Positions 1 to 64,000 are shown, counted from the first letter of the stretch. The stretch: 64,000 bases of DNA from a virus (IMGVR_UViG_3300023174_000122:1-64000), one strand, 5' to 3'. A program made the numbers and translations. The notes: generated by a model not told the origin, from the letters alone.

Positions 1-1182
1 AATTGTTGCGCTGGAGATAGTTCAACTGATCCAGTAAATCCAGTTTTTATAAGAAGCACAACTTGTTGGGCGAAAAACATTGATACCTCTCCTATTTCAG
101 TTTGGAATAATGGAGGAGGATATGCAGAGCCCTTAAATGCTGGTGGATTTGGTGGAGTAGGAACTTTAATTAGTCCAAGACATATTTTATTAGCTAGTCA
201 CTTTTATATAAAAAATGGTAAAAAATTAATTTTCGTTGCTATGGATAATACTTGTTACATAAGAACCCTATCGAATTCTTTGCGAGTAGGTAGTTCGGAT
301 ATTCGAATTGGATTATTAGATTCTGATTTACCAGCAAATGTAAGTTTTTGTAAAATAGCAAGTAAAGCTTTATGTAATCAACCCACGCTTGATAATAAAT
401 TTCCAACGTTATCTACTAATGTTTCTAAAAAAGCTATTGTTGAAGAAGGCTATATTCAATATAATAATTTGTTAGTTTTTGGAGTATCCTCTAATTCTCA
501 AAGAGCAAATTTTTTTGAAACATCTGGAGGTGGAAATTCTGCAAATCCAATATGTTTTGTTTATGAAAATAAACTTATAATAATAGGATATAGATATTAT
601 ACTGACGGTGGACCATCTTTTATTGCTCCTTACATAAATCAAATAAATACAGTAATGAATACTCTTGGAGGTGGATATCAACTTAGTGTTTTTGATTTAA
701 ATCCGAATTCGATACAAAATAAATGTTTAATTAAAAAAAATAGCATTGGCGGCGGTAAATTAAAAACTACTTCTTTATCAGATTCTTATCCCCATCTTGT
801 TAGATCGCAAACCATGGGATTTGATATTTTTGGAATAACAACAGCAAATACAGACGCTTCAACAGCTAGCGATATTAATTCTGGAGAAGCATGCAAAAGA
901 ACATTTTTAATAACAAGAATATCTAATGACTTTCCAACTTTAGGGTCTATAGATGACTATATAAATACATATTATGCAAGATCATATGATCCATTCGAAT
1001 CTACTTTAAAATATAATAATGGACTATGGACTTTACAATTAAAAACTACTCAACTTTTTAGCTCTACTATTTATTCATTTACAGCAGTTGGCACAAGATT
1101 TAAAATTCCTACAAATTATACTCAGGGAGTTTATATCGCAGCAAATCCAACTGCTCATATAGAGTGTAATCCATATGGATGA
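1..1182 (+). CDS. 5'-truncated protein with trypsin-like serine protease domain (probably virion-associated)
   Basis: Frame 1 is open from base 1. The upstream extension reads GTLISPRHILLASHF (His 199-201), then SDIRIGLL (Asp 298-300) and GGNSANP (Ser 538-540), matching chymotrypsin-fold triad order. Confidence 0.65.
   Translation, partial: NCCAGDSSTDPVNPVFIRSTTCWAKNIDTSPISVWNNGGGYAEPLNAGGFGGVGTLISPRHILLASHFYIKNGKKLIFVAMDNTCYIRTLSNSLRVGSSDIRIGLLDSDLPANVSFCKIASKALCNQPTLDNKFPTLSTNVSKKAIVEEGYIQYNNLLVFGVSSNSQRANFFETSGGGNSANPICFVYENKLIIIGYRYYTDGGPSFIAPYINQINTVMNTLGGGYQLSVFDLNPNSIQNKCLIKKNSIGGGKLKTTSLSDSYPHLVRSQTMGFDIFGITTANTDASTASDINSGEACKRTFLITRISNDFPTLGSIDDYINTYYARSYDPFESTLKYNNGLWTLQLKTTQLFSSTIYSFTAVGTRFKIPTNYTQGVYIAANPTAHIECNPYG
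1163..1170 (+). promoter_or_regulatory. putative late promoter motif AGTGTAAT
   Basis: Recurrent GTGTAAW motif, 8 nt upstream of ATG 1179. Confidence 0.5.
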
Positions 1183-1328
1183 AAAAACTATTATTAATAT
1201 TGCCACTATTTTTATTAATATCTTGTTCTGAGCCAAATTTAGATAGTAGAGAATTACCAACTAAATATCCAGAAACTCCGACTATGGGTTCTGCTGATGA
1301 TGTTAGTAAAGAATTATATAAGAAATAA
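1179..1328 (+). CDS. small lipoprotein, 49 aa (not in ORF track)
   Basis: MKKLLLILPLFLLIS-CSEPNLDSRELPTKYPETPTMGSADDVSKELYKK*: basic N-terminus, hydrophobic core, lipobox Cys16. ATGA overlap with upstream stop. Confidence 0.75.
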   Translation: MKKLLLILPLFLLISCSEPNLDSRELPTKYPETPTMGSADDVSKELYKK

Positions 1329-1334
1329 TAATAT

Positions 1335-1342
1335 AGTGTAAT
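1335..1342 (+). promoter_or_regulatory. putative late promoter motif AGTGTAAT
   Basis: Intergenic, 7 nt upstream of ATG 1350. Confidence 0.6.
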
Positions 1343-1349
1343 TGATATT

Positions 1350-1679
1350 ATGGCAAAATTAACAGCTAACATAAAAGAACAGTCGATAACTTTAACAAGC
1401 ACAAAGTCTAGCGCAATTAATTTATATGTTAGAACAAGCAGCGCGATAGTAAAAGTTTTATCTTTTGACGGTTCAATTACTAGTTACAAAAGCTCAAATC
1501 CTTCTACGTCAATTTCTATTTCATTAAACGTACCAACCTCTGGTGCTTATAGTGGAAGTGCTTCAAAAACAATAAAAGTATATGGAAATACTAGAATTAA
1601 ATATTTTGATTGTTCAAGCAATAACGTAACAAGCCTGATAACTACTTCTGCGCCAGAAATAACCACACTAATCACATAA
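1350..1679 (+). CDS. LRR protein, N-terminal part (likely frameshifted from 1681..2160)
   Basis: Ends in LRR units IKYFDCSSNNV / ITTLIT*. Confidence 0.6.
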   Translation: MAKLTANIKEQSITLTSTKSSAINLYVRTSSAIVKVLSFDGSITSYKSSNPSTSISISLNVPTSGAYSGSASKTIKVYGNTRIKYFDCSSNNVTSLITTSAPEITTLIT

Positions 1680-1680
1680 T

Positions 1681-2160
1681 ATGAATAATTTAACAGGCCT
1701 TAATCTTAGCGGTCAAAATTATCTTCAATATTTAGATTGTTCTAATAATTTAATTTCTGGTATTAATCTTAATAATTGCTCTGGTATAACTGGATTATAT
1801 ATGCAAAATAATTTAATTAGTGGAAACTTAGATTTAACAACTTTTTCAAATTTAAAAGCAGTAAATGTTAGTGGCAATAAGTTAAGTGGAATCAATATAA
1901 CTGGTTTAAATAAACTTGAAACTTTTATTGCTAGTAATAATCTTATAACAGGAGTAGTTAATTTTCTTGGAGTAAGTGGTGTTAAAAATGTATTAATACA
2001 GAATAATTTGATAAGTGGTATGGTTAATTTTAATGACATGACAGGAATACTTTCTTTTAATTCAAGCGGTAATATTATTTCTAATTATGGTCCTATAGTT
2101 TTATGGGCAACTGGTCGATATGGTATTTTTGCAGTATCTAGTGGAATGTTCACTTTTTAA
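1681..2160 (+). CDS. leucine-rich repeat protein, C-terminal part
   Basis: Repeated LxxLxxxNNxLxxLxL (LQYLDCSNNLISGINL, LKAVNVSGNKLSGINI, LETFIASNNLITG). Confidence 0.75.
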   Translation: MNNLTGLNLSGQNYLQYLDCSNNLISGINLNNCSGITGLYMQNNLISGNLDLTTFSNLKAVNVSGNKLSGINITGLNKLETFIASNNLITGVVNFLGVSGVKNVLIQNNLISGMVNFNDMTGILSFNSSGNIISNYGPIVLWATGRYGIFAVSSGMFTF

Positions 2161-2203
2161 TTAAAATTAGATTTAATTTACCTATTAGGTGTATATTATA
2201 TAG

Positions 2204-2689
2204 ATGAGCATCAATCAAGATAAGCTTGGTTTTGAGTCTAATATTGCCTCACAACCAAAAGATACAATTAAAAATGACAAAACAGTTGAGTTCTCTAAAA
2301 AAATATTAGCTGCTCTTCAAGACAAAGTAAAATCTCATAATTCACAAAATAATAAAAAAGTAAATATAAATCAAGTTAAAAAAGTATACCGAAATACTCC
2401 ATCAGATAAAAATTTCAATCAATTAGCTCTAGCTAGAGTTAATATGTTTCTAAGAATGGTTAGTGGAATCTCCACTTACATTGGATCGAATATTAATCTT
2501 TCTAAAGCAATTAATAATAAATATATTATTGAAGCTAGCTTTAATCCCTCTATGGAAGACGTAAATAAAGCAGACGAAGATATTAATAATTTTAATTTAA
2601 ATGATTTTGAATTTACTTCAATTGAAGAATTATATTTAGACGATGAAGAAGATAGTGTAATCTACGGCTTAGATACAAATATGATATAA
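2204..2689 (+). CDS. hypothetical head-module protein
   Basis: 161-aa ORF directly before the prohead protease; KKVYR...LALARVNMFL motif; acidic C-terminus. Confidence 0.55.
   Translation: MSINQDKLGFESNIASQPKDTIKNDKTVEFSKKILAALQDKVKSHNSQNNKKVNINQVKKVYRNTPSDKNFNQLALARVNMFLRMVSGISTYIGSNINLSKAINNKYIIEASFNPSMEDVNKADEDINNFNLNDFEFTSIEELYLDDEEDSVIYGLDTNMI
2654..2661 (+). promoter_or_regulatory. putative late promoter motif AGTGTAAT
   Basis: Same motif, 31 nt upstream of ATG 2693. Confidence 0.5.
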
Positions 2690-2692
2690 ATT

Positions 2693-4261
2693 ATGAAAAA
2701 ACAAACAAAATTCTTAAGTACATTTGCTAATATTAAAATTAGACCAGTTGTGAGTGAAGAAAAAGATAAATATCTTTCAATAGCTTCACTAGAAAAATTA
2801 AAAAAATTCTTGCCTGATATTAACACAGAAGATAATATTGATCTTCTTCCAATTGCTTTTGATGCTTGTGTTGTAAATAGAGTTAATAAAAATGGTGATG
2901 TTATAGACGGCGAAACAGCTGCTAAAATTACTAAAAATTTCGTTAATAAGCCAATTAACGTAGAACACAATAGAAATCAAGTTATTGGTTGTATATTATC
3001 TGCTAGCTTTAGTAAATTTGGATCTAATGAGAGTTTAAGTTCAGAAGAAGTAAAAAGCATGAAACAACCATTTAATATTACTTTGGGTGGAGTTATTTGG
3101 AAAGTCGTTAATAAAGAAATAGCAGAGCAAATCGAAGAGAGCAATGATCCTACTAGTTCTAATTATATGGCAATTAGTGCCAGTTGGGAACTTGGATTTA
3201 ATGAATATAATATTGTTGTTTTAAATGAAAATGAAAAGAATATCGAGGATGGTCAATTCATCACAGACGAAAAAGAGATACAAAAATTAGAAAATAGCTT
3301 AAGAAGCTTCGGTGGAAGCGGCAAAATATCTAATGATAAATTTATTTATAGACAAGTTTTAGGTAAAGTTGTTCCATTAGGAGTAGGATTAACGTTAAAT
3401 CCTGCTGCTGATGTGCAAGGTATAGCTACAAAAACAGAAGAAAAAGATCTTGGAGTTCAAGAGAACAAATCTTCTGTTGAGCCACTTAATGAAAATAATA
3501 TTTCCCAAGAGGCTGATTTAAATGTAAAATTAGAGAGGATATATATGAAAATAACAAAAATTGAAGATATTACAGACGTTCTACTTAAAGAGGTAACAGC
3601 TAGTTCTGTTATCGATTTTATTTCAGAAGAGATTAAGAAAGTTAGTGATCAATTCGTAGCAGAGAAAGCCGAAAAAGAAAACGCGCTTAAAGTTGCTACT
3701 GAAAAATTTGATTCTACTTTTGCTGAACAAGAAGTTCTTAAAAAGCAACTAGAAGAAGTCAATCAAAAACTATCTCTTATCCAAGCTGAACAAGAAGCTA
3801 AAGCCAAACAAGAAGCATTTGATATTAGAATGGCTTCTTTTGACGAAGACTTTGATCTATCTGATGAAGATCGTCAAGTTTTAGCCACAGATATTAAAGA
3901 TTTAAATGATGAAGCTTTTTCCGCTTATAAAAATAAAATGGCAATTCTCATGAAAGAGAAGAACAAAGCTGCCAAAAAAGCAAAAATGGATAAAGAAGAT
4001 ATCAAAGATAAAGGTATCGACGAATCTAAAGAAGACAAAAATGGCAAAATCATAAAAGCTTCAACAATTTCCGAAGAAGTAAAAGCTTCCGAAGAAGTAA
4101 CACAAGTTCCTACAACCCAAGAAGTTGTAGAACAAGCTGTTGACAATGGAACCAAAGCTTCCGTTGAAATACCAAATTCCAGTCCTGCTACAGAGCAAAG
4201 CGTACAAGAAAAGTATGCTAAAGCCTTTAGTTTGGAAGGATTTGACATCAAAAACAAATAA
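2693..4261 (+). CDS. prohead maturation protease fused to coiled-coil scaffold
   Basis: NKNGD...FVNKPINVEH...SASWELGF protease-like motifs (His/Ser); E/K/A-rich coiled-coil C-half; position upstream of decoration and capsid genes. Confidence 0.75.
   Translation: MKKQTKFLSTFANIKIRPVVSEEKDKYLSIASLEKLKKFLPDINTEDNIDLLPIAFDACVVNRVNKNGDVIDGETAAKITKNFVNKPINVEHNRNQVIGCILSASFSKFGSNESLSSEEVKSMKQPFNITLGGVIWKVVNKEIAEQIEESNDPTSSNYMAISASWELGFNEYNIVVLNENEKNIEDGQFITDEKEIQKLENSLRSFGGSGKISNDKFIYRQVLGKVVPLGVGLTLNPAADVQGIATKTEEKDLGVQENKSSVEPLNENNISQEADLNVKLERIYMKITKIEDITDVLLKEVTASSVIDFISEEIKKVSDQFVAEKAEKENALKVATEKFDSTFAEQEVLKKQLEEVNQKLSLIQAEQEAKAKQEAFDIRMASFDEDFDLSDEDRQVLATDIKDLNDEAFSAYKNKMAILMKEKNKAAKKAKMDKEDIKDKGIDESKEDKNGKIIKASTISEEVKASEEVTQVPTTQEVVEQAVDNGTKASVEIPNSSPATEQSVQEKYAKAFSLEGFDIKNK
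3545..4261 (+). CDS. probable nested in-frame scaffolding protein
   Basis: In-frame ATG 3545 preceded by GAGAGGA (3533-3539) and an AATGTAAA promoter-like motif (3521-3528), exactly at the protease/coiled-coil boundary. Confidence 0.55.
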   Translation: MKITKIEDITDVLLKEVTASSVIDFISEEIKKVSDQFVAEKAEKENALKVATEKFDSTFAEQEVLKKQLEEVNQKLSLIQAEQEAKAKQEAFDIRMASFDEDFDLSDEDRQVLATDIKDLNDEAFSAYKNKMAILMKEKNKAAKKAKMDKEDIKDKGIDESKEDKNGKIIKASTISEEVKASEEVTQVPTTQEVVEQAVDNGTKASVEIPNSSPATEQSVQEKYAKAFSLEGFDIKNK

Positions 4262-4273
4262 GGAGAAAACAAT

Positions 4274-4819
4274 ATGGCTCATAATTTAAGACCATTGACA
4301 CAATATAACGAACATGATGTTATTAACTTCTTCGCATATAGCGGAGATAGTACTCTTGTTCAAAAAGGTGCCGCAGTTAAAATCGCAGGCGCTGGCTTCA
4401 AAGCCGATTCAACTAATCCAGTAGAAATGCTAGGCGGACCTGGTGCTTCTTACTCAAATACTGTATCACAACGTTATGGCGTAGTACCAAAAGTAGCTGC
4501 TGCTGTTTCTGGTGATAAAGTTATCGGATTGACACTTATGGACGTTCGTGAATTAGATGAAAATGGTGAAAAACTAGTTTTCAATCCACGCAAAGCCGCT
4601 GAAATGGGCGTTGTAATAAGTGGTCAAGCAGTTCCAGTTTTAACTCGTGGCGTAGTTCTATTTAGTGGACTAGCTGCTGGTTCAGCTGGTGATAATGTTT
4701 ATCTACATGCTACTGTCGCAGGTGATTTGTCAACCACAAATACTGGCGGTACAAAAGTAGGAAAACTTCTTGGTGATCGTGACGCTAATGGCGTTGCTCT
4801 TCTCAAGATTGAACTCTAA
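4274..4819 (+). CDS. capsid decoration/cement protein
   Basis: Strong SD AGGAG; small G/A/V-rich beta protein between scaffold and capsid genes; codon usage like a highly expressed gene. Confidence 0.6.
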   Translation: MAHNLRPLTQYNEHDVINFFAYSGDSTLVQKGAAVKIAGAGFKADSTNPVEMLGGPGASYSNTVSQRYGVVPKVAAAVSGDKVIGLTLMDVRELDENGEKLVFNPRKAAEMGVVISGQAVPVLTRGVVLFSGLAAGSAGDNVYLHATVAGDLSTTNTGGTKVGKLLGDRDANGVALLKIEL

Positions 4820-4839
4820 TTTTATAAAGGAAAATTAAA

Positions 4840-5904
4840 ATGAAATTAAAATTAAAAAATACCCCAGAACAAGTTGAACTAATCAAAGCTATGGGCAGTA
4901 AAGATGCCAATGTAGCTAGAGAAGCAACTCAAGCGTTCGCAGCATTTATCGGACCAGTAGTTAGCAAAGTGCTAATGCAAGCTGGAACTGCTAGTTCAGT
5001 TTATACCGATCTTGCTTTTGACGAAGATGATAATCCTTCTATTCCTCTAGACCTTTGGGTTGGAGAAGGCGAAGGTTATACAACCGTATGGAGCCAAAAT
5101 GTTGCAGGTGGCCTTCCCACTTCTAACGTAGAAGGCTTTAGCGAATTGAAAGTGTCAACCTATCGTTTAGATAGCGCAGTTTCAATGCTAAAAAGATACG
5201 TTCGTCGTGCTCGTCTTGATGTTGTTAGCAAAGCCGTAGAACGTATGACCAACGAAGTTCTTATTAAACAAGAACGTAATGCTTGGGCAGTAATTCTTAA
5301 AGCTCTTGTCGAAGCTCGTTCAAACGGAGCAGATCATATTGATTCAATATCAGGTGGAGCATTAACTCTAGCTGGATTAAATACCATGATTACTACTGTA
5401 AAAAGAATTAATACCTCTTATGCAGGAGGATCTACAGATAGTTCTTACGGATTAACAGATTTATTTGTTAGCCCAGAGATTAAAGGCGACATCCGTGCAT
5501 TCGCTTATAATCCAATAGGAACAGCTAATAGTACAGATCTTCCAGCTGGTGTTCGTGAAGATATTTATCGTAATGCTGGAACTCAAGAGATCTATGGTAT
5601 CTCCATTCATGAGCTAATCGAATTTGGTGTTGGTAAAAAATACAATACCCTATTTGATGACCTCAGTAACGGAACACCAACATTTGATGGCAGCACAGCT
5701 GAAATCTTGGTTGGTCTTGATTTGTCTAAAGATGCATTTGTTCGTCCAGTTGCTCGCAATAGCGAAACTGGTGGAACATTCACTGCTCTTCCAGATGATC
5801 AATTCACAACTCGCGCTGACAAAGTCGGATTCTATGGATCCCTCGAAGAAGGCCGCGTATGTCTAGATGGTCGTGCAGTTGCAGGACTTATCGTAGCAGC
5901 CTAA
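4840..5904 (+). CDS. major capsid protein (HK97 fold)
   Basis: 354 aa; position after protease/scaffold/decoration; SD AAGGA; followed by a strong terminator. Confidence 0.8.
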   Translation: MKLKLKNTPEQVELIKAMGSKDANVAREATQAFAAFIGPVVSKVLMQAGTASSVYTDLAFDEDDNPSIPLDLWVGEGEGYTTVWSQNVAGGLPTSNVEGFSELKVSTYRLDSAVSMLKRYVRRARLDVVSKAVERMTNEVLIKQERNAWAVILKALVEARSNGADHIDSISGGALTLAGLNTMITTVKRINTSYAGGSTDSSYGLTDLFVSPEIKGDIRAFAYNPIGTANSTDLPAGVREDIYRNAGTQEIYGISIHELIEFGVGKKYNTLFDDLSNGTPTFDGSTAEILVGLDLSKDAFVRPVARNSETGGTFTALPDDQFTTRADKVGFYGSLEEGRVCLDGRAVAGLIVAA

Positions 5905-5925
5905 TATTTAAATATTAGAAAATTG

Positions 5926-5964
5926 AAAAGCCCAAGGGTTTATCCCCTTGGGTTTTTCTTTTTT
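5926..5964 (+). terminator. rho-independent terminator
   Basis: Stem CCCAAGGG (5931-5938) / CCCTTGGG (5945-5952), 6-nt loop, long T tract; preceding A run. Confidence 0.9.
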
Positions 5965-5965
5965 A

Positions 5966-5995
5966 TTAGATATATGATGTTTTATTTGATATAAT
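5966..5995 (+). promoter_or_regulatory. sigma70-like promoter TTAGAT-N18-TATAAT
   Basis: Upstream of 6013; the same architecture recurs at 16905, 42036 and 46645. Confidence 0.5.
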
Positions 5996-6012
5996 CTATT
6001 AAGGACAATATT

Positions 6013-6351
6013 ATGGCAAAAAAATTAAAATTAGACAAATTACATCAAACACACGGAAAAGTAGAGAATCCAGTTACCCTTGATCAAATCTGGGGTGATA
6101 GTGGTAAAAGTAAGTATGGTACTTTAGACCCAGAAAAATATTCTGAGTATCTTACTAATTTAAATAAAAGTGATCTTCAAGCTCATGCAGTTAAAGTTGG
6201 TCTTATGCCAATTGATGATAGAACTTCTTTGTGCTCAAGATTAAAAAGAGAATTTTTAAAATACTCTTCTCAATACACAGTTAAAAAAAATACTCAAACA
6301 AACAAACCTCTTTCTAAAGCTGCAAAAGATATTCTTTCAGAAGGTCGCTAA
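6013..6351 (+). CDS. hypothetical basic protein
   Basis: 112-aa ORF with SD AAGGA. Confidence 0.6.
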   Translation: MAKKLKLDKLHQTHGKVENPVTLDQIWGDSGKSKYGTLDPEKYSEYLTNLNKSDLQAHAVKVGLMPIDDRTSLCSRLKREFLKYSSQYTVKKNTQTNKPLSKAAKDILSEGR

Positions 6352-6376
6352 TTTAATATCAATAAAATAATTGTTC

Positions 6377-6384
6377 TGTGTAAT
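6377..6384 (+). promoter_or_regulatory. putative late promoter motif TGTGTAAT
   Basis: 7 nt upstream of ATG 6392. Confidence 0.55.
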
Positions 6385-6391
6385 ATTTTAC

Positions 6392-6739
6392 ATGGCAACA
6401 TCATATAATATCACTGGTTATCAAGGCGACTATATACAATTAACATTAAATTTAAAAGACAGTAACGGAGCAGCACTTAATTTAAATGGTTATCAGGTAA
6501 GAGGTCAAGTTCGATCTAGTTACGGCTCTACAGGAGTTTTATTAGATTTAAATCCAATCATATCTGGAAATGGTTCGAATGGTATAGTTTCAATTAATAT
6601 TAATTCATATATTTCTGCAGATATTCCAATATCTGATCATGTTTATGATATTGAAAGATATCCATCTGGAATATTAACTGGAAATAGTATCAAACTAATG
6701 CGAGGAAAGTTTACAATTTTACCAGAAGTAACGAGATAA
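6392..6739 (+). CDS. BppU-N-like fibre attachment/adaptor protein (start revised to ATG 6392)
   Basis: QGD...LKDSNGAALNLNGY...YDIE...GKFTILPEVTR pattern typical of small phage fibre-anchoring beta-sandwich proteins. Confidence 0.55.
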   Translation: MATSYNITGYQGDYIQLTLNLKDSNGAALNLNGYQVRGQVRSSYGSTGVLLDLNPIISGNGSNGIVSININSYISADIPISDHVYDIERYPSGILTGNSIKLMRGKFTILPEVTR

Positions 6740-6743
6740 TTTT

Positions 6744-9700
6744 ATGGCAGATTTTAATGTAGATGTTAATTTGCCAAGTGCAATAAATGTTGATATAACA
6801 TCACCAACACAAGCTTTAGCTACTAATATTTCAATTCCTGGGTCTCAAGGGCCAAGAGGAGAAAAAGGCAATCCTACATCAATAAATAGTTTAACTGCAG
6901 AAAATATTGTCATCACTGGTGTTAATGGTAATACGGTTTATGCTACTGGATTTAATACAATTTTTATTTCTGGTAATAGTGGATATTTTCAATCAGCAAT
7001 AAATAATTTAACAACTAATTTAAATTCAACTGGATCTTCTCTTCAAAGTAACATAAATACACTTTCATCTAATTTAAATTCTACTGGTTCAAATTTAGAA
7101 AATAAAATAACTTCCTTAAGTGGTGATGCAGTTCTTGAATACGGAAATCAAACTATTCAAGGTCAAAAAACTTTTACAGAAGATTTAATTGTACAAAAGA
7201 GTGGTTTCTTTTGGAGTGGTATTAAGATTGGTTTAAATTCAATTATAATAAATGAAGAAAGCATAAAAATCTCTGGAGATCCAGTAGTCGTACAATCTAC
7301 ATTTACGGGCTATACAGGAGATGTTTCAAATACATATGCTACTATCAATAGTCTTGTAAGTACTGGTAGTACGTTAGAAACTAAAATTGGATCATTAAGT
7401 GGGACATTAACTTCTAATTACGCAACGATTACTAATCTCGCATCTACTGGTGCCACTTTAACTTCTAGTATAAATTCTCTTAATTCTGCTTTTACTGGAT
7501 TTACTGGAAATCTTGATACAACATATGCAACCGATAGTCAATTAGCTACTACTGGAACAACTCTTGTTAATAGCATTAGTTCTCTTAGCGGAACTTTGAC
7601 TTCTAATTATGCAACTATTAGTAATCTCGCTAGCACTGGTTTAAAATTAGTTAATACCATAAGTTCATTGAGTGGTACTTTAACTTCGACATATGCGACA
7701 GTAACAAATTTAGCATCAACTGGCTCAACATTAGATGCTAAAATCAATAGTTTAAGTGGATATGTTACTGGTGCAGATGCAACATTGATTACGAATCTTG
7801 CTTCTACTGGATCCACTTTAAATTCCAGCATTAATTCCTTGAGTGGACTTTTCACTGGATATACTGGCACTTTAGATGCAACATATGCAACTGATTCACA
7901 ATTACAATCTACAGGAACATCTTTAAATAATTCAATAACTTCATTAAGTGGAACTTTGACTAGTACTTACGCTACAATATCAAATCTTGCTAGTACTGGC
8001 AGCACGTTAGATAACAAGATTGGCTCGTTAAGTGGTACGCTAACATCAACATACGCAACAATTACAAATTTAGCATCAACTGGTTCTACTTTAAATAATA
8101 GTATTAACTCTTTGAGCGGAACTCTTACTAGCACTTATGCAACAATTAATAATCTAGCAAGCACTGGTTCCACACTACAAAGCAACATAAGCTCAACAGG
8201 TAGCTCATTAGACAATAAGATTGGATCATTGAGTGGAACATTAACATCTACTTACGCTACTATCACTAATCTTGCTAGTACAGGCTCTACATTAAATACA
8301 AAAATCAATGAATTTAGCGGATATGTTAATACTCAAGATACTTCTATATCTAACAATTTAATTTCTACTGGTAATACTTTACAAAATAGTATAAATTCAC
8401 TTAGCGGCAGTTCAGTTCTACTTTATGGAGATCAAAGCATTGGCGGAGTTAAAACTTTCAGAGATAATGTTTATATTAATAATCTTTTTGTTACTGGAAC
8501 AGAAACGATTATTAGTACTAATAATTTTAATGTTCAAAGTCCGTATTTGCTTTTAAATCTTACTGGTGGCGCAGTAGATGGTGGAATTTTCTTTGTTACT
8601 GGAAGTGGATTAACTGGAATAAATAATAGTGGTCCTATCATTGGCTTTGATCATAGCAATAAATTTAAATTTGGAGTTAGTACCAGAAATAGCGACCTCT
8701 CAACTTTACCTGATATAGCATCAGTTCAAGATATTACTGCTTATAGCGGTTTTGTTGATGGCAAGTACTCAACCATAATAAATCTTGCTTCAACTGGAAG
8801 TACACTATCTACAAATCTAGCTAGTACAGGTTCAACTCTTCAAACAAATATCAATAATCTTAGTAACACCTATGCTACCATCACAAACCTTGCTTCGACT
8901 GGAAGTACGTTAGTAACCAATCTTGCTAGCACTGGCTCGACTTTAAACACAAAAATAAATAATCTCAGCGGTTACGTTAATTCTACTGGTAGCAATATCG
9001 TTTTCACAACTGGCAATCAAACTATCTCTGGAGATAAAATATTTAAAAATAATATAGTGATCGAACAGACTGGAATTTTTAGTGCAATTGATTTATCAGA
9101 TACAGATAGCATCTTATTAAGTGGCATAGATATTCAAATAGTTAGTGGGAGCATGACTTTAACAAATCCGCCAACTATTTCTGGAAATCCATTTATCACT
9201 GGCAATCTAGCTCTTTATGCGACAACAATAAATCTTGCTTCTACTGGAAATACTCTTAACAGTAATATAAATTCACTTAGCGGCACATTAACTTCTAATT
9301 ATGCTACTATTACCAACCTTGCTTCTACTGGAAGCACATTGGTTACAAATCTTGCGAGTACTGGCTCTACTTTAAATTCTAATATAAATTCACTTAGTGG
9401 AACTTTGACTAGTACTTACGCTACAATATCAAATCTTGCAAGCACTGGCAGCACTTTAGCAACTAATCTTGCTAACACTGGCTCGACTTTAAATTCTAGT
9501 ATTAACTCTTTGAGCGGAACTTTAACATCTACTTATGCGACAATTAATAATCTAGGTTCAACTGGTAATACGTTGGTAACCAATCTTGCGAGTACTGGTT
9601 CTACTTTAAATACCAGAATAAATAATCTTAGTGGTTATATAAATTCTACATCTAGCAACATCGTTTTTACAACTGGAAATCAAACTATTTCTGGAGTCAA

Positions 9701-11261
9701 AAGTTTTGCTCAAGACACAACATTTGGCGACTCGGCGCAGGGTGACTTTTTAGTTATTTCTGGTAATAATTTTACAGTCTACGGAAGTGGTAATTTTACT
9801 AGTGGGCTTTTTGTTAATGGCAACGCAGTACTAACTGGAGTTAATTTAACTCCATACGCAACAACAGCTAACCTCGCTTCAACTGGTTCAACTTTAACAA
9901 ATAGTATTAATTCATTAAGCGGAACTCTTACTGGAAATTACGCTACAATCTTAAATCTTGCATCTACTGGAAATACATTAAATACTAGAATAAATTCATT
10001 AAGTGGTACATTAACTGGGAACTATCTTACAACTTCATCTGCTTCTAGTGCTTATGCAACTATAACTAATCTAATAAGCACTGGATCTACTTTAAACTCT
10101 AATATAAATTCTTTAAGTGGTACATTAACATCAACTTATGCTACCATTACTAATCTCGGATTAACTGGTAGTACATTAGCGACTAATCTTGCTTCAACTG
10201 GCTCTACTTTAAATACAAGAATAAATAATCTCAGTGGCTATATAAATTCTTCAAGTAGTAATATTGTATTTACAACTGGCAATCAAACTATTAGTGGAAA
10301 CAAAACATTCCAAACTTCTCAAGTTAATATAACTGGATCTAGTTTAAACTTTGGAGATATTATTAACCTTGGAACACCAGTAATATTCACCCAAAGTAAT
10401 AATACTACAACCCAAGTAATTGATTCTATTGATACTAATGTTCAGATAACAAGAGGAAGTCGGTTTGGCATTTATAACCCAAGCCAAGAAGGTGGATGGA
10501 ATGGAAGTGGACCAATTTATACAGAATGGAATGGTGACGGATGGAGTGATTTAACTAACATTGCTGATAGAACTTATTATACTTTCTATGATTTAGCTCA
10601 AGCCTATGGACAAAACATAGGTAATTATATAGTTGGTAAAGAATTAGTAATGTATGATTATTATAATAATAAATATTATAAATTTTATTTTACAAACTGG
10701 CAACCAGGTGGATCAAGTTCATGGAATGGCGAAGAAGACGAAGGAGTTATTACTTATGCAGGTTTTGAATATACAAGAACAAGAATTTTTTCAGCTAATA
10801 AATCTGAAATTAATGGTTCAAATGTAGGTGGATATCTTGATCTTAAAAATAGACTTTTTATTAATGGCACAGGAGTTCTTTTAAGTGGAGAAGCTGGCAA
10901 AGTTCCCGATACGGTTGTACAAACTACTGGAACTCAAACTATAATTGGAAGTAAAGCATTTTCAGCAGCTACAACATTTTCAGCAGCATCAACATTTAAT
11001 TCTGCAGTTAATTTTAATAACAATATAACAGTAGCTCAAACTGGCATATTTAGTAGCATGGATGTATTTGTTGATGAGATGAGTATTTCTGGAATTAATT
11101 TAACACTAACAAGCGGCAATTTAATTTTAGCAGGTCCTACTGGAATACCATCAACTACAGGAGCAAGTGGAGTTAAGGGAACAATTGTTTGGAATACTGG
11201 ATTTTTATATGTTTGCACAAACACTAATTCTTGGCGCAGAGCAGCTCTAAGCACTTGGTAA
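6744..11261 (+). CDS. long repetitive fibre protein (head or tail fibre)
   Basis: Many ~29-aa repeats LASTGSTLxxxINSLSGTLTSTYATITN; six G(N/D/T)Q(T/S)IxGxK(T/S/I/A)F fibre motifs; short collagen GSQGPRGEKG; C-terminal GxKGxIxWxxxxLYVC...WRR module. Confidence 0.8.
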   Translation: MADFNVDVNLPSAINVDITSPTQALATNISIPGSQGPRGEKGNPTSINSLTAENIVITGVNGNTVYATGFNTIFISGNSGYFQSAINNLTTNLNSTGSSLQSNINTLSSNLNSTGSNLENKITSLSGDAVLEYGNQTIQGQKTFTEDLIVQKSGFFWSGIKIGLNSIIINEESIKISGDPVVVQSTFTGYTGDVSNTYATINSLVSTGSTLETKIGSLSGTLTSNYATITNLASTGATLTSSINSLNSAFTGFTGNLDTTYATDSQLATTGTTLVNSISSLSGTLTSNYATISNLASTGLKLVNTISSLSGTLTSTYATVTNLASTGSTLDAKINSLSGYVTGADATLITNLASTGSTLNSSINSLSGLFTGYTGTLDATYATDSQLQSTGTSLNNSITSLSGTLTSTYATISNLASTGSTLDNKIGSLSGTLTSTYATITNLASTGSTLNNSINSLSGTLTSTYATINNLASTGSTLQSNISSTGSSLDNKIGSLSGTLTSTYATITNLASTGSTLNTKINEFSGYVNTQDTSISNNLISTGNTLQNSINSLSGSSVLLYGDQSIGGVKTFRDNVYINNLFVTGTETIISTNNFNVQSPYLLLNLTGGAVDGGIFFVTGSGLTGINNSGPIIGFDHSNKFKFGVSTRNSDLSTLPDIASVQDITAYSGFVDGKYSTIINLASTGSTLSTNLASTGSTLQTNINNLSNTYATITNLASTGSTLVTNLASTGSTLNTKINNLSGYVNSTGSNIVFTTGNQTISGDKIFKNNIVIEQTGIFSAIDLSDTDSILLSGIDIQIVSGSMTLTNPPTISGNPFITGNLALYATTINLASTGNTLNSNINSLSGTLTSNYATITNLASTGSTLVTNLASTGSTLNSNINSLSGTLTSTYATISNLASTGSTLATNLANTGSTLNSSINSLSGTLTSTYATINNLGSTGNTLVTNLASTGSTLNTRINNLSGYINSTSSNIVFTTGNQTISGVKSFAQDTTFGDSAQGDFLVISGNNFTVYGSGNFTSGLFVNGNAVLTGVNLTPYATTANLASTGSTLTNSINSLSGTLTGNYATILNLASTGNTLNTRINSLSGTLTGNYLTTSSASSAYATITNLISTGSTLNSNINSLSGTLTSTYATITNLGLTGSTLATNLASTGSTLNTRINNLSGYINSSSSNIVFTTGNQTISGNKTFQTSQVNITGSSLNFGDIINLGTPVIFTQSNNTTTQVIDSIDTNVQITRGSRFGIYNPSQEGGWNGSGPIYTEWNGDGWSDLTNIADRTYYTFYDLAQAYGQNIGNYIVGKELVMYDYYNNKYYKFYFTNWQPGGSSSWNGEEDEGVITYAGFEYTRTRIFSANKSEINGSNVGGYLDLKNRLFINGTGVLLSGEAGKVPDTVVQTTGTQTIIGSKAFSAATTFSAASTFNSAVNFNNNITVAQTGIFSSMDVFVDEMSISGINLTLTSGNLILAGPTGIPSTTGASGVKGTIVWNTGFLYVCTNTNSWRRAALSTW

Positions 11262-11264
11262 AAT

Positions 11265-13457
11265 ATGGCCAAAATATCAATTAAAAAATATACTGATCCA
11301 TATATTAATAATGTTTGTTTATTTCTTCCATTTAATAGTAATTTTAATGATAATTCAAAAAATAACTCTTCTGTTACTGCATATGGAAATCCACAGATTA
11401 GCTCGACTCAAAGCAAATTTGGAGGGGCATCGGCTTATTTTCATGGATATGGAGATTATTTAGACGTTTCTAATTTGCCTAGCGATTATTTAAGTCAAGA
11501 TTTTACTATTGAAGCCTGGGTTTGGATAGATGACTCTAAATATAATTCTTGTTTATTTAATACATTTCCACACAACTCTTTTGGAGTTAGTTTAAATAGA
11601 CAAGATGCAGGACGTAAAACATCTTTTGGTATTGGTAATGGTACATATTGGTATGCAGGAATTGAGAGCGATACTCTATTATCTTTTAATACATGGCAGC
11701 ATATAGCTTTCGTAAGAAGTAATAATACTATAACTTTATATGAGAATGGAATAGCTCGTGTTTCTACTAATTATCTGCCAACTGGATTTGGTACTTCTTG
11801 CAGAATTGGATCAATCACATGGATTTATGGTTTAAATAACGAAGAATATAAAGGCTATATGCAAGATTTTAGAATCACAAAAGGAATAGCAAGATATACT
11901 TCTAATTTTACGCCAAGATCAATCCTACCAAATAATGATAAATTAAATATTAAAAAAATAATAGAAGGCTCTCAAGTATCCTCTCTTTCAGGACTCTCTC
12001 TTTGGTTAAAAGCAGACGCAGGAGTAACTATGGGAGGAGGCAATGTAAATACTTGGGCAGATCAAAGTCCAAATGGAAATAATGCTACTGGTCCAGCTAC
12101 CAAAAAACCAACTTTTGTTAGTAATGGTATAAATGGCAAACCAGCAATGTCGTTTAACGGAACAACACAATTATTTACAATCAATGATAGTAATTCTTTA
12201 GATCTAATAAGATTTTCAATTTATGTTGTTCTAAAAAGAAATGCAAATGGAACTGGTAATGAGTTTGTACTTGTAAAAAATCCAAATAATAGTAGTGATG
12301 CTCCAGTATATTACCACCTTGCAAAAGTGAATGGAAGTAATAGCAGGTTTATAGCATACACCACAAGTGGGTATGCGTCTAATATTGATACTCTTGTAGA
12401 TTTAGGAGATGGAGCAGCAAGAATAATGTCATTTATTTATAACGGAACTACCAATGATTCTTATGTAAATGGAATAAAAACCGACTCTACTTACGGATAT
12501 GGAGATATAATTACTTCCACAGGCTCTCTTCAAATTGGAGGATCTGATCAGTCGCTGAGTGGTGCTCAATGGTATTTCAATGGATATATTAGTGAAATTA
12601 TAATATTTAACAGAGCACTAAATACTACTGAACACCTTTCTGTAACGAATTATTTAAATGATAAGTATGCTTTATATACTTCCAGCAATATAAAAAATGG
12701 TAAATTAAAAATATTATTTCCAGAATTATCATTAGATCAAATCTTTTTGCGCCTTGAATCAGATAAAAATATTACTTTAAATGGTAGCAATGTATCTGCT
12801 TGGGGTGATTTAAGCGGAGGAACTAGAAACTTTTCTCAAGCTGCAGATGATAATCAACCAATATTTTTGAATGGAGGATTAGAATTTCAAGCAAGTCAAC
12901 AATATAACGATTCAAATGCAGATTATATGGAAAATACAAACAATCCTTCTGATATTAATAATATCACTGGACCATATACATTTGCTGTTGTAGCTAATTT
13001 AAATTTAGGTCTTTCTACTTTTATTAATGCTTCTTCAAATAATCCATATAGAAGAAAATTATCTTGTTATTATTATAATGACGGTGATACAAGTTCTTTA
13101 GGTATAAGCAATGGTCCTGGTGATGGATACGGATCATCTATATCTAATCCACCAATAGATATTGGACAGAAAAATATTATTATTATCAGAGTTGTATCTA
13201 ATACTCAGGTAGATTATTTCATTAATAATACTAAGATATCTCAAAATGATGCCAATCTTAATTTAAATCCTGGAATTACTACACCAACGCCACTCTATCT
13301 TGGGGCTGCAAGAGGATTCGGAGGAGGAGGATATAATGCTGAAGCTAGTTGGGGTAATCCAGTTATTTATGATTTATTTTTATATAATAAAAGTTTAACA
13401 GAATCAGAAGTGGTAGCATTAAAATATTATTTAAATAATAAACATGGTATATATTAA
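11265..13457 (+). CDS. multi-LamG/concanavalin A-like lectin domain virion protein
   Basis: DFTIEAWV...WQHIAFVR...GYMQDFRITKGIARY; LSLWLKAD...WADQS...GYISEIIIFNRAL...YLNDKY; a third similar domain follows. Confidence 0.8.
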   Translation: MAKISIKKYTDPYINNVCLFLPFNSNFNDNSKNNSSVTAYGNPQISSTQSKFGGASAYFHGYGDYLDVSNLPSDYLSQDFTIEAWVWIDDSKYNSCLFNTFPHNSFGVSLNRQDAGRKTSFGIGNGTYWYAGIESDTLLSFNTWQHIAFVRSNNTITLYENGIARVSTNYLPTGFGTSCRIGSITWIYGLNNEEYKGYMQDFRITKGIARYTSNFTPRSILPNNDKLNIKKIIEGSQVSSLSGLSLWLKADAGVTMGGGNVNTWADQSPNGNNATGPATKKPTFVSNGINGKPAMSFNGTTQLFTINDSNSLDLIRFSIYVVLKRNANGTGNEFVLVKNPNNSSDAPVYYHLAKVNGSNSRFIAYTTSGYASNIDTLVDLGDGAARIMSFIYNGTTNDSYVNGIKTDSTYGYGDIITSTGSLQIGGSDQSLSGAQWYFNGYISEIIIFNRALNTTEHLSVTNYLNDKYALYTSSNIKNGKLKILFPELSLDQIFLRLESDKNITLNGSNVSAWGDLSGGTRNFSQAADDNQPIFLNGGLEFQASQQYNDSNADYMENTNNPSDINNITGPYTFAVVANLNLGLSTFINASSNNPYRRKLSCYYYNDGDTSSLGISNGPGDGYGSSISNPPIDIGQKNIIIIRVVSNTQVDYFINNTKISQNDANLNLNPGITTPTPLYLGAARGFGGGGYNAEASWGNPVIYDLFLYNKSLTESEVVALKYYLNNKHGIY

Positions 13458-13465
13458 AGTGTAAT
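13458..13465 (+). promoter_or_regulatory. putative late promoter motif AGTGTAAT
   Basis: In a 17-nt intergenic gap, 9 nt upstream of ATG 13475. Confidence 0.6.
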
Positions 13466-13474
13466 ATCTATTAT

Positions 13475-14116
13475 ATGACCAATAAAATTGTAGATATATC
13501 AGACGAAATTTATCGCGAATTAGGCGAGCCAAGTGATATTAGCATCCCTAGCATAGCTTTTTGGCTAAGAACGAATTTGGGCAAATTAAACATTTTAATT
13601 AATAAAAAATACTCAATTAGTACATTAGACTTTGAGGTGGACGCAATAGAAAATGAAGTTTTCACAATAATAGAAAAATCAATCTTCAAGAAAATGTATA
13701 ATATACATTATTATGATAGACAGATTATAAAATTGATAGGAAGATCTAACAATATAAATCTTATAAGCACAGATACCAGTAATAGCGGAGATAATGTAAC
13801 TACTGGATCAGCAAATTCTGATACAATTGAAATCTCAGAAAATGGTTTTTCTTATAAAAAAGCTAATAGTGAAAGCACTAGCCAAATTTATAAAAGAGCA
13901 ACAGAAGCTATCAAAGCCAATACTCAATTTGTTCGACAATTAGGTTTAAATTTTGTAGAATTAAAAAAACAAGAAACAGAAGAATTAAAAATGTTAACTC
14001 AAAGTTATAATTTAAATCGAGTCAATCCATTACAGATTGCAGGAGATGATATATATCAAGAAGGTAATAGACCTTATAATTACGAGTCTAATATTAGAAG
14101 CCTAGAGAATTTATAA
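13475..14116 (+). CDS. putative head-tail adaptor/neck protein
   Basis: Synteny only (between capsid region and tail tube). Confidence 0.45.
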   Translation: MTNKIVDISDEIYRELGEPSDISIPSIAFWLRTNLGKLNILINKKYSISTLDFEVDAIENEVFTIIEKSIFKKMYNIHYYDRQIIKLIGRSNNINLISTDTSNSGDNVTTGSANSDTIEISENGFSYKKANSESTSQIYKRATEAIKANTQFVRQLGLNFVELKKQETEELKMLTQSYNLNRVNPLQIAGDDIYQEGNRPYNYESNIRSLENL

Positions 14117-14117
14117 T

Positions 14118-14561
14118 ATGGCATCGCTGATACTAAGTTCAGAAATAGCCGCCTATAAACAAGCGATAAATGATCATTTTGATACTTTCAAAAGGTTAAT
14201 AACTGTTCATAAAACTCCAGTTAAAAGAATAACTATATCAACTGCTAATCCACAGATAGTAGGATATCAAACTGATTCGGTAGAAGAACAAATCGAATAT
14301 GTTTCACAAAGTGAAAATTTTTATGCCATAGTTAAATATGAAGATCGCAATAATCAAGATATAGTAGAACAAATACAAATTAAAACAAACAACCAAGTCG
14401 TATCAATCAAAGTAAAAAGCGATGCTAGAAACTATATATTAAATAGCAAAACAGAAAAAATTACTTTTGATGATAAAAGTTTTAATGTAGTAAGCGCAGA
14501 TATAATCAAAAATTATCAAGGGTTAATATATTATCTTTTTTATATAGAAGAAACAAAGTAA
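14118..14561 (+). CDS. putative head closure/stopper protein
   Basis: 147 aa, beta-rich; synteny. Confidence 0.45.
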   Translation: MASLILSSEIAAYKQAINDHFDTFKRLITVHKTPVKRITISTANPQIVGYQTDSVEEQIEYVSQSENFYAIVKYEDRNNQDIVEQIQIKTNNQVVSIKVKSDARNYILNSKTEKITFDDKSFNVVSADIIKNYQGLIYYLFYIEETK

Positions 14562-14562
14562 A

Positions 14563-15153
14563 ATGGGCTCTGTAAATTACGCTTCGGTAAGAGAAAAAAT
14601 TAAAAATTCAAAAAAATTAGAAAATTTAGTGGATAAAAGAATCAATAATGGTATTGAAGAAGCAAAGAATAATTTCATATCTCAATTTGAAGAACACCCA
14701 GTCACTCAAGAAATAAAGAGTGGTCCAAACGCAGGAAATGATTCTGGGACTTTAAACGGCAAAGGAAATCTTTTTAGTTTCATAGGTTTTGAAGCAGGAT
14801 CAAATCCTATTGGTCCAGTTTCTAACTTCTTAAAAAACGCATTCCAAGTTAAAAAATTAAAGACTGGAGTTTCTAAGTCTAAAATTGTTATGAATTATAA
14901 ACTTTACTATCCTACAGAAAAAGATTTAGATGCTTTGACTCCAATGCCTTGGGAACCAGGAAATAGCTGGTTAATTAAAATTGAAAAAGGAATATCTGGT
15001 TTTAGTAATTACGTTAATAAAGCTTTTGGAAAAGGCAGGTCTGGAAGTGGTTTACAGTCTGAAAATAATGTGCGATCTGGTAATTTTAAACCAACTAAAT
15101 ACGTATCAGAAATAGTTAACGACTTCTTAAAAAGTGTAAAGAAGATTAAATGA
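14563..15153 (+). CDS. putative neck/tail completion protein
   Basis: Basic protein; synteny. Confidence 0.4.
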   Translation: MGSVNYASVREKIKNSKKLENLVDKRINNGIEEAKNNFISQFEEHPVTQEIKSGPNAGNDSGTLNGKGNLFSFIGFEAGSNPIGPVSNFLKNAFQVKKLKTGVSKSKIVMNYKLYYPTEKDLDALTPMPWEPGNSWLIKIEKGISGFSNYVNKAFGKGRSGSGLQSENNVRSGNFKPTKYVSEIVNDFLKSVKKIK

Positions 15154-16001
15154 AGACGCAGTTTGATAATCTAGTTACGTCTAGCATGATGCTATTTATT
15201 GATCATAAATTATGCTCAAAAGGAGAAGCTTTTACTAATTATAGTGGTCAAATATACCCTATTGAAAGTAGTTATTATTCTTATAATACGTATGCTTTAC
15301 CATTTAGACAAATTATAGCTGATAGTTCAATTAGTGGCGCTAATATTATGTCTGGAGTTTATGTTGGCAATACATTCACTCCTGTAAATACAAGTAATCT
15401 AATAGGAATCAACCATTATAGAGGTCAAGCCTATTTCAGCGGTTTAGCAAGTAATACCTTGAGCGGTAGATATTCTGTAAAAGATTTTAATGTATATTTA
15501 ACAAATAAACCAGAAGAAGAGATATTATTTGAAACTCAATATAAAGTAAGGCCAAAAATAGCTCAAAGTTTAACTGGATTAGCTGATAATACCGAAACAA
15601 TTCCATCTATATTCATAAAAAGTAATGGTGGGGTAAATGAGCCATTTGGCTTTGGGGGTATTAAAAATACTATGTTAGATATAAGAGCTATTGTTATAGC
15701 TGATAATTTATACAATTTAGATGCTGTTTGCTCAATTCTAAGAGATACAAATAATAATTTTGTTTATACAATTGAATCTAGCGATTTAGGGCTAGATAAT
15801 TTAGGCAATTTCACTAGTGGTTACTATAACTATAATAATATAGTTAATAATAAGATAAATAGCACAGATAAGCTCTATATAGAAGAGGTAAGAGTGAGTA
15901 AAGTACCAAATTTAGGATTTAATAGTTCTAATTATAAAAATACTTTATTCACTGCTTTTATTGATTTTACTCTAAGAAAAATTAGAGGAAATTTAAATTA
16001 A
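15150..16001 (+). CDS. putative tail terminator protein
   Basis: Immediately upstream of tail tube; PSIFI...GFGG pattern. Confidence 0.4.
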   Translation: MKTQFDNLVTSSMMLFIDHKLCSKGEAFTNYSGQIYPIESSYYSYNTYALPFRQIIADSSISGANIMSGVYVGNTFTPVNTSNLIGINHYRGQAYFSGLASNTLSGRYSVKDFNVYLTNKPEEEILFETQYKVRPKIAQSLTGLADNTETIPSIFIKSNGGVNEPFGFGGIKNTMLDIRAIVIADNLYNLDAVCSILRDTNNNFVYTIESSDLGLDNLGNFTSGYYNYNNIVNNKINSTDKLYIEEVRVSKVPNLGFNSSNYKNTLFTAFIDFTLRKIRGNLN

Positions 16002-16023
16002 AAGTTCTCATGCAACCTTATTT

Positions 16024-16031
16024 AATGTAAT
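16024..16031 (+). promoter_or_regulatory. late-promoter-like motif AATGTAAT
   Basis: Variant motif in the intergenic gap before the tail tube gene; SD AGGAG follows. Confidence 0.4.
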
Positions 16032-16061
16032 TTCAAGTGAATTGATAGGAGATAAAAATAT

Positions 16062-16880
16062 ATGGGAAATGTAACATACTATCCAGCACAAAAACTAACA
16101 GTTGGAGGAACAGAAATTAATCTAGTTCAAAGCGCCGATGTAGACTTCAGTATTAGTCGTCAAGACGTTTTTGAATTCGGCAATCTTTATGCTATTGATA
16201 ATATCCAAGTTGAACCACCTACTGCTACTTTAAATTTTTCTTATATTCTTGCTACTGGAATTAATAATCATACTCTTTTAGGTTTAAATAATTTTGATAC
16301 TTTATTAGGTGACGTAGCTGGCAAACAATATATATTGAGCGGAGCAGGAGCACTAACAATCCCTAGCGGACTAATAAGTTCTTATGCTGTAGAAGCTTCT
16401 GTAGGAAATTTACCAACAGTCACAGTTAGCGTTCAAGCTCTTGATGCTACATATGTTGCTGGAACTCCAAGTTATCCACTCGTAGGTACAAATTCTGATA
16501 TTAATGTTATTCGTCCAGACGAAATTGTTGTTACCATCGCAGGTACCGCATACGAATGTAGATCTTTTAGTTTCTCGCTTGATATCCCACGCGAATATAT
16601 AAATAAATTGGGTGCATTAACACCAATTGCTAATATTATTTCTGGTCCACCTAAAGTTTCAGTTGACGCAGAAATTATTCTAAGGGATAGCGCTAATCCT
16701 AAATTCGCTAATAATAGCAAAAATAACGTAAGTATAGCTTGCGGAAGTTTAACTTATACTATTAGTGATGCTAGATTAGCCAACTTCACAACTAATACAA
16801 CTTTAGATGACATCCAAGTTGCATCAATCTCACTAGAAGCTCCTGTCAAATCTGCTGCTGCAATTGCGATCCCTGGTTAA
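16062..16880 (+). CDS. major tail tube protein
   Basis: Strong SD; two-fold internal beta repeat (VQSADVDFSISRQDVFEFG / CRSFSFSLDIPREYINKLG); position before chaperones and tape measure. Confidence 0.7.
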   Translation: MGNVTYYPAQKLTVGGTEINLVQSADVDFSISRQDVFEFGNLYAIDNIQVEPPTATLNFSYILATGINNHTLLGLNNFDTLLGDVAGKQYILSGAGALTIPSGLISSYAVEASVGNLPTVTVSVQALDATYVAGTPSYPLVGTNSDINVIRPDEIVVTIAGTAYECRSFSFSLDIPREYINKLGALTPIANIISGPPKVSVDAEIILRDSANPKFANNSKNNVSIACGSLTYTISDARLANFTTNTTLDDIQVASISLEAPVKSAAAIAIPG

Positions 16881-16904
16881 GAATTTTAATTATTATATAA
16901 TAAA

Positions 16905-16934
16905 TTAGACTTTCGGTTTGGTTTGGCGTATGAT
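16905..16934 (+). promoter_or_regulatory. sigma70-like promoter TTAGAC-N18-TATGAT
   Basis: Upstream of ATG 16956. Confidence 0.45.
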
Positions 16935-16955
16935 AATTTAAAGGTTAAAGGTGTT

Positions 16956-17171
16956 ATGTCAAAGGAACAAGAATATCTATCATTTCAAGTTAGAAGAAAA
17001 ATCACTTCTTTATTTAAGAATTATTTTATAATACTAGAGGATATAATCAGAGAAAATCCCTCCATATCTCAAGAAAAATATAATCAAATTCGTAAAAGAA
17101 TCTTAGATTATGGTAATGATACCATTAGAGAAGTCGAACAGGACATTAATCAATTTAAGATTTCTTTATGA
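16956..17171 (+). CDS. hypothetical protein (start revised to ATG 16956)
   Basis: AAGGTTAAAGG upstream; RKRILDYGND motif. Confidence 0.6.
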   Translation: MSKEQEYLSFQVRRKITSLFKNYFIILEDIIRENPSISQEKYNQIRKRILDYGNDTIREVEQDINQFKISL

Positions 17172-17428
17172 AAAAATTAAAGTTTGATTTTCCTGCTCAA
17201 AGTATTATTGAGAATAATTTAGGCTTACAATCAATACAAAGAACATTATCTAGAGATTATAAAATATATAGCCCAAAAATAGAAACTTTAACAAGCAATA
17301 AATTTATATCTATATATAGCACTTGGGATACGAAAAGAAAAGAAGACTTTGTCAGAACTGTGGCTGGAAAAATTAATTTTAAAAAAGTTAAAACTTTTTT
17401 TGACAATCAAATAGGAGAGAATACATGA
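17168..17428 (+). CDS. hypothetical protein
   Basis: ATGA-coupled ORF. Confidence 0.55.
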   Translation: MKKLKFDFPAQSIIENNLGLQSIQRTLSRDYKIYSPKIETLTSNKFISIYSTWDTKRKEDFVRTVAGKINFKKVKTFFDNQIGENT

Positions 17429-18189
17429 TAAATCAAAAATATTTATATCACTTTACAGAAAATCAAGTTATAGAAAAAGAACAAATTGAAGAATCTAAAA
17501 ACGAACAAGGGGAATTAGTAAAAACTATAAAAACCTTGAAAGAAGAGAAACCGATAGAATTTGCAATTAAGAAACCCAATAGAGTACTTTTTGATGAAGC
17601 CGAACTATTCTATGGCGTGAAATTAGCAGATGCAATTAAAGCTGGTATGTTAACGAAAACATTAATGATAAAAAAATATGATAAAGATGGTGGGATTTTT
17701 ACAGAGAACGAGCTTGAAAGAGTTAAGGGTACACTAGAAGAACTAGGAAGAATCCAAAGCTCAATTGACGTTTTAAATAAAAAAGAAGAAAATAAAGAAA
17801 CCTTAACAGAAGATGAAGTTAAAGAAAAGGTAGATTTTGAAGCTCAAATTAAATCTCTAAGACTTGAATTAGTAGATATAGAAAATAGTAAAAATAGCTT
17901 GTTCGAACAAACAGCTGAACATCGTGCAAGAAATAAGATTATGATGTGGTGGGTTCTTCAATTAGCTTATAGAAAAGATGGAGACATTTATACTCCATTA
18001 TTTAATGATGGTTCATATGATCAAAAGCTTAAAAAGTATGATGAAATTGAAGAAGGTGATGATAACTTCATGAAAAGTATTGTAACTAAATTTGCCTATT
18101 TTATTAGTTTTTGGTATGCAGGTAAAGCCTCTAAACAAGAAGAATTTAAAGTCATAGAAGACTACTTAAAGGGAGAAGCAGGAGCTTGA
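17425..18189 (+). CDS. putative tail assembly chaperone
   Basis: SD AGGAG; acidic coiled-coil; two genes before tape measure. Confidence 0.55.
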   Translation: MINQKYLYHFTENQVIEKEQIEESKNEQGELVKTIKTLKEEKPIEFAIKKPNRVLFDEAELFYGVKLADAIKAGMLTKTLMIKKYDKDGGIFTENELERVKGTLEELGRIQSSIDVLNKKEENKETLTEDEVKEKVDFEAQIKSLRLELVDIENSKNSLFEQTAEHRARNKIMMWWVLQLAYRKDGDIYTPLFNDGSYDQKLKKYDEIEEGDDNFMKSIVTKFAYFISFWYAGKASKQEEFKVIEDYLKGEAGA

Positions 18190-19172
18190 TAGACTTAGCT
18201 GACAAGAAGCTTAAACTTTTATTTTTTGAGATATGTAGTGGCGCTTCAAAAGTTTCAAATAAAGATAAACAATTCTATATAAAGCACTTTGGCGATTTTG
18301 ATTCTGGAGAATTCGAAGAGTATTTTTTTGAGAATTATGAAATGGCTAAAAAAAGCGGTCTGCCTAACCTAGAAGAAAAAGAAAAATTCTTAATTGAACA
18401 GAACTATTGGACAAAAGATAAAAACAAAGAATTAGAATATAAAACGGCCAAGTTAAATAACTTAGAAAAAACACAATCAAAATTGTTTCTAAAAAGTCAC
18501 ATAGATAAAAATAAGAAAGAAATTCAAGAGCTCAGAAGTGACGTTAAAGAGTTAAGCAATGAGAAAAATGAACTCTTAGGCGTTTCAGCTGAAACATACT
18601 CTCAAAATAAACTCGAATATTTCTATATTTTAAATTCATTTTATAAAGATAAAGCTCTAAAAGAAAAACTATTTGATTTTTATAATGATGATGTAGATCC
18701 AAATGCTTATTATGAATATATTGTAATACATAACAAGACTATTGAAAAGTTTAATGTTGACAACATAAAGTCTTTAGCTATATCTTCATTTTTCCAAAAC
18801 GCTATAAGTACATCTAATGAAAATTGTTATTATCTATTTAATAAGCCAATATACTCATTGACTTATTATCAAAATAGTATATTCACTTATGGTAAATATT
18901 TTAGTAATATATTAGCTATGCCAGAAGCTAGAAAACTAGAAGATGGCATAAAGAACAATCCAGACAAACTAATAGAATGGTATACAGCTTTTATTAATTT
19001 TAAAAATAAAAACCCAAGTGGTTCTGGTAAAGGTCTGAGCTTTGTTATGGGCGCAAATAAAGAAGATATGGAGTATCTAAAGCAAGATTCAAAAATGGAC
19101 ATGAATGATATAGCAAATGCTAAAGGTGGCAAATTAGATATTCAAGACTTAGCAAAATTATCTAAAATATAA
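18186..19172 (+). CDS. putative tail assembly chaperone 2 (possibly -1 frameshift extension)
   Basis: TTG start overlapping the upstream stop; directly before tape measure. Confidence 0.5.
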   Translation: MIDLADKKLKLLFFEICSGASKVSNKDKQFYIKHFGDFDSGEFEEYFFENYEMAKKSGLPNLEEKEKFLIEQNYWTKDKNKELEYKTAKLNNLEKTQSKLFLKSHIDKNKKEIQELRSDVKELSNEKNELLGVSAETYSQNKLEYFYILNSFYKDKALKEKLFDFYNDDVDPNAYYEYIVIHNKTIEKFNVDNIKSLAISSFFQNAISTSNENCYYLFNKPIYSLTYYQNSIFTYGKYFSNILAMPEARKLEDGIKNNPDKLIEWYTAFINFKNKNPSGSGKGLSFVMGANKEDMEYLKQDSKMDMNDIANAKGGKLDIQDLAKLSKI

Positions 19173-19179
19173 AAATATA

Positions 19180-19187
19180 AGTGTAAT
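19180..19187 (+). promoter_or_regulatory. putative late promoter motif AGTGTAAT
   Basis: Intergenic, before tape measure gene. Confidence 0.6.
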
Positions 19188-19212
19188 CATATCATAGGAA
19201 AAAGGTTAAACT

Positions 19213-22200
19213 ATGAGTGATATTATCATTTCGGTTGATGGAGATACAAGGCCATTAGAGTCTAAATTAGGCAAAATATCTTCTAAAACGATTAATTTAA
19301 ATCTAAAGGATAGCTTATCTCAGCCTTTAGGTAGAATCACTGGCAAAGTATCAGAATTTGATAAGTCTTTAGAAGCTTCTAATGCCCGCGTTTTAGCATT
19401 CGGAGCATCAGCAGGAGCAGTTTATGCGGTACAAAAAGCATTCTCAGAAGTCGTTAAGTCAACTATAGAAGTAGAAAAAAGCCTAGCAGATATAAATGTA
19501 GTTTTAAATGCTTCATCAAAAGACCTTGAAAGATTTAGTAATAGTTTATTTAATGTAGCCAAAAATACAGGTCAAAGTTTTGATGCTGTCGCTAAAGCTG
19601 CTACAGAATTTGCTCGTCAAGGATTAGGAATTCAAGAAACATTAAAGAGAACAAGTGATGCTTTAATTCTAAGTAGACTTTCTGGATTAGACGCAGCAAA
19701 AAGCGTAGAGACTTTAACAGCAGCAGTAAATACATTTAGTCGCGCTGGACTCACTTCAACACAAGTTATCAATAAATTAGCAAATGTAGACGCTAGTTTT
19801 GCTGTTAGTACTGGTGATTTAGCAGAAGCTATTAGTAGAGTAGGTAGCACAGCTCAAGATGTTGGCGTAGACATTGATCAATTAATTGCGTTAGTAACAT
19901 CTGCTCAACAAACCACAGCAAGAGGTGGTGCTGTTATTGGTAATTCATTTAAGACTATTTTTACAAGAATTCAAAGATCAGATACTCTTGATGCATTAGA
20001 AGGAGTTGGAGTAGCGGTTAGAGATTTACAAGGAAATACTTTACCAGCAATTCAAGTATTACAAAATTTATCTAAAGTATTCTATACTTTGAGTGATTCT
20101 CAAAGAGCTTCGATTGCAGAAACTGTTGGTGGCGTTTTCCAAATCAATATTTTAAGAGCTGCATTATCAGATTTAGGCAAAGAATATAATACTTATAATA
20201 GTGCTTTAGGAGTTTCAAGAAGTGCTACTGATCAAGCTATCAAAAGAAATGAAGCTTTAAATCAAACTCTTTCTGCTTTAACAAATAAAACTTTCGTTGG
20301 TTTAAAAGAAGCTGCTGCAAAAATAGGCGAAATCACTATAGCTCCTACTTTAAAAATGGGGATGGGAGGATTAAATTCAATATTAGATGAATTCAATAAA
20401 CCTCAAGAAACTCAAGGAGTTGGAACAAAAATTGCTACAGGAGTATTAACTGGAATTGGAAATTATTTTAGTGGACCAGGTCTTGCGTTAGTTGGTATGG
20501 CATTTATTAAAATATTTGGAGGACTAACTAAATTTAGTGCAGAAGCTCTTAAAAGTTTATTAGGCATAGCTAGTTCAGCAGATAAAATAGCAGCAGCTCA
20601 AGAAAGAGTAAATGCAATTTTAGCTCAAAATCCAAGTTTAATACAAGCGATTATTTCTAAAGAAAGTTCCCTTCTACAAGTAGAGGGAGAAATCCTAAAA
20701 ATTATACAAGCTCAAAATGCAGCAAGAGCAGTTGGAGCAAATGTTTCGTCGAGAATATCTCCAGCAGTAGCAGCTTTGCCAATGCCAAAAGTAAAAGTAA
20801 AATCTCATGGACATATTCCAAATTTTGCTGCGGCAGCAATGCAAGAAATGATGGGCGCATATGCTGGAGGATACGAACCAGGAGATGTTAAAAAAACTAA
20901 TGGGATGTATTATAATACTGCAGAATCATTAGTGCAATTTCCTGGAGCAAATGGTCCAGCTATAGTTCCTCCACAAAATAGTGATGCTGGAAAAAATTAT
21001 AGAAAAGAATTTCAACGTTCTGCTGGATTTGATCCTTATGCATCAAATGGATTTATTCCTAATTTTGCAGATAAACCAATTATAGTAGATCCAAACATAA
21101 ATACTAAAGTTGGTATGATATACCCTAAGAAAGAAGATAAACCAGGCATAGGTACTGGAATAGCAGAATATGGGAAAGGCGAATCAAAACAAAAAGTTAA
21201 AATATCATTTCCTAAATCTGGTTATAATGTTAAACAGGGAGTAAAGCCTAAAGATGTAGATTTAGAAAAACAACTTGGTGATAAAATAGTAGAATTTACT
21301 AATAGTTTTTCATCAAGAATATTCCAAGGTAGCGGACAACAACCAAAAATATCTAATATAAATCAATTATCCAATGCTGGATCATTTAAAAGTATTACTG
21401 GGGCAGTTTTTGAATCAGCAGTAGGGCTTGCTACAGGCTCTTTAAACGAAGGCCGAGCTCAAAATGCACCAATAGATTTTGCTTCGCCAACCACAGAACT
21501 TAAAAAATTATTTAATGGACTCCAGGCTTCTCAATATGAAGCAAAAGTTAACTCTAATCCAGATCAAGTTAATAGTGTTGCTCAAAAGATATTAAATCTA
21601 GGATTAGTTTCTGGAGGTCTAAAAGGGAAAATAGCTAAACAATTAGGTCCAGATTATAAAAAAGAAACTAATCAAAAGGTGCTTGGTTTAGAAAGAAACG
21701 AGTTGGAAAGGATAAGAGATTCAGGAGGCAAATTAACTCCAGAGCAATCAAATAGATTAACTAGATTAAATAGTTTGAAAAAAAATAAAGCTGCTGCTGG
21801 CTTTATACCTAATTTCTCTGCTCTTCAAGAAGCTATGCAAAGAGAACAAGCCGCTGGAATAAATCCAAGTCAAATTAGGGTTGGATCAGATTCATCTTTA
21901 GCTGGAAAAGATAATCCATATGGACTTGGAATTTATAATACAAAAGACGAACCAGCAGGATTAAAGCAAGGAATAAATAGATCAAAAGGACATATACCAA
22001 ATTTTGCTATGCCAGTTGCAACGCCTGGAGCAGGAAGCATACCAGTTCCAGAAATGAAAGAACTTGGAAAAAGCGCGAAAGATGCATCAACTGCTCAAGA
22101 AAAACATACCGCTAAAATGCAACTTGCTCAAGGAAAACTACTCGCTTTTGGAATGGGTATGTCAGTTCTTCAAGGCACAATGATGCAATTTGGAGATCAA

Positions 22201-24540
22201 ACTAGCAAATTATCTCAAGTGATGAATTCAGCTACTAGCGTAATTAGCACAGCTAGTACTGGTCTTGGTACATTTGGCACAGGTAAAGGAGGAATTGCTG
22301 CTACTGGAGGAATGTTAGCTATGCAAGGTGTAGCAGGACTATCTGCTTCAGCAGACAAACCACGCACAACCGAAATAGCAAAATTAAATGCCGATTTAGA
22401 TAAAATGAGAGAATCTGCTGGAAAATTAGATGGAGTAGTTAGTCAATTAACTCCAACTTTAAATGATTATGCAGCTGAAATGGAAAAGTCTTTACCAGAC
22501 CAATCTAAAGTAAAAGAATTTAAATCTGCTATATTAAATAGCATATCTACTTTAGGTCCAGAGATGCAACAATCTATAATGAAAAATATATCTTCTCCTA
22601 AAGAGGTTCAAGGAACTTTAGCTAAAGCCCAAGAAAAAAGTGGAGCAGCTCAAGCAGAAAATCAATTATCTACTCAACTAAGTCAAAAACAACTATCAAT
22701 AAGACAAAATATGGGAGCTCAAGGACAAATTGGCAGAATATTAACAGCTGTTCCTGGTATGTCAGGAATAGGAGAGAAGATGATGAATAGGCAAGGCCCA
22801 GACAACGCTTTTAGCCAGCAAGAACAGGAATCTATTTCGGGTGATTTATTATCTCCATTGACTAAAACTACTGAAGGTACGGTAGCTTTAGCAAATAGTT
22901 TAGCTGCTACAGCTGGAAATTCAAATGATTTTTTTAAAAAATTAGAAAATGTATCTGCTTCCCTTGGAGTAAATACAGAATCTTTTGGAAAATTAAATTC
23001 TATTCTTGCTAGTTCTCCACAATCCGCTGGGGCACTTGAAAAAACTATAGTAAAAGCTTTAGAAGCTTCAATTAAAAAAGCAAAAGAATTAGCCCAACTT
23101 TCTGGTGGAGGAGCTACTACTTCAAAAAATTATACTGGAATTAGTAAATTATTTGGTAACACAAAAGAAGAGCTTTTACATCCAGCTGGAAAAAGTAGTT
23201 ATGAAATGGAAACAGCTTCGGCTGGATATCTTTACAATCAAACTAAAGATAAACCTGGTTTAGAAAATCTACATGGTGAAGCTGCTGGTCAATTAATGGA
23301 TCAACTTAATAAAGGTGGAGTTAGTTTAGAGCAAATTGAAAAACTTGCGCCAAATTTATCAAAAGATTTTCAAAAAATGGCTAGCAATAGACTAGAAAGA
23401 CAAAAAAGTGTTATGGGAGATGCTCTTACCGCTGGTGGAGCAAATCCAGAAGAAGTAAAAAAATTATTAGAAAATTTTAAACCACCCGATGCTGCTGAGA
23501 CATTAACAAAAGAACTTTTTGGTGAATTACCAGCAGATATAACTAAAATGGGAACTTTTATAGTAGCTCAAACCGCAGAGCAAATCAAATCAAATTCTGC
23601 CGCTGTTGCTTTAACAGATGCTTTAACTAACCTTAGAAGTGCAATTGAAAAAAATCAAAATCCAACAGCTAATGCGGCAGGATTTGCGGAAAATGCTACA
23701 AACCCAGAGACACCTAAACCAGATATCTTAAATAGTGCATTGGCTGGTGGTGGTATAATAACAGCTATAACTACTGGTGTTGTATCAGCGGTTGGATCTT
23801 CTTTGGTTAGTAAAATGCTTGGCACAGCTGCAACTGCTGCTCCTGCGGTTGGGACTGCTTCGACTACTGCAGTTGGGGCTACTACGACTGGTGCAGTTAC
23901 AGGTGGGGTTGTTGGTGGTACTGAAGTTGCGGCTGGGGCTGCTGCTGGTGGTGCTGAAGTTGCAGCAGCTACTGGATTAACTACTGTTCTTGGCACAATA
24001 GCCGCTGGACTAGCAGCGTTTGCTGGTGGAGCAGCTGTTGGATATGGAGTAAGTCAAATATCTGCTGGAAAAGATGAGCAAGGCAACGATCAAAACGTGG
24101 CAGAGAAGTTGGGGGGTGCTATGTATAATGCCGCACCATCACTTTTTGGAGGTAATAGTGAACAAGATCAGCAAGCTTTAGACGATGATTATAATAAAAA
24201 ACTTGCTAAAGAAAACGAACGATCTAAAAAAATAAAACAACAAAAAGCACTAGAATCCGCTCCAAAAGTAGATCAACAAACTGAAGATCAAGCTAAATCA
24301 GCAGAAACAATTGCAAAAAAAGAAGCACCTCAGCAAAATCAAACAACTAATATAAATGTTGCCCCAAGTGTTAGTGTCTCACAAGTTGCCGCTACTGATA
24401 AAGCTGAACTTCAAAAAATGATAGAAGCAGAAGTTAAGAAATTTGGAGAGACTATTATTAAGATCGCAGATGATAGATCAAAAGCAAGATTAAGTGGCAC
24501 AGTCAATCCCCCACAAGCTATGCAAAGACAGATGGGATAA
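19213..24540 (+). CDS. tail tape measure protein (TP901-type core) with internal GxIPNF modules
   Basis: 1775 aa, Ala/Gly-rich helical; N-terminal EFARQG...LANVD...GAVIGNSFKTIFTRI TP901-like core; hydrophobic segments. Confidence 0.9.
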   Translation: MSDIIISVDGDTRPLESKLGKISSKTINLNLKDSLSQPLGRITGKVSEFDKSLEASNARVLAFGASAGAVYAVQKAFSEVVKSTIEVEKSLADINVVLNASSKDLERFSNSLFNVAKNTGQSFDAVAKAATEFARQGLGIQETLKRTSDALILSRLSGLDAAKSVETLTAAVNTFSRAGLTSTQVINKLANVDASFAVSTGDLAEAISRVGSTAQDVGVDIDQLIALVTSAQQTTARGGAVIGNSFKTIFTRIQRSDTLDALEGVGVAVRDLQGNTLPAIQVLQNLSKVFYTLSDSQRASIAETVGGVFQINILRAALSDLGKEYNTYNSALGVSRSATDQAIKRNEALNQTLSALTNKTFVGLKEAAAKIGEITIAPTLKMGMGGLNSILDEFNKPQETQGVGTKIATGVLTGIGNYFSGPGLALVGMAFIKIFGGLTKFSAEALKSLLGIASSADKIAAAQERVNAILAQNPSLIQAIISKESSLLQVEGEILKIIQAQNAARAVGANVSSRISPAVAALPMPKVKVKSHGHIPNFAAAAMQEMMGAYAGGYEPGDVKKTNGMYYNTAESLVQFPGANGPAIVPPQNSDAGKNYRKEFQRSAGFDPYASNGFIPNFADKPIIVDPNINTKVGMIYPKKEDKPGIGTGIAEYGKGESKQKVKISFPKSGYNVKQGVKPKDVDLEKQLGDKIVEFTNSFSSRIFQGSGQQPKISNINQLSNAGSFKSITGAVFESAVGLATGSLNEGRAQNAPIDFASPTTELKKLFNGLQASQYEAKVNSNPDQVNSVAQKILNLGLVSGGLKGKIAKQLGPDYKKETNQKVLGLERNELERIRDSGGKLTPEQSNRLTRLNSLKKNKAAAGFIPNFSALQEAMQREQAAGINPSQIRVGSDSSLAGKDNPYGLGIYNTKDEPAGLKQGINRSKGHIPNFAMPVATPGAGSIPVPEMKELGKSAKDASTAQEKHTAKMQLAQGKLLAFGMGMSVLQGTMMQFGDQTSKLSQVMNSATSVISTASTGLGTFGTGKGGIAATGGMLAMQGVAGLSASADKPRTTEIAKLNADLDKMRESAGKLDGVVSQLTPTLNDYAAEMEKSLPDQSKVKEFKSAILNSISTLGPEMQQSIMKNISSPKEVQGTLAKAQEKSGAAQAENQLSTQLSQKQLSIRQNMGAQGQIGRILTAVPGMSGIGEKMMNRQGPDNAFSQQEQESISGDLLSPLTKTTEGTVALANSLAATAGNSNDFFKKLENVSASLGVNTESFGKLNSILASSPQSAGALEKTIVKALEASIKKAKELAQLSGGGATTSKNYTGISKLFGNTKEELLHPAGKSSYEMETASAGYLYNQTKDKPGLENLHGEAAGQLMDQLNKGGVSLEQIEKLAPNLSKDFQKMASNRLERQKSVMGDALTAGGANPEEVKKLLENFKPPDAAETLTKELFGELPADITKMGTFIVAQTAEQIKSNSAAVALTDALTNLRSAIEKNQNPTANAAGFAENATNPETPKPDILNSALAGGGIITAITTGVVSAVGSSLVSKMLGTAATAAPAVGTASTTAVGATTTGAVTGGVVGGTEVAAGAAAGGAEVAAATGLTTVLGTIAAGLAAFAGGAAVGYGVSQISAGKDEQGNDQNVAEKLGGAMYNAAPSLFGGNSEQDQQALDDDYNKKLAKENERSKKIKQQKALESAPKVDQQTEDQAKSAETIAKKEAPQQNQTTNINVAPSVSVSQVAATDKAELQKMIEAEVKKFGETIIKIADDRSKARLSGTVNPPQAMQRQMG

Positions 24541-24546
24541 TTTAGT

Positions 24547-26226
24547 ATGGCATCTTTTAATATATCTTTAGATTATCCAGAAATTACAAGCGCCACAAAG
24601 AGCATAGAAAAAAATCAAGCAAATATATTATTAAAAACCGTACAAGATATCACTGTTAAGGGGAATTTACTAGCGATAAATAATCAGTCTGATTATGCCG
24701 CAATATGGGATCAAATTAATGCTATAAGTGATAACTCTAGCGCAAAAAATTGCACTCTTAATTTTGCAAATCTAGTTTCTTACTCTGGAGCTAAAATATT
24801 AAATATAAATTTTGATGAAACAAAAAATCAAGACGTTAAGAGCAAAAACTTTTCTATAACTTTCCAAATATATGAAGCAGTTACAAGTTCGATGTTAACA
24901 TCATACGGTGTGTCATTAACAGATTTAAAAGATTTAGCAGATGTTAAAATAACGCAATCCAAAGAAGACAATATGGAGGGAACTAATTTAATAACTTCTG
25001 TGAATTTATCTTTTAATGAAAATGCAAGTACCTTTTCAAAAGGTAGAGCCGAAGCAATTAGTAAAGTTATACTTGCCGCAACAAACGCATTAACTCTTAC
25101 TGCTTCTAGAACAACTTCTTCTAATATATATGATGAAAAAACTGCATCTTATACATTCATAGAAACAAAAAACAAATTCCGAGGAAGCTCAGGCGGATTT
25201 GCAATTTTAAGATCTAATAATTATAACATTCAAAATAATGGAGCAATTAATGTAACAGAAACTGAGCAAATAAAAATTGAAAAAAATACTTATACGATAG
25301 GTGAACTTTATAGTAAAGCCGATTCAGATGCTAATGCAGCTAGAGGTAGATGTATAGCTTTTATAAACTTGTATTATAATATATCATATGGAGCTGTTCC
25401 ATCTCAATATAGAAATGTATGGATTGAATCAAGTAGGCAAATAACAGTAGACGAGGCTCCAGGAACAGCTCAATATACAGTATCTATAACTAATGAACCA
25501 GAATACGCCAACAATGTTAGAGTAGAGATTGTAAATACTATAGAAGATCTTAAAAAAGAAGACTCAAAAAGAAAAATAACAAGGGGCACTATAACTGGCA
25601 TAGGAAGTCCTCCAAATAAAGAACTTGCTCCTGCAAGTAATAAAAAATTATCATATGCAAAAACTTATTTTGATACTAATTATAAACCTAAATTTGTACA
25701 GGCAAAAACTTATACAGATAGGACAAGTGAAGTAAGTGGAGCGAAATATAAAACTTATATTACAAATGGAGATGTTTCATATAATATAAGTGAAGGCTCT
25801 ATAAGCTTTAGCCTAACTTATGAAAGTAAACCAACTTTTACAGTGAAAACTGCGACCATGCTACATGGTTCGGCAGAAATATCAACTGAATCTGCAGTTA
25901 ATTTAGCAAATCAATTTATCGTAATTGGAGGACTTTCGCCAGGAGAAGAACTAATACAACAAGGCGCGCAAGCCAAACCAATAAATGAAAACTTAAAAGT
26001 GCAAGGTGTTTTCAAAAGTGCCAAGGATTTACAAACTTATATATCTACTTTTAAAGATTTAGTAAAAAATGTTTACGCAAACGGAATTATTAGATCAATC
26101 AATGTCTCAGCTAATTTAATTGAAAGATCTTTTCAAGCTAGCGCATCTTGGTTTAAATTTGGTGAATATAGAGAGAGATCATCATTTGAAGCTAAAGTAA
26201 CCGCAAAAAGTGAAGTGCAAATATAA
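24547..26226 (+). CDS. tail tip protein (distal tail/hub-like)
   Basis: Beta-rich; directly after tape measure. Confidence 0.45.
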   Translation: MASFNISLDYPEITSATKSIEKNQANILLKTVQDITVKGNLLAINNQSDYAAIWDQINAISDNSSAKNCTLNFANLVSYSGAKILNINFDETKNQDVKSKNFSITFQIYEAVTSSMLTSYGVSLTDLKDLADVKITQSKEDNMEGTNLITSVNLSFNENASTFSKGRAEAISKVILAATNALTLTASRTTSSNIYDEKTASYTFIETKNKFRGSSGGFAILRSNNYNIQNNGAINVTETEQIKIEKNTYTIGELYSKADSDANAARGRCIAFINLYYNISYGAVPSQYRNVWIESSRQITVDEAPGTAQYTVSITNEPEYANNVRVEIVNTIEDLKKEDSKRKITRGTITGIGSPPNKELAPASNKKLSYAKTYFDTNYKPKFVQAKTYTDRTSEVSGAKYKTYITNGDVSYNISEGSISFSLTYESKPTFTVKTATMLHGSAEISTESAVNLANQFIVIGGLSPGEELIQQGAQAKPINENLKVQGVFKSAKDLQTYISTFKDLVKNVYANGIIRSINVSANLIERSFQASASWFKFGEYRERSSFEAKVTAKSEVQI

Positions 26227-27752
26227 TGAGCAATATAAGTTTACCATATGGTTTTTTAGAAGGCTCAAGTTTAGCTGATAAAAAGATTACAGCTTTTGCT
26301 ACCAAAAGAATAGAGCCAATATTTAATGGCCCAATTCAATACGCAAATAAGGTAGTGTTTACAATAGAAGGAGAATATCTTCCTCAAGGAGTTGAAGGGA
26401 ATATACCTAATCAAGCAACAATTGGTATTAAAACATTTTTAGATAGTTTTTCTACATTAAATAATGGTAATTGTACGCTTTCAAGTATAAATTTGAATGA
26501 AGCTAATTGGATTGGTCATATTCCATATACTGTAGAATGCGAATGCTATAGTTTCATGGATGATAATTTAAATAAGACTATAAATGCTAAAAATGAAATA
26601 AGTGTTACCGAAAATATAGATGGAACAATTTCTATTAATAGAAGTATAGACGTAAGTGCAATATCAATTGCTGGTTCAAATGCTCTAACTAACGCAAAAA
26701 CTTTTGCTCAATTTCTTAGTGGACAAACATCAAGTTGGAATTTAAATTACTCTACAAGCTCTAAAAATGGAACTTTTGGTTCAACTGTATTAAATAGTTC
26801 TTCAGAAACAGCAGACGTTACTAATGGAAGTTACAGTATACAACAAAATTTTACAGCTAATCTCTCAAACACGCATATAAACAAAAAAGCTATAGTAAAA
26901 AACAATATAGAAAAACAATCCAGTATTGATGGATTGGCTACGTTAAATATAAAATCTAGCGTTATAGGAGGAATTAATTCATCTGAACTAGAATTAAAAA
27001 GTCTAGCAAAAACAAACGCTTTTTCTCCTCCTGCAGATTTTTATTTAATATCAAATACGACTAGTTATGATGATGTCCAAAAAACAATTGAAATTAATAC
27101 TGTTTATTCTAATGATTTAACTATAACTAAAAATGGAAATAAAGTCACAAATAGTTTAAGTTTTAATTATGATTTTTTTGCTCAAACTACAAGCGCTTCA
27201 TTTAATTCTGAATCTAAACCAGCTACAGTAATAAAATCTACTAACAATACAAAAGCAGATTTATCTAAAGACATTTCAAAACAAATAAAAGATTATGATC
27301 CTTTAGGACAAAATCTTATCTTAGAGGGCGCAAGCGATAGCGATAGTATTTTAACCCAATCATCAGCATATTCAGAAAATTATATATCATCTCCTGCTGT
27401 GCAAGGTGGTTCGCAAGGTATATCTATGCATGATCTTAGCTGTAATATTGATTATCAGGCTGGATTTCCACAGAATACTTTTGCACCAATTTTAAGTGGT
27501 AAAGGTGAATATTACCTTGAAAATTTAGATTTTGTTAACAATTCAGTCTTGACTGTTTCAGTGCAAGGAAAATATGTTACTACTCCACCTACCGTAAGCT
27601 TTTTTAAAGATTTTGTAACAAGCGGGGAAATAGTCAAATTAAGCAAAACTTTATTATTAAAAGACGAAATTTCAATTGACCATAAAAATAGAACTTTTAA
27701 TTATACAAAACAAACCGTTGGAAATGATTCAACCTTCAAGGATATAACATGA
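26226..27752 (+). CDS. tail tip protein, probable paralog of upstream gene
   Basis: Similar size; ENIDGTISINRSI vs IQNNGAINVTETE. Confidence 0.4.
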   Translation: MSNISLPYGFLEGSSLADKKITAFATKRIEPIFNGPIQYANKVVFTIEGEYLPQGVEGNIPNQATIGIKTFLDSFSTLNNGNCTLSSINLNEANWIGHIPYTVECECYSFMDDNLNKTINAKNEISVTENIDGTISINRSIDVSAISIAGSNALTNAKTFAQFLSGQTSSWNLNYSTSSKNGTFGSTVLNSSSETADVTNGSYSIQQNFTANLSNTHINKKAIVKNNIEKQSSIDGLATLNIKSSVIGGINSSELELKSLAKTNAFSPPADFYLISNTTSYDDVQKTIEINTVYSNDLTITKNGNKVTNSLSFNYDFFAQTTSASFNSESKPATVIKSTNNTKADLSKDISKQIKDYDPLGQNLILEGASDSDSILTQSSAYSENYISSPAVQGGSQGISMHDLSCNIDYQAGFPQNTFAPILSGKGEYYLENLDFVNNSVLTVSVQGKYVTTPPTVSFFKDFVTSGEIVKLSKTLLLKDEISIDHKNRTFNYTKQTVGNDSTFKDIT

Positions 27753-30700
27753 AAAATAGTACTAAATATTTTTTAAATAATCTTAGCGTCGGGACCGAGG
27801 ATTATATATTGCATTATATGTTTGATAGCGATAATTTTAGTGGAAATTATTACGTATATAATAATTCTACTTATGAAGATTATACTGGATATTATTCTGG
27901 ATCAAATTTAACCAATAATTTAAATAAACAAACTGGATATTTATATTTTACTGGCACAAGTAATTTAAAGATAAACCTTAAAGACTTTCAGAGCGATTCT
28001 TATACATTTTTGCTATCTTACGAAAGAACTAACAATAGTCCTTGTGTGTTATTTTCTAATTTAAATACTGGCGCTAATGGTCAATATTACGGTTTTAATG
28101 CTTGTGTTAATAGCTATAATAATCTTTTAATTGAATATTATGATTCTAATAAAGAATTAAAATATCTTTCTCCAAAATACAATCTAGACACAAAAGGGAT
28201 TATTAGCTTTAGGGGTTACGCTGATAATATTTTCTTGAGTTATTATAATGCTGCATATGATGATTTATTTACTGAAGCTTTTTCTATTGATAATAATATT
28301 TCGCCAAACGTAAGTGGTTTAATAGTCTTGGCTAGCGGAAAGTTTTCTAACTTACCAAATTATAGTGGCTACATCAAAGACTTTATCTTTATCGACAAAA
28401 ACATAAATGATTCTCAGTTAAATAAAATTATAGATCAATTCACTTATAATTTAAAAACATACTATACTTTTGAGAAAGGCGCAGAATCTTACAGCTATAG
28501 TAATTACCCAGAGGATGTTACTCATGTTTTTGATAGTTATGTTGATGTAACTGGTTGTTTTAATAATACATTTTTAGATAATACTGGAGTAATTTATGGC
28601 AGTATAACAGGAAGTAATTATAGTTTAGATCTTACTGGAATCACTGGATACAATTTAACTACTCCACAAAATTTATTATTATTAAAAAATAAAATTAAAA
28701 AATTTGAATATTTTGGGGATGGAACAGCTTTAGCTTTATTACAAGATAATACTATTACTGGATGGGGAAGTAATGATCAAGGATCTCTTTATGGAGTTAC
28801 TGGATACGCTGGACATTGGACTGGATCTCCAGTTGGAAAACTAACAAATATAACAGACATATCTTGCAAAAATAATTTTTGCTTTGCCTTAAAAGATGAT
28901 AATACGGTAACTGGGTGGGGAGATAATGGTTACGGAAAGATATATGGCACAATATTATATACCGATCCAATGAATAACATTTTTACTGGAAATTATAGTG
29001 ACACTCCACTTGGCCAATTAACAGATATTACTAGTGCTAAAGTTGGATATAATCATTCATTATTCTTAAAAAATGATGGAACATTAATTATTTGGGGAGA
29101 TAATAGTTTTAATCAAGTTGCATTTATTAATGATAGAGAGAATTTAAATTATCCTCTTAAAATACAAATTACTGGCATATATAATGATTGGAGCTATCTT
29201 TCTGGATTAACTTTAAACTATACTGGACAATATAACTCTAAACCAGCATATAAATATACCAATGATCTTGAAAATTTTGGTCTTTCCTTATATAACAATA
29301 CAACTGGCTGGATTTTAGATTATGGTAGTTTATCTGATGTTATTGAAATTACTGGTAATACAAGCTTGCCAACAAACAACAATTTAAATATTCCATATCA
29401 AATAGTAATTGAAAATAGTCAAGATACAGGAATTAATGGATTATATATTTATAGAAGTGTAGATTCAATTTATTGGAAAGATGGCACTAACTCTAATGTG
29501 ATCATTGGAAATGATGGAGGATATGGTAATAACGTATGGGGTATTGAATCTTACGGAGATATAGTTTATTTTAATAGTGGAATTGGTTCGCCAAGTTTAT
29601 TTCCTTTAACTGGTTGGAGTGGAAATAATGAATTTGATTACTATGGTGATATTACTATCAAACCAAAATATGTTCAATTGGATTATGTATATAATAGTGA
29701 TACTGAAGGAAGATTTACTGGAGTTTTTGAAGAGACTTTGATAGCTCAATTAACTGGAATATCAAAAATATCTGTTGGAGGATATCATAATGTAGCTTTA
29801 AAAGCAGATGGAACTGTAACTGGTTGGGGCGGAGAAGGTCTTGACGCAAATCCAAGAGGTGGAAATGGCTTAACTGGAGTATTAGATATTGCTGCTGGAA
29901 CTACTCATACAATAGCTATATTAAATACTAATAACTCAATAACAGGTTGGGGAGATGATATGCATGGTCAAGCTGGTGATCCACTTGGTTTAACTGGCGC
30001 AATTCAAATAGATGCTGGATTTAATTTTTCTACTATTCTTTTAGCAAATAAAAATTTAAATTATTATGGATTAGTAGGATTTGGTAATTTCTTAACAAAT
30101 GTTAAAAAATATAATAGTTCAGAATATGGAACGTATGCAGAATATATAACTGGTCAACAAGTTAAAAATTTAGTTTCTGGTAACGCTTATTTTAATTATA
30201 CCATAGAAGTTGAAAGACCGACTATAGTAACAGAAACAATAACAACAATAGTTAGTCAAATTTCTGGTTATGAAAATCAACTATTATTTTCTGGAGTAAC
30301 TGGATACAATACTGGTTGGTATAAAGATATCCCAGATTTTTGTGGAACAGGATTTCCGCTTTATCTTATTTCTGGTATTATCGGAACTATCACGGGAGAT
30401 GTATTAACTGGAATTGATATAACCACTTCATCTTCTATTTCTCAAAGAGTAGTTCTCTCAAATCAAACTTATCAAACTGGATTTTCTTCTGGTATTTACG
30501 ACTCTCTCAAAACTGGAAATTATATTTATGAATTTAATTATACCAATAATGGTAATGATGTTAACGGATTAGAAAATTTATACTTAGATTCTGGTTATTA
30601 TACTCAACAGTCTAAAAATATTTTAGACAGAGAAAATTGCTTGATAACAAATAAAAATACCACCCTAAATTATAATAAAAATTATACTTTAGAGAAGAAC

Positions 30701-31402
30701 ATAGAATTCTTAAAAGATTTTGGTGTTGACTTATTATTGATTAATCAACTTATAGATAACAAAGATATAATTGAAATTTACTTATTTAAAATAAATAGCG
30801 GCCTAAATGTAGATTTAAATAATTCATTATTAATGAGCAAGTCTTCTAAAGATTTTAGATTTAATAATAGCGGATTAAATTATTCCGTAAATTTAAATGG
30901 TGTAGCTCAAATTACAGGGAGCAATTATACTATATCTAATACGACATTAGGTTCTCCAGTTTCATTTTATGAATTTAGTGATAATCTTGATGGGGATTTC
31001 ATCAAAACTAATGAATTTTTATTAAATTATACTGGTCAGACTGGTCAAGCTTTATCAACAAAAGACTTTTTATATTTAAATGGTCAAAAATTAATAAGTG
31101 GATATCAATATAATTTTGGGTCTTCTGCTGTGAGCTTTGTTACTGGAAACATTCCTGTCACAGGATTAATATATGGATTTAATGTGTTGGTTGATTATGT
31201 TGTATATACTGGTAATATGTATACTTTTGATTTACCTAGATTTAGTAAAAATAGTGAATTAATATGGTTAAATGGTATTAAATTAAGATCTGATAGCTAT
31301 TATGAAATTTCAGAAAATGATTCTTTTTATAATCCAATTTTTAGTGACAAAACAGCTGTAAATATATATAATAATACGGATAATTATTTTAATGAGTACT
31401 AA
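27749..31402 (+). CDS. tail protein with N-terminal LamG-like domain and RCC1 repeats
   Basis: RCC1 repeats: ISVGGYHNVALKADGTVTGWG, VGYNHSLFLKNDGTLIIWGDNSFNQ, IAAGTTHTIAIL; C-terminal LNG repeats. Confidence 0.7.
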   Translation: MKNSTKYFLNNLSVGTEDYILHYMFDSDNFSGNYYVYNNSTYEDYTGYYSGSNLTNNLNKQTGYLYFTGTSNLKINLKDFQSDSYTFLLSYERTNNSPCVLFSNLNTGANGQYYGFNACVNSYNNLLIEYYDSNKELKYLSPKYNLDTKGIISFRGYADNIFLSYYNAAYDDLFTEAFSIDNNISPNVSGLIVLASGKFSNLPNYSGYIKDFIFIDKNINDSQLNKIIDQFTYNLKTYYTFEKGAESYSYSNYPEDVTHVFDSYVDVTGCFNNTFLDNTGVIYGSITGSNYSLDLTGITGYNLTTPQNLLLLKNKIKKFEYFGDGTALALLQDNTITGWGSNDQGSLYGVTGYAGHWTGSPVGKLTNITDISCKNNFCFALKDDNTVTGWGDNGYGKIYGTILYTDPMNNIFTGNYSDTPLGQLTDITSAKVGYNHSLFLKNDGTLIIWGDNSFNQVAFINDRENLNYPLKIQITGIYNDWSYLSGLTLNYTGQYNSKPAYKYTNDLENFGLSLYNNTTGWILDYGSLSDVIEITGNTSLPTNNNLNIPYQIVIENSQDTGINGLYIYRSVDSIYWKDGTNSNVIIGNDGGYGNNVWGIESYGDIVYFNSGIGSPSLFPLTGWSGNNEFDYYGDITIKPKYVQLDYVYNSDTEGRFTGVFEETLIAQLTGISKISVGGYHNVALKADGTVTGWGGEGLDANPRGGNGLTGVLDIAAGTTHTIAILNTNNSITGWGDDMHGQAGDPLGLTGAIQIDAGFNFSTILLANKNLNYYGLVGFGNFLTNVKKYNSSEYGTYAEYITGQQVKNLVSGNAYFNYTIEVERPTIVTETITTIVSQISGYENQLLFSGVTGYNTGWYKDIPDFCGTGFPLYLISGIIGTITGDVLTGIDITTSSSISQRVVLSNQTYQTGFSSGIYDSLKTGNYIYEFNYTNNGNDVNGLENLYLDSGYYTQQSKNILDRENCLITNKNTTLNYNKNYTLEKNIEFLKDFGVDLLLINQLIDNKDIIEIYLFKINSGLNVDLNNSLLMSKSSKDFRFNNSGLNYSVNLNGVAQITGSNYTISNTTLGSPVSFYEFSDNLDGDFIKTNEFLLNYTGQTGQALSTKDFLYLNGQKLISGYQYNFGSSAVSFVTGNIPVTGLIYGFNVLVDYVVYTGNMYTFDLPRFSKNSELIWLNGIKLRSDSYYEISENDSFYNPIFSDKTAVNIYNNTDNYFNEY

Positions 31403-34400
31403 AAATAAAGTAGAAGCTATAACGCTAAATGGAAGCAACCAATATATGGGTGGCAAAATATATTTTTGCAGTTTTAGTCCAAATTTTAGTGAAAAGCCAA
31501 GCGAAGTTCAAGTTAATGTGATAAGTGAAAATGGTACATATTCTAAGCCAAATATTAATTTTAGTGCTCCAGTAAAAGTTAAAATTGGAAAATTAGATCT
31601 TGGCGATATGTACCCTTATAAATATAAAAATCGATATTCTTCTCAAGGAAATATTTTAGAAGTGTCATTTATAGATCCAAGTTTTATTTTAGATAAAATT
31701 TTTGTTGGATTAATTGGTAAGCATGGATGGAGTACAACCTTCGCAAAAGAAATAAAAGAATCAAATGAAAAAACTTTCTCAGAAGCTTTAGGAATACCTA
31801 GTAGTAGCAGCAGCAGTAGTAGCAGCGGTGTTGGCGAAGGTACTGACATTTATCATAGAGTAACTGATAATTTTTGGTTAATTGGAAGACAATTTCATCC
31901 TTGCGATGAAAATAAAGATAATGTCATAACTCATCAAGAAGCATATAATGTAGATCCTTGTGATCCATGTCCATCTTGTCCAGAAGATAAATATGAGAAT
32001 CGTTGCAAAGAATTAGCTTATACAACTATATTTGAAGTAGGATACTGTTTTCAAGATCTAATTGATACGGTTTCAAGTTTTAAGATTAAGCAAGGTTCAA
32101 CAGACATAACTTTAGAAACTCCTCAAGGATTAACTATAGATCAATTAAATAAATTCTATAGAGACTACCACGGACCTTTAAGAGAAGTCTTAACAGCTTG
32201 GGCAAATGATTTTGGTCTTAATTGGTATTACGATATAAAAGATAAAAAAATTAAATTCATCGATATCTCGTCGAAAGAAATACAAGTAGATGTTAAAACT
32301 ACAATTGCTAAATATGATAAAAAAAGTCTTATTTCTTATGATCACGAAGTATCTGCTGAAAATACTAGTCAACGAGGCGCAATCTCTTGGTATGAAAGGG
32401 GTGGAGAAAGAAAAAGCGCAGACTGCTCGAAGGCTAATACGGTTATACTTTCTGCGCTATATGGGGCCGATTATCTTGGTAATAGAAGTCGAACTCTTCT
32501 TAAAGGAGATGACATTAATTCTAATACGGACATAATGGGCTCAATATTAAGAGCTTATAACCCATTACTTCGTGAATTATTCTGGCAAAGAGCCGTTTAT
32601 AAAATGAACAAATCATCAGATCTAATAGATTATATCAATGATTTTTCTATAGGTGCTGGTAGCAGTAGCAGCAGCAGCAGCAGCAGTGTTCCATTTGGAA
32701 GTTTTGGTGATGATAATTATGAATATCAATCATCTAATAATAAAATACTACCAGAACTAGGAGATATGCAAATTCTTGCAGTTATTGATTGCGGTTTATC
32801 TAAAACCGATAAAGAAAAAACAACTTTTCAAAAATTTGCTAATGCTCAATATGAAGATCTAACAAGAAGCATGAACACTTACGATAGAATAAAATTTATT
32901 CAAAATAGCGGATTTTTTGTTGTTGCGTATATAAATGAAGATACTTTAGCTAAAAGGTACGATATGGAAGATGAGCTTTATAGTTTTCTTGGTAAATTTT
33001 TTATTAGAGAGCACCTTTTTCGTTTGTGTGGAATCACTGGAAATGATGAATTTGTAAAAAATAATACTAACTTAGAGTCTGCTGATGGCACAGCTACTAT
33101 TTATTCTAAAAAAGATGGTATTGGTAGTCATCCATTAAGTAAATATAAATTTTATAAAAGTGGTTATTTAGGATGTATTGTTGGAAGTGGTAATGTATCT
33201 ACGACAGATCCAAAATCAAATAAAGGAGCTATTGGACAGAGTCAAGGATTTCAAATGCAGGAAAGACAAGCAAATGGAATAAATACAGTGCAGTTACAAG
33301 AAACTCCTCAAAAATATGTTGATGCAGGAGGAAGTGCTGGATCTATGATATCTCCTGAAAAAGGTAAAGAAAGTATGTCTAGATTTGAGCAAACTGCAAT
33401 TATTTTAGAGCGAGAACCTAAGTGGTATCCAGAAGTTCAATTATTTCAAGATCAATATAATGATTACATTAATAAAAATTTAAGTCAAATGGAATGGAAA
33501 TTATTTGGAAATAATGGCATGCCTCCTGGATCCGATTGGGTGACAACAGCATTTGGAGGAAATACTGGATTTTTAAAAAGTGGAATAGCTGGATCAATTA
33601 AAGTATTTGTTGTGGAGACTGGAGATTTTCCTGTATATCCTTTATTCCAAGAAGATTTCGGTAGTACTTACTCGCATCCTATAGATCAAACGGCTACCGC
33701 TTCCAGAAAAATGCTAAGAAGAGTAGGCGGAAAATATTCTCCTCAAACTCCAATAGGATTATTAAATAATACATGTCATAAGATTAACTTTGGTAAAAGT
33801 AAAACTCTACCAGAAATTTATACTCCACCACATACTTTTGTCAAATCAACTAAAAAAGATTTAATAGAAAAAGATATTTTAAGTGAAACAAAGTCTCAAG
33901 GAGCAGGAGGAGGAGCTAAATCTTGTGATGTAGGTCTAGGAAAAGAACCTCACAGAGTGCCAGCTTATAGAGTATATGTTTCTCAATCTTTTTCTCAAGC
34001 GGTTACATTGCCAAAAATACAAACTGGAGTATTTTCGAATATGAAATGCGATACTGCCGTAAGAAATTTAAATGTTAGTTATACTAAATTAACTGATGAT
34101 GATTTTAAAAGCTATACGGGAAGTAACGGTTATGGATGTATTCCTGATACAAGATATTTAGATGGAATAAATAACGCTTATACTGGGAATGTTTTTTCTA
34201 ATACTGTACCAGATGATAGTTTGAATATAGAAATCAAAGGTTTACCAGATCTTCAAGACTACGCTCAAGAAATTAAGCAAGGTTTAGATAGTGTTAATAT
34301 ACAAATTTCTGATCAAGGCATTAATTCAACTTTGCAATACAGTACAAAAATGGTAAAAGGCATATCTTCAGATTTATTAAAATTCCAAAATTCTAGAAGA

Positions 34401-34427
34401 TTTGATAAAAATGCTAGAGGCATATAA
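31392..34427 (+). CDS. baseplate hub/tail tip-like protein with poly-Ser and Cys cluster
   Basis: GPLREVLTAWANDFGLNWYYD resembles hub (gp27/gpD-like) segments; two Ser9 tracts. Confidence 0.45.
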   Translation: MSTKNKVEAITLNGSNQYMGGKIYFCSFSPNFSEKPSEVQVNVISENGTYSKPNINFSAPVKVKIGKLDLGDMYPYKYKNRYSSQGNILEVSFIDPSFILDKIFVGLIGKHGWSTTFAKEIKESNEKTFSEALGIPSSSSSSSSSGVGEGTDIYHRVTDNFWLIGRQFHPCDENKDNVITHQEAYNVDPCDPCPSCPEDKYENRCKELAYTTIFEVGYCFQDLIDTVSSFKIKQGSTDITLETPQGLTIDQLNKFYRDYHGPLREVLTAWANDFGLNWYYDIKDKKIKFIDISSKEIQVDVKTTIAKYDKKSLISYDHEVSAENTSQRGAISWYERGGERKSADCSKANTVILSALYGADYLGNRSRTLLKGDDINSNTDIMGSILRAYNPLLRELFWQRAVYKMNKSSDLIDYINDFSIGAGSSSSSSSSSVPFGSFGDDNYEYQSSNNKILPELGDMQILAVIDCGLSKTDKEKTTFQKFANAQYEDLTRSMNTYDRIKFIQNSGFFVVAYINEDTLAKRYDMEDELYSFLGKFFIREHLFRLCGITGNDEFVKNNTNLESADGTATIYSKKDGIGSHPLSKYKFYKSGYLGCIVGSGNVSTTDPKSNKGAIGQSQGFQMQERQANGINTVQLQETPQKYVDAGGSAGSMISPEKGKESMSRFEQTAIILEREPKWYPEVQLFQDQYNDYINKNLSQMEWKLFGNNGMPPGSDWVTTAFGGNTGFLKSGIAGSIKVFVVETGDFPVYPLFQEDFGSTYSHPIDQTATASRKMLRRVGGKYSPQTPIGLLNNTCHKINFGKSKTLPEIYTPPHTFVKSTKKDLIEKDILSETKSQGAGGGAKSCDVGLGKEPHRVPAYRVYVSQSFSQAVTLPKIQTGVFSNMKCDTAVRNLNVSYTKLTDDDFKSYTGSNGYGCIPDTRYLDGINNAYTGNVFSNTVPDDSLNIEIKGLPDLQDYAQEIKQGLDSVNIQISDQGINSTLQYSTKMVKGISSDLLKFQNSRRFDKNARGI

Positions 34428-36520
34428 TGGTAACAAACTCTTTCATAAGAAGAAATTTTTTAAACCAAACTGGAGATTTTAATACCACTTGGAAAATTTC
34501 TGCTAATAATCTTACTGGATCTGGCTCTTTTGGCTTGAGTGGAGTAGGACAAAATTATTCATTTACAATAAAAAGTGGAGAAATATATGACCCATATAAT
34601 AAACTGCTTGGTTCATATCAAGTTAATATACCTTTTACTTTACAAAATAATATAAATAATTCAAAAGACTCCTTATATTATAATGAATCTCCTAAATTTT
34701 TATTTAAAACTAATGATTTTTTTACAAATCATAATTATAATTATTTTTTCGTTAATCCTTCTGGCCTAGATATTGATTTTGATTTTTTTATAAAAGGCGA
34801 AGCAACTACTTTACAAATTTCCACATTAAATCGTAGGTCTAAAAATGATAATACTAATGTCATAGTAAATACAATAACTGGTAAAATTGTTAACACGAAT
34901 AGTAATTTAAATGTAAAAATTTTTGATGGAAATATTCTAGATGCTCCGCAGTATACATTATCTGGATTTCCACTATCTTTTAATGATACTGGATACTTTT
35001 ACATAAATTCAGATAGTGGGACAAATAAATTTTTAAATAATAACTTAAATTTAGGAATGGTTTTAAACACTAATTTTGGACAAAGCAATTTTAATCTAAA
35101 TATCGTAAATGAGTATATACCTTTTAGATTTTCTTCACTTTCACTAAGTCCAAGCGGGGATATGTCTATAGCCCAAGATCAAACATTAAATGTATTAGCT
35201 CAATATGGTACTGATAGTGGTTCGTTTTTAAATATAAAATTAGAGTATATATCTGGTTCGACTGGATTTTTTACTGGATATCTTCCAGGTACAGGATATG
35301 TAACTGATACAATTTATGGGATAATAACTGGATCTGGTTATATAGAAAAAATATTAAATTATCCAATCTTATTAACAGGATATAACGCATTCAAATCAAG
35401 TTATGATTATTCTGAGGCAACAAATATAAAAATAACTGGTTTTGCTTATGCTACTGGAGATGTTATATTTAATTATTCTGTGACTGGAACTGGATTAGGT
35501 ACAGGTTTTGCATATTTAGATATACCTTCTAGTGGAAATATTAATGTTCATCTTTCTGGATATGTACCTTATGTAGGAGGTGGACTTTTAAGTTATACAA
35601 CTGGTAATTTTATAACAACTGGATATTCAGTAGATCAAAGCAATGACCCAATAACAATAACTGGATATTCTTCTCAAGTCACAAATTTTATAAACGTAAA
35701 ATATACTGGAGATATAACTGGAGTATTTTTAGAGAGTGGGCAGTATAAAAGCAAACTATTTAGTGGATATCATACGTCTTCATATGCTGGACAAAAAATA
35801 ACCAGCGACCCATATTATTTATTAGCTACTGGATACGCTACTGGATATAACAAAACTGGAATTGTAGATGCTGATTTTTTTAGATTTTTTGAAGGTGGAA
35901 ATTATTTTTTTATAAAGAACGCCACAGGAATTTCTGGGTATTCTCTTATATCTGATTCTGAAAATGTAATTACTGGATTATCAGGCTTATTAAATTGTAA
36001 AACTGCAGATCCTATAAAATATTCTGGTATAGCATTAATGTCTGGGATTAATAAATTTAATCTTTTTGTAGATGAGTGCGATGAAAATCCAATATTCTTT
36101 TATTTTCTAGCTACTGGTAAAGCTATTGGAGAAATTAATTTATATTCCGCCTTAGATAATAAAGTGGTTGATGCTGATATATTAAAATTTTTAATTATTG
36201 GCGCCAGTGGAAGCAATAAGAACAAATTTGCTAATTTAGAAAACTTAAATTATTTAACTGGGAACGCTTATGGAACTGGAATAAGAACTAGGATATCTCA
36301 TCTTGGAAATACTATAAGTGGAAGTGGATATTTTAGTGGTATTTTTTCAGAAGGTTCTTGCGAAAATTTAGGCATTTGGGAGCATAATTTTATTGATTTT
36401 ACAATTACCACTGGTCTTTATCTAACAAATAACTATATATCTTCTTTTGAAAGTAAAATTATCTCTTCGGAAGAGAATATATCCTCTAATTTCAATAGTA
36501 TTAAGTTCACTATTCTATAA
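34427..36520 (+). CDS. [S/T]G-rich virion structural protein
   Basis: 697-aa ORF in tail module with about 50 SG/TG dipeptides. Confidence 0.6.
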   Translation: MVTNSFIRRNFLNQTGDFNTTWKISANNLTGSGSFGLSGVGQNYSFTIKSGEIYDPYNKLLGSYQVNIPFTLQNNINNSKDSLYYNESPKFLFKTNDFFTNHNYNYFFVNPSGLDIDFDFFIKGEATTLQISTLNRRSKNDNTNVIVNTITGKIVNTNSNLNVKIFDGNILDAPQYTLSGFPLSFNDTGYFYINSDSGTNKFLNNNLNLGMVLNTNFGQSNFNLNIVNEYIPFRFSSLSLSPSGDMSIAQDQTLNVLAQYGTDSGSFLNIKLEYISGSTGFFTGYLPGTGYVTDTIYGIITGSGYIEKILNYPILLTGYNAFKSSYDYSEATNIKITGFAYATGDVIFNYSVTGTGLGTGFAYLDIPSSGNINVHLSGYVPYVGGGLLSYTTGNFITTGYSVDQSNDPITITGYSSQVTNFINVKYTGDITGVFLESGQYKSKLFSGYHTSSYAGQKITSDPYYLLATGYATGYNKTGIVDADFFRFFEGGNYFFIKNATGISGYSLISDSENVITGLSGLLNCKTADPIKYSGIALMSGINKFNLFVDECDENPIFFYFLATGKAIGEINLYSALDNKVVDADILKFLIIGASGSNKNKFANLENLNYLTGNAYGTGIRTRISHLGNTISGSGYFSGIFSEGSCENLGIWEHNFIDFTITTGLYLTNNYISSFESKIISSEENISSNFNSIKFTIL

Positions 36521-36527
36521 TGAAACT

Positions 36528-36535
36528 AGTGTAAA
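36528..36535 (+). promoter_or_regulatory. putative late promoter motif AGTGTAAA
   Basis: Intergenic; followed by AAGGAAAAAGG and ATG 36560. Confidence 0.55.
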
Positions 36536-36559
36536 TACACGAAGGAAAAAGGAAAAAAT

Positions 36560-37525
36560 ATGTATATTCCAGTGCAATACCCCAGAGATCCTTGTAATCT
36601 TCCTATTGAAAGTGGTGAAGCCCCAAATTTTAATTTTACTTTAGAAAATAAATTAAATTTAGATTACTCTACAAAGCATAAAGTTATAATATATAAAAGT
36701 GGCATAAATACTGGATACTGGCCTATATTTGAAACAAATTATCAAAATAATTTAAACTTTAATTTAAAACTAGACTCTGGGGAGTACAAGACTGAAATTA
36801 AGAGCATATACCAAGAAGATAAGACCTATTTAAATTTTTGTAATAATGGGATAGAAGTTTTAAATTTTATTGATACATCTATTAGCAATCAATCTGGTTT
36901 TAAAGTTTTTAAAACTTCTCTTGAATTATTCTTTGAAGATTTTTTGAAAGAAAATTCAAAAAACAAAATTGCAAACATTTATTTTGACAATGATCCACAA
37001 AATATAACTGGGTTTGATTTTACTAATAGCACTGGAATTTTAAGAAATTCTTTAACAGGAGTTAAGATTCTAAATTCTTATTTGGACGGTACATCAATCG
37101 TAGAAGCTATTCCTTATATAGATCGAGTATCTTGGTCTGAAAACAGCAATAATACAATACAAATCGTTAATATTATCACTAATAGTGCCCCATATATAAT
37201 TGGTGGTACTTCTCCTCGACCAAGTCTAACAGATATTTACTATTCTCCACCGTTTGAAATTAGATATAGAACATTAGCGAATTATTTAAATACTTATCTA
37301 GGGCCTGAGAGGTCAATTAATTTTATATTTTTTAATAAAAATTTAAACTTAAATGTAAACGAAAAACAATTTAAATACAATGAAAACCAAGTTAAATTAT
37401 TTTACAAAACTTTAGCTTTTGAACTAGATGGTTTATTTGGAGAAAATGAAGTATCTCCTATTATAAAATCTATAAATAACGCTAGAGATATTCAAAAACA
37501 AAGAGTAGATTGTCCAGATGAGTAA
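36560..37525 (+). CDS. hypothetical virion protein
   Basis: 321-aa ORF. Confidence 0.55.
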   Translation: MYIPVQYPRDPCNLPIESGEAPNFNFTLENKLNLDYSTKHKVIIYKSGINTGYWPIFETNYQNNLNFNLKLDSGEYKTEIKSIYQEDKTYLNFCNNGIEVLNFIDTSISNQSGFKVFKTSLELFFEDFLKENSKNKIANIYFDNDPQNITGFDFTNSTGILRNSLTGVKILNSYLDGTSIVEAIPYIDRVSWSENSNNTIQIVNIITNSAPYIIGGTSPRPSLTDIYYSPPFEIRYRTLANYLNTYLGPERSINFIFFNKNLNLNVNEKQFKYNENQVKLFYKTLAFELDGLFGENEVSPIIKSINNARDIQKQRVDCPDE

Positions 37526-40500
37526 ATATCTTACAAGAATAAATTCTTCAAGCGGAAATTATGGTGATTCCTTTGGATTGACCACTGCTATTAACGGTGA
37601 CGGAAAATTAATTTATGTTTATTCTTATGAGAATACTGGAGTTCACGTTTATTTAAAAAATAATTTTACTAACCAATGGATACCAAGTCATTATATAGAT
37701 CGTACTGATCAATCCGATCCGATTGGATCTTTACAGATTAAAGTAAACAATCTTGGAAATATACTTTTATTTTCTGATGAAAAGCGGTTTTGGAGTTACA
37801 AAGCCCCAGTATATGATTTTGGATATGACTCCGCCAAAGGAGTTGTAAAAACAGAATTTATAAATAAATTAGCTATTAATTCAAATGGTAGAAAAATAAT
37901 CACTAGCACAAAAAAACTAGACAATATTCCTAAAAAAGTTATTTTATATGATGAAGATAAAACCAGCGTAGCAAATTATGGTTTTACAGACTATTCAAGT
38001 CTTAAAGTTAAACAATTCGTTGATCCAACAATGGCAAGTTTAAATTGCTATAAAAAAATTGGAGTCGGTCTGGACCACTTTACTGTATTAAAAACCAACG
38101 GAAAAGTAACTGGCTGGGGATATGATTATATGGATGCAAATTCATTTCCTACTGGATTTACTAATGAAAATGATTTAATCAATGTGACTGATTTAGCATC
38201 CTTTGCTTATGGAAATCTTTTGATATACAATAGCGGTACATATACTGGATTGATAACTGGTTTCGGTTATAGCCAACTTTATAATGGAGACCCAAAAAGA
38301 ACTGTATTTTCTAATATTCCTAAAAATACAGGTTTTACAAAAATAGCAGCATTGAATGGTATTGCCTTGGCTATCAATCAGAATAGTGGGACAGTTTTTA
38401 ATTGGGGAGATGACACCAACATAGATTGGTATAGTTATCCAGCGATAACACCTGATCAAATACCTAAACCACTACATCCTATAACTGGCGCGGTAGACAT
38501 TGCATTGGGAGGGAAGCTGGGTCTTTATAATAGATCAACCGTTTATTTAATTCTTTTAAAAAATAATACTTGCACGGGTTGGGGTTATAAAGATAATGGT
38601 CATTTCAATTTTCCATACCGTAATGGTAAAAAAATAAAATCAATTTCAGCTGGGATGAAAAATTCTTATTTATTATTTGATGATGGTGTCATACGTGGTT
38701 CTCCTGATATCAATGTCGCAGAGGGCTACAATGGTATGATTCCTTGGGAGTGTTTTGGAAGTGCTACTAGAATTAAAACTTCGAGTAAAGTTTCTTTAAT
38801 TGATAATGATGATTTTAATCATGGTTTTACAGGACAAGGAGGAATTACTACTTTTTATTCCCCATCTAATTACTATGGAGAAGACTACTCATCATTTTTC
38901 AAACCTTTTGGTGACAGTAGTCTACTTTATGATCGTCCTGAAGTTCTACCTTATGAATATACTCCAGCAGAAATAAATTTAAGAAATTCCGTGGATTTTG
39001 ATTTATTTGATAGAACGCCTGAGGAATACGACGACATCGGTTTCGGTTTGTATACTAATAATATGTTTCCAGTAACTCATAATTTAAACGCTGTAATCAA
39101 AGAAAATGGAAAAATACATACTTGGCTTGGAACTTCAAGTACGAATGCTTTATCCATAGAGTTTAAGGATCTAAAGTGGGACCCGAATGGCAATGGCTAC
39201 CCAGAAGAGTTCACCCGAACGATGATGAAAGAAGAATTGCTGCGTATCCCAGAATCAATACAAGAATGTACTGGCGAGGGTAATATAAATTCTAAGTTTG
39301 GAGATTCAATTGCTATGAACTCTGGGAATTTAATTTTTATCGCTGACCCTAGTTATAATAATACTGGAATTATTTATATATATTCTGAGCAATTAAATTG
39401 GGAAAAGACTGGAATAATAACTGGTAGTAAAAATAAAATCAATGAATCTTTTGGTGAAAATTTTTATATCACAGATGATGGAAACACTGTTGTAGTGGGT
39501 TGCCCAGAGACATTTGATAAATCTGGATCTTTTTATATTTTTCAAAAAGAAGCAAATTCTTGGCAAGAAAAATTTAATGTTACTGGTTTTAGTGGAGAAC
39601 ATTATTCAGGACTTGGTAGTAAAATTATTATTAATGATTCAAAAAATTTAATTTTAGTTTCATCTTTAAGTGGATCTGGATCAATACATTTATATACTGG
39701 AAATAATCAAGGTTGGAGTGGCATAAGTATGATAAGTAATCCATCAAACCCAATCTCTGGATCATGGAATTTAAATACTTTTAATCAATGGACAGCTAGC
39801 AAAAATTTAGAAACTTTAATTATACCAGATCCATATTTTAACTCAGGTGTGCCACAAACAATTTCTACTACAGTACGAATTCAAGAAGTAGCAAAAATAA
39901 GTGGAAACGATTTATCTTTCAACGATAATTTTGGTATTAGCTTAGCCATGAACTCGTCAGGAAATATTGTTGTAGTGGGTTCATATGGAGACGATATAAA
40001 CGGAATTTCTAACGTTGGTTCTGCTTATATCTTTAATGGAAATGGAGCTAATTGGGTTCAAGTAGCAAAGATCACAGGACGTGATGGTAGCGCAAACGAT
40101 AGCTTTGGCTGTAGCGTAGCAATAAACTCGGGAGGAAATATTATCCTTGTGGGCGCAAGTGGCGACTTATCTGGTACTGGTTCAGCTTATATCTTTACTG
40201 GAGATGGCGTCAATTGGGCACAAGCGGTAAAGATTACAGGAAGCAATTCTACTACAAATGGAAATTTCGGTTGTAGCGTAGCTCTAAATGCGTCAGGAGA
40301 TGTTGCGCTCATAGGCGCAGTCAATGATAATATAATAGACCTTAGACCAAACTACGAAACCTTGAATTGGTACGGCCTTCAGGAACCCGAGGACGAAAAT
40401 GGAAACCCAATCCCACCCGTAAACAGAAAACAAGGCGGCTCTGCTTATATTTTCACTGGAGATGGAGCTAATTGGAAAGAAGCTATGAAAATTAGACAAC

Positions 40501-42029
40501 CAATGTATACTTCAAGTCAGTTAGACAATGAAGTGGACGACCACGACCCCAGGGACGGTACCCCATTCTCATATAAACTATTCACTAATATTTCTGGTAA
40601 TGCTATTCCATGGATGAACATGTATTACTGGTCAGCCAATGTAACATATCGGATGGTCCTTCCAGACGCTTTTGGTTGTAGTGTAGCTCTAAATGCATTA
40701 GGAGACACAGCTATTATAGGAGCATCTAATACTCTTTTAGGTGACGGAAGTGGCAGGTATTTCCCCCCACCGCACTATGACTCATTTGGTTCACTCAAGG
40801 TAAACGGTGGATCTGTATATGTATATACTGGAGCTGGAACAGGTTGGGCATGGGCTACTCAAATTTTTAAAGACCCAAATGGACCAAATTTTAATTGGAA
40901 CTTACCTAATGAGCCTTATAACAGTATAGACTATGACGCTGGGCTATCGGATTACTATGGCCGTTCAGAAGATTTGTTTATAAGTGATTATTATGGAAGT
41001 AGTGTAGCTATAAATTCATCGGGAAATATTTTGCTTGTAGGGTCTTCTGAAGATCTAGTCTCAGTTGCTAGCAATGAAGGAGCAGTATATTCATATACTG
41101 GAAATAAAAATAAGTGGAAGCAATCTGCAAAAATAAGTGGAAGTCAAAACACTGCAAGATCCACAAACCATTTTTTTGGACATAGATTAGCTCTAAATAG
41201 CGAGGGAAATACTGCTGTCATAAGTTCAGAGGCAGGAAATTTATTTGTTTTTAGCGGTGGCCCAAGTAATTGGACAAAATATCAATATATTCAACCTTTT
41301 GTAACTCCAGAGAATTTTGGTAATGCCTTAGCTATTAATAGTTCAGGAAATGTTTTTGCTGTAGGCGCTCCCAAAAATGATACTTATGGCGAAAATTTTG
41401 GCCTCGCTTATATTTTGGCGGATAACTCTTCACCTCAATTTTCTAATTTTGGTGGCGGTGGCAGTGGTACTCTTTATGTTATTGAGGGAGACTATTTTGG
41501 CGATTATATTCCTTTACCTATCAGTTCGAGTAGTTCTTCTTCGTCTTCTAGTTCTTCGTCTTCTAGTTCTTCGTCTTCTAGTTCTTCGTCTTCTAGTTCT
41601 TCGTCTTCTAGTTCTTCGTCTTCTAGTTCTTCGTCTTCTAGTTCTTCGTCTTCTAGTTCTTCGTCTTCTAGTTTACCTAATTACTTAACTAATCCAAATT
41701 ATGAAACTTGTAAAAATTGCTGCGGAGTAGCTCCTTCTTTAAATATCACTAATTTAAGAAGAAACAATTTAAATAAATTTAATGCAACTTTATCTATAGG
41801 GATAGAAAATAAAAATTGCTCTGATATTGTTGATTCTTATAAAGTATATTCTAATAATGATGTAATTTATGAAAATCTATATTCTGCGACTCCATCAGGG
41901 ACTTACAATAAAGTAATAACAGTTTTCAATATATCTCCTATTAATAACTGGGCAGAAATAAAATTAAAAGTAAATAATATATCAAATATATATCAAATCG
42001 CAACTGGTTTTAACGCAAGTTTTTATTAA
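37518..42029 (+). CDS. adhesin-like tail protein: FG-GAP beta-propeller repeats, RCC1-like repeats, Ser50 linker
   Basis: FGxSVAxNxSGxxxxVGA...GSAYIF repeats; GLDHFTVLKTNGKVTGWG RCC1-like units; 50-Ser tract. Confidence 0.8.
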   Translation: MSKYLTRINSSSGNYGDSFGLTTAINGDGKLIYVYSYENTGVHVYLKNNFTNQWIPSHYIDRTDQSDPIGSLQIKVNNLGNILLFSDEKRFWSYKAPVYDFGYDSAKGVVKTEFINKLAINSNGRKIITSTKKLDNIPKKVILYDEDKTSVANYGFTDYSSLKVKQFVDPTMASLNCYKKIGVGLDHFTVLKTNGKVTGWGYDYMDANSFPTGFTNENDLINVTDLASFAYGNLLIYNSGTYTGLITGFGYSQLYNGDPKRTVFSNIPKNTGFTKIAALNGIALAINQNSGTVFNWGDDTNIDWYSYPAITPDQIPKPLHPITGAVDIALGGKLGLYNRSTVYLILLKNNTCTGWGYKDNGHFNFPYRNGKKIKSISAGMKNSYLLFDDGVIRGSPDINVAEGYNGMIPWECFGSATRIKTSSKVSLIDNDDFNHGFTGQGGITTFYSPSNYYGEDYSSFFKPFGDSSLLYDRPEVLPYEYTPAEINLRNSVDFDLFDRTPEEYDDIGFGLYTNNMFPVTHNLNAVIKENGKIHTWLGTSSTNALSIEFKDLKWDPNGNGYPEEFTRTMMKEELLRIPESIQECTGEGNINSKFGDSIAMNSGNLIFIADPSYNNTGIIYIYSEQLNWEKTGIITGSKNKINESFGENFYITDDGNTVVVGCPETFDKSGSFYIFQKEANSWQEKFNVTGFSGEHYSGLGSKIIINDSKNLILVSSLSGSGSIHLYTGNNQGWSGISMISNPSNPISGSWNLNTFNQWTASKNLETLIIPDPYFNSGVPQTISTTVRIQEVAKISGNDLSFNDNFGISLAMNSSGNIVVVGSYGDDINGISNVGSAYIFNGNGANWVQVAKITGRDGSANDSFGCSVAINSGGNIILVGASGDLSGTGSAYIFTGDGVNWAQAVKITGSNSTTNGNFGCSVALNASGDVALIGAVNDNIIDLRPNYETLNWYGLQEPEDENGNPIPPVNRKQGGSAYIFTGDGANWKEAMKIRQPMYTSSQLDNEVDDHDPRDGTPFSYKLFTNISGNAIPWMNMYYWSANVTYRMVLPDAFGCSVALNALGDTAIIGASNTLLGDGSGRYFPPPHYDSFGSLKVNGGSVYVYTGAGTGWAWATQIFKDPNGPNFNWNLPNEPYNSIDYDAGLSDYYGRSEDLFISDYYGSSVAINSSGNILLVGSSEDLVSVASNEGAVYSYTGNKNKWKQSAKISGSQNTARSTNHFFGHRLALNSEGNTAVISSEAGNLFVFSGGPSNWTKYQYIQPFVTPENFGNALAINSSGNVFAVGAPKNDTYGENFGLAYILADNSSPQFSNFGGGGSGTLYVIEGDYFGDYIPLPISSSSSSSSSSSSSSSSSSSSSSSSSSSSSSSSSSSSSSSSSSSSSSSSSSLPNYLTNPNYETCKNCCGVAPSLNITNLRRNNLNKFNATLSIGIENKNCSDIVDSYKVYSNNDVIYENLYSATPSGTYNKVITVFNISPINNWAEIKLKVNNISNIYQIATGFNASFY
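41538..41672 (+). repeat. 15-bp tandem repeat (TCTTCGTCTTCTAGT)x9 within Ser50 tract 41523-41672
   Basis: Nine exact copies read directly from the sequence. Confidence 0.95.
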
Positions 42030-42035
42030 AATAAA

Positions 42036-42065
42036 ATAGATTTATTATTAATATACATATATAAT
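42036..42065 (+). promoter_or_regulatory. sigma70-like promoter ATAGAT-N18-TATAAT, leaderless
   Basis: TATAAT 5 nt before ATG 42071; no SD. Confidence 0.5.
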
Positions 42066-42070
42066 TTGAT

Positions 42071-42487
42071 ATGGATCAAAAACTATCAGAAAATATTAGT
42101 TTAGTTGTTCTCTACTTAATAGAGAGTGACATTGCTTTCTTAAAGCAATTTAAAAAATTTGTTCCAGTATTCAGCCAAGAAATTGATCAATTTGCCAAGG
42201 ACCAAACATTAGGCAGGGCTGAGCTAGAAGGTTATATCAAAGTTAATAACTCAGAAACTATTAATTTTGTTGATAATTTTATTAAAAATAATCCTCAAGT
42301 TAAAGTCGATATTGATGAAATTGCAAAAAAATACGCTTCTAAAGACTTAAGAGGTAAGATATTTAAAATACCCAAGACCGAAGAAGCGTTTCAAAATCTT
42401 TTTACTTATATCCATTCAAATAATTCTAAATTTAGGCAATTCTCTGTTACCTCTGAAGAAGATTCTTGGGTCATATTTTTCCTTTAA
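42071..42487 (+). CDS. hypothetical non-structural protein (moron-like)
   Basis: Own promoter; composition unlike its neighbours (no SG/TG). Confidence 0.6.
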   Translation: MDQKLSENISLVVLYLIESDIAFLKQFKKFVPVFSQEIDQFAKDQTLGRAELEGYIKVNNSETINFVDNFIKNNPQVKVDIDEIAKKYASKDLRGKIFKIPKTEEAFQNLFTYIHSNNSKFRQFSVTSEEDSWVIFFL

Positions 42488-42502
42488 AATATATCATATT
42501 CT

Positions 42503-42510
42503 AGTGTAAA
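42503..42510 (+). promoter_or_regulatory. putative late promoter motif AGTGTAAA
   Basis: Intergenic; followed by AAGGACAAAGG and ATG 42559. Confidence 0.5.
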
Positions 42511-42558
42511 TTAGTTGGGATTATATAAAAATCCTACACTAAAGGACAAAGGTAAAAT

Positions 42559-42975
42559 ATGAGTAATGATTATTTTGAGTTTAATAATATATCTTGTCAT
42601 GGATTACCATCTTTTATTACTGGGTTAAACTATCAATTGCCAACTGGTAAAAACGAGAAGGTTTTTACTAATTTAAAACCTATCGTAACTGGATTTTACA
42701 AAAATCAAGATCCTACTAGAAACCCTGATATTATACATGTTTCCAATTTACCAAATAATATTTTTTATAATACTGGAACAAACTATCTGCAAGGGTATGT
42801 TCAAGATCATGGAACTTATAATCTAAAAGTCCATATATTAGAGTCTGGAATTTTTTGCGAAAAAATAATAATATTAAATGTCATAAATACTGGGTTTAAT
42901 TATTTATATAAAGTTAATTATCCTATTAACATTGGATTTATAAAATACAACGCATTACAGAGGTTGGGATTATAA
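42559..42975 (+). CDS. small protein with Ig-like (He_PIG-type) segment
   Basis: VSNLPNNIFYNTGTNYLQG...GTYNLKV resembles the LPxGLxxxxxTGxIxG...GxY consensus. Confidence 0.45.
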   Translation: MSNDYFEFNNISCHGLPSFITGLNYQLPTGKNEKVFTNLKPIVTGFYKNQDPTRNPDIIHVSNLPNNIFYNTGTNYLQGYVQDHGTYNLKVHILESGIFCEKIIILNVINTGFNYLYKVNYPINIGFIKYNALQRLGL

Positions 42976-42976
42976 A

Positions 42977-42984
42977 GGTGTAAT
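42977..42984 (+). promoter_or_regulatory. putative late promoter motif GGTGTAAT
   Basis: Intergenic, before ATG 43006. Confidence 0.55.
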
Positions 42985-43005
42985 TTATAAATAGGAACAA
43001 GGAAA

Positions 43006-44046
43006 ATGGTAGATCAAAGCTATAATGTTCGTACTGGATTAAAAACTATATATAATATATATAACGGTTTGGGTCAATCCCAATGTTTTTATATTAATAA
43101 TATAGAAGCGTCTGGTCTTTATTTTGAAAAAGAAAAAAAATATCAATTCATTCAAACTCATATATCAAATAATGGTAATCCTTTAAATATTTATCTTGAT
43201 AAATATGGAAATAAAAAATTAGAAGAATATGTATCAATAAGTGGTGTAGCTGGAATTGATAGGTATGTTACCGTTTCAATACCAAAAACTTTCACAGAAA
43301 CAAATACTCTTTATTATGGAAATGAAAGTGGAGATTTTTTTGGGGCGCCAATTAAACTAATTTCAACTGAGTACTATTTAAAATACAATATAAAACTACT
43401 ATGTTTTGACGCGTATCATGATAATGAAAAATATATTATACCTAATAATATTTTAACAAAAAATAAAAATAGTCAATCCTATACCTCTGGAATTTTACCA
43501 ACTATCAATAAATATAATAATCTTTATGGTGGCCAAGCCCAAAGCGGTTATCTTACTAATATAAGAACAGATGTTATAAATATAAATGTTCTAGGTGCAA
43601 ATAAAATTTTTATGAAAGATAATTTTAATTTTGATTTTTTTGGAAACAATTTAATTTATAAAAAAAATAGTAATAGCATAAATAAAGAGTGGTCTAATTT
43701 ATATGAACTTTATAATTTAATTTCAGATTTATGTTTTACAGATTCTGGGTCATTAAATTCTGGTGAAAATTTTGAAAATTATTATCAATATGGTTATCAG
43801 CTCTCTGGATGTGAAGGTTGCATTGATAAGTTGACTTTGACTACTGGATATAATAATTTTTATTCTGGTGTTATAACTTTATTTTACAATCCAAGAAAAA
43901 TCTATAAAAATTATCGTAGTTATCCGCGCATGAACGTCAATTATGAGTATTTTTCAAATAAAGATTTTGTAACTTCAAGTTACATTATCGATTCAGGGAA
44001 TTTTAATTACATTAAATATACAGGGGCTCAAGCTTATTATGTCTAA
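43006..44046 (+). CDS. hypothetical virion protein
   Basis: 346-aa ORF; YQFIQ...SGVAG...TLYYG beta-sandwich-like N-terminus. Confidence 0.55.
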   Translation: MVDQSYNVRTGLKTIYNIYNGLGQSQCFYINNIEASGLYFEKEKKYQFIQTHISNNGNPLNIYLDKYGNKKLEEYVSISGVAGIDRYVTVSIPKTFTETNTLYYGNESGDFFGAPIKLISTEYYLKYNIKLLCFDAYHDNEKYIIPNNILTKNKNSQSYTSGILPTINKYNNLYGGQAQSGYLTNIRTDVININVLGANKIFMKDNFNFDFFGNNLIYKKNSNSINKEWSNLYELYNLISDLCFTDSGSLNSGENFENYYQYGYQLSGCEGCIDKLTLTTGYNNFYSGVITLFYNPRKIYKNYRSYPRMNVNYEYFSNKDFVTSSYIIDSGNFNYIKYTGAQAYYV

Positions 44047-46648
44047 TAAAATATATCAAAAAAATAGAAATAATTTAAGCTACAGGAACAAAAGGCTTTT
44101 TTCTAAAACCTATAATAGTATAGAAGACTTTAGCTCAAGTGGAAAAAATATAAATAATATATATACAGAGGAATATATGACTCAATCTAATAATAGATAT
44201 AATCATATTCATTCGGGTGAAAAAGTTATAGAGGATATATCTTTTATACCATTACAAAATTATGTTAAACACATATACACGGGCTTATTTTATGGTAAAG
44301 AACCTTACAAATATGCAATTGGAGAATATAATCTTCCAAAAATTACTGGAAACTTAATCACAGGAAGTATAAATTATGTGGATTATCAAGCAAAAAGCTA
44401 TATAACGAATTCAAATGACCCATACTATATTTCTTATATGCCAAAGTCTGGAGAAAAACATGTTTTATTGTTGGACCTTAATTTGTATGGTTTTGAAGAA
44501 GACGCTATTGAAAATTGTGATATAGAATTAAATGCCATGGTTCTAAAAACTGGCTACTTCCATCAACTACCAAAAGACCCAAGTATATTGAATTTTGAAA
44601 TTAATGATATAGACCCTATATACTTAGAAACCAATTCTATAAATGATTATATAAGAAATAAAAGAGTTCTAAAATCTTGTGATGCTAATAGTTCTATAAG
44701 CTATAATGCTAGTTTTAATAGCGATACACCAGGCCTATTTGCTGATTTAAATTCTGTGGTTTCAGAATATAGATATGTAAAAAATATTGTTACAATATCT
44801 CCTCCGTTTGCTAGTAATAATAAAAATATACCTCTTCCATGTTTGTTCAAACATAATTTTGCAAATGATAATTTATCTTATAATATTGGAGAATATAAAT
44901 TTTTAGTTTTTGATAGTTCAAATAATTTTTTACAAAGTGGAAATTATATTACTGGTACTCAAACTGGATTTTTATATTTTTTACCTCCAGGAACCTATAC
45001 AACAATAATATCTGGTAATGAAAAAGATTTCTTATATACAGAAAACAGTTTAAGTGGTAAGAACCAAAACATTGGTTTGGTTTCTATGAAAATTGATTTT
45101 ATTACTGGAGAAAAATTACAAGAAATTTACATAGAAAATCAAGATAAGATTTGGGCTACTTACGCATTAGGCCCAAGAGAATTAGTGTTTGGATCTGGAT
45201 ATAATAGTTTAAATTCACAAGATCCATCAGCTTTTACAATTGATTTTGAAAGATCAATCAGTGGAACAATTGAAAGTCCATTTTTATTTTATAAAGAAGT
45301 TTCTGGATTATACTCTAATACATGTACGCCAACTATTGCTGTTGTGGGCGGAAGTAAAGCTGAATGCAAGACTTCGTTCTGTTTGATATGTCAACAAGCT
45401 TTTGGAAAAACTATGAATGGATCATCTTACATAGACGTACCTAAAAAATCTTTACAAGTAGATTTTATAACTAGTTTGAATTTTTTTACTAGTCCAGATT
45501 CAGACACGTATAGAATTGTTCTTGATTCTGATTTTAATGCTTTATGTTGTTATTGTAAAGAAAAAGGATGTGGAGAAGATGTAGCTGGTCAAGTGCAAAC
45601 AAAATTAAATCTTGCAAATTTAAAAGCAAGCGGTGCTGAACCAAGTGGAAACGCAATATATTCTGGAGTATTTTTCTTAGATGATATTAATCCACTAGCA
45701 GCTAAATTAAAATATAATATAAATTACTATTCTGGACAAATAGCAATGAATAGTTTTTATGAAGGAGATAAGATAACGTTCAAGCAGTATCCATTTGATT
45801 ATGAAAAAGTATTTTTATCTTTATATGGCACAAGGCCAACTATAAAAGAATATACTACTGAGTTTATATACTCTTCTAGTGCTATTGGAGATAATTATTT
45901 TAACAATAAAAATGATCTAATTAATAAAATTAATCTTAAATTAGCATCTTCTGGATTATATGTTTGGAAACCATTAAAATATGCAAAAGATCCTCAATAT
46001 GAATATGCTCCACTTTTGACTGGAATTAATGGTGGAGTCAATGCTAGCGGAGATGATTTAATAAATATTATTTCATTAAGGAGTGGAAGATTTGGTAGTC
46101 ATGATATAAAATTAAATCTACAACCTAGACTACAAATTTATAATTATCTCGTTCCTAAAATTATAAGGCTTGAAGTTTCAGACAACTATATTGATTGGAC
46201 TGGGGTTGCTATTTCTGAAAATAGACAACCAATTAATACTTATATTCAAAATCCAAATGCAAATATAGTAAATATTCCATACGATTCAATTGAAAACACA
46301 AAATATAAGATTACAAGAGAGATACCAACATCATCAGAAATAGAATTTAAAGTAGAAGAAGAGGAAGATTTAGAGACTTTATTAGAGAAATTAGCAAGTG
46401 GAAATACTAGTGGAAGTGGTACTTTAACTTGCGTAAAAGATCCTAGTGGAAGTGGAAAATTTTGTGGCACTGGTTTTGTAGATTATTATATTAATAAAAC
46501 ATTTACTTGTGAGTTACCAAAGGAATCTGGTGAAACTGGCAATGATTCATCCTCATCCTCCTCATCTTCTTCTAAAAGCAGTGATTCACAGATTTTAACT
46601 CAAGAGATTGATAGATTTAGAATAGGATATTATGATTATTTATCTTAA
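44039..46648 (+). CDS. large virion protein with Cys clusters and Ser9 tract
   Basis: 869-aa ORF; PKIIRLEVSDNYIDW discoidin-like segment near the C-terminus. Confidence 0.55.
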   Translation: MSNKIYQKNRNNLSYRNKRLFSKTYNSIEDFSSSGKNINNIYTEEYMTQSNNRYNHIHSGEKVIEDISFIPLQNYVKHIYTGLFYGKEPYKYAIGEYNLPKITGNLITGSINYVDYQAKSYITNSNDPYYISYMPKSGEKHVLLLDLNLYGFEEDAIENCDIELNAMVLKTGYFHQLPKDPSILNFEINDIDPIYLETNSINDYIRNKRVLKSCDANSSISYNASFNSDTPGLFADLNSVVSEYRYVKNIVTISPPFASNNKNIPLPCLFKHNFANDNLSYNIGEYKFLVFDSSNNFLQSGNYITGTQTGFLYFLPPGTYTTIISGNEKDFLYTENSLSGKNQNIGLVSMKIDFITGEKLQEIYIENQDKIWATYALGPRELVFGSGYNSLNSQDPSAFTIDFERSISGTIESPFLFYKEVSGLYSNTCTPTIAVVGGSKAECKTSFCLICQQAFGKTMNGSSYIDVPKKSLQVDFITSLNFFTSPDSDTYRIVLDSDFNALCCYCKEKGCGEDVAGQVQTKLNLANLKASGAEPSGNAIYSGVFFLDDINPLAAKLKYNINYYSGQIAMNSFYEGDKITFKQYPFDYEKVFLSLYGTRPTIKEYTTEFIYSSSAIGDNYFNNKNDLINKINLKLASSGLYVWKPLKYAKDPQYEYAPLLTGINGGVNASGDDLINIISLRSGRFGSHDIKLNLQPRLQIYNYLVPKIIRLEVSDNYIDWTGVAISENRQPINTYIQNPNANIVNIPYDSIENTKYKITREIPTSSEIEFKVEEEEDLETLLEKLASGNTSGSGTLTCVKDPSGSGKFCGTGFVDYYINKTFTCELPKESGETGNDSSSSSSSSSKSSDSQILTQEIDRFRIGYYDYLS

Positions 46649-46674
46649 ACATAATAGCATAATTACCATATAAT
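46645..46674 (+). promoter_or_regulatory. sigma70-like promoter TTAAAC-N18-TATAAT, leaderless
   Basis: TATAAT 5 nt before ATG 46680. Confidence 0.45.
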
Positions 46675-46679
46675 ATACT

Positions 46680-47840
46680 ATGAAAAGTTTAGATGATATT
46701 TTAATAGTGCCTAAATCTAGGACCTTTTCTGCAAATAAGAATACATGGTTTAAATATAAGATTGAAGGAATTCAAGGGTATTATTCTAATTTTACAACTC
46801 AAATGAGCCATAACACACTTGTTATTACCCCAGATTTATATATTGTCGGACATATAAAAACTAACATTGGGTGGAACTATCAGTATGTGTACTTTTACGA
46901 TAAAGAAAACAGAATTTCACAAATGATTATTGGAGTTTATATTTTAGATATGAGCTGTGATTCTGAAGAAGCTAGATGCGAAGATTTTAATTTTTCATCA
47001 AATCCTTTACCAAATGAAAATGGAAAATGCCCTCCGCATATTATTTATATTCAAAATCTTACTTGTTACGGTTGCAAAAAAAATGATGGTAGTCCACCAA
47101 GTTTAGATCCAAACGAAGAAACTTGCGAAGAATATGATTTTTTTAGTAAACCACCAGTATGCGTTGACGGTACTAAATCTACAAAGATAAAAGTTAATTC
47201 TTTAGATTGTTATACCTGCGACCCCTATTCTAGTTCATCATCCTCTTCAGGTCCAGGTCCTAGCCCAGCTCCTAGCCCAAGTCCTAGCCCAAGTCCTAGC
47301 CCAGCTCCTAGCCCAAGTCCTAGCCCAAGTCCTAGCCCAAGTCCTAGCCCAAGTCCATTTCCAATATATCCTCAACCTCAACCTCATCCAGCAGGAAAAA
47401 AAGGAGAACCTCCTTGTTGCAGCTGCGCGAAGATGGGATGCCCAGGCGCTTTACTAACTAGCACCCCAGGTAGATGTAGTTGGCTGTTGAACGAAGAAGT
47501 GTGCTGCAGTGCAGGACCTCAACATTGTATAGATGAATTTTCTGGCTGGGATACCTGCGGCAAGTACTGCATTAAATGCGCTGAAGCATGTGCAAGCTGC
47601 TGCAGACCAAACAATGACAATCTTACTTTCTGCTCGAATGGGTGGCATTATAAAGAGAGAAAATGCGATTGCGGCTGCGACAACGCTTGTTCAGTTAATG
47701 AAAAAAAATGCAAGCCTCCTAAACATGCAATGATTCAATCATTTAACGAAGACAGTTTAATGTTTAGTTTACGTACTCAAGATTTAAAAGACGCTTTTAA
47801 ATTGCCACCAATTACAATAGATTTTTTTAGTAATGAGTAA
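46680..47840 (+). CDS. Cys-rich protein with Ser/Pro-Ser linker
   Basis: About 29 Cys; S7-GPG-(PSPS/PSPA)8 linker. Confidence 0.7.
   Translation: MKSLDDILIVPKSRTFSANKNTWFKYKIEGIQGYYSNFTTQMSHNTLVITPDLYIVGHIKTNIGWNYQYVYFYDKENRISQMIIGVYILDMSCDSEEARCEDFNFSSNPLPNENGKCPPHIIYIQNLTCYGCKKNDGSPPSLDPNEETCEEYDFFSKPPVCVDGTKSTKIKVNSLDCYTCDPYSSSSSSSGPGPSPAPSPSPSPSPSPAPSPSPSPSPSPSPSPSPFPIYPQPQPHPAGKKGEPPCCSCAKMGCPGALLTSTPGRCSWLLNEEVCCSAGPQHCIDEFSGWDTCGKYCIKCAEACASCCRPNNDNLTFCSNGWHYKERKCDCGCDNACSVNEKKCKPPKHAMIQSFNEDSLMFSLRTQDLKDAFKLPPITIDFFSNE
47259..47354 (+). repeat. 12-bp tandem repeat CCTAGCCCA(AGT/GCT) x8 encoding PSPS/PSPA
   Basis: Eight copies read directly. Confidence 0.95.
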
Positions 47841-49530
47841 ATATAATTACGCAAGAATATACATGACAGGATTTAGGAGCGCGCCTATTGAAATAGCAAC
47901 TCTTACTGAATTTAATAATAATAAAATTTCTTTTGAGCAACGCCCAATAAATAAAATTAAAATTAAAAACATAACTTTGTTCTCAACTTATAATTTTACT
48001 CCAGACCCAGGAACAATTTTGAGTGGGATAAGCTCAATATATGATTCTTCTTATTCTGGAGATCTTTATAGCAAAGTCACTGGAATTGGAGAATTTATAG
48101 ACGTAGGTAGCACAAATTCTTCTGGAATATATTTTGCTTCTGGATATCAGACTGGGATATTTATTGATGGACAAAATTTTTATGATACTCATGGAAGACC
48201 TGTAACGCCAGTCAATACTAATTTTAGCATAGACTCTTCTAGTAATGTTAAATATATTTTAAGTGGTATTTTTACTGGATTACAAATTAAAAATAATTAT
48301 AGTCCTTTAGATGCTGATTTAGAAAAAATTTCATTCTCTGGTAATTCTCCAATAGCTTATAGAGAACATTCTTACACTGGAGTATATACTGGAATATCAC
48401 AAATTAAAGATAATTTTTACAATGAAAATACTAACGTAGTATCTTTCTTTAAAAACTTTTTTTATACCGTTTATGGAACTGCACCATGGAACACAAGTTT
48501 TAATGTCGTAAATGATACATCAAATGGCCCAGGAGAGACTATTGGTATGGCTATTTTAAATAAAATTTTAAACAATGGCTCTGGATATGCAGATGAAATT
48601 AGAAATATAATAGCTAGCGGCAATATACCAAAAGTAAGATTACCAAGAAATAATTTAACAGGACGTGCAGTATTGACTGGATTTTTAACAGGTAGAGTCT
48701 CACCTGAAAATTTTGGTTTGGGTGGAGTTGGTTCTGGATTTAAAAACTTTTTAAAATTAATAACTGGCTCTGGAATAAACGCCAAACAAGATTATGGTAC
48801 AGGATTTTTAAATGCATATAATTATTTAAATTATAATACTCCAGTAGAGTCCGATTCTATAAATATAGAAGATGATGTTAGTGGTAATTTTTATACTTTA
48901 ACTTATTCAACTGACCCATTGTTAACAGCTCCTCTTTATTTTAATTCAATACAAACTCTTAATAATATTATTAATTCTGGTAGCGGATCTTATGGGGTCT
49001 ATTCTCAAGTAATTGGAACAAAATTAAAATTAACTTCTGCATATTCTGGAGAAAGTGGAAATCTTATACAAATAAATACTTTTGGTTCTGCCACTACTCC
49101 CACGCTTCAAAATGGAAATTATTTACTGAGTGGAGAGACTTATTACGAATCTCTAATATCTACTGGAGTATTTAGTTCTTTTGTTGGAGGCACGGTTCTT
49201 GCTACAGGTCTTATGGCACAAAATTATTCTGATTATATTACTGGCAATATGACTGGAACTTTAGGAATAAAAACTTTTGCTAATACTTGGGATTTATATT
49301 TATCAGAAGATGGTTTATCTTATGCTTATGCTAGTCAAATGACTGGTAAAACTACTCCTACTACTGTAGATTATACAACTAATTATATTGATGAAGCTAC
49401 AATAAATTCTTATATTGTAAAACTTGTATATAAGAATCCTAACCCTAGAATATATGATGATATTGTAGCTCTTAAAATAAGAGTAAACAATAATCAACAA
49501 ATTATCATGAACATAACAGGAGTTGCATAA
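47833..49530 (+). CDS. [S/T]G-rich virion structural protein
   Basis: 565-aa ORF, dense SG/TG. Confidence 0.6.
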   Translation: MSKYNYARIYMTGFRSAPIEIATLTEFNNNKISFEQRPINKIKIKNITLFSTYNFTPDPGTILSGISSIYDSSYSGDLYSKVTGIGEFIDVGSTNSSGIYFASGYQTGIFIDGQNFYDTHGRPVTPVNTNFSIDSSSNVKYILSGIFTGLQIKNNYSPLDADLEKISFSGNSPIAYREHSYTGVYTGISQIKDNFYNENTNVVSFFKNFFYTVYGTAPWNTSFNVVNDTSNGPGETIGMAILNKILNNGSGYADEIRNIIASGNIPKVRLPRNNLTGRAVLTGFLTGRVSPENFGLGGVGSGFKNFLKLITGSGINAKQDYGTGFLNAYNYLNYNTPVESDSINIEDDVSGNFYTLTYSTDPLLTAPLYFNSIQTLNNIINSGSGSYGVYSQVIGTKLKLTSAYSGESGNLIQINTFGSATTPTLQNGNYLLSGETYYESLISTGVFSSFVGGTVLATGLMAQNYSDYITGNMTGTLGIKTFANTWDLYLSEDGLSYAYASQMTGKTTPTTVDYTTNYIDEATINSYIVKLVYKNPNPRIYDDIVALKIRVNNNQQIIMNITGVA

Positions 49531-49531
49531 T

Positions 49532-50227
49532 ATGCCTGCACCACAATTTAAATCTATAACTCCTGCTAATCAAAATGCTCGATTTCCTTTTGAAGTAGAT
49601 ATAACAAATGACGGTAATGGAAACTATTTTGCTAATGTCAATCCTAGCTCCGTTATTTATAAATCTTTAAATTCAAAAGACATGATGGTATATAGCGGAT
49701 ATATTGATCAAGCAACAAATGCTCTTATATTAGCTACCGAAGGAAGTATCAGTGGACATGTAATAAATGGATTAGGTTCACCAACTAAATTAGATTCAAC
49801 TAAAGAAAATCATATTATATATTTAGAAGTAGGGATTGGACCAAATCTTTATGCAACTGGAGCATCAATAAAAGTATCTGATCTCATAAAACCCTGGAGC
49901 GGTTATCCAGAATCAATTATCTATAATCCACCTTTAGAATTTGATGAAAAAGGTGATTTAAAAAGCAGCGTTATTTATAGAAGACAAACAGCAGCTATTT
50001 TTCCACTAGCGTATTTAACAAATGACATAAATCAGGCTGGAAAAACTGTAATAATTAAAAAATCAGAAACAGACAAAACACCAAAAATTTATAAATTAGT
50101 GCAAACGATTGACTATTGTATATTAATGACAACTTTCAATTATGATGGAAATCCAGTAGCTTATGGTGTTCCTTTTATGAATCCATTTCTTTGGTATAGT
50201 AGTAGTAGTAGCAGTAGTACGAGTTAA
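49532..50227 (+). CDS. hypothetical virion protein ending in poly-Ser (start revised to ATG 49532)
   Basis: SD AGGAG at 49518; C-terminus WYSSSSSSSTS. Confidence 0.6.
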   Translation: MPAPQFKSITPANQNARFPFEVDITNDGNGNYFANVNPSSVIYKSLNSKDMMVYSGYIDQATNALILATEGSISGHVINGLGSPTKLDSTKENHIIYLEVGIGPNLYATGASIKVSDLIKPWSGYPESIIYNPPLEFDEKGDLKSSVIYRRQTAAIFPLAYLTNDINQAGKTVIIKKSETDKTPKIYKLVQTIDYCILMTTFNYDGNPVAYGVPFMNPFLWYSSSSSSSTS

Positions 50228-50228
50228 T

Positions 50229-51533
50229 ATGAACGGATTAACGTCAACAAATTGGAATAACTCTTATGGAATGGAGAATCCAAAAAATATTTTAAATAAA
50301 GTAATTAGCCACGGAGCGCTACCAATTAATCAAAATTATGTATTTTTTAATAATGGTGCAACAAGATTTATTAATGATTCTAAATTAACTCCAGAAATTA
50401 AAAAAGCTTTAGAAGATGAAAGAATAAAAAGAGGTCGTGGTCCAATACATGGCTCTGGTACGATCAGACCGATTGGATTCACTGAAGCTGAGATGTCTGA
50501 TTTATTTTATAATTCATATGGTTTAGACGTTAGAATTTCTAGTGTACCACCTCCTATAGATCCTCTTACTATCGCCCTCTTAACCACGGGAGTAGGAAGT
50601 CTAGTGCAACTTCTAGCAGCTATGAGTATTTATTATATATTACTTGATGTACTCAGAATTTTTTCTTCTAGTGCTAGTTTTCAATTACCTAAATTAGGAT
50701 TTTCTGATTTTTACGGTTATGAAGAAAAACCAGTCGACCCTAAAAGCATTTTAAAAATAATTAATAGAAATTATCCATTGACAAATGATGGCGAATTACC
50801 AAATAATAGATTCGTAAATTTATCAAGTCAAGCAGCATTTAAAAAAATAACAGGAAATTCAAGTTACGATACTACCTTATCTAAGTATCAATTTAATGGG
50901 GGAGGAGGTTTTTCTACTGATTTACGTGGAGAACAAATGAAAAAATATATAGATAATTTATTAGGAAATTTAACAATAGAAAAATCACAAATAAATAAAT
51001 TAAAAAAATTTTTTCCTAAAGATAGCGCTGCAATAGAAACTGCTCAACAAAATAAAAAAGCACTTCTAGAAATAATGAAAACTAAAACTAATCTTGGTGC
51101 AAATTATATACATGCAGATTTTTTAGATTATGTACCAGTTCTACTTTCTTCTAGACAAAAAGGTTATCCTAATAAAGAGAAAGAAAAGTCTATATTTGGT
51201 CCATATATATGTAGATCTAAAAGAACATACCTATATTACCCAAAAATTATAGTTTCAACTGGAGCGATGTCTACTTTAAATTCTCCTCAGTTTTCCAGTA
51301 TGGAAATCTTAAATCTAGGGGTTACTGTTTTTGGTGGATATCCAGATTTTTTTAGCACAGCTACTTTTGAAGATCTCGGACAATATATGGGCCTGGTATT
51401 AAGGATTGCTTCGTATGGAAGATTACCAATGCTCGGCGGTGCCTGTAATGTGCTAAATAAAGACCAAGCTTTTAATTTAGGAGCAGCCTTTAATCAAAAG
51501 ACACAATTCAAAGCAAAATCAGACGGATGCTAA
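50229..51533 (+). CDS. hypothetical protein with hydrophobic segment
   Basis: LTIALLTTGVGSLVQLLAAMSIYYILLDVL possible membrane helix. Confidence 0.55.
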   Translation: MNGLTSTNWNNSYGMENPKNILNKVISHGALPINQNYVFFNNGATRFINDSKLTPEIKKALEDERIKRGRGPIHGSGTIRPIGFTEAEMSDLFYNSYGLDVRISSVPPPIDPLTIALLTTGVGSLVQLLAAMSIYYILLDVLRIFSSSASFQLPKLGFSDFYGYEEKPVDPKSILKIINRNYPLTNDGELPNNRFVNLSSQAAFKKITGNSSYDTTLSKYQFNGGGGFSTDLRGEQMKKYIDNLLGNLTIEKSQINKLKKFFPKDSAAIETAQQNKKALLEIMKTKTNLGANYIHADFLDYVPVLLSSRQKGYPNKEKEKSIFGPYICRSKRTYLYYPKIIVSTGAMSTLNSPQFSSMEILNLGVTVFGGYPDFFSTATFEDLGQYMGLVLRIASYGRLPMLGGACNVLNKDQAFNLGAAFNQKTQFKAKSDGC

Positions 51534-52330
51534 ATCTTTTTTATTCTTTCTATAAGCTCAAATATCTTAGCTTTAGGAATATCATTTAATGAGTTTATTT
51601 TTTCAGCATTTTCGAAATTTTCTTTAATTAATTTAATTTTTAAATTATCAAACGATATATTCTTTTGTTTCATTATTTTTTCTAAAAGATTAAGCGGAGA
51701 AGTAGGGTTTTCTTGAACTTTGTTAGCCTCTTCTAGAAGTTTAGCGTCTCCAAGTTCTTCTTGAGAAACTATATTAATCTTAAGAAAATTACGTACACAT
51801 CTTACAAACGCTCTATTCTCAGCAATCGCCGCTAAAAAGAATCTTGCAAAACTTTTTGTATTATTAACTGTCGCATCAGCTAGTGATTCAAAAATAATTT
51901 CATTACCATTTGTTTCGTAATTAGGCGACCAAGTAATCCTACAGCTTGTAGCAAAATATGTATCTGTGGCAGACACTACATTATATTCTACTTTTGTATA
52001 ACCACGAATTTGAGCTAATTCTTTAATTCCACCCAAAAGGATAAGAAGGTCTTTATCTTCTAGTTTAGATACATCTGTTTCTTGAGTCTTTTGACGGTTA
52101 TTGACGAGATACTCTGTTTTAACCATTTTACGCCAATTTATTGTACCATCATCATTATATACATAATTGATGCTCTTATCTTCTATTAAGCCGTACTTAT
52201 TTCTAGAAATTAATTTGGGTGGTACTACTGAAGCTTCTTCGACTTTAGATGTTATATGAATAGTGTCACTATTAAGGTCAGAACTATTAGCTGAAACTGT
52301 ATTTTCCTGAGATTTAATTTTAGGGCTCAT
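51530..52330 (-). CDS. Rad52/Sak-like single-strand annealing protein
   Basis: LLGGIKELA...ESLADAT...AIAENRAFVRCVR pattern. Confidence 0.5.
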   Translation of the reverse strand: MSPKIKSQENTVSANSSDLNSDTIHITSKVEEASVVPPKLISRNKYGLIEDKSINYVYNDDGTINWRKMVKTEYLVNNRQKTQETDVSKLEDKDLLILLGGIKELAQIRGYTKVEYNVVSATDTYFATSCRITWSPNYETNGNEIIFESLADATVNNTKSFARFFLAAIAENRAFVRCVRNFLKINIVSQEELGDAKLLEEANKVQENPTSPLNLLEKIMKQKNISFDNLKIKLIKENFENAEKINSLNDIPKAKIFELIERIKKI

Positions 52331-52336
52331 TCTAAG

Positions 52337-52365
52337 ATGATACCCTGTCTTTAACTTTTTGTCAA
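52337..52365 (-). promoter_or_regulatory. sigma70 promoter TTGACA-N17-TATCAT, leaderless
   Basis: Near-consensus; -10 ends 6 nt before ATG 52330. Confidence 0.7.
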
Positions 52366-53541
52366 GTCCATAGAAAATATATAAAATTTATTTGGGTTCT
52401 CATTTATTATTTTAATATCATAAAATTCTTGAACATTTTCATTGATATTTTTAATAGGTTTATTATCGAAAAATGCTTTTTCACTTAAGAAAACTTGACC
52501 TTTACTTAATATAAGATTATTAGATTTATAAAATATATTTTTATTTGGTTGTAGGGTTATTTTTTCTTCTATCTCTTTGTGCTTTAAAGGAACCTGTATA
52601 ATTATTCCTTCGTCTATATATGCCATTTTATATTTATTTAAATCATCTTTTTCTAGGTATGAATATAATTGATATTTTATATTTAATCTCTTGAGGTCTT
52701 TAATGAAGCTTGCACTAGATTCATCTTGGATAAAGTAATTAACGCCGAGAATTGCGGCTTTGTTCTGTTTTAAGATATCCAAATCAATAGGCCGATCAGA
52801 GGATATAATGCATGGCATTAATTTGAGTTGTTGATTTAAATTTTTCTCATCAAAAAATAAATCCATTCTAACTACGCCTTGATTTACTGTTTGAGTACGC
52901 TCTACAACATGATCAGGTACGATATGAAAAATTTTATTATTAAATAATCTACCAAGATAAATAGTATTAATCAATGAAAGTTTATTCTTTATATTTAGAG
53001 TTTTTAAAATGCTCTGTGCAATTAGTTCTGGTTTAATATTATTAATAGCCCTTGGATTTTCGTCAGCTGAATAACTTGGTTTGCTACCATTTCTTTCTGG
53101 TTCTAATAAGATCATATCTTCTTCTTTAGTCCAATAAGGTTTTACATTAGCTATATTGTTATTACTGTAAACTGCTACTATTTTTTTTCCATATCCAGAT
53201 GCAATATGAGCTCCAAAGCTATCTGCTCCTACGTGCATTAATGAATTTTTAATAATATATGCTACTTGTTTGATGTTCGTTTGACCAACTACACTATAGC
53301 AATTTTGTAAAATAGGCTCTTTATCTGCGCCAATTTGGACTATGGTTATATTATTTTCTCTTAAATGAGGCAAAATTAAATCAACAACTTCTTGCCAATA
53401 TTCATAATTTTTAGAATTAAATTTGCTATACGGCTGTAAACATATATATTTTTCAAGAGCCAACGGAAAATAAGATTCCAATATAAATGGCTTTCCTATT
53501 TTTAATCCAGAAGATGTAGCGTATGATTCTATTAGGTGCAT
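52351..53541 (-). CDS. glycosyltransferase family 9-like, C-terminal lobe plus unknown domain
   Basis: KNYEYWQEVV...IVQIG...GQTNIKQVAYII...HVGADSFGAHIASG. Confidence 0.7.
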   Translation of the reverse strand: MHLIESYATSSGLKIGKPFILESYFPLALEKYICLQPYSKFNSKNYEYWQEVVDLILPHLRENNITIVQIGADKEPILQNCYSVVGQTNIKQVAYIIKNSLMHVGADSFGAHIASGYGKKIVAVYSNNNIANVKPYWTKEEDMILLEPERNGSKPSYSADENPRAINNIKPELIAQSILKTLNIKNKLSLINTIYLGRLFNNKIFHIVPDHVVERTQTVNQGVVRMDLFFDEKNLNQQLKLMPCIISSDRPIDLDILKQNKAAILGVNYFIQDESSASFIKDLKRLNIKYQLYSYLEKDDLNKYKMAYIDEGIIIQVPLKHKEIEEKITLQPNKNIFYKSNNLILSKGQVFLSEKAFFDNKPIKNINENVQEFYDIKIINENPNKFYIFSMDLTKS

Positions 53542-53544
53542 AAA

Positions 53545-54186
53545 TTAATGAAAATTTTCTCCATATTTAGGTAAAAATGCATGTCTTATTTCTATATTTG
53601 GTTCTACTATGATTCTATGTCCAAGAGCTCTAACTTTCTCAAAAAAAGATACATGATCTAATCTTTTGTCATTAATATCATATATTACTTTTTTATGTAA
53701 ATGCGCTGGAACGATAAAACATGTGCCTACTGAATGAATCTCAGTTTTAACATCTCCATTGGATTTATTATAGGGTGGTTTAAAATCAAATTTAATTCCA
53801 TTAGAATCTATAAAACCATCAATATCATAAAATCTTTTCCAAGGCCACCAATCATTATCTTCTATATAAACATATGGGGCAACTACTTCTGTCGTTGAAA
53901 TAGATAACAATTTTTCAATTATATCAAATGGATATTCGACTATATCTGAATCCATCCAAAAAACATGAGTGTAATCATCAGTAAGATTTTCTTCTATTAT
54001 TTTATTTCTTAATCTAATCAACTTAGCATATCTATGTTCATTACCTTCAATATACCCATCATATACGGCTCGATGCTTGTTCTCGAATGTTAAATTATTA
54101 AATATATTCTCCGCATTTTGCTTCCAAATAAACCATGCTCCTTTTGGAGAGATGAGTTGTGGAACAAGCACTTTAATTTCATTCAT
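53545..54186 (-). CDS. GT-A fold glycosyltransferase (Anp1/Mnn9- or GT2-like)
   Basis: LIRLRNKII...HVFWMDSDIVEYP (DxD)...VVAP...FYD...SVGTCFIV. Confidence 0.65.
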   Translation of the reverse strand: MNEIKVLVPQLISPKGAWFIWKQNAENIFNNLTFENKHRAVYDGYIEGNEHRYAKLIRLRNKIIEENLTDDYTHVFWMDSDIVEYPFDIIEKLLSISTTEVVAPYVYIEDNDWWPWKRFYDIDGFIDSNGIKFDFKPPYNKSNGDVKTEIHSVGTCFIVPAHLHKKVIYDINDKRLDHVSFFEKVRALGHRIIVEPNIEIRHAFLPKYGENFH

Positions 54187-56095
54187 CTTTTAAATCGAAA
54201 GCTATATTTGTTTTACCATTATGTTGATAATTAAACATTCTTTGAGTTCCAATGTGTGGTAAAAATGCAATTTCAAAATATCCTTTATGATCTCCAATGC
54301 CCTCTAGCCATAATAATTGATCCATTTGTGGTATATATTGAATGACTTTATCTACAAAAGGATTGCCTTCTAATATTGAAAAATATTGAGGGTTAGTAGC
54401 GACATATAATTTTTTATTTGGATATTGCTTTTTAATTGAAGAAAACAAACTAGTAGAGATGTATATGTCTCCTATTGACTCTGGCATAACATATAAAACT
54501 CTATCTTCTGGTTTTTCTGGACCTAATATTTCTTCAAAACTAATTTTTTTATTTTTTTCATTTTCTTGAGCTGCAATTTTTCTGAAATAATTTTCAATAT
54601 CGTTACGTTTTGCGCCTTTAGCTATTTGTTCAATCCAATACTTATGACCATCATCATTGTGATCTACATGACTCATTTTAAGTATATTATTATACATGCA
54701 AGTTAGCCATTCTGCATCATCTTTAATTTCTGGTATTTGGAAATATGGATCTCTTTGCTCCTCTTTTGCGGAAAAATCATAGTTTGTTTCTGGAGCACTA
54801 TCAATAAAATCTTCTATAAATTTACCAACAGTTTCAACGGAGAAATGCTCTATAGTCCACTCTCGGGCTTTTTTGCCCATCTCTTTCTTTTTTAGAGATG
54901 GCATATTGTATACTTTATGTATTTGTTTCGCTATTGAAGATGGTTTAGTAGAAGCTTTTTTAAATTCTGTCCCATGCTCTCTATACTCTGTCCAATCAAG
55001 AGCTAAAGACTGAGCATCATCTTCGCACATTTCTTGCCCACAACTATAGTCTGTAACTAAAGTTATAAGTTCTGTTAATTTAGCCTCTTGAATAGGAATT
55101 TCTTGACCTCCACTAGTAAATGGATGACAATATACATCCATCAAATTATATACTTCATTTAATTGCTCTTCTGTAATTCCTAAACCTACGTTTGTAGTGA
55201 TTTGAGATTTTTCGCTACCGCAGAATCTACAATTAACTTCTTGCCCATGGAATGGTTTAATTTCATAGTCACCACAACTTCTGCATATATAAGTTGTTAG
55301 TATTTCCTTTAGGTCAATTCCATATTCTTGAGCTAATCTATGTATATTCCATCCTTCTCCCCAATGAGTGTGCAAAAGAAGATATGTATTTTTAATCTTA
55401 GGATTCTGTTGTTTCCAAAGAGCATATCCTTCTAAAAGATTTGGTACGCTTTTTCTAAGCTGGTTTCTAAATACGAAACCAACTATGAATGCGTCTAATG
55501 GAATGTTGTTCTTTTTTCTGAGTTCTTCTTTTTTATGATTCTCTAGCCTATAAAAGTTTTTTGTTTCAATCGGTCCGTGTACAGTTTTAACATGTTTATG
55601 CCCTAGATCGTGCATTGCTTTTGTAGCAAAATTACTCCAAATCCAATAATTTTTAATTTTATCTGCTTTGGTAAGCGCAGATGGTAGAATAGGTAAAGAG
55701 TCTAAAGTCGTCCATAATACCGAAGGGATTTTATTAAACCATTTTTTATCTACTGAAAAATCAATACCCCAAATATCTTGCACGGCTATATAAATATCAG
55801 GTTTTTCTTCCTGCATTACTTTATCTAAGTAATGTGCGCCATAACTAGCTAACCTAGCTACATTAGGGTCTTTATTTAATTCTTGTAATTCTTGTTGCGA
55901 ATTAGGTAATGATCCTACGCTTTTCCATGGGGTTCTTTCAAATTCTGGATGATGATAAGGTAATCCACAAGAATAATGCACTATGTCATATTTACCCGTA
56001 TTATATAAATACGATAATAAAGCTTTCGCTGCCCTGCCAAATCCAGTTTTAGCTAAACTAAAATCAGATTGATATAGTAGTTTCTTTTTTTTCAT
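54179..56095 (-). CDS. multidomain glycosyltransferase: GT4 (GT-B) with Zn ribbon, DUF4214-like region, GT9 N-lobe
   Basis: TGFGR, FRNQLRK, HPFTSGGQEIPIQEA; CRSC/CRFC; MYNNILK...DDGHKYW; C-terminal ESIGD...IKKQYP...ILEGNPFVDKV. Confidence 0.75.
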   Translation of the reverse strand: MKKKKLLYQSDFSLAKTGFGRAAKALLSYLYNTGKYDIVHYSCGLPYHHPEFERTPWKSVGSLPNSQQELQELNKDPNVARLASYGAHYLDKVMQEEKPDIYIAVQDIWGIDFSVDKKWFNKIPSVLWTTLDSLPILPSALTKADKIKNYWIWSNFATKAMHDLGHKHVKTVHGPIETKNFYRLENHKKEELRKKNNIPLDAFIVGFVFRNQLRKSVPNLLEGYALWKQQNPKIKNTYLLLHTHWGEGWNIHRLAQEYGIDLKEILTTYICRSCGDYEIKPFHGQEVNCRFCGSEKSQITTNVGLGITEEQLNEVYNLMDVYCHPFTSGGQEIPIQEAKLTELITLVTDYSCGQEMCEDDAQSLALDWTEYREHGTEFKKASTKPSSIAKQIHKVYNMPSLKKKEMGKKAREWTIEHFSVETVGKFIEDFIDSAPETNYDFSAKEEQRDPYFQIPEIKDDAEWLTCMYNNILKMSHVDHNDDGHKYWIEQIAKGAKRNDIENYFRKIAAQENEKNKKISFEEILGPEKPEDRVLYVMPESIGDIYISTSLFSSIKKQYPNKKLYVATNPQYFSILEGNPFVDKVIQYIPQMDQLLWLEGIGDHKGYFEIAFLPHIGTQRMFNYQHNGKTNIAFDLKDE

Positions 56096-56099
56096 TCTA

Positions 56100-56645
56100 C
56101 TACCAAAGATCGCTATCGTCTTTGGGGGTCAAATTTTCAGGTGCAGACTCTCCTTCTTTTTTATTTTTTAATTTCTTAATAGACTCTATTCTCTGAGATT
56201 CAAATACAGAAGTTAAAGAATATGATAGGAACTCTTTTAAAAGGCGAGCCTCATTGAAATAAAAGCCAATTAAATATGATTGTTTGTTTTCACTATTTTG
56301 CTTATCTTCTTTATTAACTGCGTAAGAAAATCCAACTTGTTTTTCATCTCTCATGTATGGACATAATTTAATTCTAGTAGTCTGCTTCTCTGAAGTATGA
56401 TACGCTGAAAACTCTGTATTTCTTTCAATAGCGTCTAACATACCAGCTGTTTCAGTTAAAGAGAATTTAACTTTAACGCTTTTATTTGGATTATTTTGAT
56501 TTTCCGAAAATGAACCGATTTTCTTTGCCTCATTCCAAGAGGATTGTTTAATTAATGAGCCCCAAATTGAGGCATCTTTTGGATTTACTGTGAAGCTGCA
56601 AGCAGTTCCACTATTTTTACTATTAGGTTTGTAGAATGATATCAT
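56100..56645 (-). CDS. hypothetical protein, possible ssDNA-binding protein
   Basis: Replication context; beta-rich; acidic tail ending DDSDLW. Confidence 0.35.
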   Translation of the reverse strand: MISFYKPNSKNSGTACSFTVNPKDASIWGSLIKQSSWNEAKKIGSFSENQNNPNKSVKVKFSLTETAGMLDAIERNTEFSAYHTSEKQTTRIKLCPYMRDEKQVGFSYAVNKEDKQNSENKQSYLIGFYFNEARLLKEFLSYSLTSVFESQRIESIKKLKNKKEGESAPENLTPKDDSDLW

Positions 56646-56651
56646 ATAAAG

Positions 56652-56680
56652 ATATTATCTTGAATATGAAACAATGTCAA
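56652..56680 (-). promoter_or_regulatory. sigma70 promoter TTGACA-N17-TAATAT, leaderless
   Basis: -10 ends 6 nt before ATG 56645. Confidence 0.65.
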
Positions 56681-59265
56681 CTATTTTTATCAATCTTTTT
56701 TAAATCATTTAATTTCATATATATTTCATGATCTTGGATAGCTATTAAATCACCAAATATACAATCGTCTCTTTTAGAACCTTTAACTATCACGATGTTT
56801 CCTTCTTCAAAATTCCTATCATTTAATAATTTGTTAGTCTCAATATTATCGTTGAATATTAATACACTAATTGTGCTTGTTTCATCTGATATCTTTAGTC
56901 TAACATATCTTGTCTTTTTTGTATTTTTAGATATGCCAGAGAACACTTCTTCTATTTGCCCAACGAATGCTACTTTAGAGTTTACTGGTTCATCTAATAC
57001 ATCAGATACATATTTAAGATTTTCTCTTTTCTCAGCAAAAATATCTTTTAAATTTTTATTGTAAGTATATCCTAGAAGCTTCTTTTCGTAATACCAATTA
57101 GCAAAACTTTCGCTTTTGTTATTTTGTTCATATATACTTAAGTATGGAGTATACTTTTCTTTGATCGTCTCTAGTCTATTATCTTTAATTACTACTTTAT
57201 TTTTCTCATCTGTGAACTTATTAAGATGTTTAATAATTTTAACTAAATCATAATCAAATTTGTTTGCAAAAGATATGGCATATTTTTTCTCCTTAGAAGT
57301 CAACATATTCCACAATTGAACTTCTAATACTATTTTACTTCTTGATTGATTGAATCCACTAAGTGCTCCAGCTTGAATTAATGCAGATAATGCTCCGATA
57401 TTTAATCCAGCCTCTTCTGCCGCTTCAAATATTTCAAATTTATTAGAGTATTTGTTTCTGAAGCTATTTAATTTTTCTATTGATTTGTCACTAATTCCTT
57501 TGATTGATAATAAACCAAATCTAATATCTTTATCCTCTATGGAGAAGTCCATTTCTGATTTAATAATATGCGGAGGAAGAAGTTTGATTCCGAAGTTATG
57601 CATTTCTTTTTGGATCTTAGATATTTCACCAATTGGATCTGGCTCATTCCTGCTCATCTTTAACAAAGATAAAAAGAATTGTTGAGGATAATTAAACTTA
57701 AGATAAATTGTGATTGCTGCTAGTCCAGCGTAAGCTATAGAATGTGATTTATTAAATGAGTAGTTGGCAGAATCTTCTAGAATCTTCCATAGAATTTCGC
57801 CAACTTCTTTTGGAATTTTATTTTCTTTGCACTTTTGCTCAATCTTTTGTTGCCAAGCTTTGATCTCTTCAGTTTTCTTTTTGCCTACAATTCTTCTTAA
57901 GATTTCTGCTTCATCTAAAGTAAACCCAATCTTATGAGCCATTTTCATTAATTGTTCTTGATATAAAGCAACTCCGCCAGTCTCTTTTAAAATTTCATCA
58001 AAGAACGGATGAATACTTTCTGATTGTTGATAATTTGTATGAGCTGCATATTTATCTACGAATTGAAGTGCTCCAGGTCTAGCCAAAGCAAGAACACCAC
58101 TAAGCTCTTCTAGATTTTTTGGTTTAACTTTTTGACATACTCTGAAATTAGTTTCTGCTTCAATTTGAAATAAACCATGTGGGGATTTTAACTCTTGTAA
58201 ATTTCTATAAATAGATTCATGATTTAAATCAATATCTTCTATTTTTATGTTAATGCTCTTGCAAACATTATCTACCACAGAAACGCTTCTTAAACCAAGA
58301 ATATCTAACTTTATATTAAAAACGCTTGCCCAATTCATATCAAAACTAGATACCACTTCTTTATCTGAGGAAAATTCTGTTGGACATATAGTTTCTAGAT
58401 CATAATATGAAAGCAGTACTCCAGAAGGATGCACTCCTTTGTTCTTAATCAAATCTCTTAATTTAAGAGCGATTTGGTAAGCTTCTTTATTTTCATCACA
58501 CCAATCTTTAAACTGCTCAACTTCTACATAAGCTTCTGAAATATCTTTTACTTGACCATAGGTTTTAGGAATTAAAGAAGAGATCATTGTCATTTCCTGC
58601 TCTGGTTTTTCAGCAACGATTTTACCGCACTCTTTAATAAGCAATTTTCCACTTAAGCTATTAAAGGTTAATATTTTACTAGTTTTGCCTTTGAATTTAT
58701 TTTCAAGATATTGGAGTACTTTTTGACGATTATAATAACAAATATCTAAATCTACGTCACACATCAAACTACCATCTAGATACGTTACTCCATCAACAAC
58801 CTGCTTTTTAGCACGAATCTTGGATATAAATCTTTCAAAATACAGGTCATACTTGACTGGATCGATTCTGGTAACGCCTACTAAATACAATATCAAAGAT
58901 CCAGCGGCAGAACCTCTGCCTAAACCTACTGGAATATCGCTGGTTTTACAAAAATGGATAACATCCCATACCAATAATATATAATCAATAAACCCTAACT
59001 CTTTTAGGGTATCTAATTCGTGCTTTGCTCTATCAATATACTTCTTGTAATCCTTATGGGATTTATCGATATTTAAAGTTTTAAACCCATTTAATGCTAA
59101 AGCTCTTAAAAAATGATAATTGGATGAATCCTCGCTAATGCCTAAATGTCTTTTAGAGGCTAGATCAATTTCAAACTCAGGTAATCTTACTCCATGAATA
59201 TCTAGTTCTGTATCTTCGAATTTATCTGAAAATTCTTTGATATCGGAATAATTATGAGTCTTCAT
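56677..59265 (-). CDS. dnaE: DNA polymerase III alpha catalytic core lacking the PHP domain (likely start 59265; ORF open to 59292)
   Basis: GRGSAAGS, CDVDLD, GVHPSGV, KLDILGL, RPG, YSFNKSH, IRFGLLSIKG, C-terminal OB fold. Confidence 0.92.
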   Translation of the reverse strand: MKTHNYSDIKEFSDKFEDTELDIHGVRLPEFEIDLASKRHLGISEDSSNYHFLRALALNGFKTLNIDKSHKDYKKYIDRAKHELDTLKELGFIDYILLVWDVIHFCKTSDIPVGLGRGSAAGSLILYLVGVTRIDPVKYDLYFERFISKIRAKKQVVDGVTYLDGSLMCDVDLDICYYNRQKVLQYLENKFKGKTSKILTFNSLSGKLLIKECGKIVAEKPEQEMTMISSLIPKTYGQVKDISEAYVEVEQFKDWCDENKEAYQIALKLRDLIKNKGVHPSGVLLSYYDLETICPTEFSSDKEVVSSFDMNWASVFNIKLDILGLRSVSVVDNVCKSINIKIEDIDLNHESIYRNLQELKSPHGLFQIEAETNFRVCQKVKPKNLEELSGVLALARPGALQFVDKYAAHTNYQQSESIHPFFDEILKETGGVALYQEQLMKMAHKIGFTLDEAEILRRIVGKKKTEEIKAWQQKIEQKCKENKIPKEVGEILWKILEDSANYSFNKSHSIAYAGLAAITIYLKFNYPQQFFLSLLKMSRNEPDPIGEISKIQKEMHNFGIKLLPPHIIKSEMDFSIEDKDIRFGLLSIKGISDKSIEKLNSFRNKYSNKFEIFEAAEEAGLNIGALSALIQAGALSGFNQSRSKIVLEVQLWNMLTSKEKKYAISFANKFDYDLVKIIKHLNKFTDEKNKVVIKDNRLETIKEKYTPYLSIYEQNNKSESFANWYYEKKLLGYTYNKNLKDIFAEKRENLKYVSDVLDEPVNSKVAFVGQIEEVFSGISKNTKKTRYVRLKISDETSTISVLIFNDNIETNKLLNDRNFEEGNIVIVKGSKRDDCIFGDLIAIQDHEIYMKLNDLKKIDKNS

Positions 59266-59482
59266 TTTCATCTTCCTCTTGCTCTTTTTCAATTTTATCT
59301 ATTTCTTCGTTAAAAACGTGCAAGCCTTTTGCTAGGATTTTCATAGAGGCTCGATCTTTTAAACTATAAAAGACATCTGCTTTGCCCTTCTTCTTACCCT
59401 TTTCTATTGTTATAAGAAGATACTCTATACCATGATCTTCTAAATTCTGTATGGTATCATAAACATTATCTAATGAGCCCAT
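59252..59482 (-). CDS. small hypothetical acidic protein
   Basis: 76-aa ORF coupled between exonuclease and dnaE core. Confidence 0.6.
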   Translation of the reverse strand: MGSLDNVYDTIQNLEDHGIEYLLITIEKGKKKGKADVFYSLKDRASMKILAKGLHVFNEEIDKIEKEQEEDENEDS

Positions 59483-59483
59483 T

Positions 59484-60122
59484 TTATACCTCTATCTGCC
59501 ATTTTAATTTGTTCCAAACTTTTAAATTCAAATCAAGATCATTTATTGCATCGTGAAGACTTTCATAATCATGCTCTATGCCATTCTCTTTACCCAAAAA
59601 GGTCAAAGAGCTTTTAACGTTTTTCTTTCTGGTATTAAGAATTTTATATTGATATTCAAGTAAATCATCTTTAGGCGTATAAATAGAATTATACTTAATG
59701 CCTCTTGCTACGGCATTAGTATCTATGATTTTATTCATTAAGCCTTTCCAATTCGATTGCATAGTTTTATAATATTCTTTTATAAGATAAATGTCAAATC
59801 CTAAAATATTATGTCCAATTATATAATCTGCATTATCGAGCCAATCTTTTATAGTAGGAAATACTTCTTTTGGATCAAATCCTTCTTTCTGAACTTTTCT
59901 ATGATCATATCTTGTGATCCTCGCAGCATCTTCACTTATCTTCAAATCTGTATCCCATTTTAAATAGAAATTTTTCTGGTCTATCTTCTTGTCACCTTTA
60001 ACTTTTATCATTGCTATTTGCCAAGGAATATTGTGACAAAAATTAAGGCAAAGATTAAATGTTTCGCAATCTATAAAAACTATAGTCTTATCCTTATCGT
60101 ATCTTAAAAGATGCTCGTCCAT
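59484..60122 (-). CDS. DEDDh 3'-5' exonuclease (DnaQ/epsilon-like)
   Basis: IDCET (ExoI), GHNILGFD (ExoII), HDAIND (ExoIII). Confidence 0.85.
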   Translation of the reverse strand: MDEHLLRYDKDKTIVFIDCETFNLCLNFCHNIPWQIAMIKVKGDKKIDQKNFYLKWDTDLKISEDAARITRYDHRKVQKEGFDPKEVFPTIKDWLDNADYIIGHNILGFDIYLIKEYYKTMQSNWKGLMNKIIDTNAVARGIKYNSIYTPKDDLLEYQYKILNTRKKNVKSSLTFLGKENGIEHDYESLHDAINDLDLNLKVWNKLKWQIEV

Positions 60123-60869
60123 TTAACTCCTTTTATTAATGCTTTCAAAACAAAATTCATTACTTGACATATGATCTAAATTAGGTTTGTTTAAAATGCT
60201 TCTATTGTTAATGCACCTAAAAGTTAGGTAAGCTTTAAAATCTTCTCTTGAATTATAAAAAATGCTTTGTGCTTTATATATTTTTAGATCATTTTTTTCT
60301 GCAAAAGATAAAGCCCTTTGTTTTACTAGCGAATCAAATGGTAGATCATTATCTTCTATAAAGAATATAGGCTTCGTAAAATCAAACTGAGGAATACAAA
60401 GACTATTCTTAAGAGTATTATTAAATATAAAAGAATCATAAAAAGGTATACATAAAATTAAATCATCAGTCCAATTTTTAGAAATTGTTTCATAATCCAA
60501 TCTTGGTTCATAATAAAAACCTTCTTTTGATGCGATGCTGTAAAGCTTTGTTAACCGCTGGTATCCTTCTTTATTTTTAAAAAATAAAATAATCTTTGAA
60601 GATTTGGTCTTTGACTCTTCGGATTTATCGCTCATTGATTCGGTAACAGATATTCTTAATCCATAATTTAATTTGATATTATTTTTACGACAATTAGAAT
60701 AAGCTTCAAGAAATGAAGACATGTTATCTTCTACTAGATAAAGCTCTTTCATTTTGTTTTGTTTACAGATTTGGATAATAGAATCTGGATAATCATCTTT
60801 TTCGTCTTTATCTTCAAGTGTCAAAATAGACCTACCCAAAGAATAGTGAGATTTAAACAGCGGTATCAT
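60123..60869 (-). CDS. stand-alone PHP domain of Pol III alpha
   Basis: PLFKSHYSLGRS, KLNYGL, LFFKNKEGYQRLTKLYS...GFYYEPRLD match the DnaE N-terminus. Confidence 0.8.
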   Translation of the reverse strand: MIPLFKSHYSLGRSILTLEDKDEKDDYPDSIIQICKQNKMKELYLVEDNMSSFLEAYSNCRKNNIKLNYGLRISVTESMSDKSEESKTKSSKIILFFKNKEGYQRLTKLYSIASKEGFYYEPRLDYETISKNWTDDLILCIPFYDSFIFNNTLKNSLCIPQFDFTKPIFFIEDNDLPFDSLVKQRALSFAEKNDLKIYKAQSIFYNSREDFKAYLTFRCINNRSILNKPNLDHMSSNEFCFESINKRS

Positions 60870-60876
60870 TTATATT

Positions 60877-60905
60877 AGGTTAACAGCAATTTTATAAAAA
60901 ATCAA
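60877..60905 (-). promoter_or_regulatory. sigma70-like promoter TTGATT-N17-TAACCT, leaderless
   Basis: -10 ends 7 nt before ATG 60869. Confidence 0.45.
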
Positions 60906-61852
60906 TCTAAAAAATTATCTTTCTTTGGGCTGCCTTGTTCGTTATTAAATTTTGGGCATCCTTCGTACTTTCTTGTTTCTATTTTAAATCCATCAATATT
61001 TTTAAAATCATTATTTAAGCTGGTTTCTATGACCTCTCCACCTTGATTTATTTTAACATAATAATCATAAGAAGCTTTATATGGGCAGACCCAAGATCCT
61101 ATACCACACATCCATTTATTCTTTGGACTATCTACTGCAAAATTAGCCCTTGCGCTTTCTTCATCAAAATTATTTATATATTCATTAATATGCTCTAAGT
61201 AATATTCAAAACCTTTGATCTGTTCGTCATTAAATGAAAGCTCTTGAGTAGGCTTTTTGGGAAATCTAAGGAAAAGGAATTTAACTATGGGTTTTAATTT
61301 AGGCCAAAGCTTTTTGCTTGCTAGACTATACATCATCGCTTGGATATTGGCTTCAAGCTCATCTCCTCGGAATTTATATTTGGAGCTCTTGTAGTCGATT
61401 ATATGCATTTCTTTTTTGATTTTAATGGGCTTATCCATAAACCCACGAATATGATATTTAGGTTGGTCATTTTGAATATTAAAGGCATACTCTGGTTTCA
61501 CTATCTTTCCATTTTCCCCAAAGAAATCTTCTTTAAGTCCGACTAGAATCATTTCATCTAATAGTTCATAATTGGATTCAGCCAGACCCACTTTCAAGGA
61601 TAATTTTTTAACTAATTTAGATATGCCTTTGCTACCATTAATTGCATTATTTTTAATTATGATATCATAATGTCTTTTATGTCTTTCTTTTAATAGTAAT
61701 TCAAAAACTGTATGACAAATCGTACCTCTCAAAGCTCCTTCATTCTGAGCTTGAGGAATTTTATCATGATAATTGTTCCAGTAAACCCAAGAACATGTTT
61801 CAAGGGTTTTTATTCTAGAGGCTGATAAAACTTTTAAAGCGCTTTTTTCCAT
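60902..61852 (-). CDS. PD-(D/E)XK nuclease, Cas4/RecB/AddB-like
   Basis: LSASRI..C, GTICH, RGFMD, IIDYKS, QAMMY; one N-terminal and three C-terminal Cys. Confidence 0.8.
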   Translation of the reverse strand: MEKSALKVLSASRIKTLETCSWVYWNNYHDKIPQAQNEGALRGTICHTVFELLLKERHKRHYDIIIKNNAINGSKGISKLVKKLSLKVGLAESNYELLDEMILVGLKEDFFGENGKIVKPEYAFNIQNDQPKYHIRGFMDKPIKIKKEMHIIDYKSSKYKFRGDELEANIQAMMYSLASKKLWPKLKPIVKFLFLRFPKKPTQELSFNDEQIKGFEYYLEHINEYINNFDEESARANFAVDSPKNKWMCGIGSWVCPYKASYDYYVKINQGGEVIETSLNNDFKNIDGFKIETRKYEGCPKFNNEQGSPKKDNFLD

Positions 61853-62739
61853 TGAAGTATTTCCTCTCTTGTCATCTCTCCAAAATCTTTTTTAACGGGT
61901 AGGGCGATTTTGAGTTGTCGTTGATCAAAGTATCTTTTAAGTCTAGAATAGATTTTATCTGCTCCAATATTTCCTGCCATATTTTTATTTGAATCATTAT
62001 TCAAACTAATATATATCTTTTTAATATCTAATTTGAGCATATGATTTAATATGGGCAAACTGAGACTAGTGCCGAAGGTAACTAAAACATTTTTAACGCC
62101 ACTTTGCCATAAATTTAACATATCTCCTACGCTCTCTACCAGTATTACTTCTCTTTGTTCTTGCAGTATAGAATCATTTAAAAATAATGGATATAAAAAG
62201 TCGCTTTTTTCTCCAAGATGTTTCCATTTTATCTTAGATATATTTGTAACATCTCTACCAGAGAATCCTATGATATTATTTTTTAAATTGAAAATAGGAA
62301 AAACATATCTATTCTTCATTTTACCAGCGTGGGCTACACCACCTTTAAATTGAGATATAGTTTCTTGGGTTATATTTCTATTGATCCAGTAATCGTGCCG
62401 ATTCTCTAGTCTATCTAAAATGTTTATATCAAAACTTTTTGCAGATTTAATTAAAGGCTTTTCTACATCTGAAGCAATTTGAGATATGAAATTTTTATTT
62501 TTAAGCCATTGTTTGGCTTCATCAACGTCATCTAATTTTAAAGTTAATTTGACTAATGAATTTAAATCGCCACTTATGTTTTGTTTAAAGTCAAACCAGT
62601 TGCCACTATTTTTTTCTATTTTTAATACTGTATCGTTATCACTATCTCTATATAGTGGTCTTGTTCGGTATTCCTTACCATGGTCTTTCAACTTGTATCC
62701 TAAATCCGTAAGGACTTGAAAGACGTTTAATTCTTCCAT
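61834..62739 (-). CDS. dnaG: DnaG-type DNA primase (TOPRIM)
   Basis: RYVFPI...IIGFSGR, KWKH, LVESVGD, GTS, KDFGE. Confidence 0.8.
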   Translation of the reverse strand: MEELNVFQVLTDLGYKLKDHGKEYRTRPLYRDSDNDTVLKIEKNSGNWFDFKQNISGDLNSLVKLTLKLDDVDEAKQWLKNKNFISQIASDVEKPLIKSAKSFDINILDRLENRHDYWINRNITQETISQFKGGVAHAGKMKNRYVFPIFNLKNNIIGFSGRDVTNISKIKWKHLGEKSDFLYPLFLNDSILQEQREVILVESVGDMLNLWQSGVKNVLVTFGTSLSLPILNHMLKLDIKKIYISLNNDSNKNMAGNIGADKIYSRLKRYFDQRQLKIALPVKKDFGEMTREEILQWKKAL

Positions 62740-63383
62740 TCTAATGCCTCTGCTATTACTGGAAAGTTATTTATGAATATTTTTTTACATTCATCAGCAA
62801 TCAATCTGTGTTCTTTTTGGGTGTTCTCTTGAGTTCTTAATTCAATATAGTGAATCCAACTTCTTAAAGACCCTTTCATATACATTGTAGTTTGCGTTGT
62901 TAATGGTAAAACCATTCTTGCAACTTCTTTAGCTATCCCATTATCAATCATTGTTTGATAACAATGCTCCGACAAAGAAAGAGATTCTGCTAAAAGTGCA
63001 TTTAAATTATTAAACTCTGGATGATTTTTAGGTAAAAGATCTTCTCCAACTTGCCTATTCTTACTTCCTTGAAGTCTTAACTCTACGTCTTCGTAATCGG
63101 TGGCTTCGCTATATCTTTGTGAAAATTCTTGGAAGCTAAATGATCTATGCCTTAAAATTTGAGCAGCAATTCCACGGCTAGTTTTAATTTCAACGCACAT
63201 ATCAACAAGCTCAAATGGACTCCAATGCTTATGTTTAATTAGAAATTTTAATAGTTTTGGAGCGCTTTCAAGATTCATTTGATTAGACGGATTGCTAACT
63301 CTAGCACAAAATGCAACTAAATCTTCTGCATTTTTAATTTCTTTAATCTCTGGTTTTGTTACTGATACTAAATTTACGTTCAT
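62727..63383 (-). CDS. thyX: FAD-dependent thymidylate synthase
   Basis: CARVS, HWSPFE, QILRHRSFSFQEFSQRY, EVARMVLP, TQKEHR. Confidence 0.95.
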   Translation of the reverse strand: MNVNLVSVTKPEIKEIKNAEDLVAFCARVSNPSNQMNLESAPKLLKFLIKHKHWSPFELVDMCVEIKTSRGIAAQILRHRSFSFQEFSQRYSEATDYEDVELRLQGSKNRQVGEDLLPKNHPEFNNLNALLAESLSLSEHCYQTMIDNGIAKEVARMVLPLTTQTTMYMKGSLRSWIHYIELRTQENTQKEHRLIADECKKIFINNFPVIAEALEWKN

Positions 63384-64000
63384 AGTATTTCTCCATCATT
63401 TTGATTAGAATCATTAAGTTCGTAACGCTCTCTTTGAGAAGCGGATACATCGTTCAAAGAACCGCGCTCTTCAATATTAAAATTTTCTACTTGATAATTC
63501 AAGTAATTCTGCGCCCATGTTTCTTTGCCAGTGCAATCTAATCTTCTAACTAGATCTTGGTGACCCGCAGCATCTTTACCTTGAAATCTAGTTTTTGTTG
63601 GTATCAATTTATGCGTACCAAATGCTTGACCATCTAAAGCAAGCTCATCTAAAGTTTTTCTTCTAAAGATTGCTACAAAAGAAGCAAACCATTGAAGTCT
63701 ATCTGATAAAGAGATTACTGAGCTATCGTCAACTACCTCTGCACCTTTTCTATTAAAGCTTTCTCCAGTTCTATTTAATTGCATCGCAGTAATAACTGGA
63801 CATTGAATCTCTTCTGATATCCTTTTAAGTTTATCAATTTTATCTCCAATAGCTTGGTGCTCTGCCCAATTTTGACCGACCTTTTCTCCAGTTAATTTTA
63901 TATAATCGTAAGCAATCATAGCTTGATTTCCTCTGCCAACTTTTGAAAGATACCATCTGCGGATAATAGAACAAATTTGATCTATGTTTTTGTTACCGAC
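63380..64000 (-). CDS. dnaB: replicative DnaB-like helicase, C-terminal part (5' end outside window)
   Basis: YDYIKL, LKRISEEIQCPVITAMQLNR, KTRF. Confidence 0.8.
   Translation of the reverse strand, partial: VGNKNIDQICSIIRRWYLSKVGRGNQAMIAYDYIKLTGEKVGQNWAEHQAIGDKIDKLKRISEEIQCPVITAMQLNRTGESFNRKGAEVVDDSSVISLSDRLQWFASFVAIFRRKTLDELALDGQAFGTHKLIPTKTRFQGKDAAGHQDLVRRLDCTGKETWAQNYLNYQVENFNIEERGSLNDVSASQRERYELNDSNQNDGEIL

What the first reader, a model, noticed from the sequence alone, without database searches (positions are those of the whole stretch)
6744..56095. Candidate phage-encoded virion O-glycosylation system: [S/T]-G-saturated surface proteins plus a glycosyltransferase cluster
Seen in sequence: peripheral structural proteins carry an extreme excess of Ser/Thr-Gly dipeptides. 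By hand count, about 50 of about 73 Gly in 34427..36520 and 16 of 19 in 1681..2160 follow S/T, and the dipeptides are also dense in 6744, 27749, 37518, 44039 and 47833. These proteins have unrelated folds (coiled-coil fibre, LRR, RCC1, FG-GAP) and mixed codons (ACT/ACA/TCT/AGT/AGC), so selection looks protein-level. The major capsid protein (2 cases) and DnaE (about 6 in about 860 aa) lack the bias. The same genome encodes GT4, Anp1/Mnn9-like and GT9-like enzymes at 52351-56095. Established: some mycobacteriophages O-glycosylate virion Ser with their own GTs; Ser-Gly is a glycan attachment motif in eukaryotic proteoglycans; Anp1/Mnn9 build protein-linked mannan. Inference: [S/T]G is a lineage-specific sequon producing a glycan coat on fibres and tail tip.
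Basis: partly seen in the sequence, partly recalled or inferred. Interest (0 to 1): 0.9.

Follow-up and report, generated by a model that had tools for sequence, protein, structure and literature searches.

The report
Ser/Thr-Gly motif on phage tail proteins
Ten outer tail and fibre proteins of this uncultured aquatic phage put a serine or threonine before about half of their glycines; the pattern is real and conserved, and one of the folds, checked against cellular relatives, does not require it. It may mark attachment sites for the phage's own sugar-adding enzymes, but nothing here shows that.

Summary
Observation confirmed. In ten plus-strand virion proteins [S/T]-G occurs 369 times against 143 expected (2.6x). 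TG and SG are the two most over-represented of all 400 dipeptides in the structural block. Other virion proteins (0.97x) and the minus-strand genes (1.05x) show no excess.

The bias is directional (G-[S/T] 1.1x) and survives local shuffling. No shared DNA word explains it. It is absent from T4 (1.10x) and cyanophage S-CBS4 (1.07x).

The RCC1 fold does not require it: RCC1 proteins of this phage family score 3.06x, other RCC1 proteins 1.17x.

Sites are positionally conserved. In 22 homologues S/T is kept at 85% of sites against 50% for other S/T, and S-T swaps make up 44% of changes.

The GT9-like, Anp1-like and GT4 genes are real. GT4 and the GT9 pieces occur in every relative that covers the region (Anp1 only in some), next to dnaE.

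The link between motif and enzymes is unproven. No relative lacking the glycosyltransferases was found, glycosyltransferase counts do not track the bias, and some relatives carrying the operon have unbiased neighbouring tail genes.

My best reading, at about 0.38, is an O-glycosylation acceptor motif at exposed beta-strand ends. A purely structural turn motif is nearly as likely.

This scan has already reported the same phenomenon on other genomes, several of them uncultured phages of 146-175 kb.

The parts
1681..2160 (+). Small LRR protein; 16 of 19 Gly follow S/T, mostly in the repeat NNLI[S/T]G
   Evidence: weak LRR_4/LRR_8 hits, below cut-off. No homologue in the five relatives compared (G012, G004, G001, G005, G002).
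6744..11261 (+). 1505-aa Ser/Thr-rich fibre just downstream of the capsid gene; 103 [S/T]G against 48.5 expected, mostly inside the repeat ...NLAS-TG-STL...INSL-SG-TLTSTYATI...
   Evidence: BppL_N at the C-terminus. The counterpart protein is enriched in every relative examined. 67 of 80 capsid-flank loci hold an ORF with z > 3.
27749..31402 (+). 1217-aa RCC1-repeat tail protein; 57 against 21.2 expected
   Evidence: Family homologues 3.06x against 1.17x for other RCC1 proteins.
34427..36520 (+). 697-aa tail protein: N-terminal ConA-like/galectin-like jelly roll, then an unmodelled beta-rich region; 50 of 73 Gly follow S/T
36560..37525 (+). 321-aa protein with a weak VWA-like hit; 8 against 2.1 expected
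37518..42029 (+). 1503-aa FG-GAP plus RCC1 tail protein; 50 against 28.6 expected. Canonical FG-GAP 'dG' positions read SG here. Contains a run of 50 Ser (41523-41672) made by a 15-nt tandem repeat
42559..42975 (+). 138-aa protein; 6 against 1.1 expected
43006..44046 (+). 346-aa protein; 13 against 3.6 expected
44039..46648 (+). 869-aa tail protein of unknown fold; 33 against 9.4 expected; Ser-rich C-terminal tract
47833..49530 (+). 565-aa tail protein of unknown fold; 33 against 11.3 expected
4840..5904 (+). Internal negative control: 2 against 5.1 expected
19213..24540 (+). Tape measure protein; internal negative control, 27 against 26.7 expected
54179..56095 (-). 638-aa fusion: GT4 (GT-B) domain with a conserved CxxC...CxxC insert, a helical DUF4214-like segment, and a GT9 N-terminal lobe. 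Present in every relative covering the region, 52-88% identical
   Evidence: AlphaFold model pLDDT 93. Best solved match is chlorovirus NY-2A glycosyltransferase 3OY2, E 8e-18.
53545..54186 (-). 213-aa Anp1/GT62-like GT-A enzyme; found only in G000, G012, G004 and G001
52351..53541 (-). 396-aa protein: GT9 C-terminal (donor) lobe at the N-terminus plus about 250 aa of unknown function; present in every relative covering the region
   Evidence: Profile hit to WaaF 1PSW, E 0.0036.
51530..52330 (-). 266-aa conserved last gene of the operon; family unknown
56100..56645 (-). 181-aa conserved gene between dnaE and the GT4 fusion; family unknown
56677..59292 (-). DnaE polymerase core; context and negative control, 6 against 4.5 expected

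Best explanation
The motif, roughly hydrophobic-[S/T]-G-hydrophobic, sits at the ends of beta-strands and in tight turns of the outermost tail and fibre proteins. It is maintained by selection on the Ser/Thr hydroxyl.

I take the most likely reason to be that these hydroxyls are acceptor sites for cytoplasmic O-glycosylation by the phage's own soluble glycosyltransferases. Candidate enzymes are the conserved GT4-GT9 pair or the accessory enzymes. Sugars would come from the phage's GDP-sugar enzymes. The Gly after the acceptor would give the enzyme room at a turn. The result would be a glycan coat on the fibres and tail tip.

Shown here: the motif, its conservation, its restriction to peripheral proteins, its independence from the RCC1 fold, and the presence and conservation of the enzymes.

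Inferred: that any sugar is attached, which enzyme does it, and what the coat is for.
For: 1. Size and specificity of the bias.
2. It is specific to the lineage and not set by the RCC1 fold. Phage-family RCC1 proteins score TG 4.0x, SG 2.1x and DG 0.78x. Other RCC1 proteins score TG 0.76x, SG 0.99x and DG 2.59x. T4 scores 1.10x and S-CBS4 1.07x.
3. Hydroxyl-specific purifying selection. S/T is kept at 85% of motif sites against 50% at other S/T. S-T swaps are 44% of changes against 17%. Ala is 3% against 8%, and Asn+Asp 10% against 19%.
4. The bias persists in homologues at 23-29% identity.
5. Hydrophobic residues at -1 (52% against 34% background) fit an outward-facing S/T at a strand end. 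In the confident part of the model (residues 1-230), 9 of 10 sites lie at or within two residues of a strand end.
6. Only outer tail and fibre proteins carry it. Capsid, portal, tape measure and several baseplate-region proteins do not, and this on/off status is conserved between distant relatives.
7. GT4-GT9 and gmd are present in every relative covering the region.
8. The GT4 model's best solved match is a chlorovirus glycosyltransferase. By my own recollection, not tested here, chloroviruses glycosylate their capsid with virus-encoded enzymes.
9. Precedent: TibC, a WaaC-like GT-B enzyme, hyper-O-glycosylates Ser on a folded beta-helix, including Ser-313 in the sequence NSGG (PMC4358343). 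Phage-encoded O-glycosylation of Che8 capsid protein is reported by Freeman et al. 2023, known here only through PMC13445384.
10. None of the known routes to a glycosylatable DNA base was detected: no ThyA-like hydroxymethylase, TET/JBP or C5 DNA methylase. The TET/JBP search also rang in no control genome, so that one is inconclusive.
Against: - There is no chemical evidence of any kind.
- No relative without glycosyltransferases was found, so co-variation is untestable in this family.
- Glycosyltransferase number does not track the bias. G005 scores 1.10x with at least five Pfam GT hits plus a GT9 C-lobe homologue.
- Loci L144 and L145 carry the operon but their flanking tail genes are unbiased.
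- The named GT cluster is the 3' end of the replication operon, not part of the late structural block.
- A two-residue motif carries little information, yet non-target phage proteins do not avoid it (0.97x and 1.05x).
- Very high positional conservation and flanking hydrophobic residues are equally what a structural turn motif would show.
- In the fibre, the LRR, and parts of the RCC1 and FG-GAP domains, the dipeptide is part of a repeat unit.
- Solvent exposure could not be computed. The AlphaFold model of the motif-dense part is unreliable (pLDDT below 50).
Confidence: 0.38

Rival explanations
1. [S/T]G is a purely structural device of this phage lineage. A Ser/Thr side chain caps a beta-strand and Gly starts a tight turn or bulge, in all-beta, probably oligomeric, tail proteins. 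Nothing is attached. The glycosyltransferases serve another purpose, such as remodelling host envelope glycans or modifying DNA.
For: - Sites are highly conserved in position, and Gly is kept at 88% of them.
- 9 of 10 sites in the confident part of the model lie at strand ends or turns, one forming a two-residue hairpin turn.
- Hydrophobic residues flank the dipeptide.
- In the LRR, fibre, RCC1 and FG-GAP proteins the dipeptide is a fixed position of the repeat unit.
- Some cellular RCC1 repeats also read TG before WG (13%).
- The fibre repeat weakly resembles a solved coiled-coil fragment fused to GCN4 (PDB 3ZMF, E 0.16), aligning ITNLAS-TG to ITNLAA-G. That this chain is a trimeric autotransporter stalk is my recollection.
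- Glycosyltransferase content does not co-vary with the bias.
- The GT pair sits in the replication operon.
Against: - The same RCC1 fold in other organisms does not need the motif (1.17x against 3.06x). Every other residue before Gly is displaced, not only Asn and Asp.
- T4 and S-CBS4 tail and fibre proteins lack it.
- Asn and Asp, which can make equivalent capping turns, rarely replace S/T at these sites.
- The idea that NG and DG are avoided to prevent deamidation fails, because NG is not depleted in the other virion proteins (1.04x).
- No structural rule explains why unrelated folds in one phage converge on one dipeptide.
Confidence: 0.37
2. The conserved hydroxyls are used for something other than glycosylation. 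Options are another modification (phosphorylation, acylation, or chemistry linked to the 2OG oxygenases or the HTTM protein) or direct contacts with a host surface polysaccharide.
For: - The constraint is hydroxyl-specific.
- The genome encodes a 2OG-Fe(II) oxygenase (a second candidate gave only a sub-threshold DUF6445 hit), an HTTM protein and methyltransferases.
- The 34427 protein starts with a lectin-like domain.
Against: - Those accessory enzymes have homologues only in G012 and G004, each holding only some of them. The bias is family-wide.
- No kinase or acyltransferase turned up among the proteins scanned; the scan did not cover the whole proteome.
- A ligand-binding role would not place the dipeptide at strand ends throughout whole proteins.
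Confidence: 0.1
3. The excess is a by-product of composition, repeats or DNA-level bias, with no meaning for the proteins.
For: The fibre and the LRR protein owe much of their counts to amplified repeats. NNT codons are favoured before GGN.
Against: - Global and local shuffles give z up to 11.7.
- The reverse dipeptide is flat.
- Dipeptides sharing the same DNA words are not enriched.
- Proteins without evident repeats (34427, 44039, 47833) are among the strongest.
- Sites are conserved across 22 homologues.
Confidence: 0.02

Closest known systems
Bacterial autotransporter heptosyltransferases (TibC/AAH) acting on TibA and AIDA-I (PMC4358343)
   Same: A soluble GT-B enzyme related to LPS heptosyltransferase WaaC adds many O-linked sugars to Ser on a folded, repetitive beta-rich surface protein in the cytoplasm. 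One mapped site is Ser-313 in NSGG. TibC uses a four-Cys finger to bind its substrate. Here there is a GT9-like enzyme and a GT4 with a conserved CxxC...CxxC insert.
   Different: TibC modifies Ser only, not Thr, and its second mapped site is S-A. The four-Cys insert here lies in the GT4 domain, not the GT9 part. The GT9 enzyme is split over two genes. A profile search finds WaaF but not TibC. The putative substrates are phage tail proteins, and the donor sugar is unknown.
Virion O-glycosylation of mycobacteriophages (Che8; Freeman et al. 2023, known here only through PMC13445384)
   Same: Phage-encoded glycosyltransferases O-glycosylate virion proteins inside the host cell.
   Different: The citing paper reports glycosylation of the Che8 capsid protein. 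That the tail tube subunit is also a target, at the C-termini, is my recollection. Here capsid and tape measure are not enriched, and the motif is spread over outer tail proteins. Che8 capsid and tail tube proteins end in ...TGS and ...DGS, so they show no [S/T]G-rich pattern. No homology between the enzymes was shown.
Autonomous glycosylation by chloroviruses and other giant viruses (PMC4691112); chlorovirus NY-2A glycosyltransferase, PDB 3OY2
   Same: Virus-encoded soluble glycosyltransferases and GDP-sugar enzymes (GMD) decorate virion proteins without the host secretory pathway. 3OY2 is the best structural match of the GT4 domain here (E 8e-18, TM 0.77 on the target).
   Different: By my recollection, chlorovirus capsid glycans are N-linked at atypical sequons. 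Sequence identity to 3OY2 is only 14%. The substrate of 3OY2 itself is unproven.
Ser-Gly xylosylation sites of eukaryotic proteoglycans
   Same: Ser followed by Gly is the acceptor dipeptide.
   Different: Those sites need acidic flanks and lie in disordered regions. Here charged residues are depleted next to the sites, hydrophobic residues flank them, Thr is as common as Ser, and no GT14-type enzyme was found among the proteins scanned.

Membership tests
GT4 (Pfam Glycos_transf_1), GT-B fold | Pfam hit above the curated cut-off | tested here: met
   54179-56095 scores 29.5 bits against a cut-off of 26.4. PHROG 2170 'glycosyltransferase', E 1.4e-15.
GT4 (Pfam Glycos_transf_1), GT-B fold | Two-Rossmann GT-B structure resembling solved GT4 enzymes | tested here: met
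   AlphaFold model pLDDT 93. Foldseek matches 3OY2, MshA, BshA and PimB' at E 1e-12 to 8e-18.
GT9 (heptosyltransferase family) | Pfam Glyco_transf_9 hit above the cut-off | tested here: met
   52351-53541 scores 35.2 bits against a cut-off of 22, but covers only profile positions 105-226 of 247, the C-lobe. WaaF 1PSW, E 0.0036, with a family profile.
GT9 (heptosyltransferase family) | Both lobes in one polypeptide | tested here: not met
   The N-lobe-like segment is the C-terminus of the GT4 fusion (residues about 530-620). The C-lobe is a separate gene, with the Anp1-like gene in between.
GT62 / Anp1 | Pfam Anp1 hit above the cut-off | tested here: met
   53545-54186 scores 40.5 bits against a cut-off of 28.8, covering profile positions 112-193 of 263 only.
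BAHT (TibC/AAH protein O-heptosyltransferases) | Sequence or profile similarity to TibC | tested here: inconclusive
   The profile search of solved structures returns WaaF, not TibC.
BAHT (TibC/AAH protein O-heptosyltransferases) | Four-Cys iron finger and beta-hairpin thumb inserted in the heptosyltransferase catalytic domain | tested here: inconclusive
   A conserved CxxC...CxxC insert exists, but in the GT4 domain of the fusion. Metal binding cannot be tested with these tools.
BAHT (TibC/AAH protein O-heptosyltransferases) | O-glycosylation of Ser on a partner beta-rich protein | not testable with these tools
   Needs mass spectrometry.
Phage virion O-glycosylation (Che8 type) | Phage-encoded glycosyltransferases present | tested here: met
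Phage virion O-glycosylation (Che8 type) | Glycan covalently bound to virion proteins | not testable with these tools
   No isolate and no proteomics.
Phage virion O-glycosylation (Che8 type) | Capsid subunit is the target (the tail tube subunit as well, by my recollection) | tested here: inconclusive
   The capsid protein and tape measure carry no motif excess, but absence of the motif does not show absence of glycosylation.
Proteoglycan Ser-Gly xylosylation sequon | Acidic residues flanking Ser-Gly | tested here: not met
   Charged residues are 7% at -1 and 12% at +2 against a 14% background. Hydrophobic residues are enriched instead.
DNA base glycosylation (T4 type or TET type) | An enzyme that creates a hydroxymethyl acceptor: ThyA-like hydroxymethylase, or C5 methylase plus TET/JBP | tested here: not met
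   No Thymidylat_synt or DNA_methylase hit in G000, the complete relatives G001 and G002, or the two other relatives searched each time. The TET/JBP search was also negative, but it rang in no control genome, so that part is inconclusive.

The most novel reading that the evidence does not exclude
Hydrophobic-[S/T]-G at beta-strand ends is a dedicated acceptor motif for a phage-encoded cytoplasmic O-glycosylation machine. The machine would be the GT4-zinc-ribbon-GT9 split enzyme, or accessory glycosyltransferases, fed by phage GDP-sugar enzymes. It would coat the tail fibres and tail tip of a very large family of uncultured aquatic phages: 417 capsid relatives in IMG/VR and 544 clusters of the GT4 fusion at E below 1e-30. 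That would be the first sequence-readable glycosylation code for phage virions.
Probability: 0.33. Interest if true: 0.85.

Novelty: new variant of a known kind. Interest (0 to 1): 0.6.

Why it matters
If the motif marks glycosylation sites, tail-fibre glycosylation could be read directly from metagenomic sequence in an abundant, uncultured phage group. It would extend phage virion glycosylation from the capsids of a few mycobacteriophages to receptor-binding proteins. That bears on host recognition, protease resistance and virion survival in water.

It would also assign a function to a widespread viral GT4-GT9 fusion that has none. If the motif is only structural, it is still an unusual lineage-wide sequence rule for beta-rich tail proteins that current structure prediction does not capture.

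Tried and rejected
Explanations tested and rejected:
- DNA-level motif. Dipeptides sharing the words CTGG or GTGG (AG, PG, GG, CG) are not enriched.
- Local Ser/Thr/Gly-rich composition. Shuffles within 15-residue windows and the flat reverse dipeptide exclude it.
- The RCC1 fold dictates the motif. The RCC1 comparison excludes it.
- Avoidance of deamidation-prone NG and DG. NG is normal (1.04x) in the other virion proteins, and S/T displaces every residue before Gly, not only Asn and Asp.

Tests that could not discriminate or returned nothing:
- Co-variation with glycosyltransferases. Every relative covering the region has the GT4-GT9 genes. G003 lacks the GT4 fusion but also lacks DnaE, the exonuclease, PHP and DnaB, so it looks like a truncated or chimeric record. 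GT2 and GT4 counts do not follow the bias.
- Distant GT4 homologue in cyanophage S-CBS4. Its structural proteins show no bias (1.07x). The enzymes are only 24% identical, so this says little.
- Che8 as a positive control. Its capsid and tail tube proteins end in TGS and DGS, which is not a comparable pattern.
- Structure of the motif-dense region. AlphaFold gave pLDDT below 50 beyond residue 230. The ESM Atlas gave no usable hit.
- Cultured relatives. tblastn of the putative portal protein and the fibre found nothing in 50,697 phage records. The GT4 fusion matched only S-CBS4 and S-EIVl at 24%.
- Identity of the 181-aa and 266-aa operon genes. Pfam, PHROGs and profile searches of solved structures gave nothing significant. 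Earlier notes call them SSB-like and annealase-like, which I could not confirm.
- Cellular context of the GT4 fusion. Genome-contig hits lie only on short MAG contigs that look like phage.
- P0101, a 1996-aa [S/T]G-rich FG-GAP/RCC1 protein, had no relative in IMG/VR.

Full report
**What the window is.** The window is the first 64 kb of an 85,343-base IMG/VR virus record, estimated 56% complete, about 30% G+C, with no tRNA genes. The plus strand from 241 to 51533 is a virion module. It holds a capsid protein with 417 relatives in IMG/VR and a tape measure protein at 19213-24540. About 27 kb of distal tail genes follow, carrying RCC1, FG-GAP, weak LRR and weak VWA hits and a BppL_N domain.

The minus strand from 51530 onward holds a glycosyltransferase cluster directly downstream of a split DnaE. 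Its order is PHP, exonuclease, polymerase core, then the GT genes. Beyond the window lie DnaB and RecA, two GDP-mannose-dehydratase-family enzymes and an epimerase. There are also two sugar-type methyltransferases, a split transketolase, a GT34, an HTTM protein, a 2OG oxygenase and a PATR/PEP-CTERM protein. No cultured phage resembles it.

With expectations from each protein's own composition, TG (239 against 111.5) and SG (238 against 142.9) are the two most over-represented of all 400 dipeptides in the plus-strand block. In the minus-strand block they are at 1.03 and 1.06.

Ten proteins carry the signal: 369 sites against 143 expected, P about 1e-55. The remaining virion proteins are at 0.97. 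The excess survives shuffling within 15-residue windows. It is directional, since G-[S/T] is 158 against about 143.

Codons are mixed. Dipeptides that would share the same DNA words (AG, PG, GG, CG) are not enriched. The bias is therefore a property of the proteins.

The wider context is hydrophobic at -1 (52% against 34%) and at +2 (45% against 34%). Charged residues are depleted.

**It is unusual.**
- T4 head, tail, baseplate and fibre proteins give 1.10x, with 11-25% of Gly after S/T.
- Cyanophage S-CBS4 gives 1.07x.
- The sharpest control keeps the fold constant. Thirty-eight RCC1 proteins of this phage family score 3.06x, with 53% of Gly after S/T. Eighty-two other RCC1 proteins found in the same search score 1.17x, with 20% of Gly after S/T.
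- In the ordinary RCC1 proteins DG is the favoured dipeptide (2.59x) and TG is below par (0.76x). In the phage proteins TG is 4.0x, SG 2.1x, and almost every other residue before Gly is depleted.
- The FG-GAP repeats show the same shift, reading SG where I recall the family consensus having Asp-Gly.

**It is conserved.** In an alignment of 22 homologues of the 34427 protein (34-66% identity), the S/T of a motif site is S or T in 85% of cells. Other S/T positions reach 50%. The Gly is kept in 88%, against 73% for other Gly.

When the S/T changes, 44% of changes are S-T swaps, against 17% elsewhere. Ala, Asn and Asp are under-represented. Homologues at 23-29% identity still have 2.7-3.9x.

Across the nine family genomes analysed in full, the same positions in the tail module are consistently enriched or not. 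For example, homologues of 31392 score 0.6-0.8x, and homologues of 34427 about 3x. Genome-wide ratios run from 1.10 to 1.84. Of 80 capsid-flank loci, 67 hold an ORF with z above 3.

**Where the sites sit.** AlphaFold models residues 1-230 of the 34427 protein with confidence. Residues 1-126 match ConA-like, galectin and PL7 jelly rolls (Z 12.5, rmsd 2.3 Å over 124 aligned residues). There, nine of ten sites lie at or within two residues of a strand end, and one forms a two-residue hairpin turn.

The motif-dense remainder is not modelled (pLDDT below 50).

In the fibre, the LRR and parts of the RCC1 and FG-GAP domains, the dipeptide is a fixed position of a repeat unit. Those counts are not independent events. 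The 34427, 44039 and 47833 proteins show no evident repeats by eye.

**The enzymes.** Pfam confirms GT9-like, Anp1-like and GT4 genes. The 638-aa protein is a fusion. It has a GT4 domain with a conserved CxxC...CxxC insert, a helical DUF4214-like segment and a GT9 N-lobe. The next gene but one supplies the GT9 C-lobe.

The fusion models at pLDDT 93. Its best solved match is a chlorovirus glycosyltransferase, 3OY2, followed by generic GT4 enzymes.

The operon (181-aa gene, GT4 fusion, optional Anp1, GT9 C-lobe, 266-aa gene) and gmd are present in every relative that covers the region. Identity ranges from 33% to 88%. The fusion has 544 clusters at E below 1e-30 in a 1.8-billion-protein library. 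In prokaryote genomes it occurs only on phage-like MAG contigs.

**The link is the weak point.**
- GT2 and GT4 counts do not follow the bias.
- Two more distant loci with the operon have unbiased neighbouring tail genes, and a third is enriched 2.1x.
- The named cluster is the tail end of the replication operon, which leaves a nucleic-acid or host-envelope substrate open.
- No ThyA-like hydroxymethylase or C5 methylase was detected, including in the two complete relatives. A TET/JBP search was also negative, but it rang in no control genome.

**Weighing.** A hydroxyl-specific motif, independent of the RCC1 fold and confined to the outermost virion proteins, in a family that always encodes soluble glycosyltransferases and GDP-sugar enzymes, is what an O-glycosylation acceptor motif would look like.

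TibC shows that a WaaC-like GT-B enzyme can hyper-glycosylate Ser on a folded beta-rich protein, once in an S-G context (PMC4358343). Phage virion O-glycosylation is known for Che8 (through PMC13445384).

A lineage-specific structural turn motif explains the positional conservation and the hydrophobic flanks equally well, and needs no unproven chemistry. It does not explain why unrelated folds in one phage converge on one dipeptide that their cellular homologues do not use.

I put the sequon reading at about 0.38 and the purely structural reading at about 0.37. Another use of the hydroxyl gets about 0.10, and an artefact about 0.02.

**Earlier work in this scan.** The same kind of Ser-Gly or [S/T]-Gly excess has already been reported and followed up on other genomes, several of them uncultured phages of 146-175 kb, with the same outcome. 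The GT4-zinc-ribbon-GT9 split has been noted many times. These are unchecked notes, not independent evidence. They do show that this window is one more instance of a recurrent feature.

Noticed in passing
window 41523-41672: A run of 50 consecutive Ser in the FG-GAP/RCC1 tail protein. It is encoded by about nine copies of the 15-nt tandem repeat AGTTCTTCGTCTTCT. The 44039 protein also ends in a shorter Ser tract. Poly-Ser linkers are often O-glycosylated in other systems (my recollection, not tested).
   Followed up: partly
window 54179-56095 and 52351-53541 (minus strand): A GT9 enzyme is split. Its N-lobe is fused behind a GT4 domain that carries a conserved CxxC...CxxC insert and a DUF4214-like helical segment. 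Its C-lobe is a separate gene with a 250-aa unknown extension. An Anp1-like GT-A gene lies between them in some relatives only. Reassembly could not be tested.
   Followed up: partly
window 56677-60869 (minus strand): The DnaE replicase is split. A PHP domain (60123-60869), an RNase T-like exonuclease (59484-60122) and the polymerase core (56677-59292) are separate genes.
   Followed up: no
window 34427-34810 (residues 1-126 of the 697-aa protein): The N-terminal domain is a ConA-like, galectin or PL7-type jelly roll (Z 12.5, rmsd 2.3 Å over 124 aligned residues, to a domain of sialidase BT_1020, PDB 5MQS). This suggests a carbohydrate-binding tail protein.
   Followed up: partly
G000 67118-80174 (beyond the window; L002): An accessory glycan island: two GDP-mannose-dehydratase-family enzymes, an epimerase, two TylF/CmcI-like methyltransferases, a split transketolase, GT34, an HTTM protein and a 2OG-Fe(II) oxygenase. 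Apart from the two dehydratase-family genes (one is the family-wide gmd), its genes have homologues only in G012 and G004.
   Followed up: partly
G000 83635-85323 (L003:3635-5323, minus strand): A phage-borne protein with a PATR repeat and a PEP-CTERM sorting signal. It shows no [S/T]G excess (25 against 25.4). It hints at a host with an exosortase system; the non-phage RCC1 homologues that carry a source name include Verrucomicrobiota.
   Followed up: no
L148 (Synechococcus phage S-CBS4) 9916-12282: A GT4, a 'galactosyl transferase' and a SAM methyltransferase sit between the portal and head-protease genes of this cultured cyanophage. The placement suggests virion glycosylation, and this phage could actually be tested.
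   Followed up: no
G003 (IMG/VR record of L079), about 122-142 kb: This record has the 266-aa gene and the GT9 C-lobe but lacks the GT4 fusion, DnaE, the exonuclease, PHP and DnaB. IMG/VR classes it as a provirus. It is probably a truncated or chimeric assembly rather than a natural GT4-less relative.
   Followed up: partly
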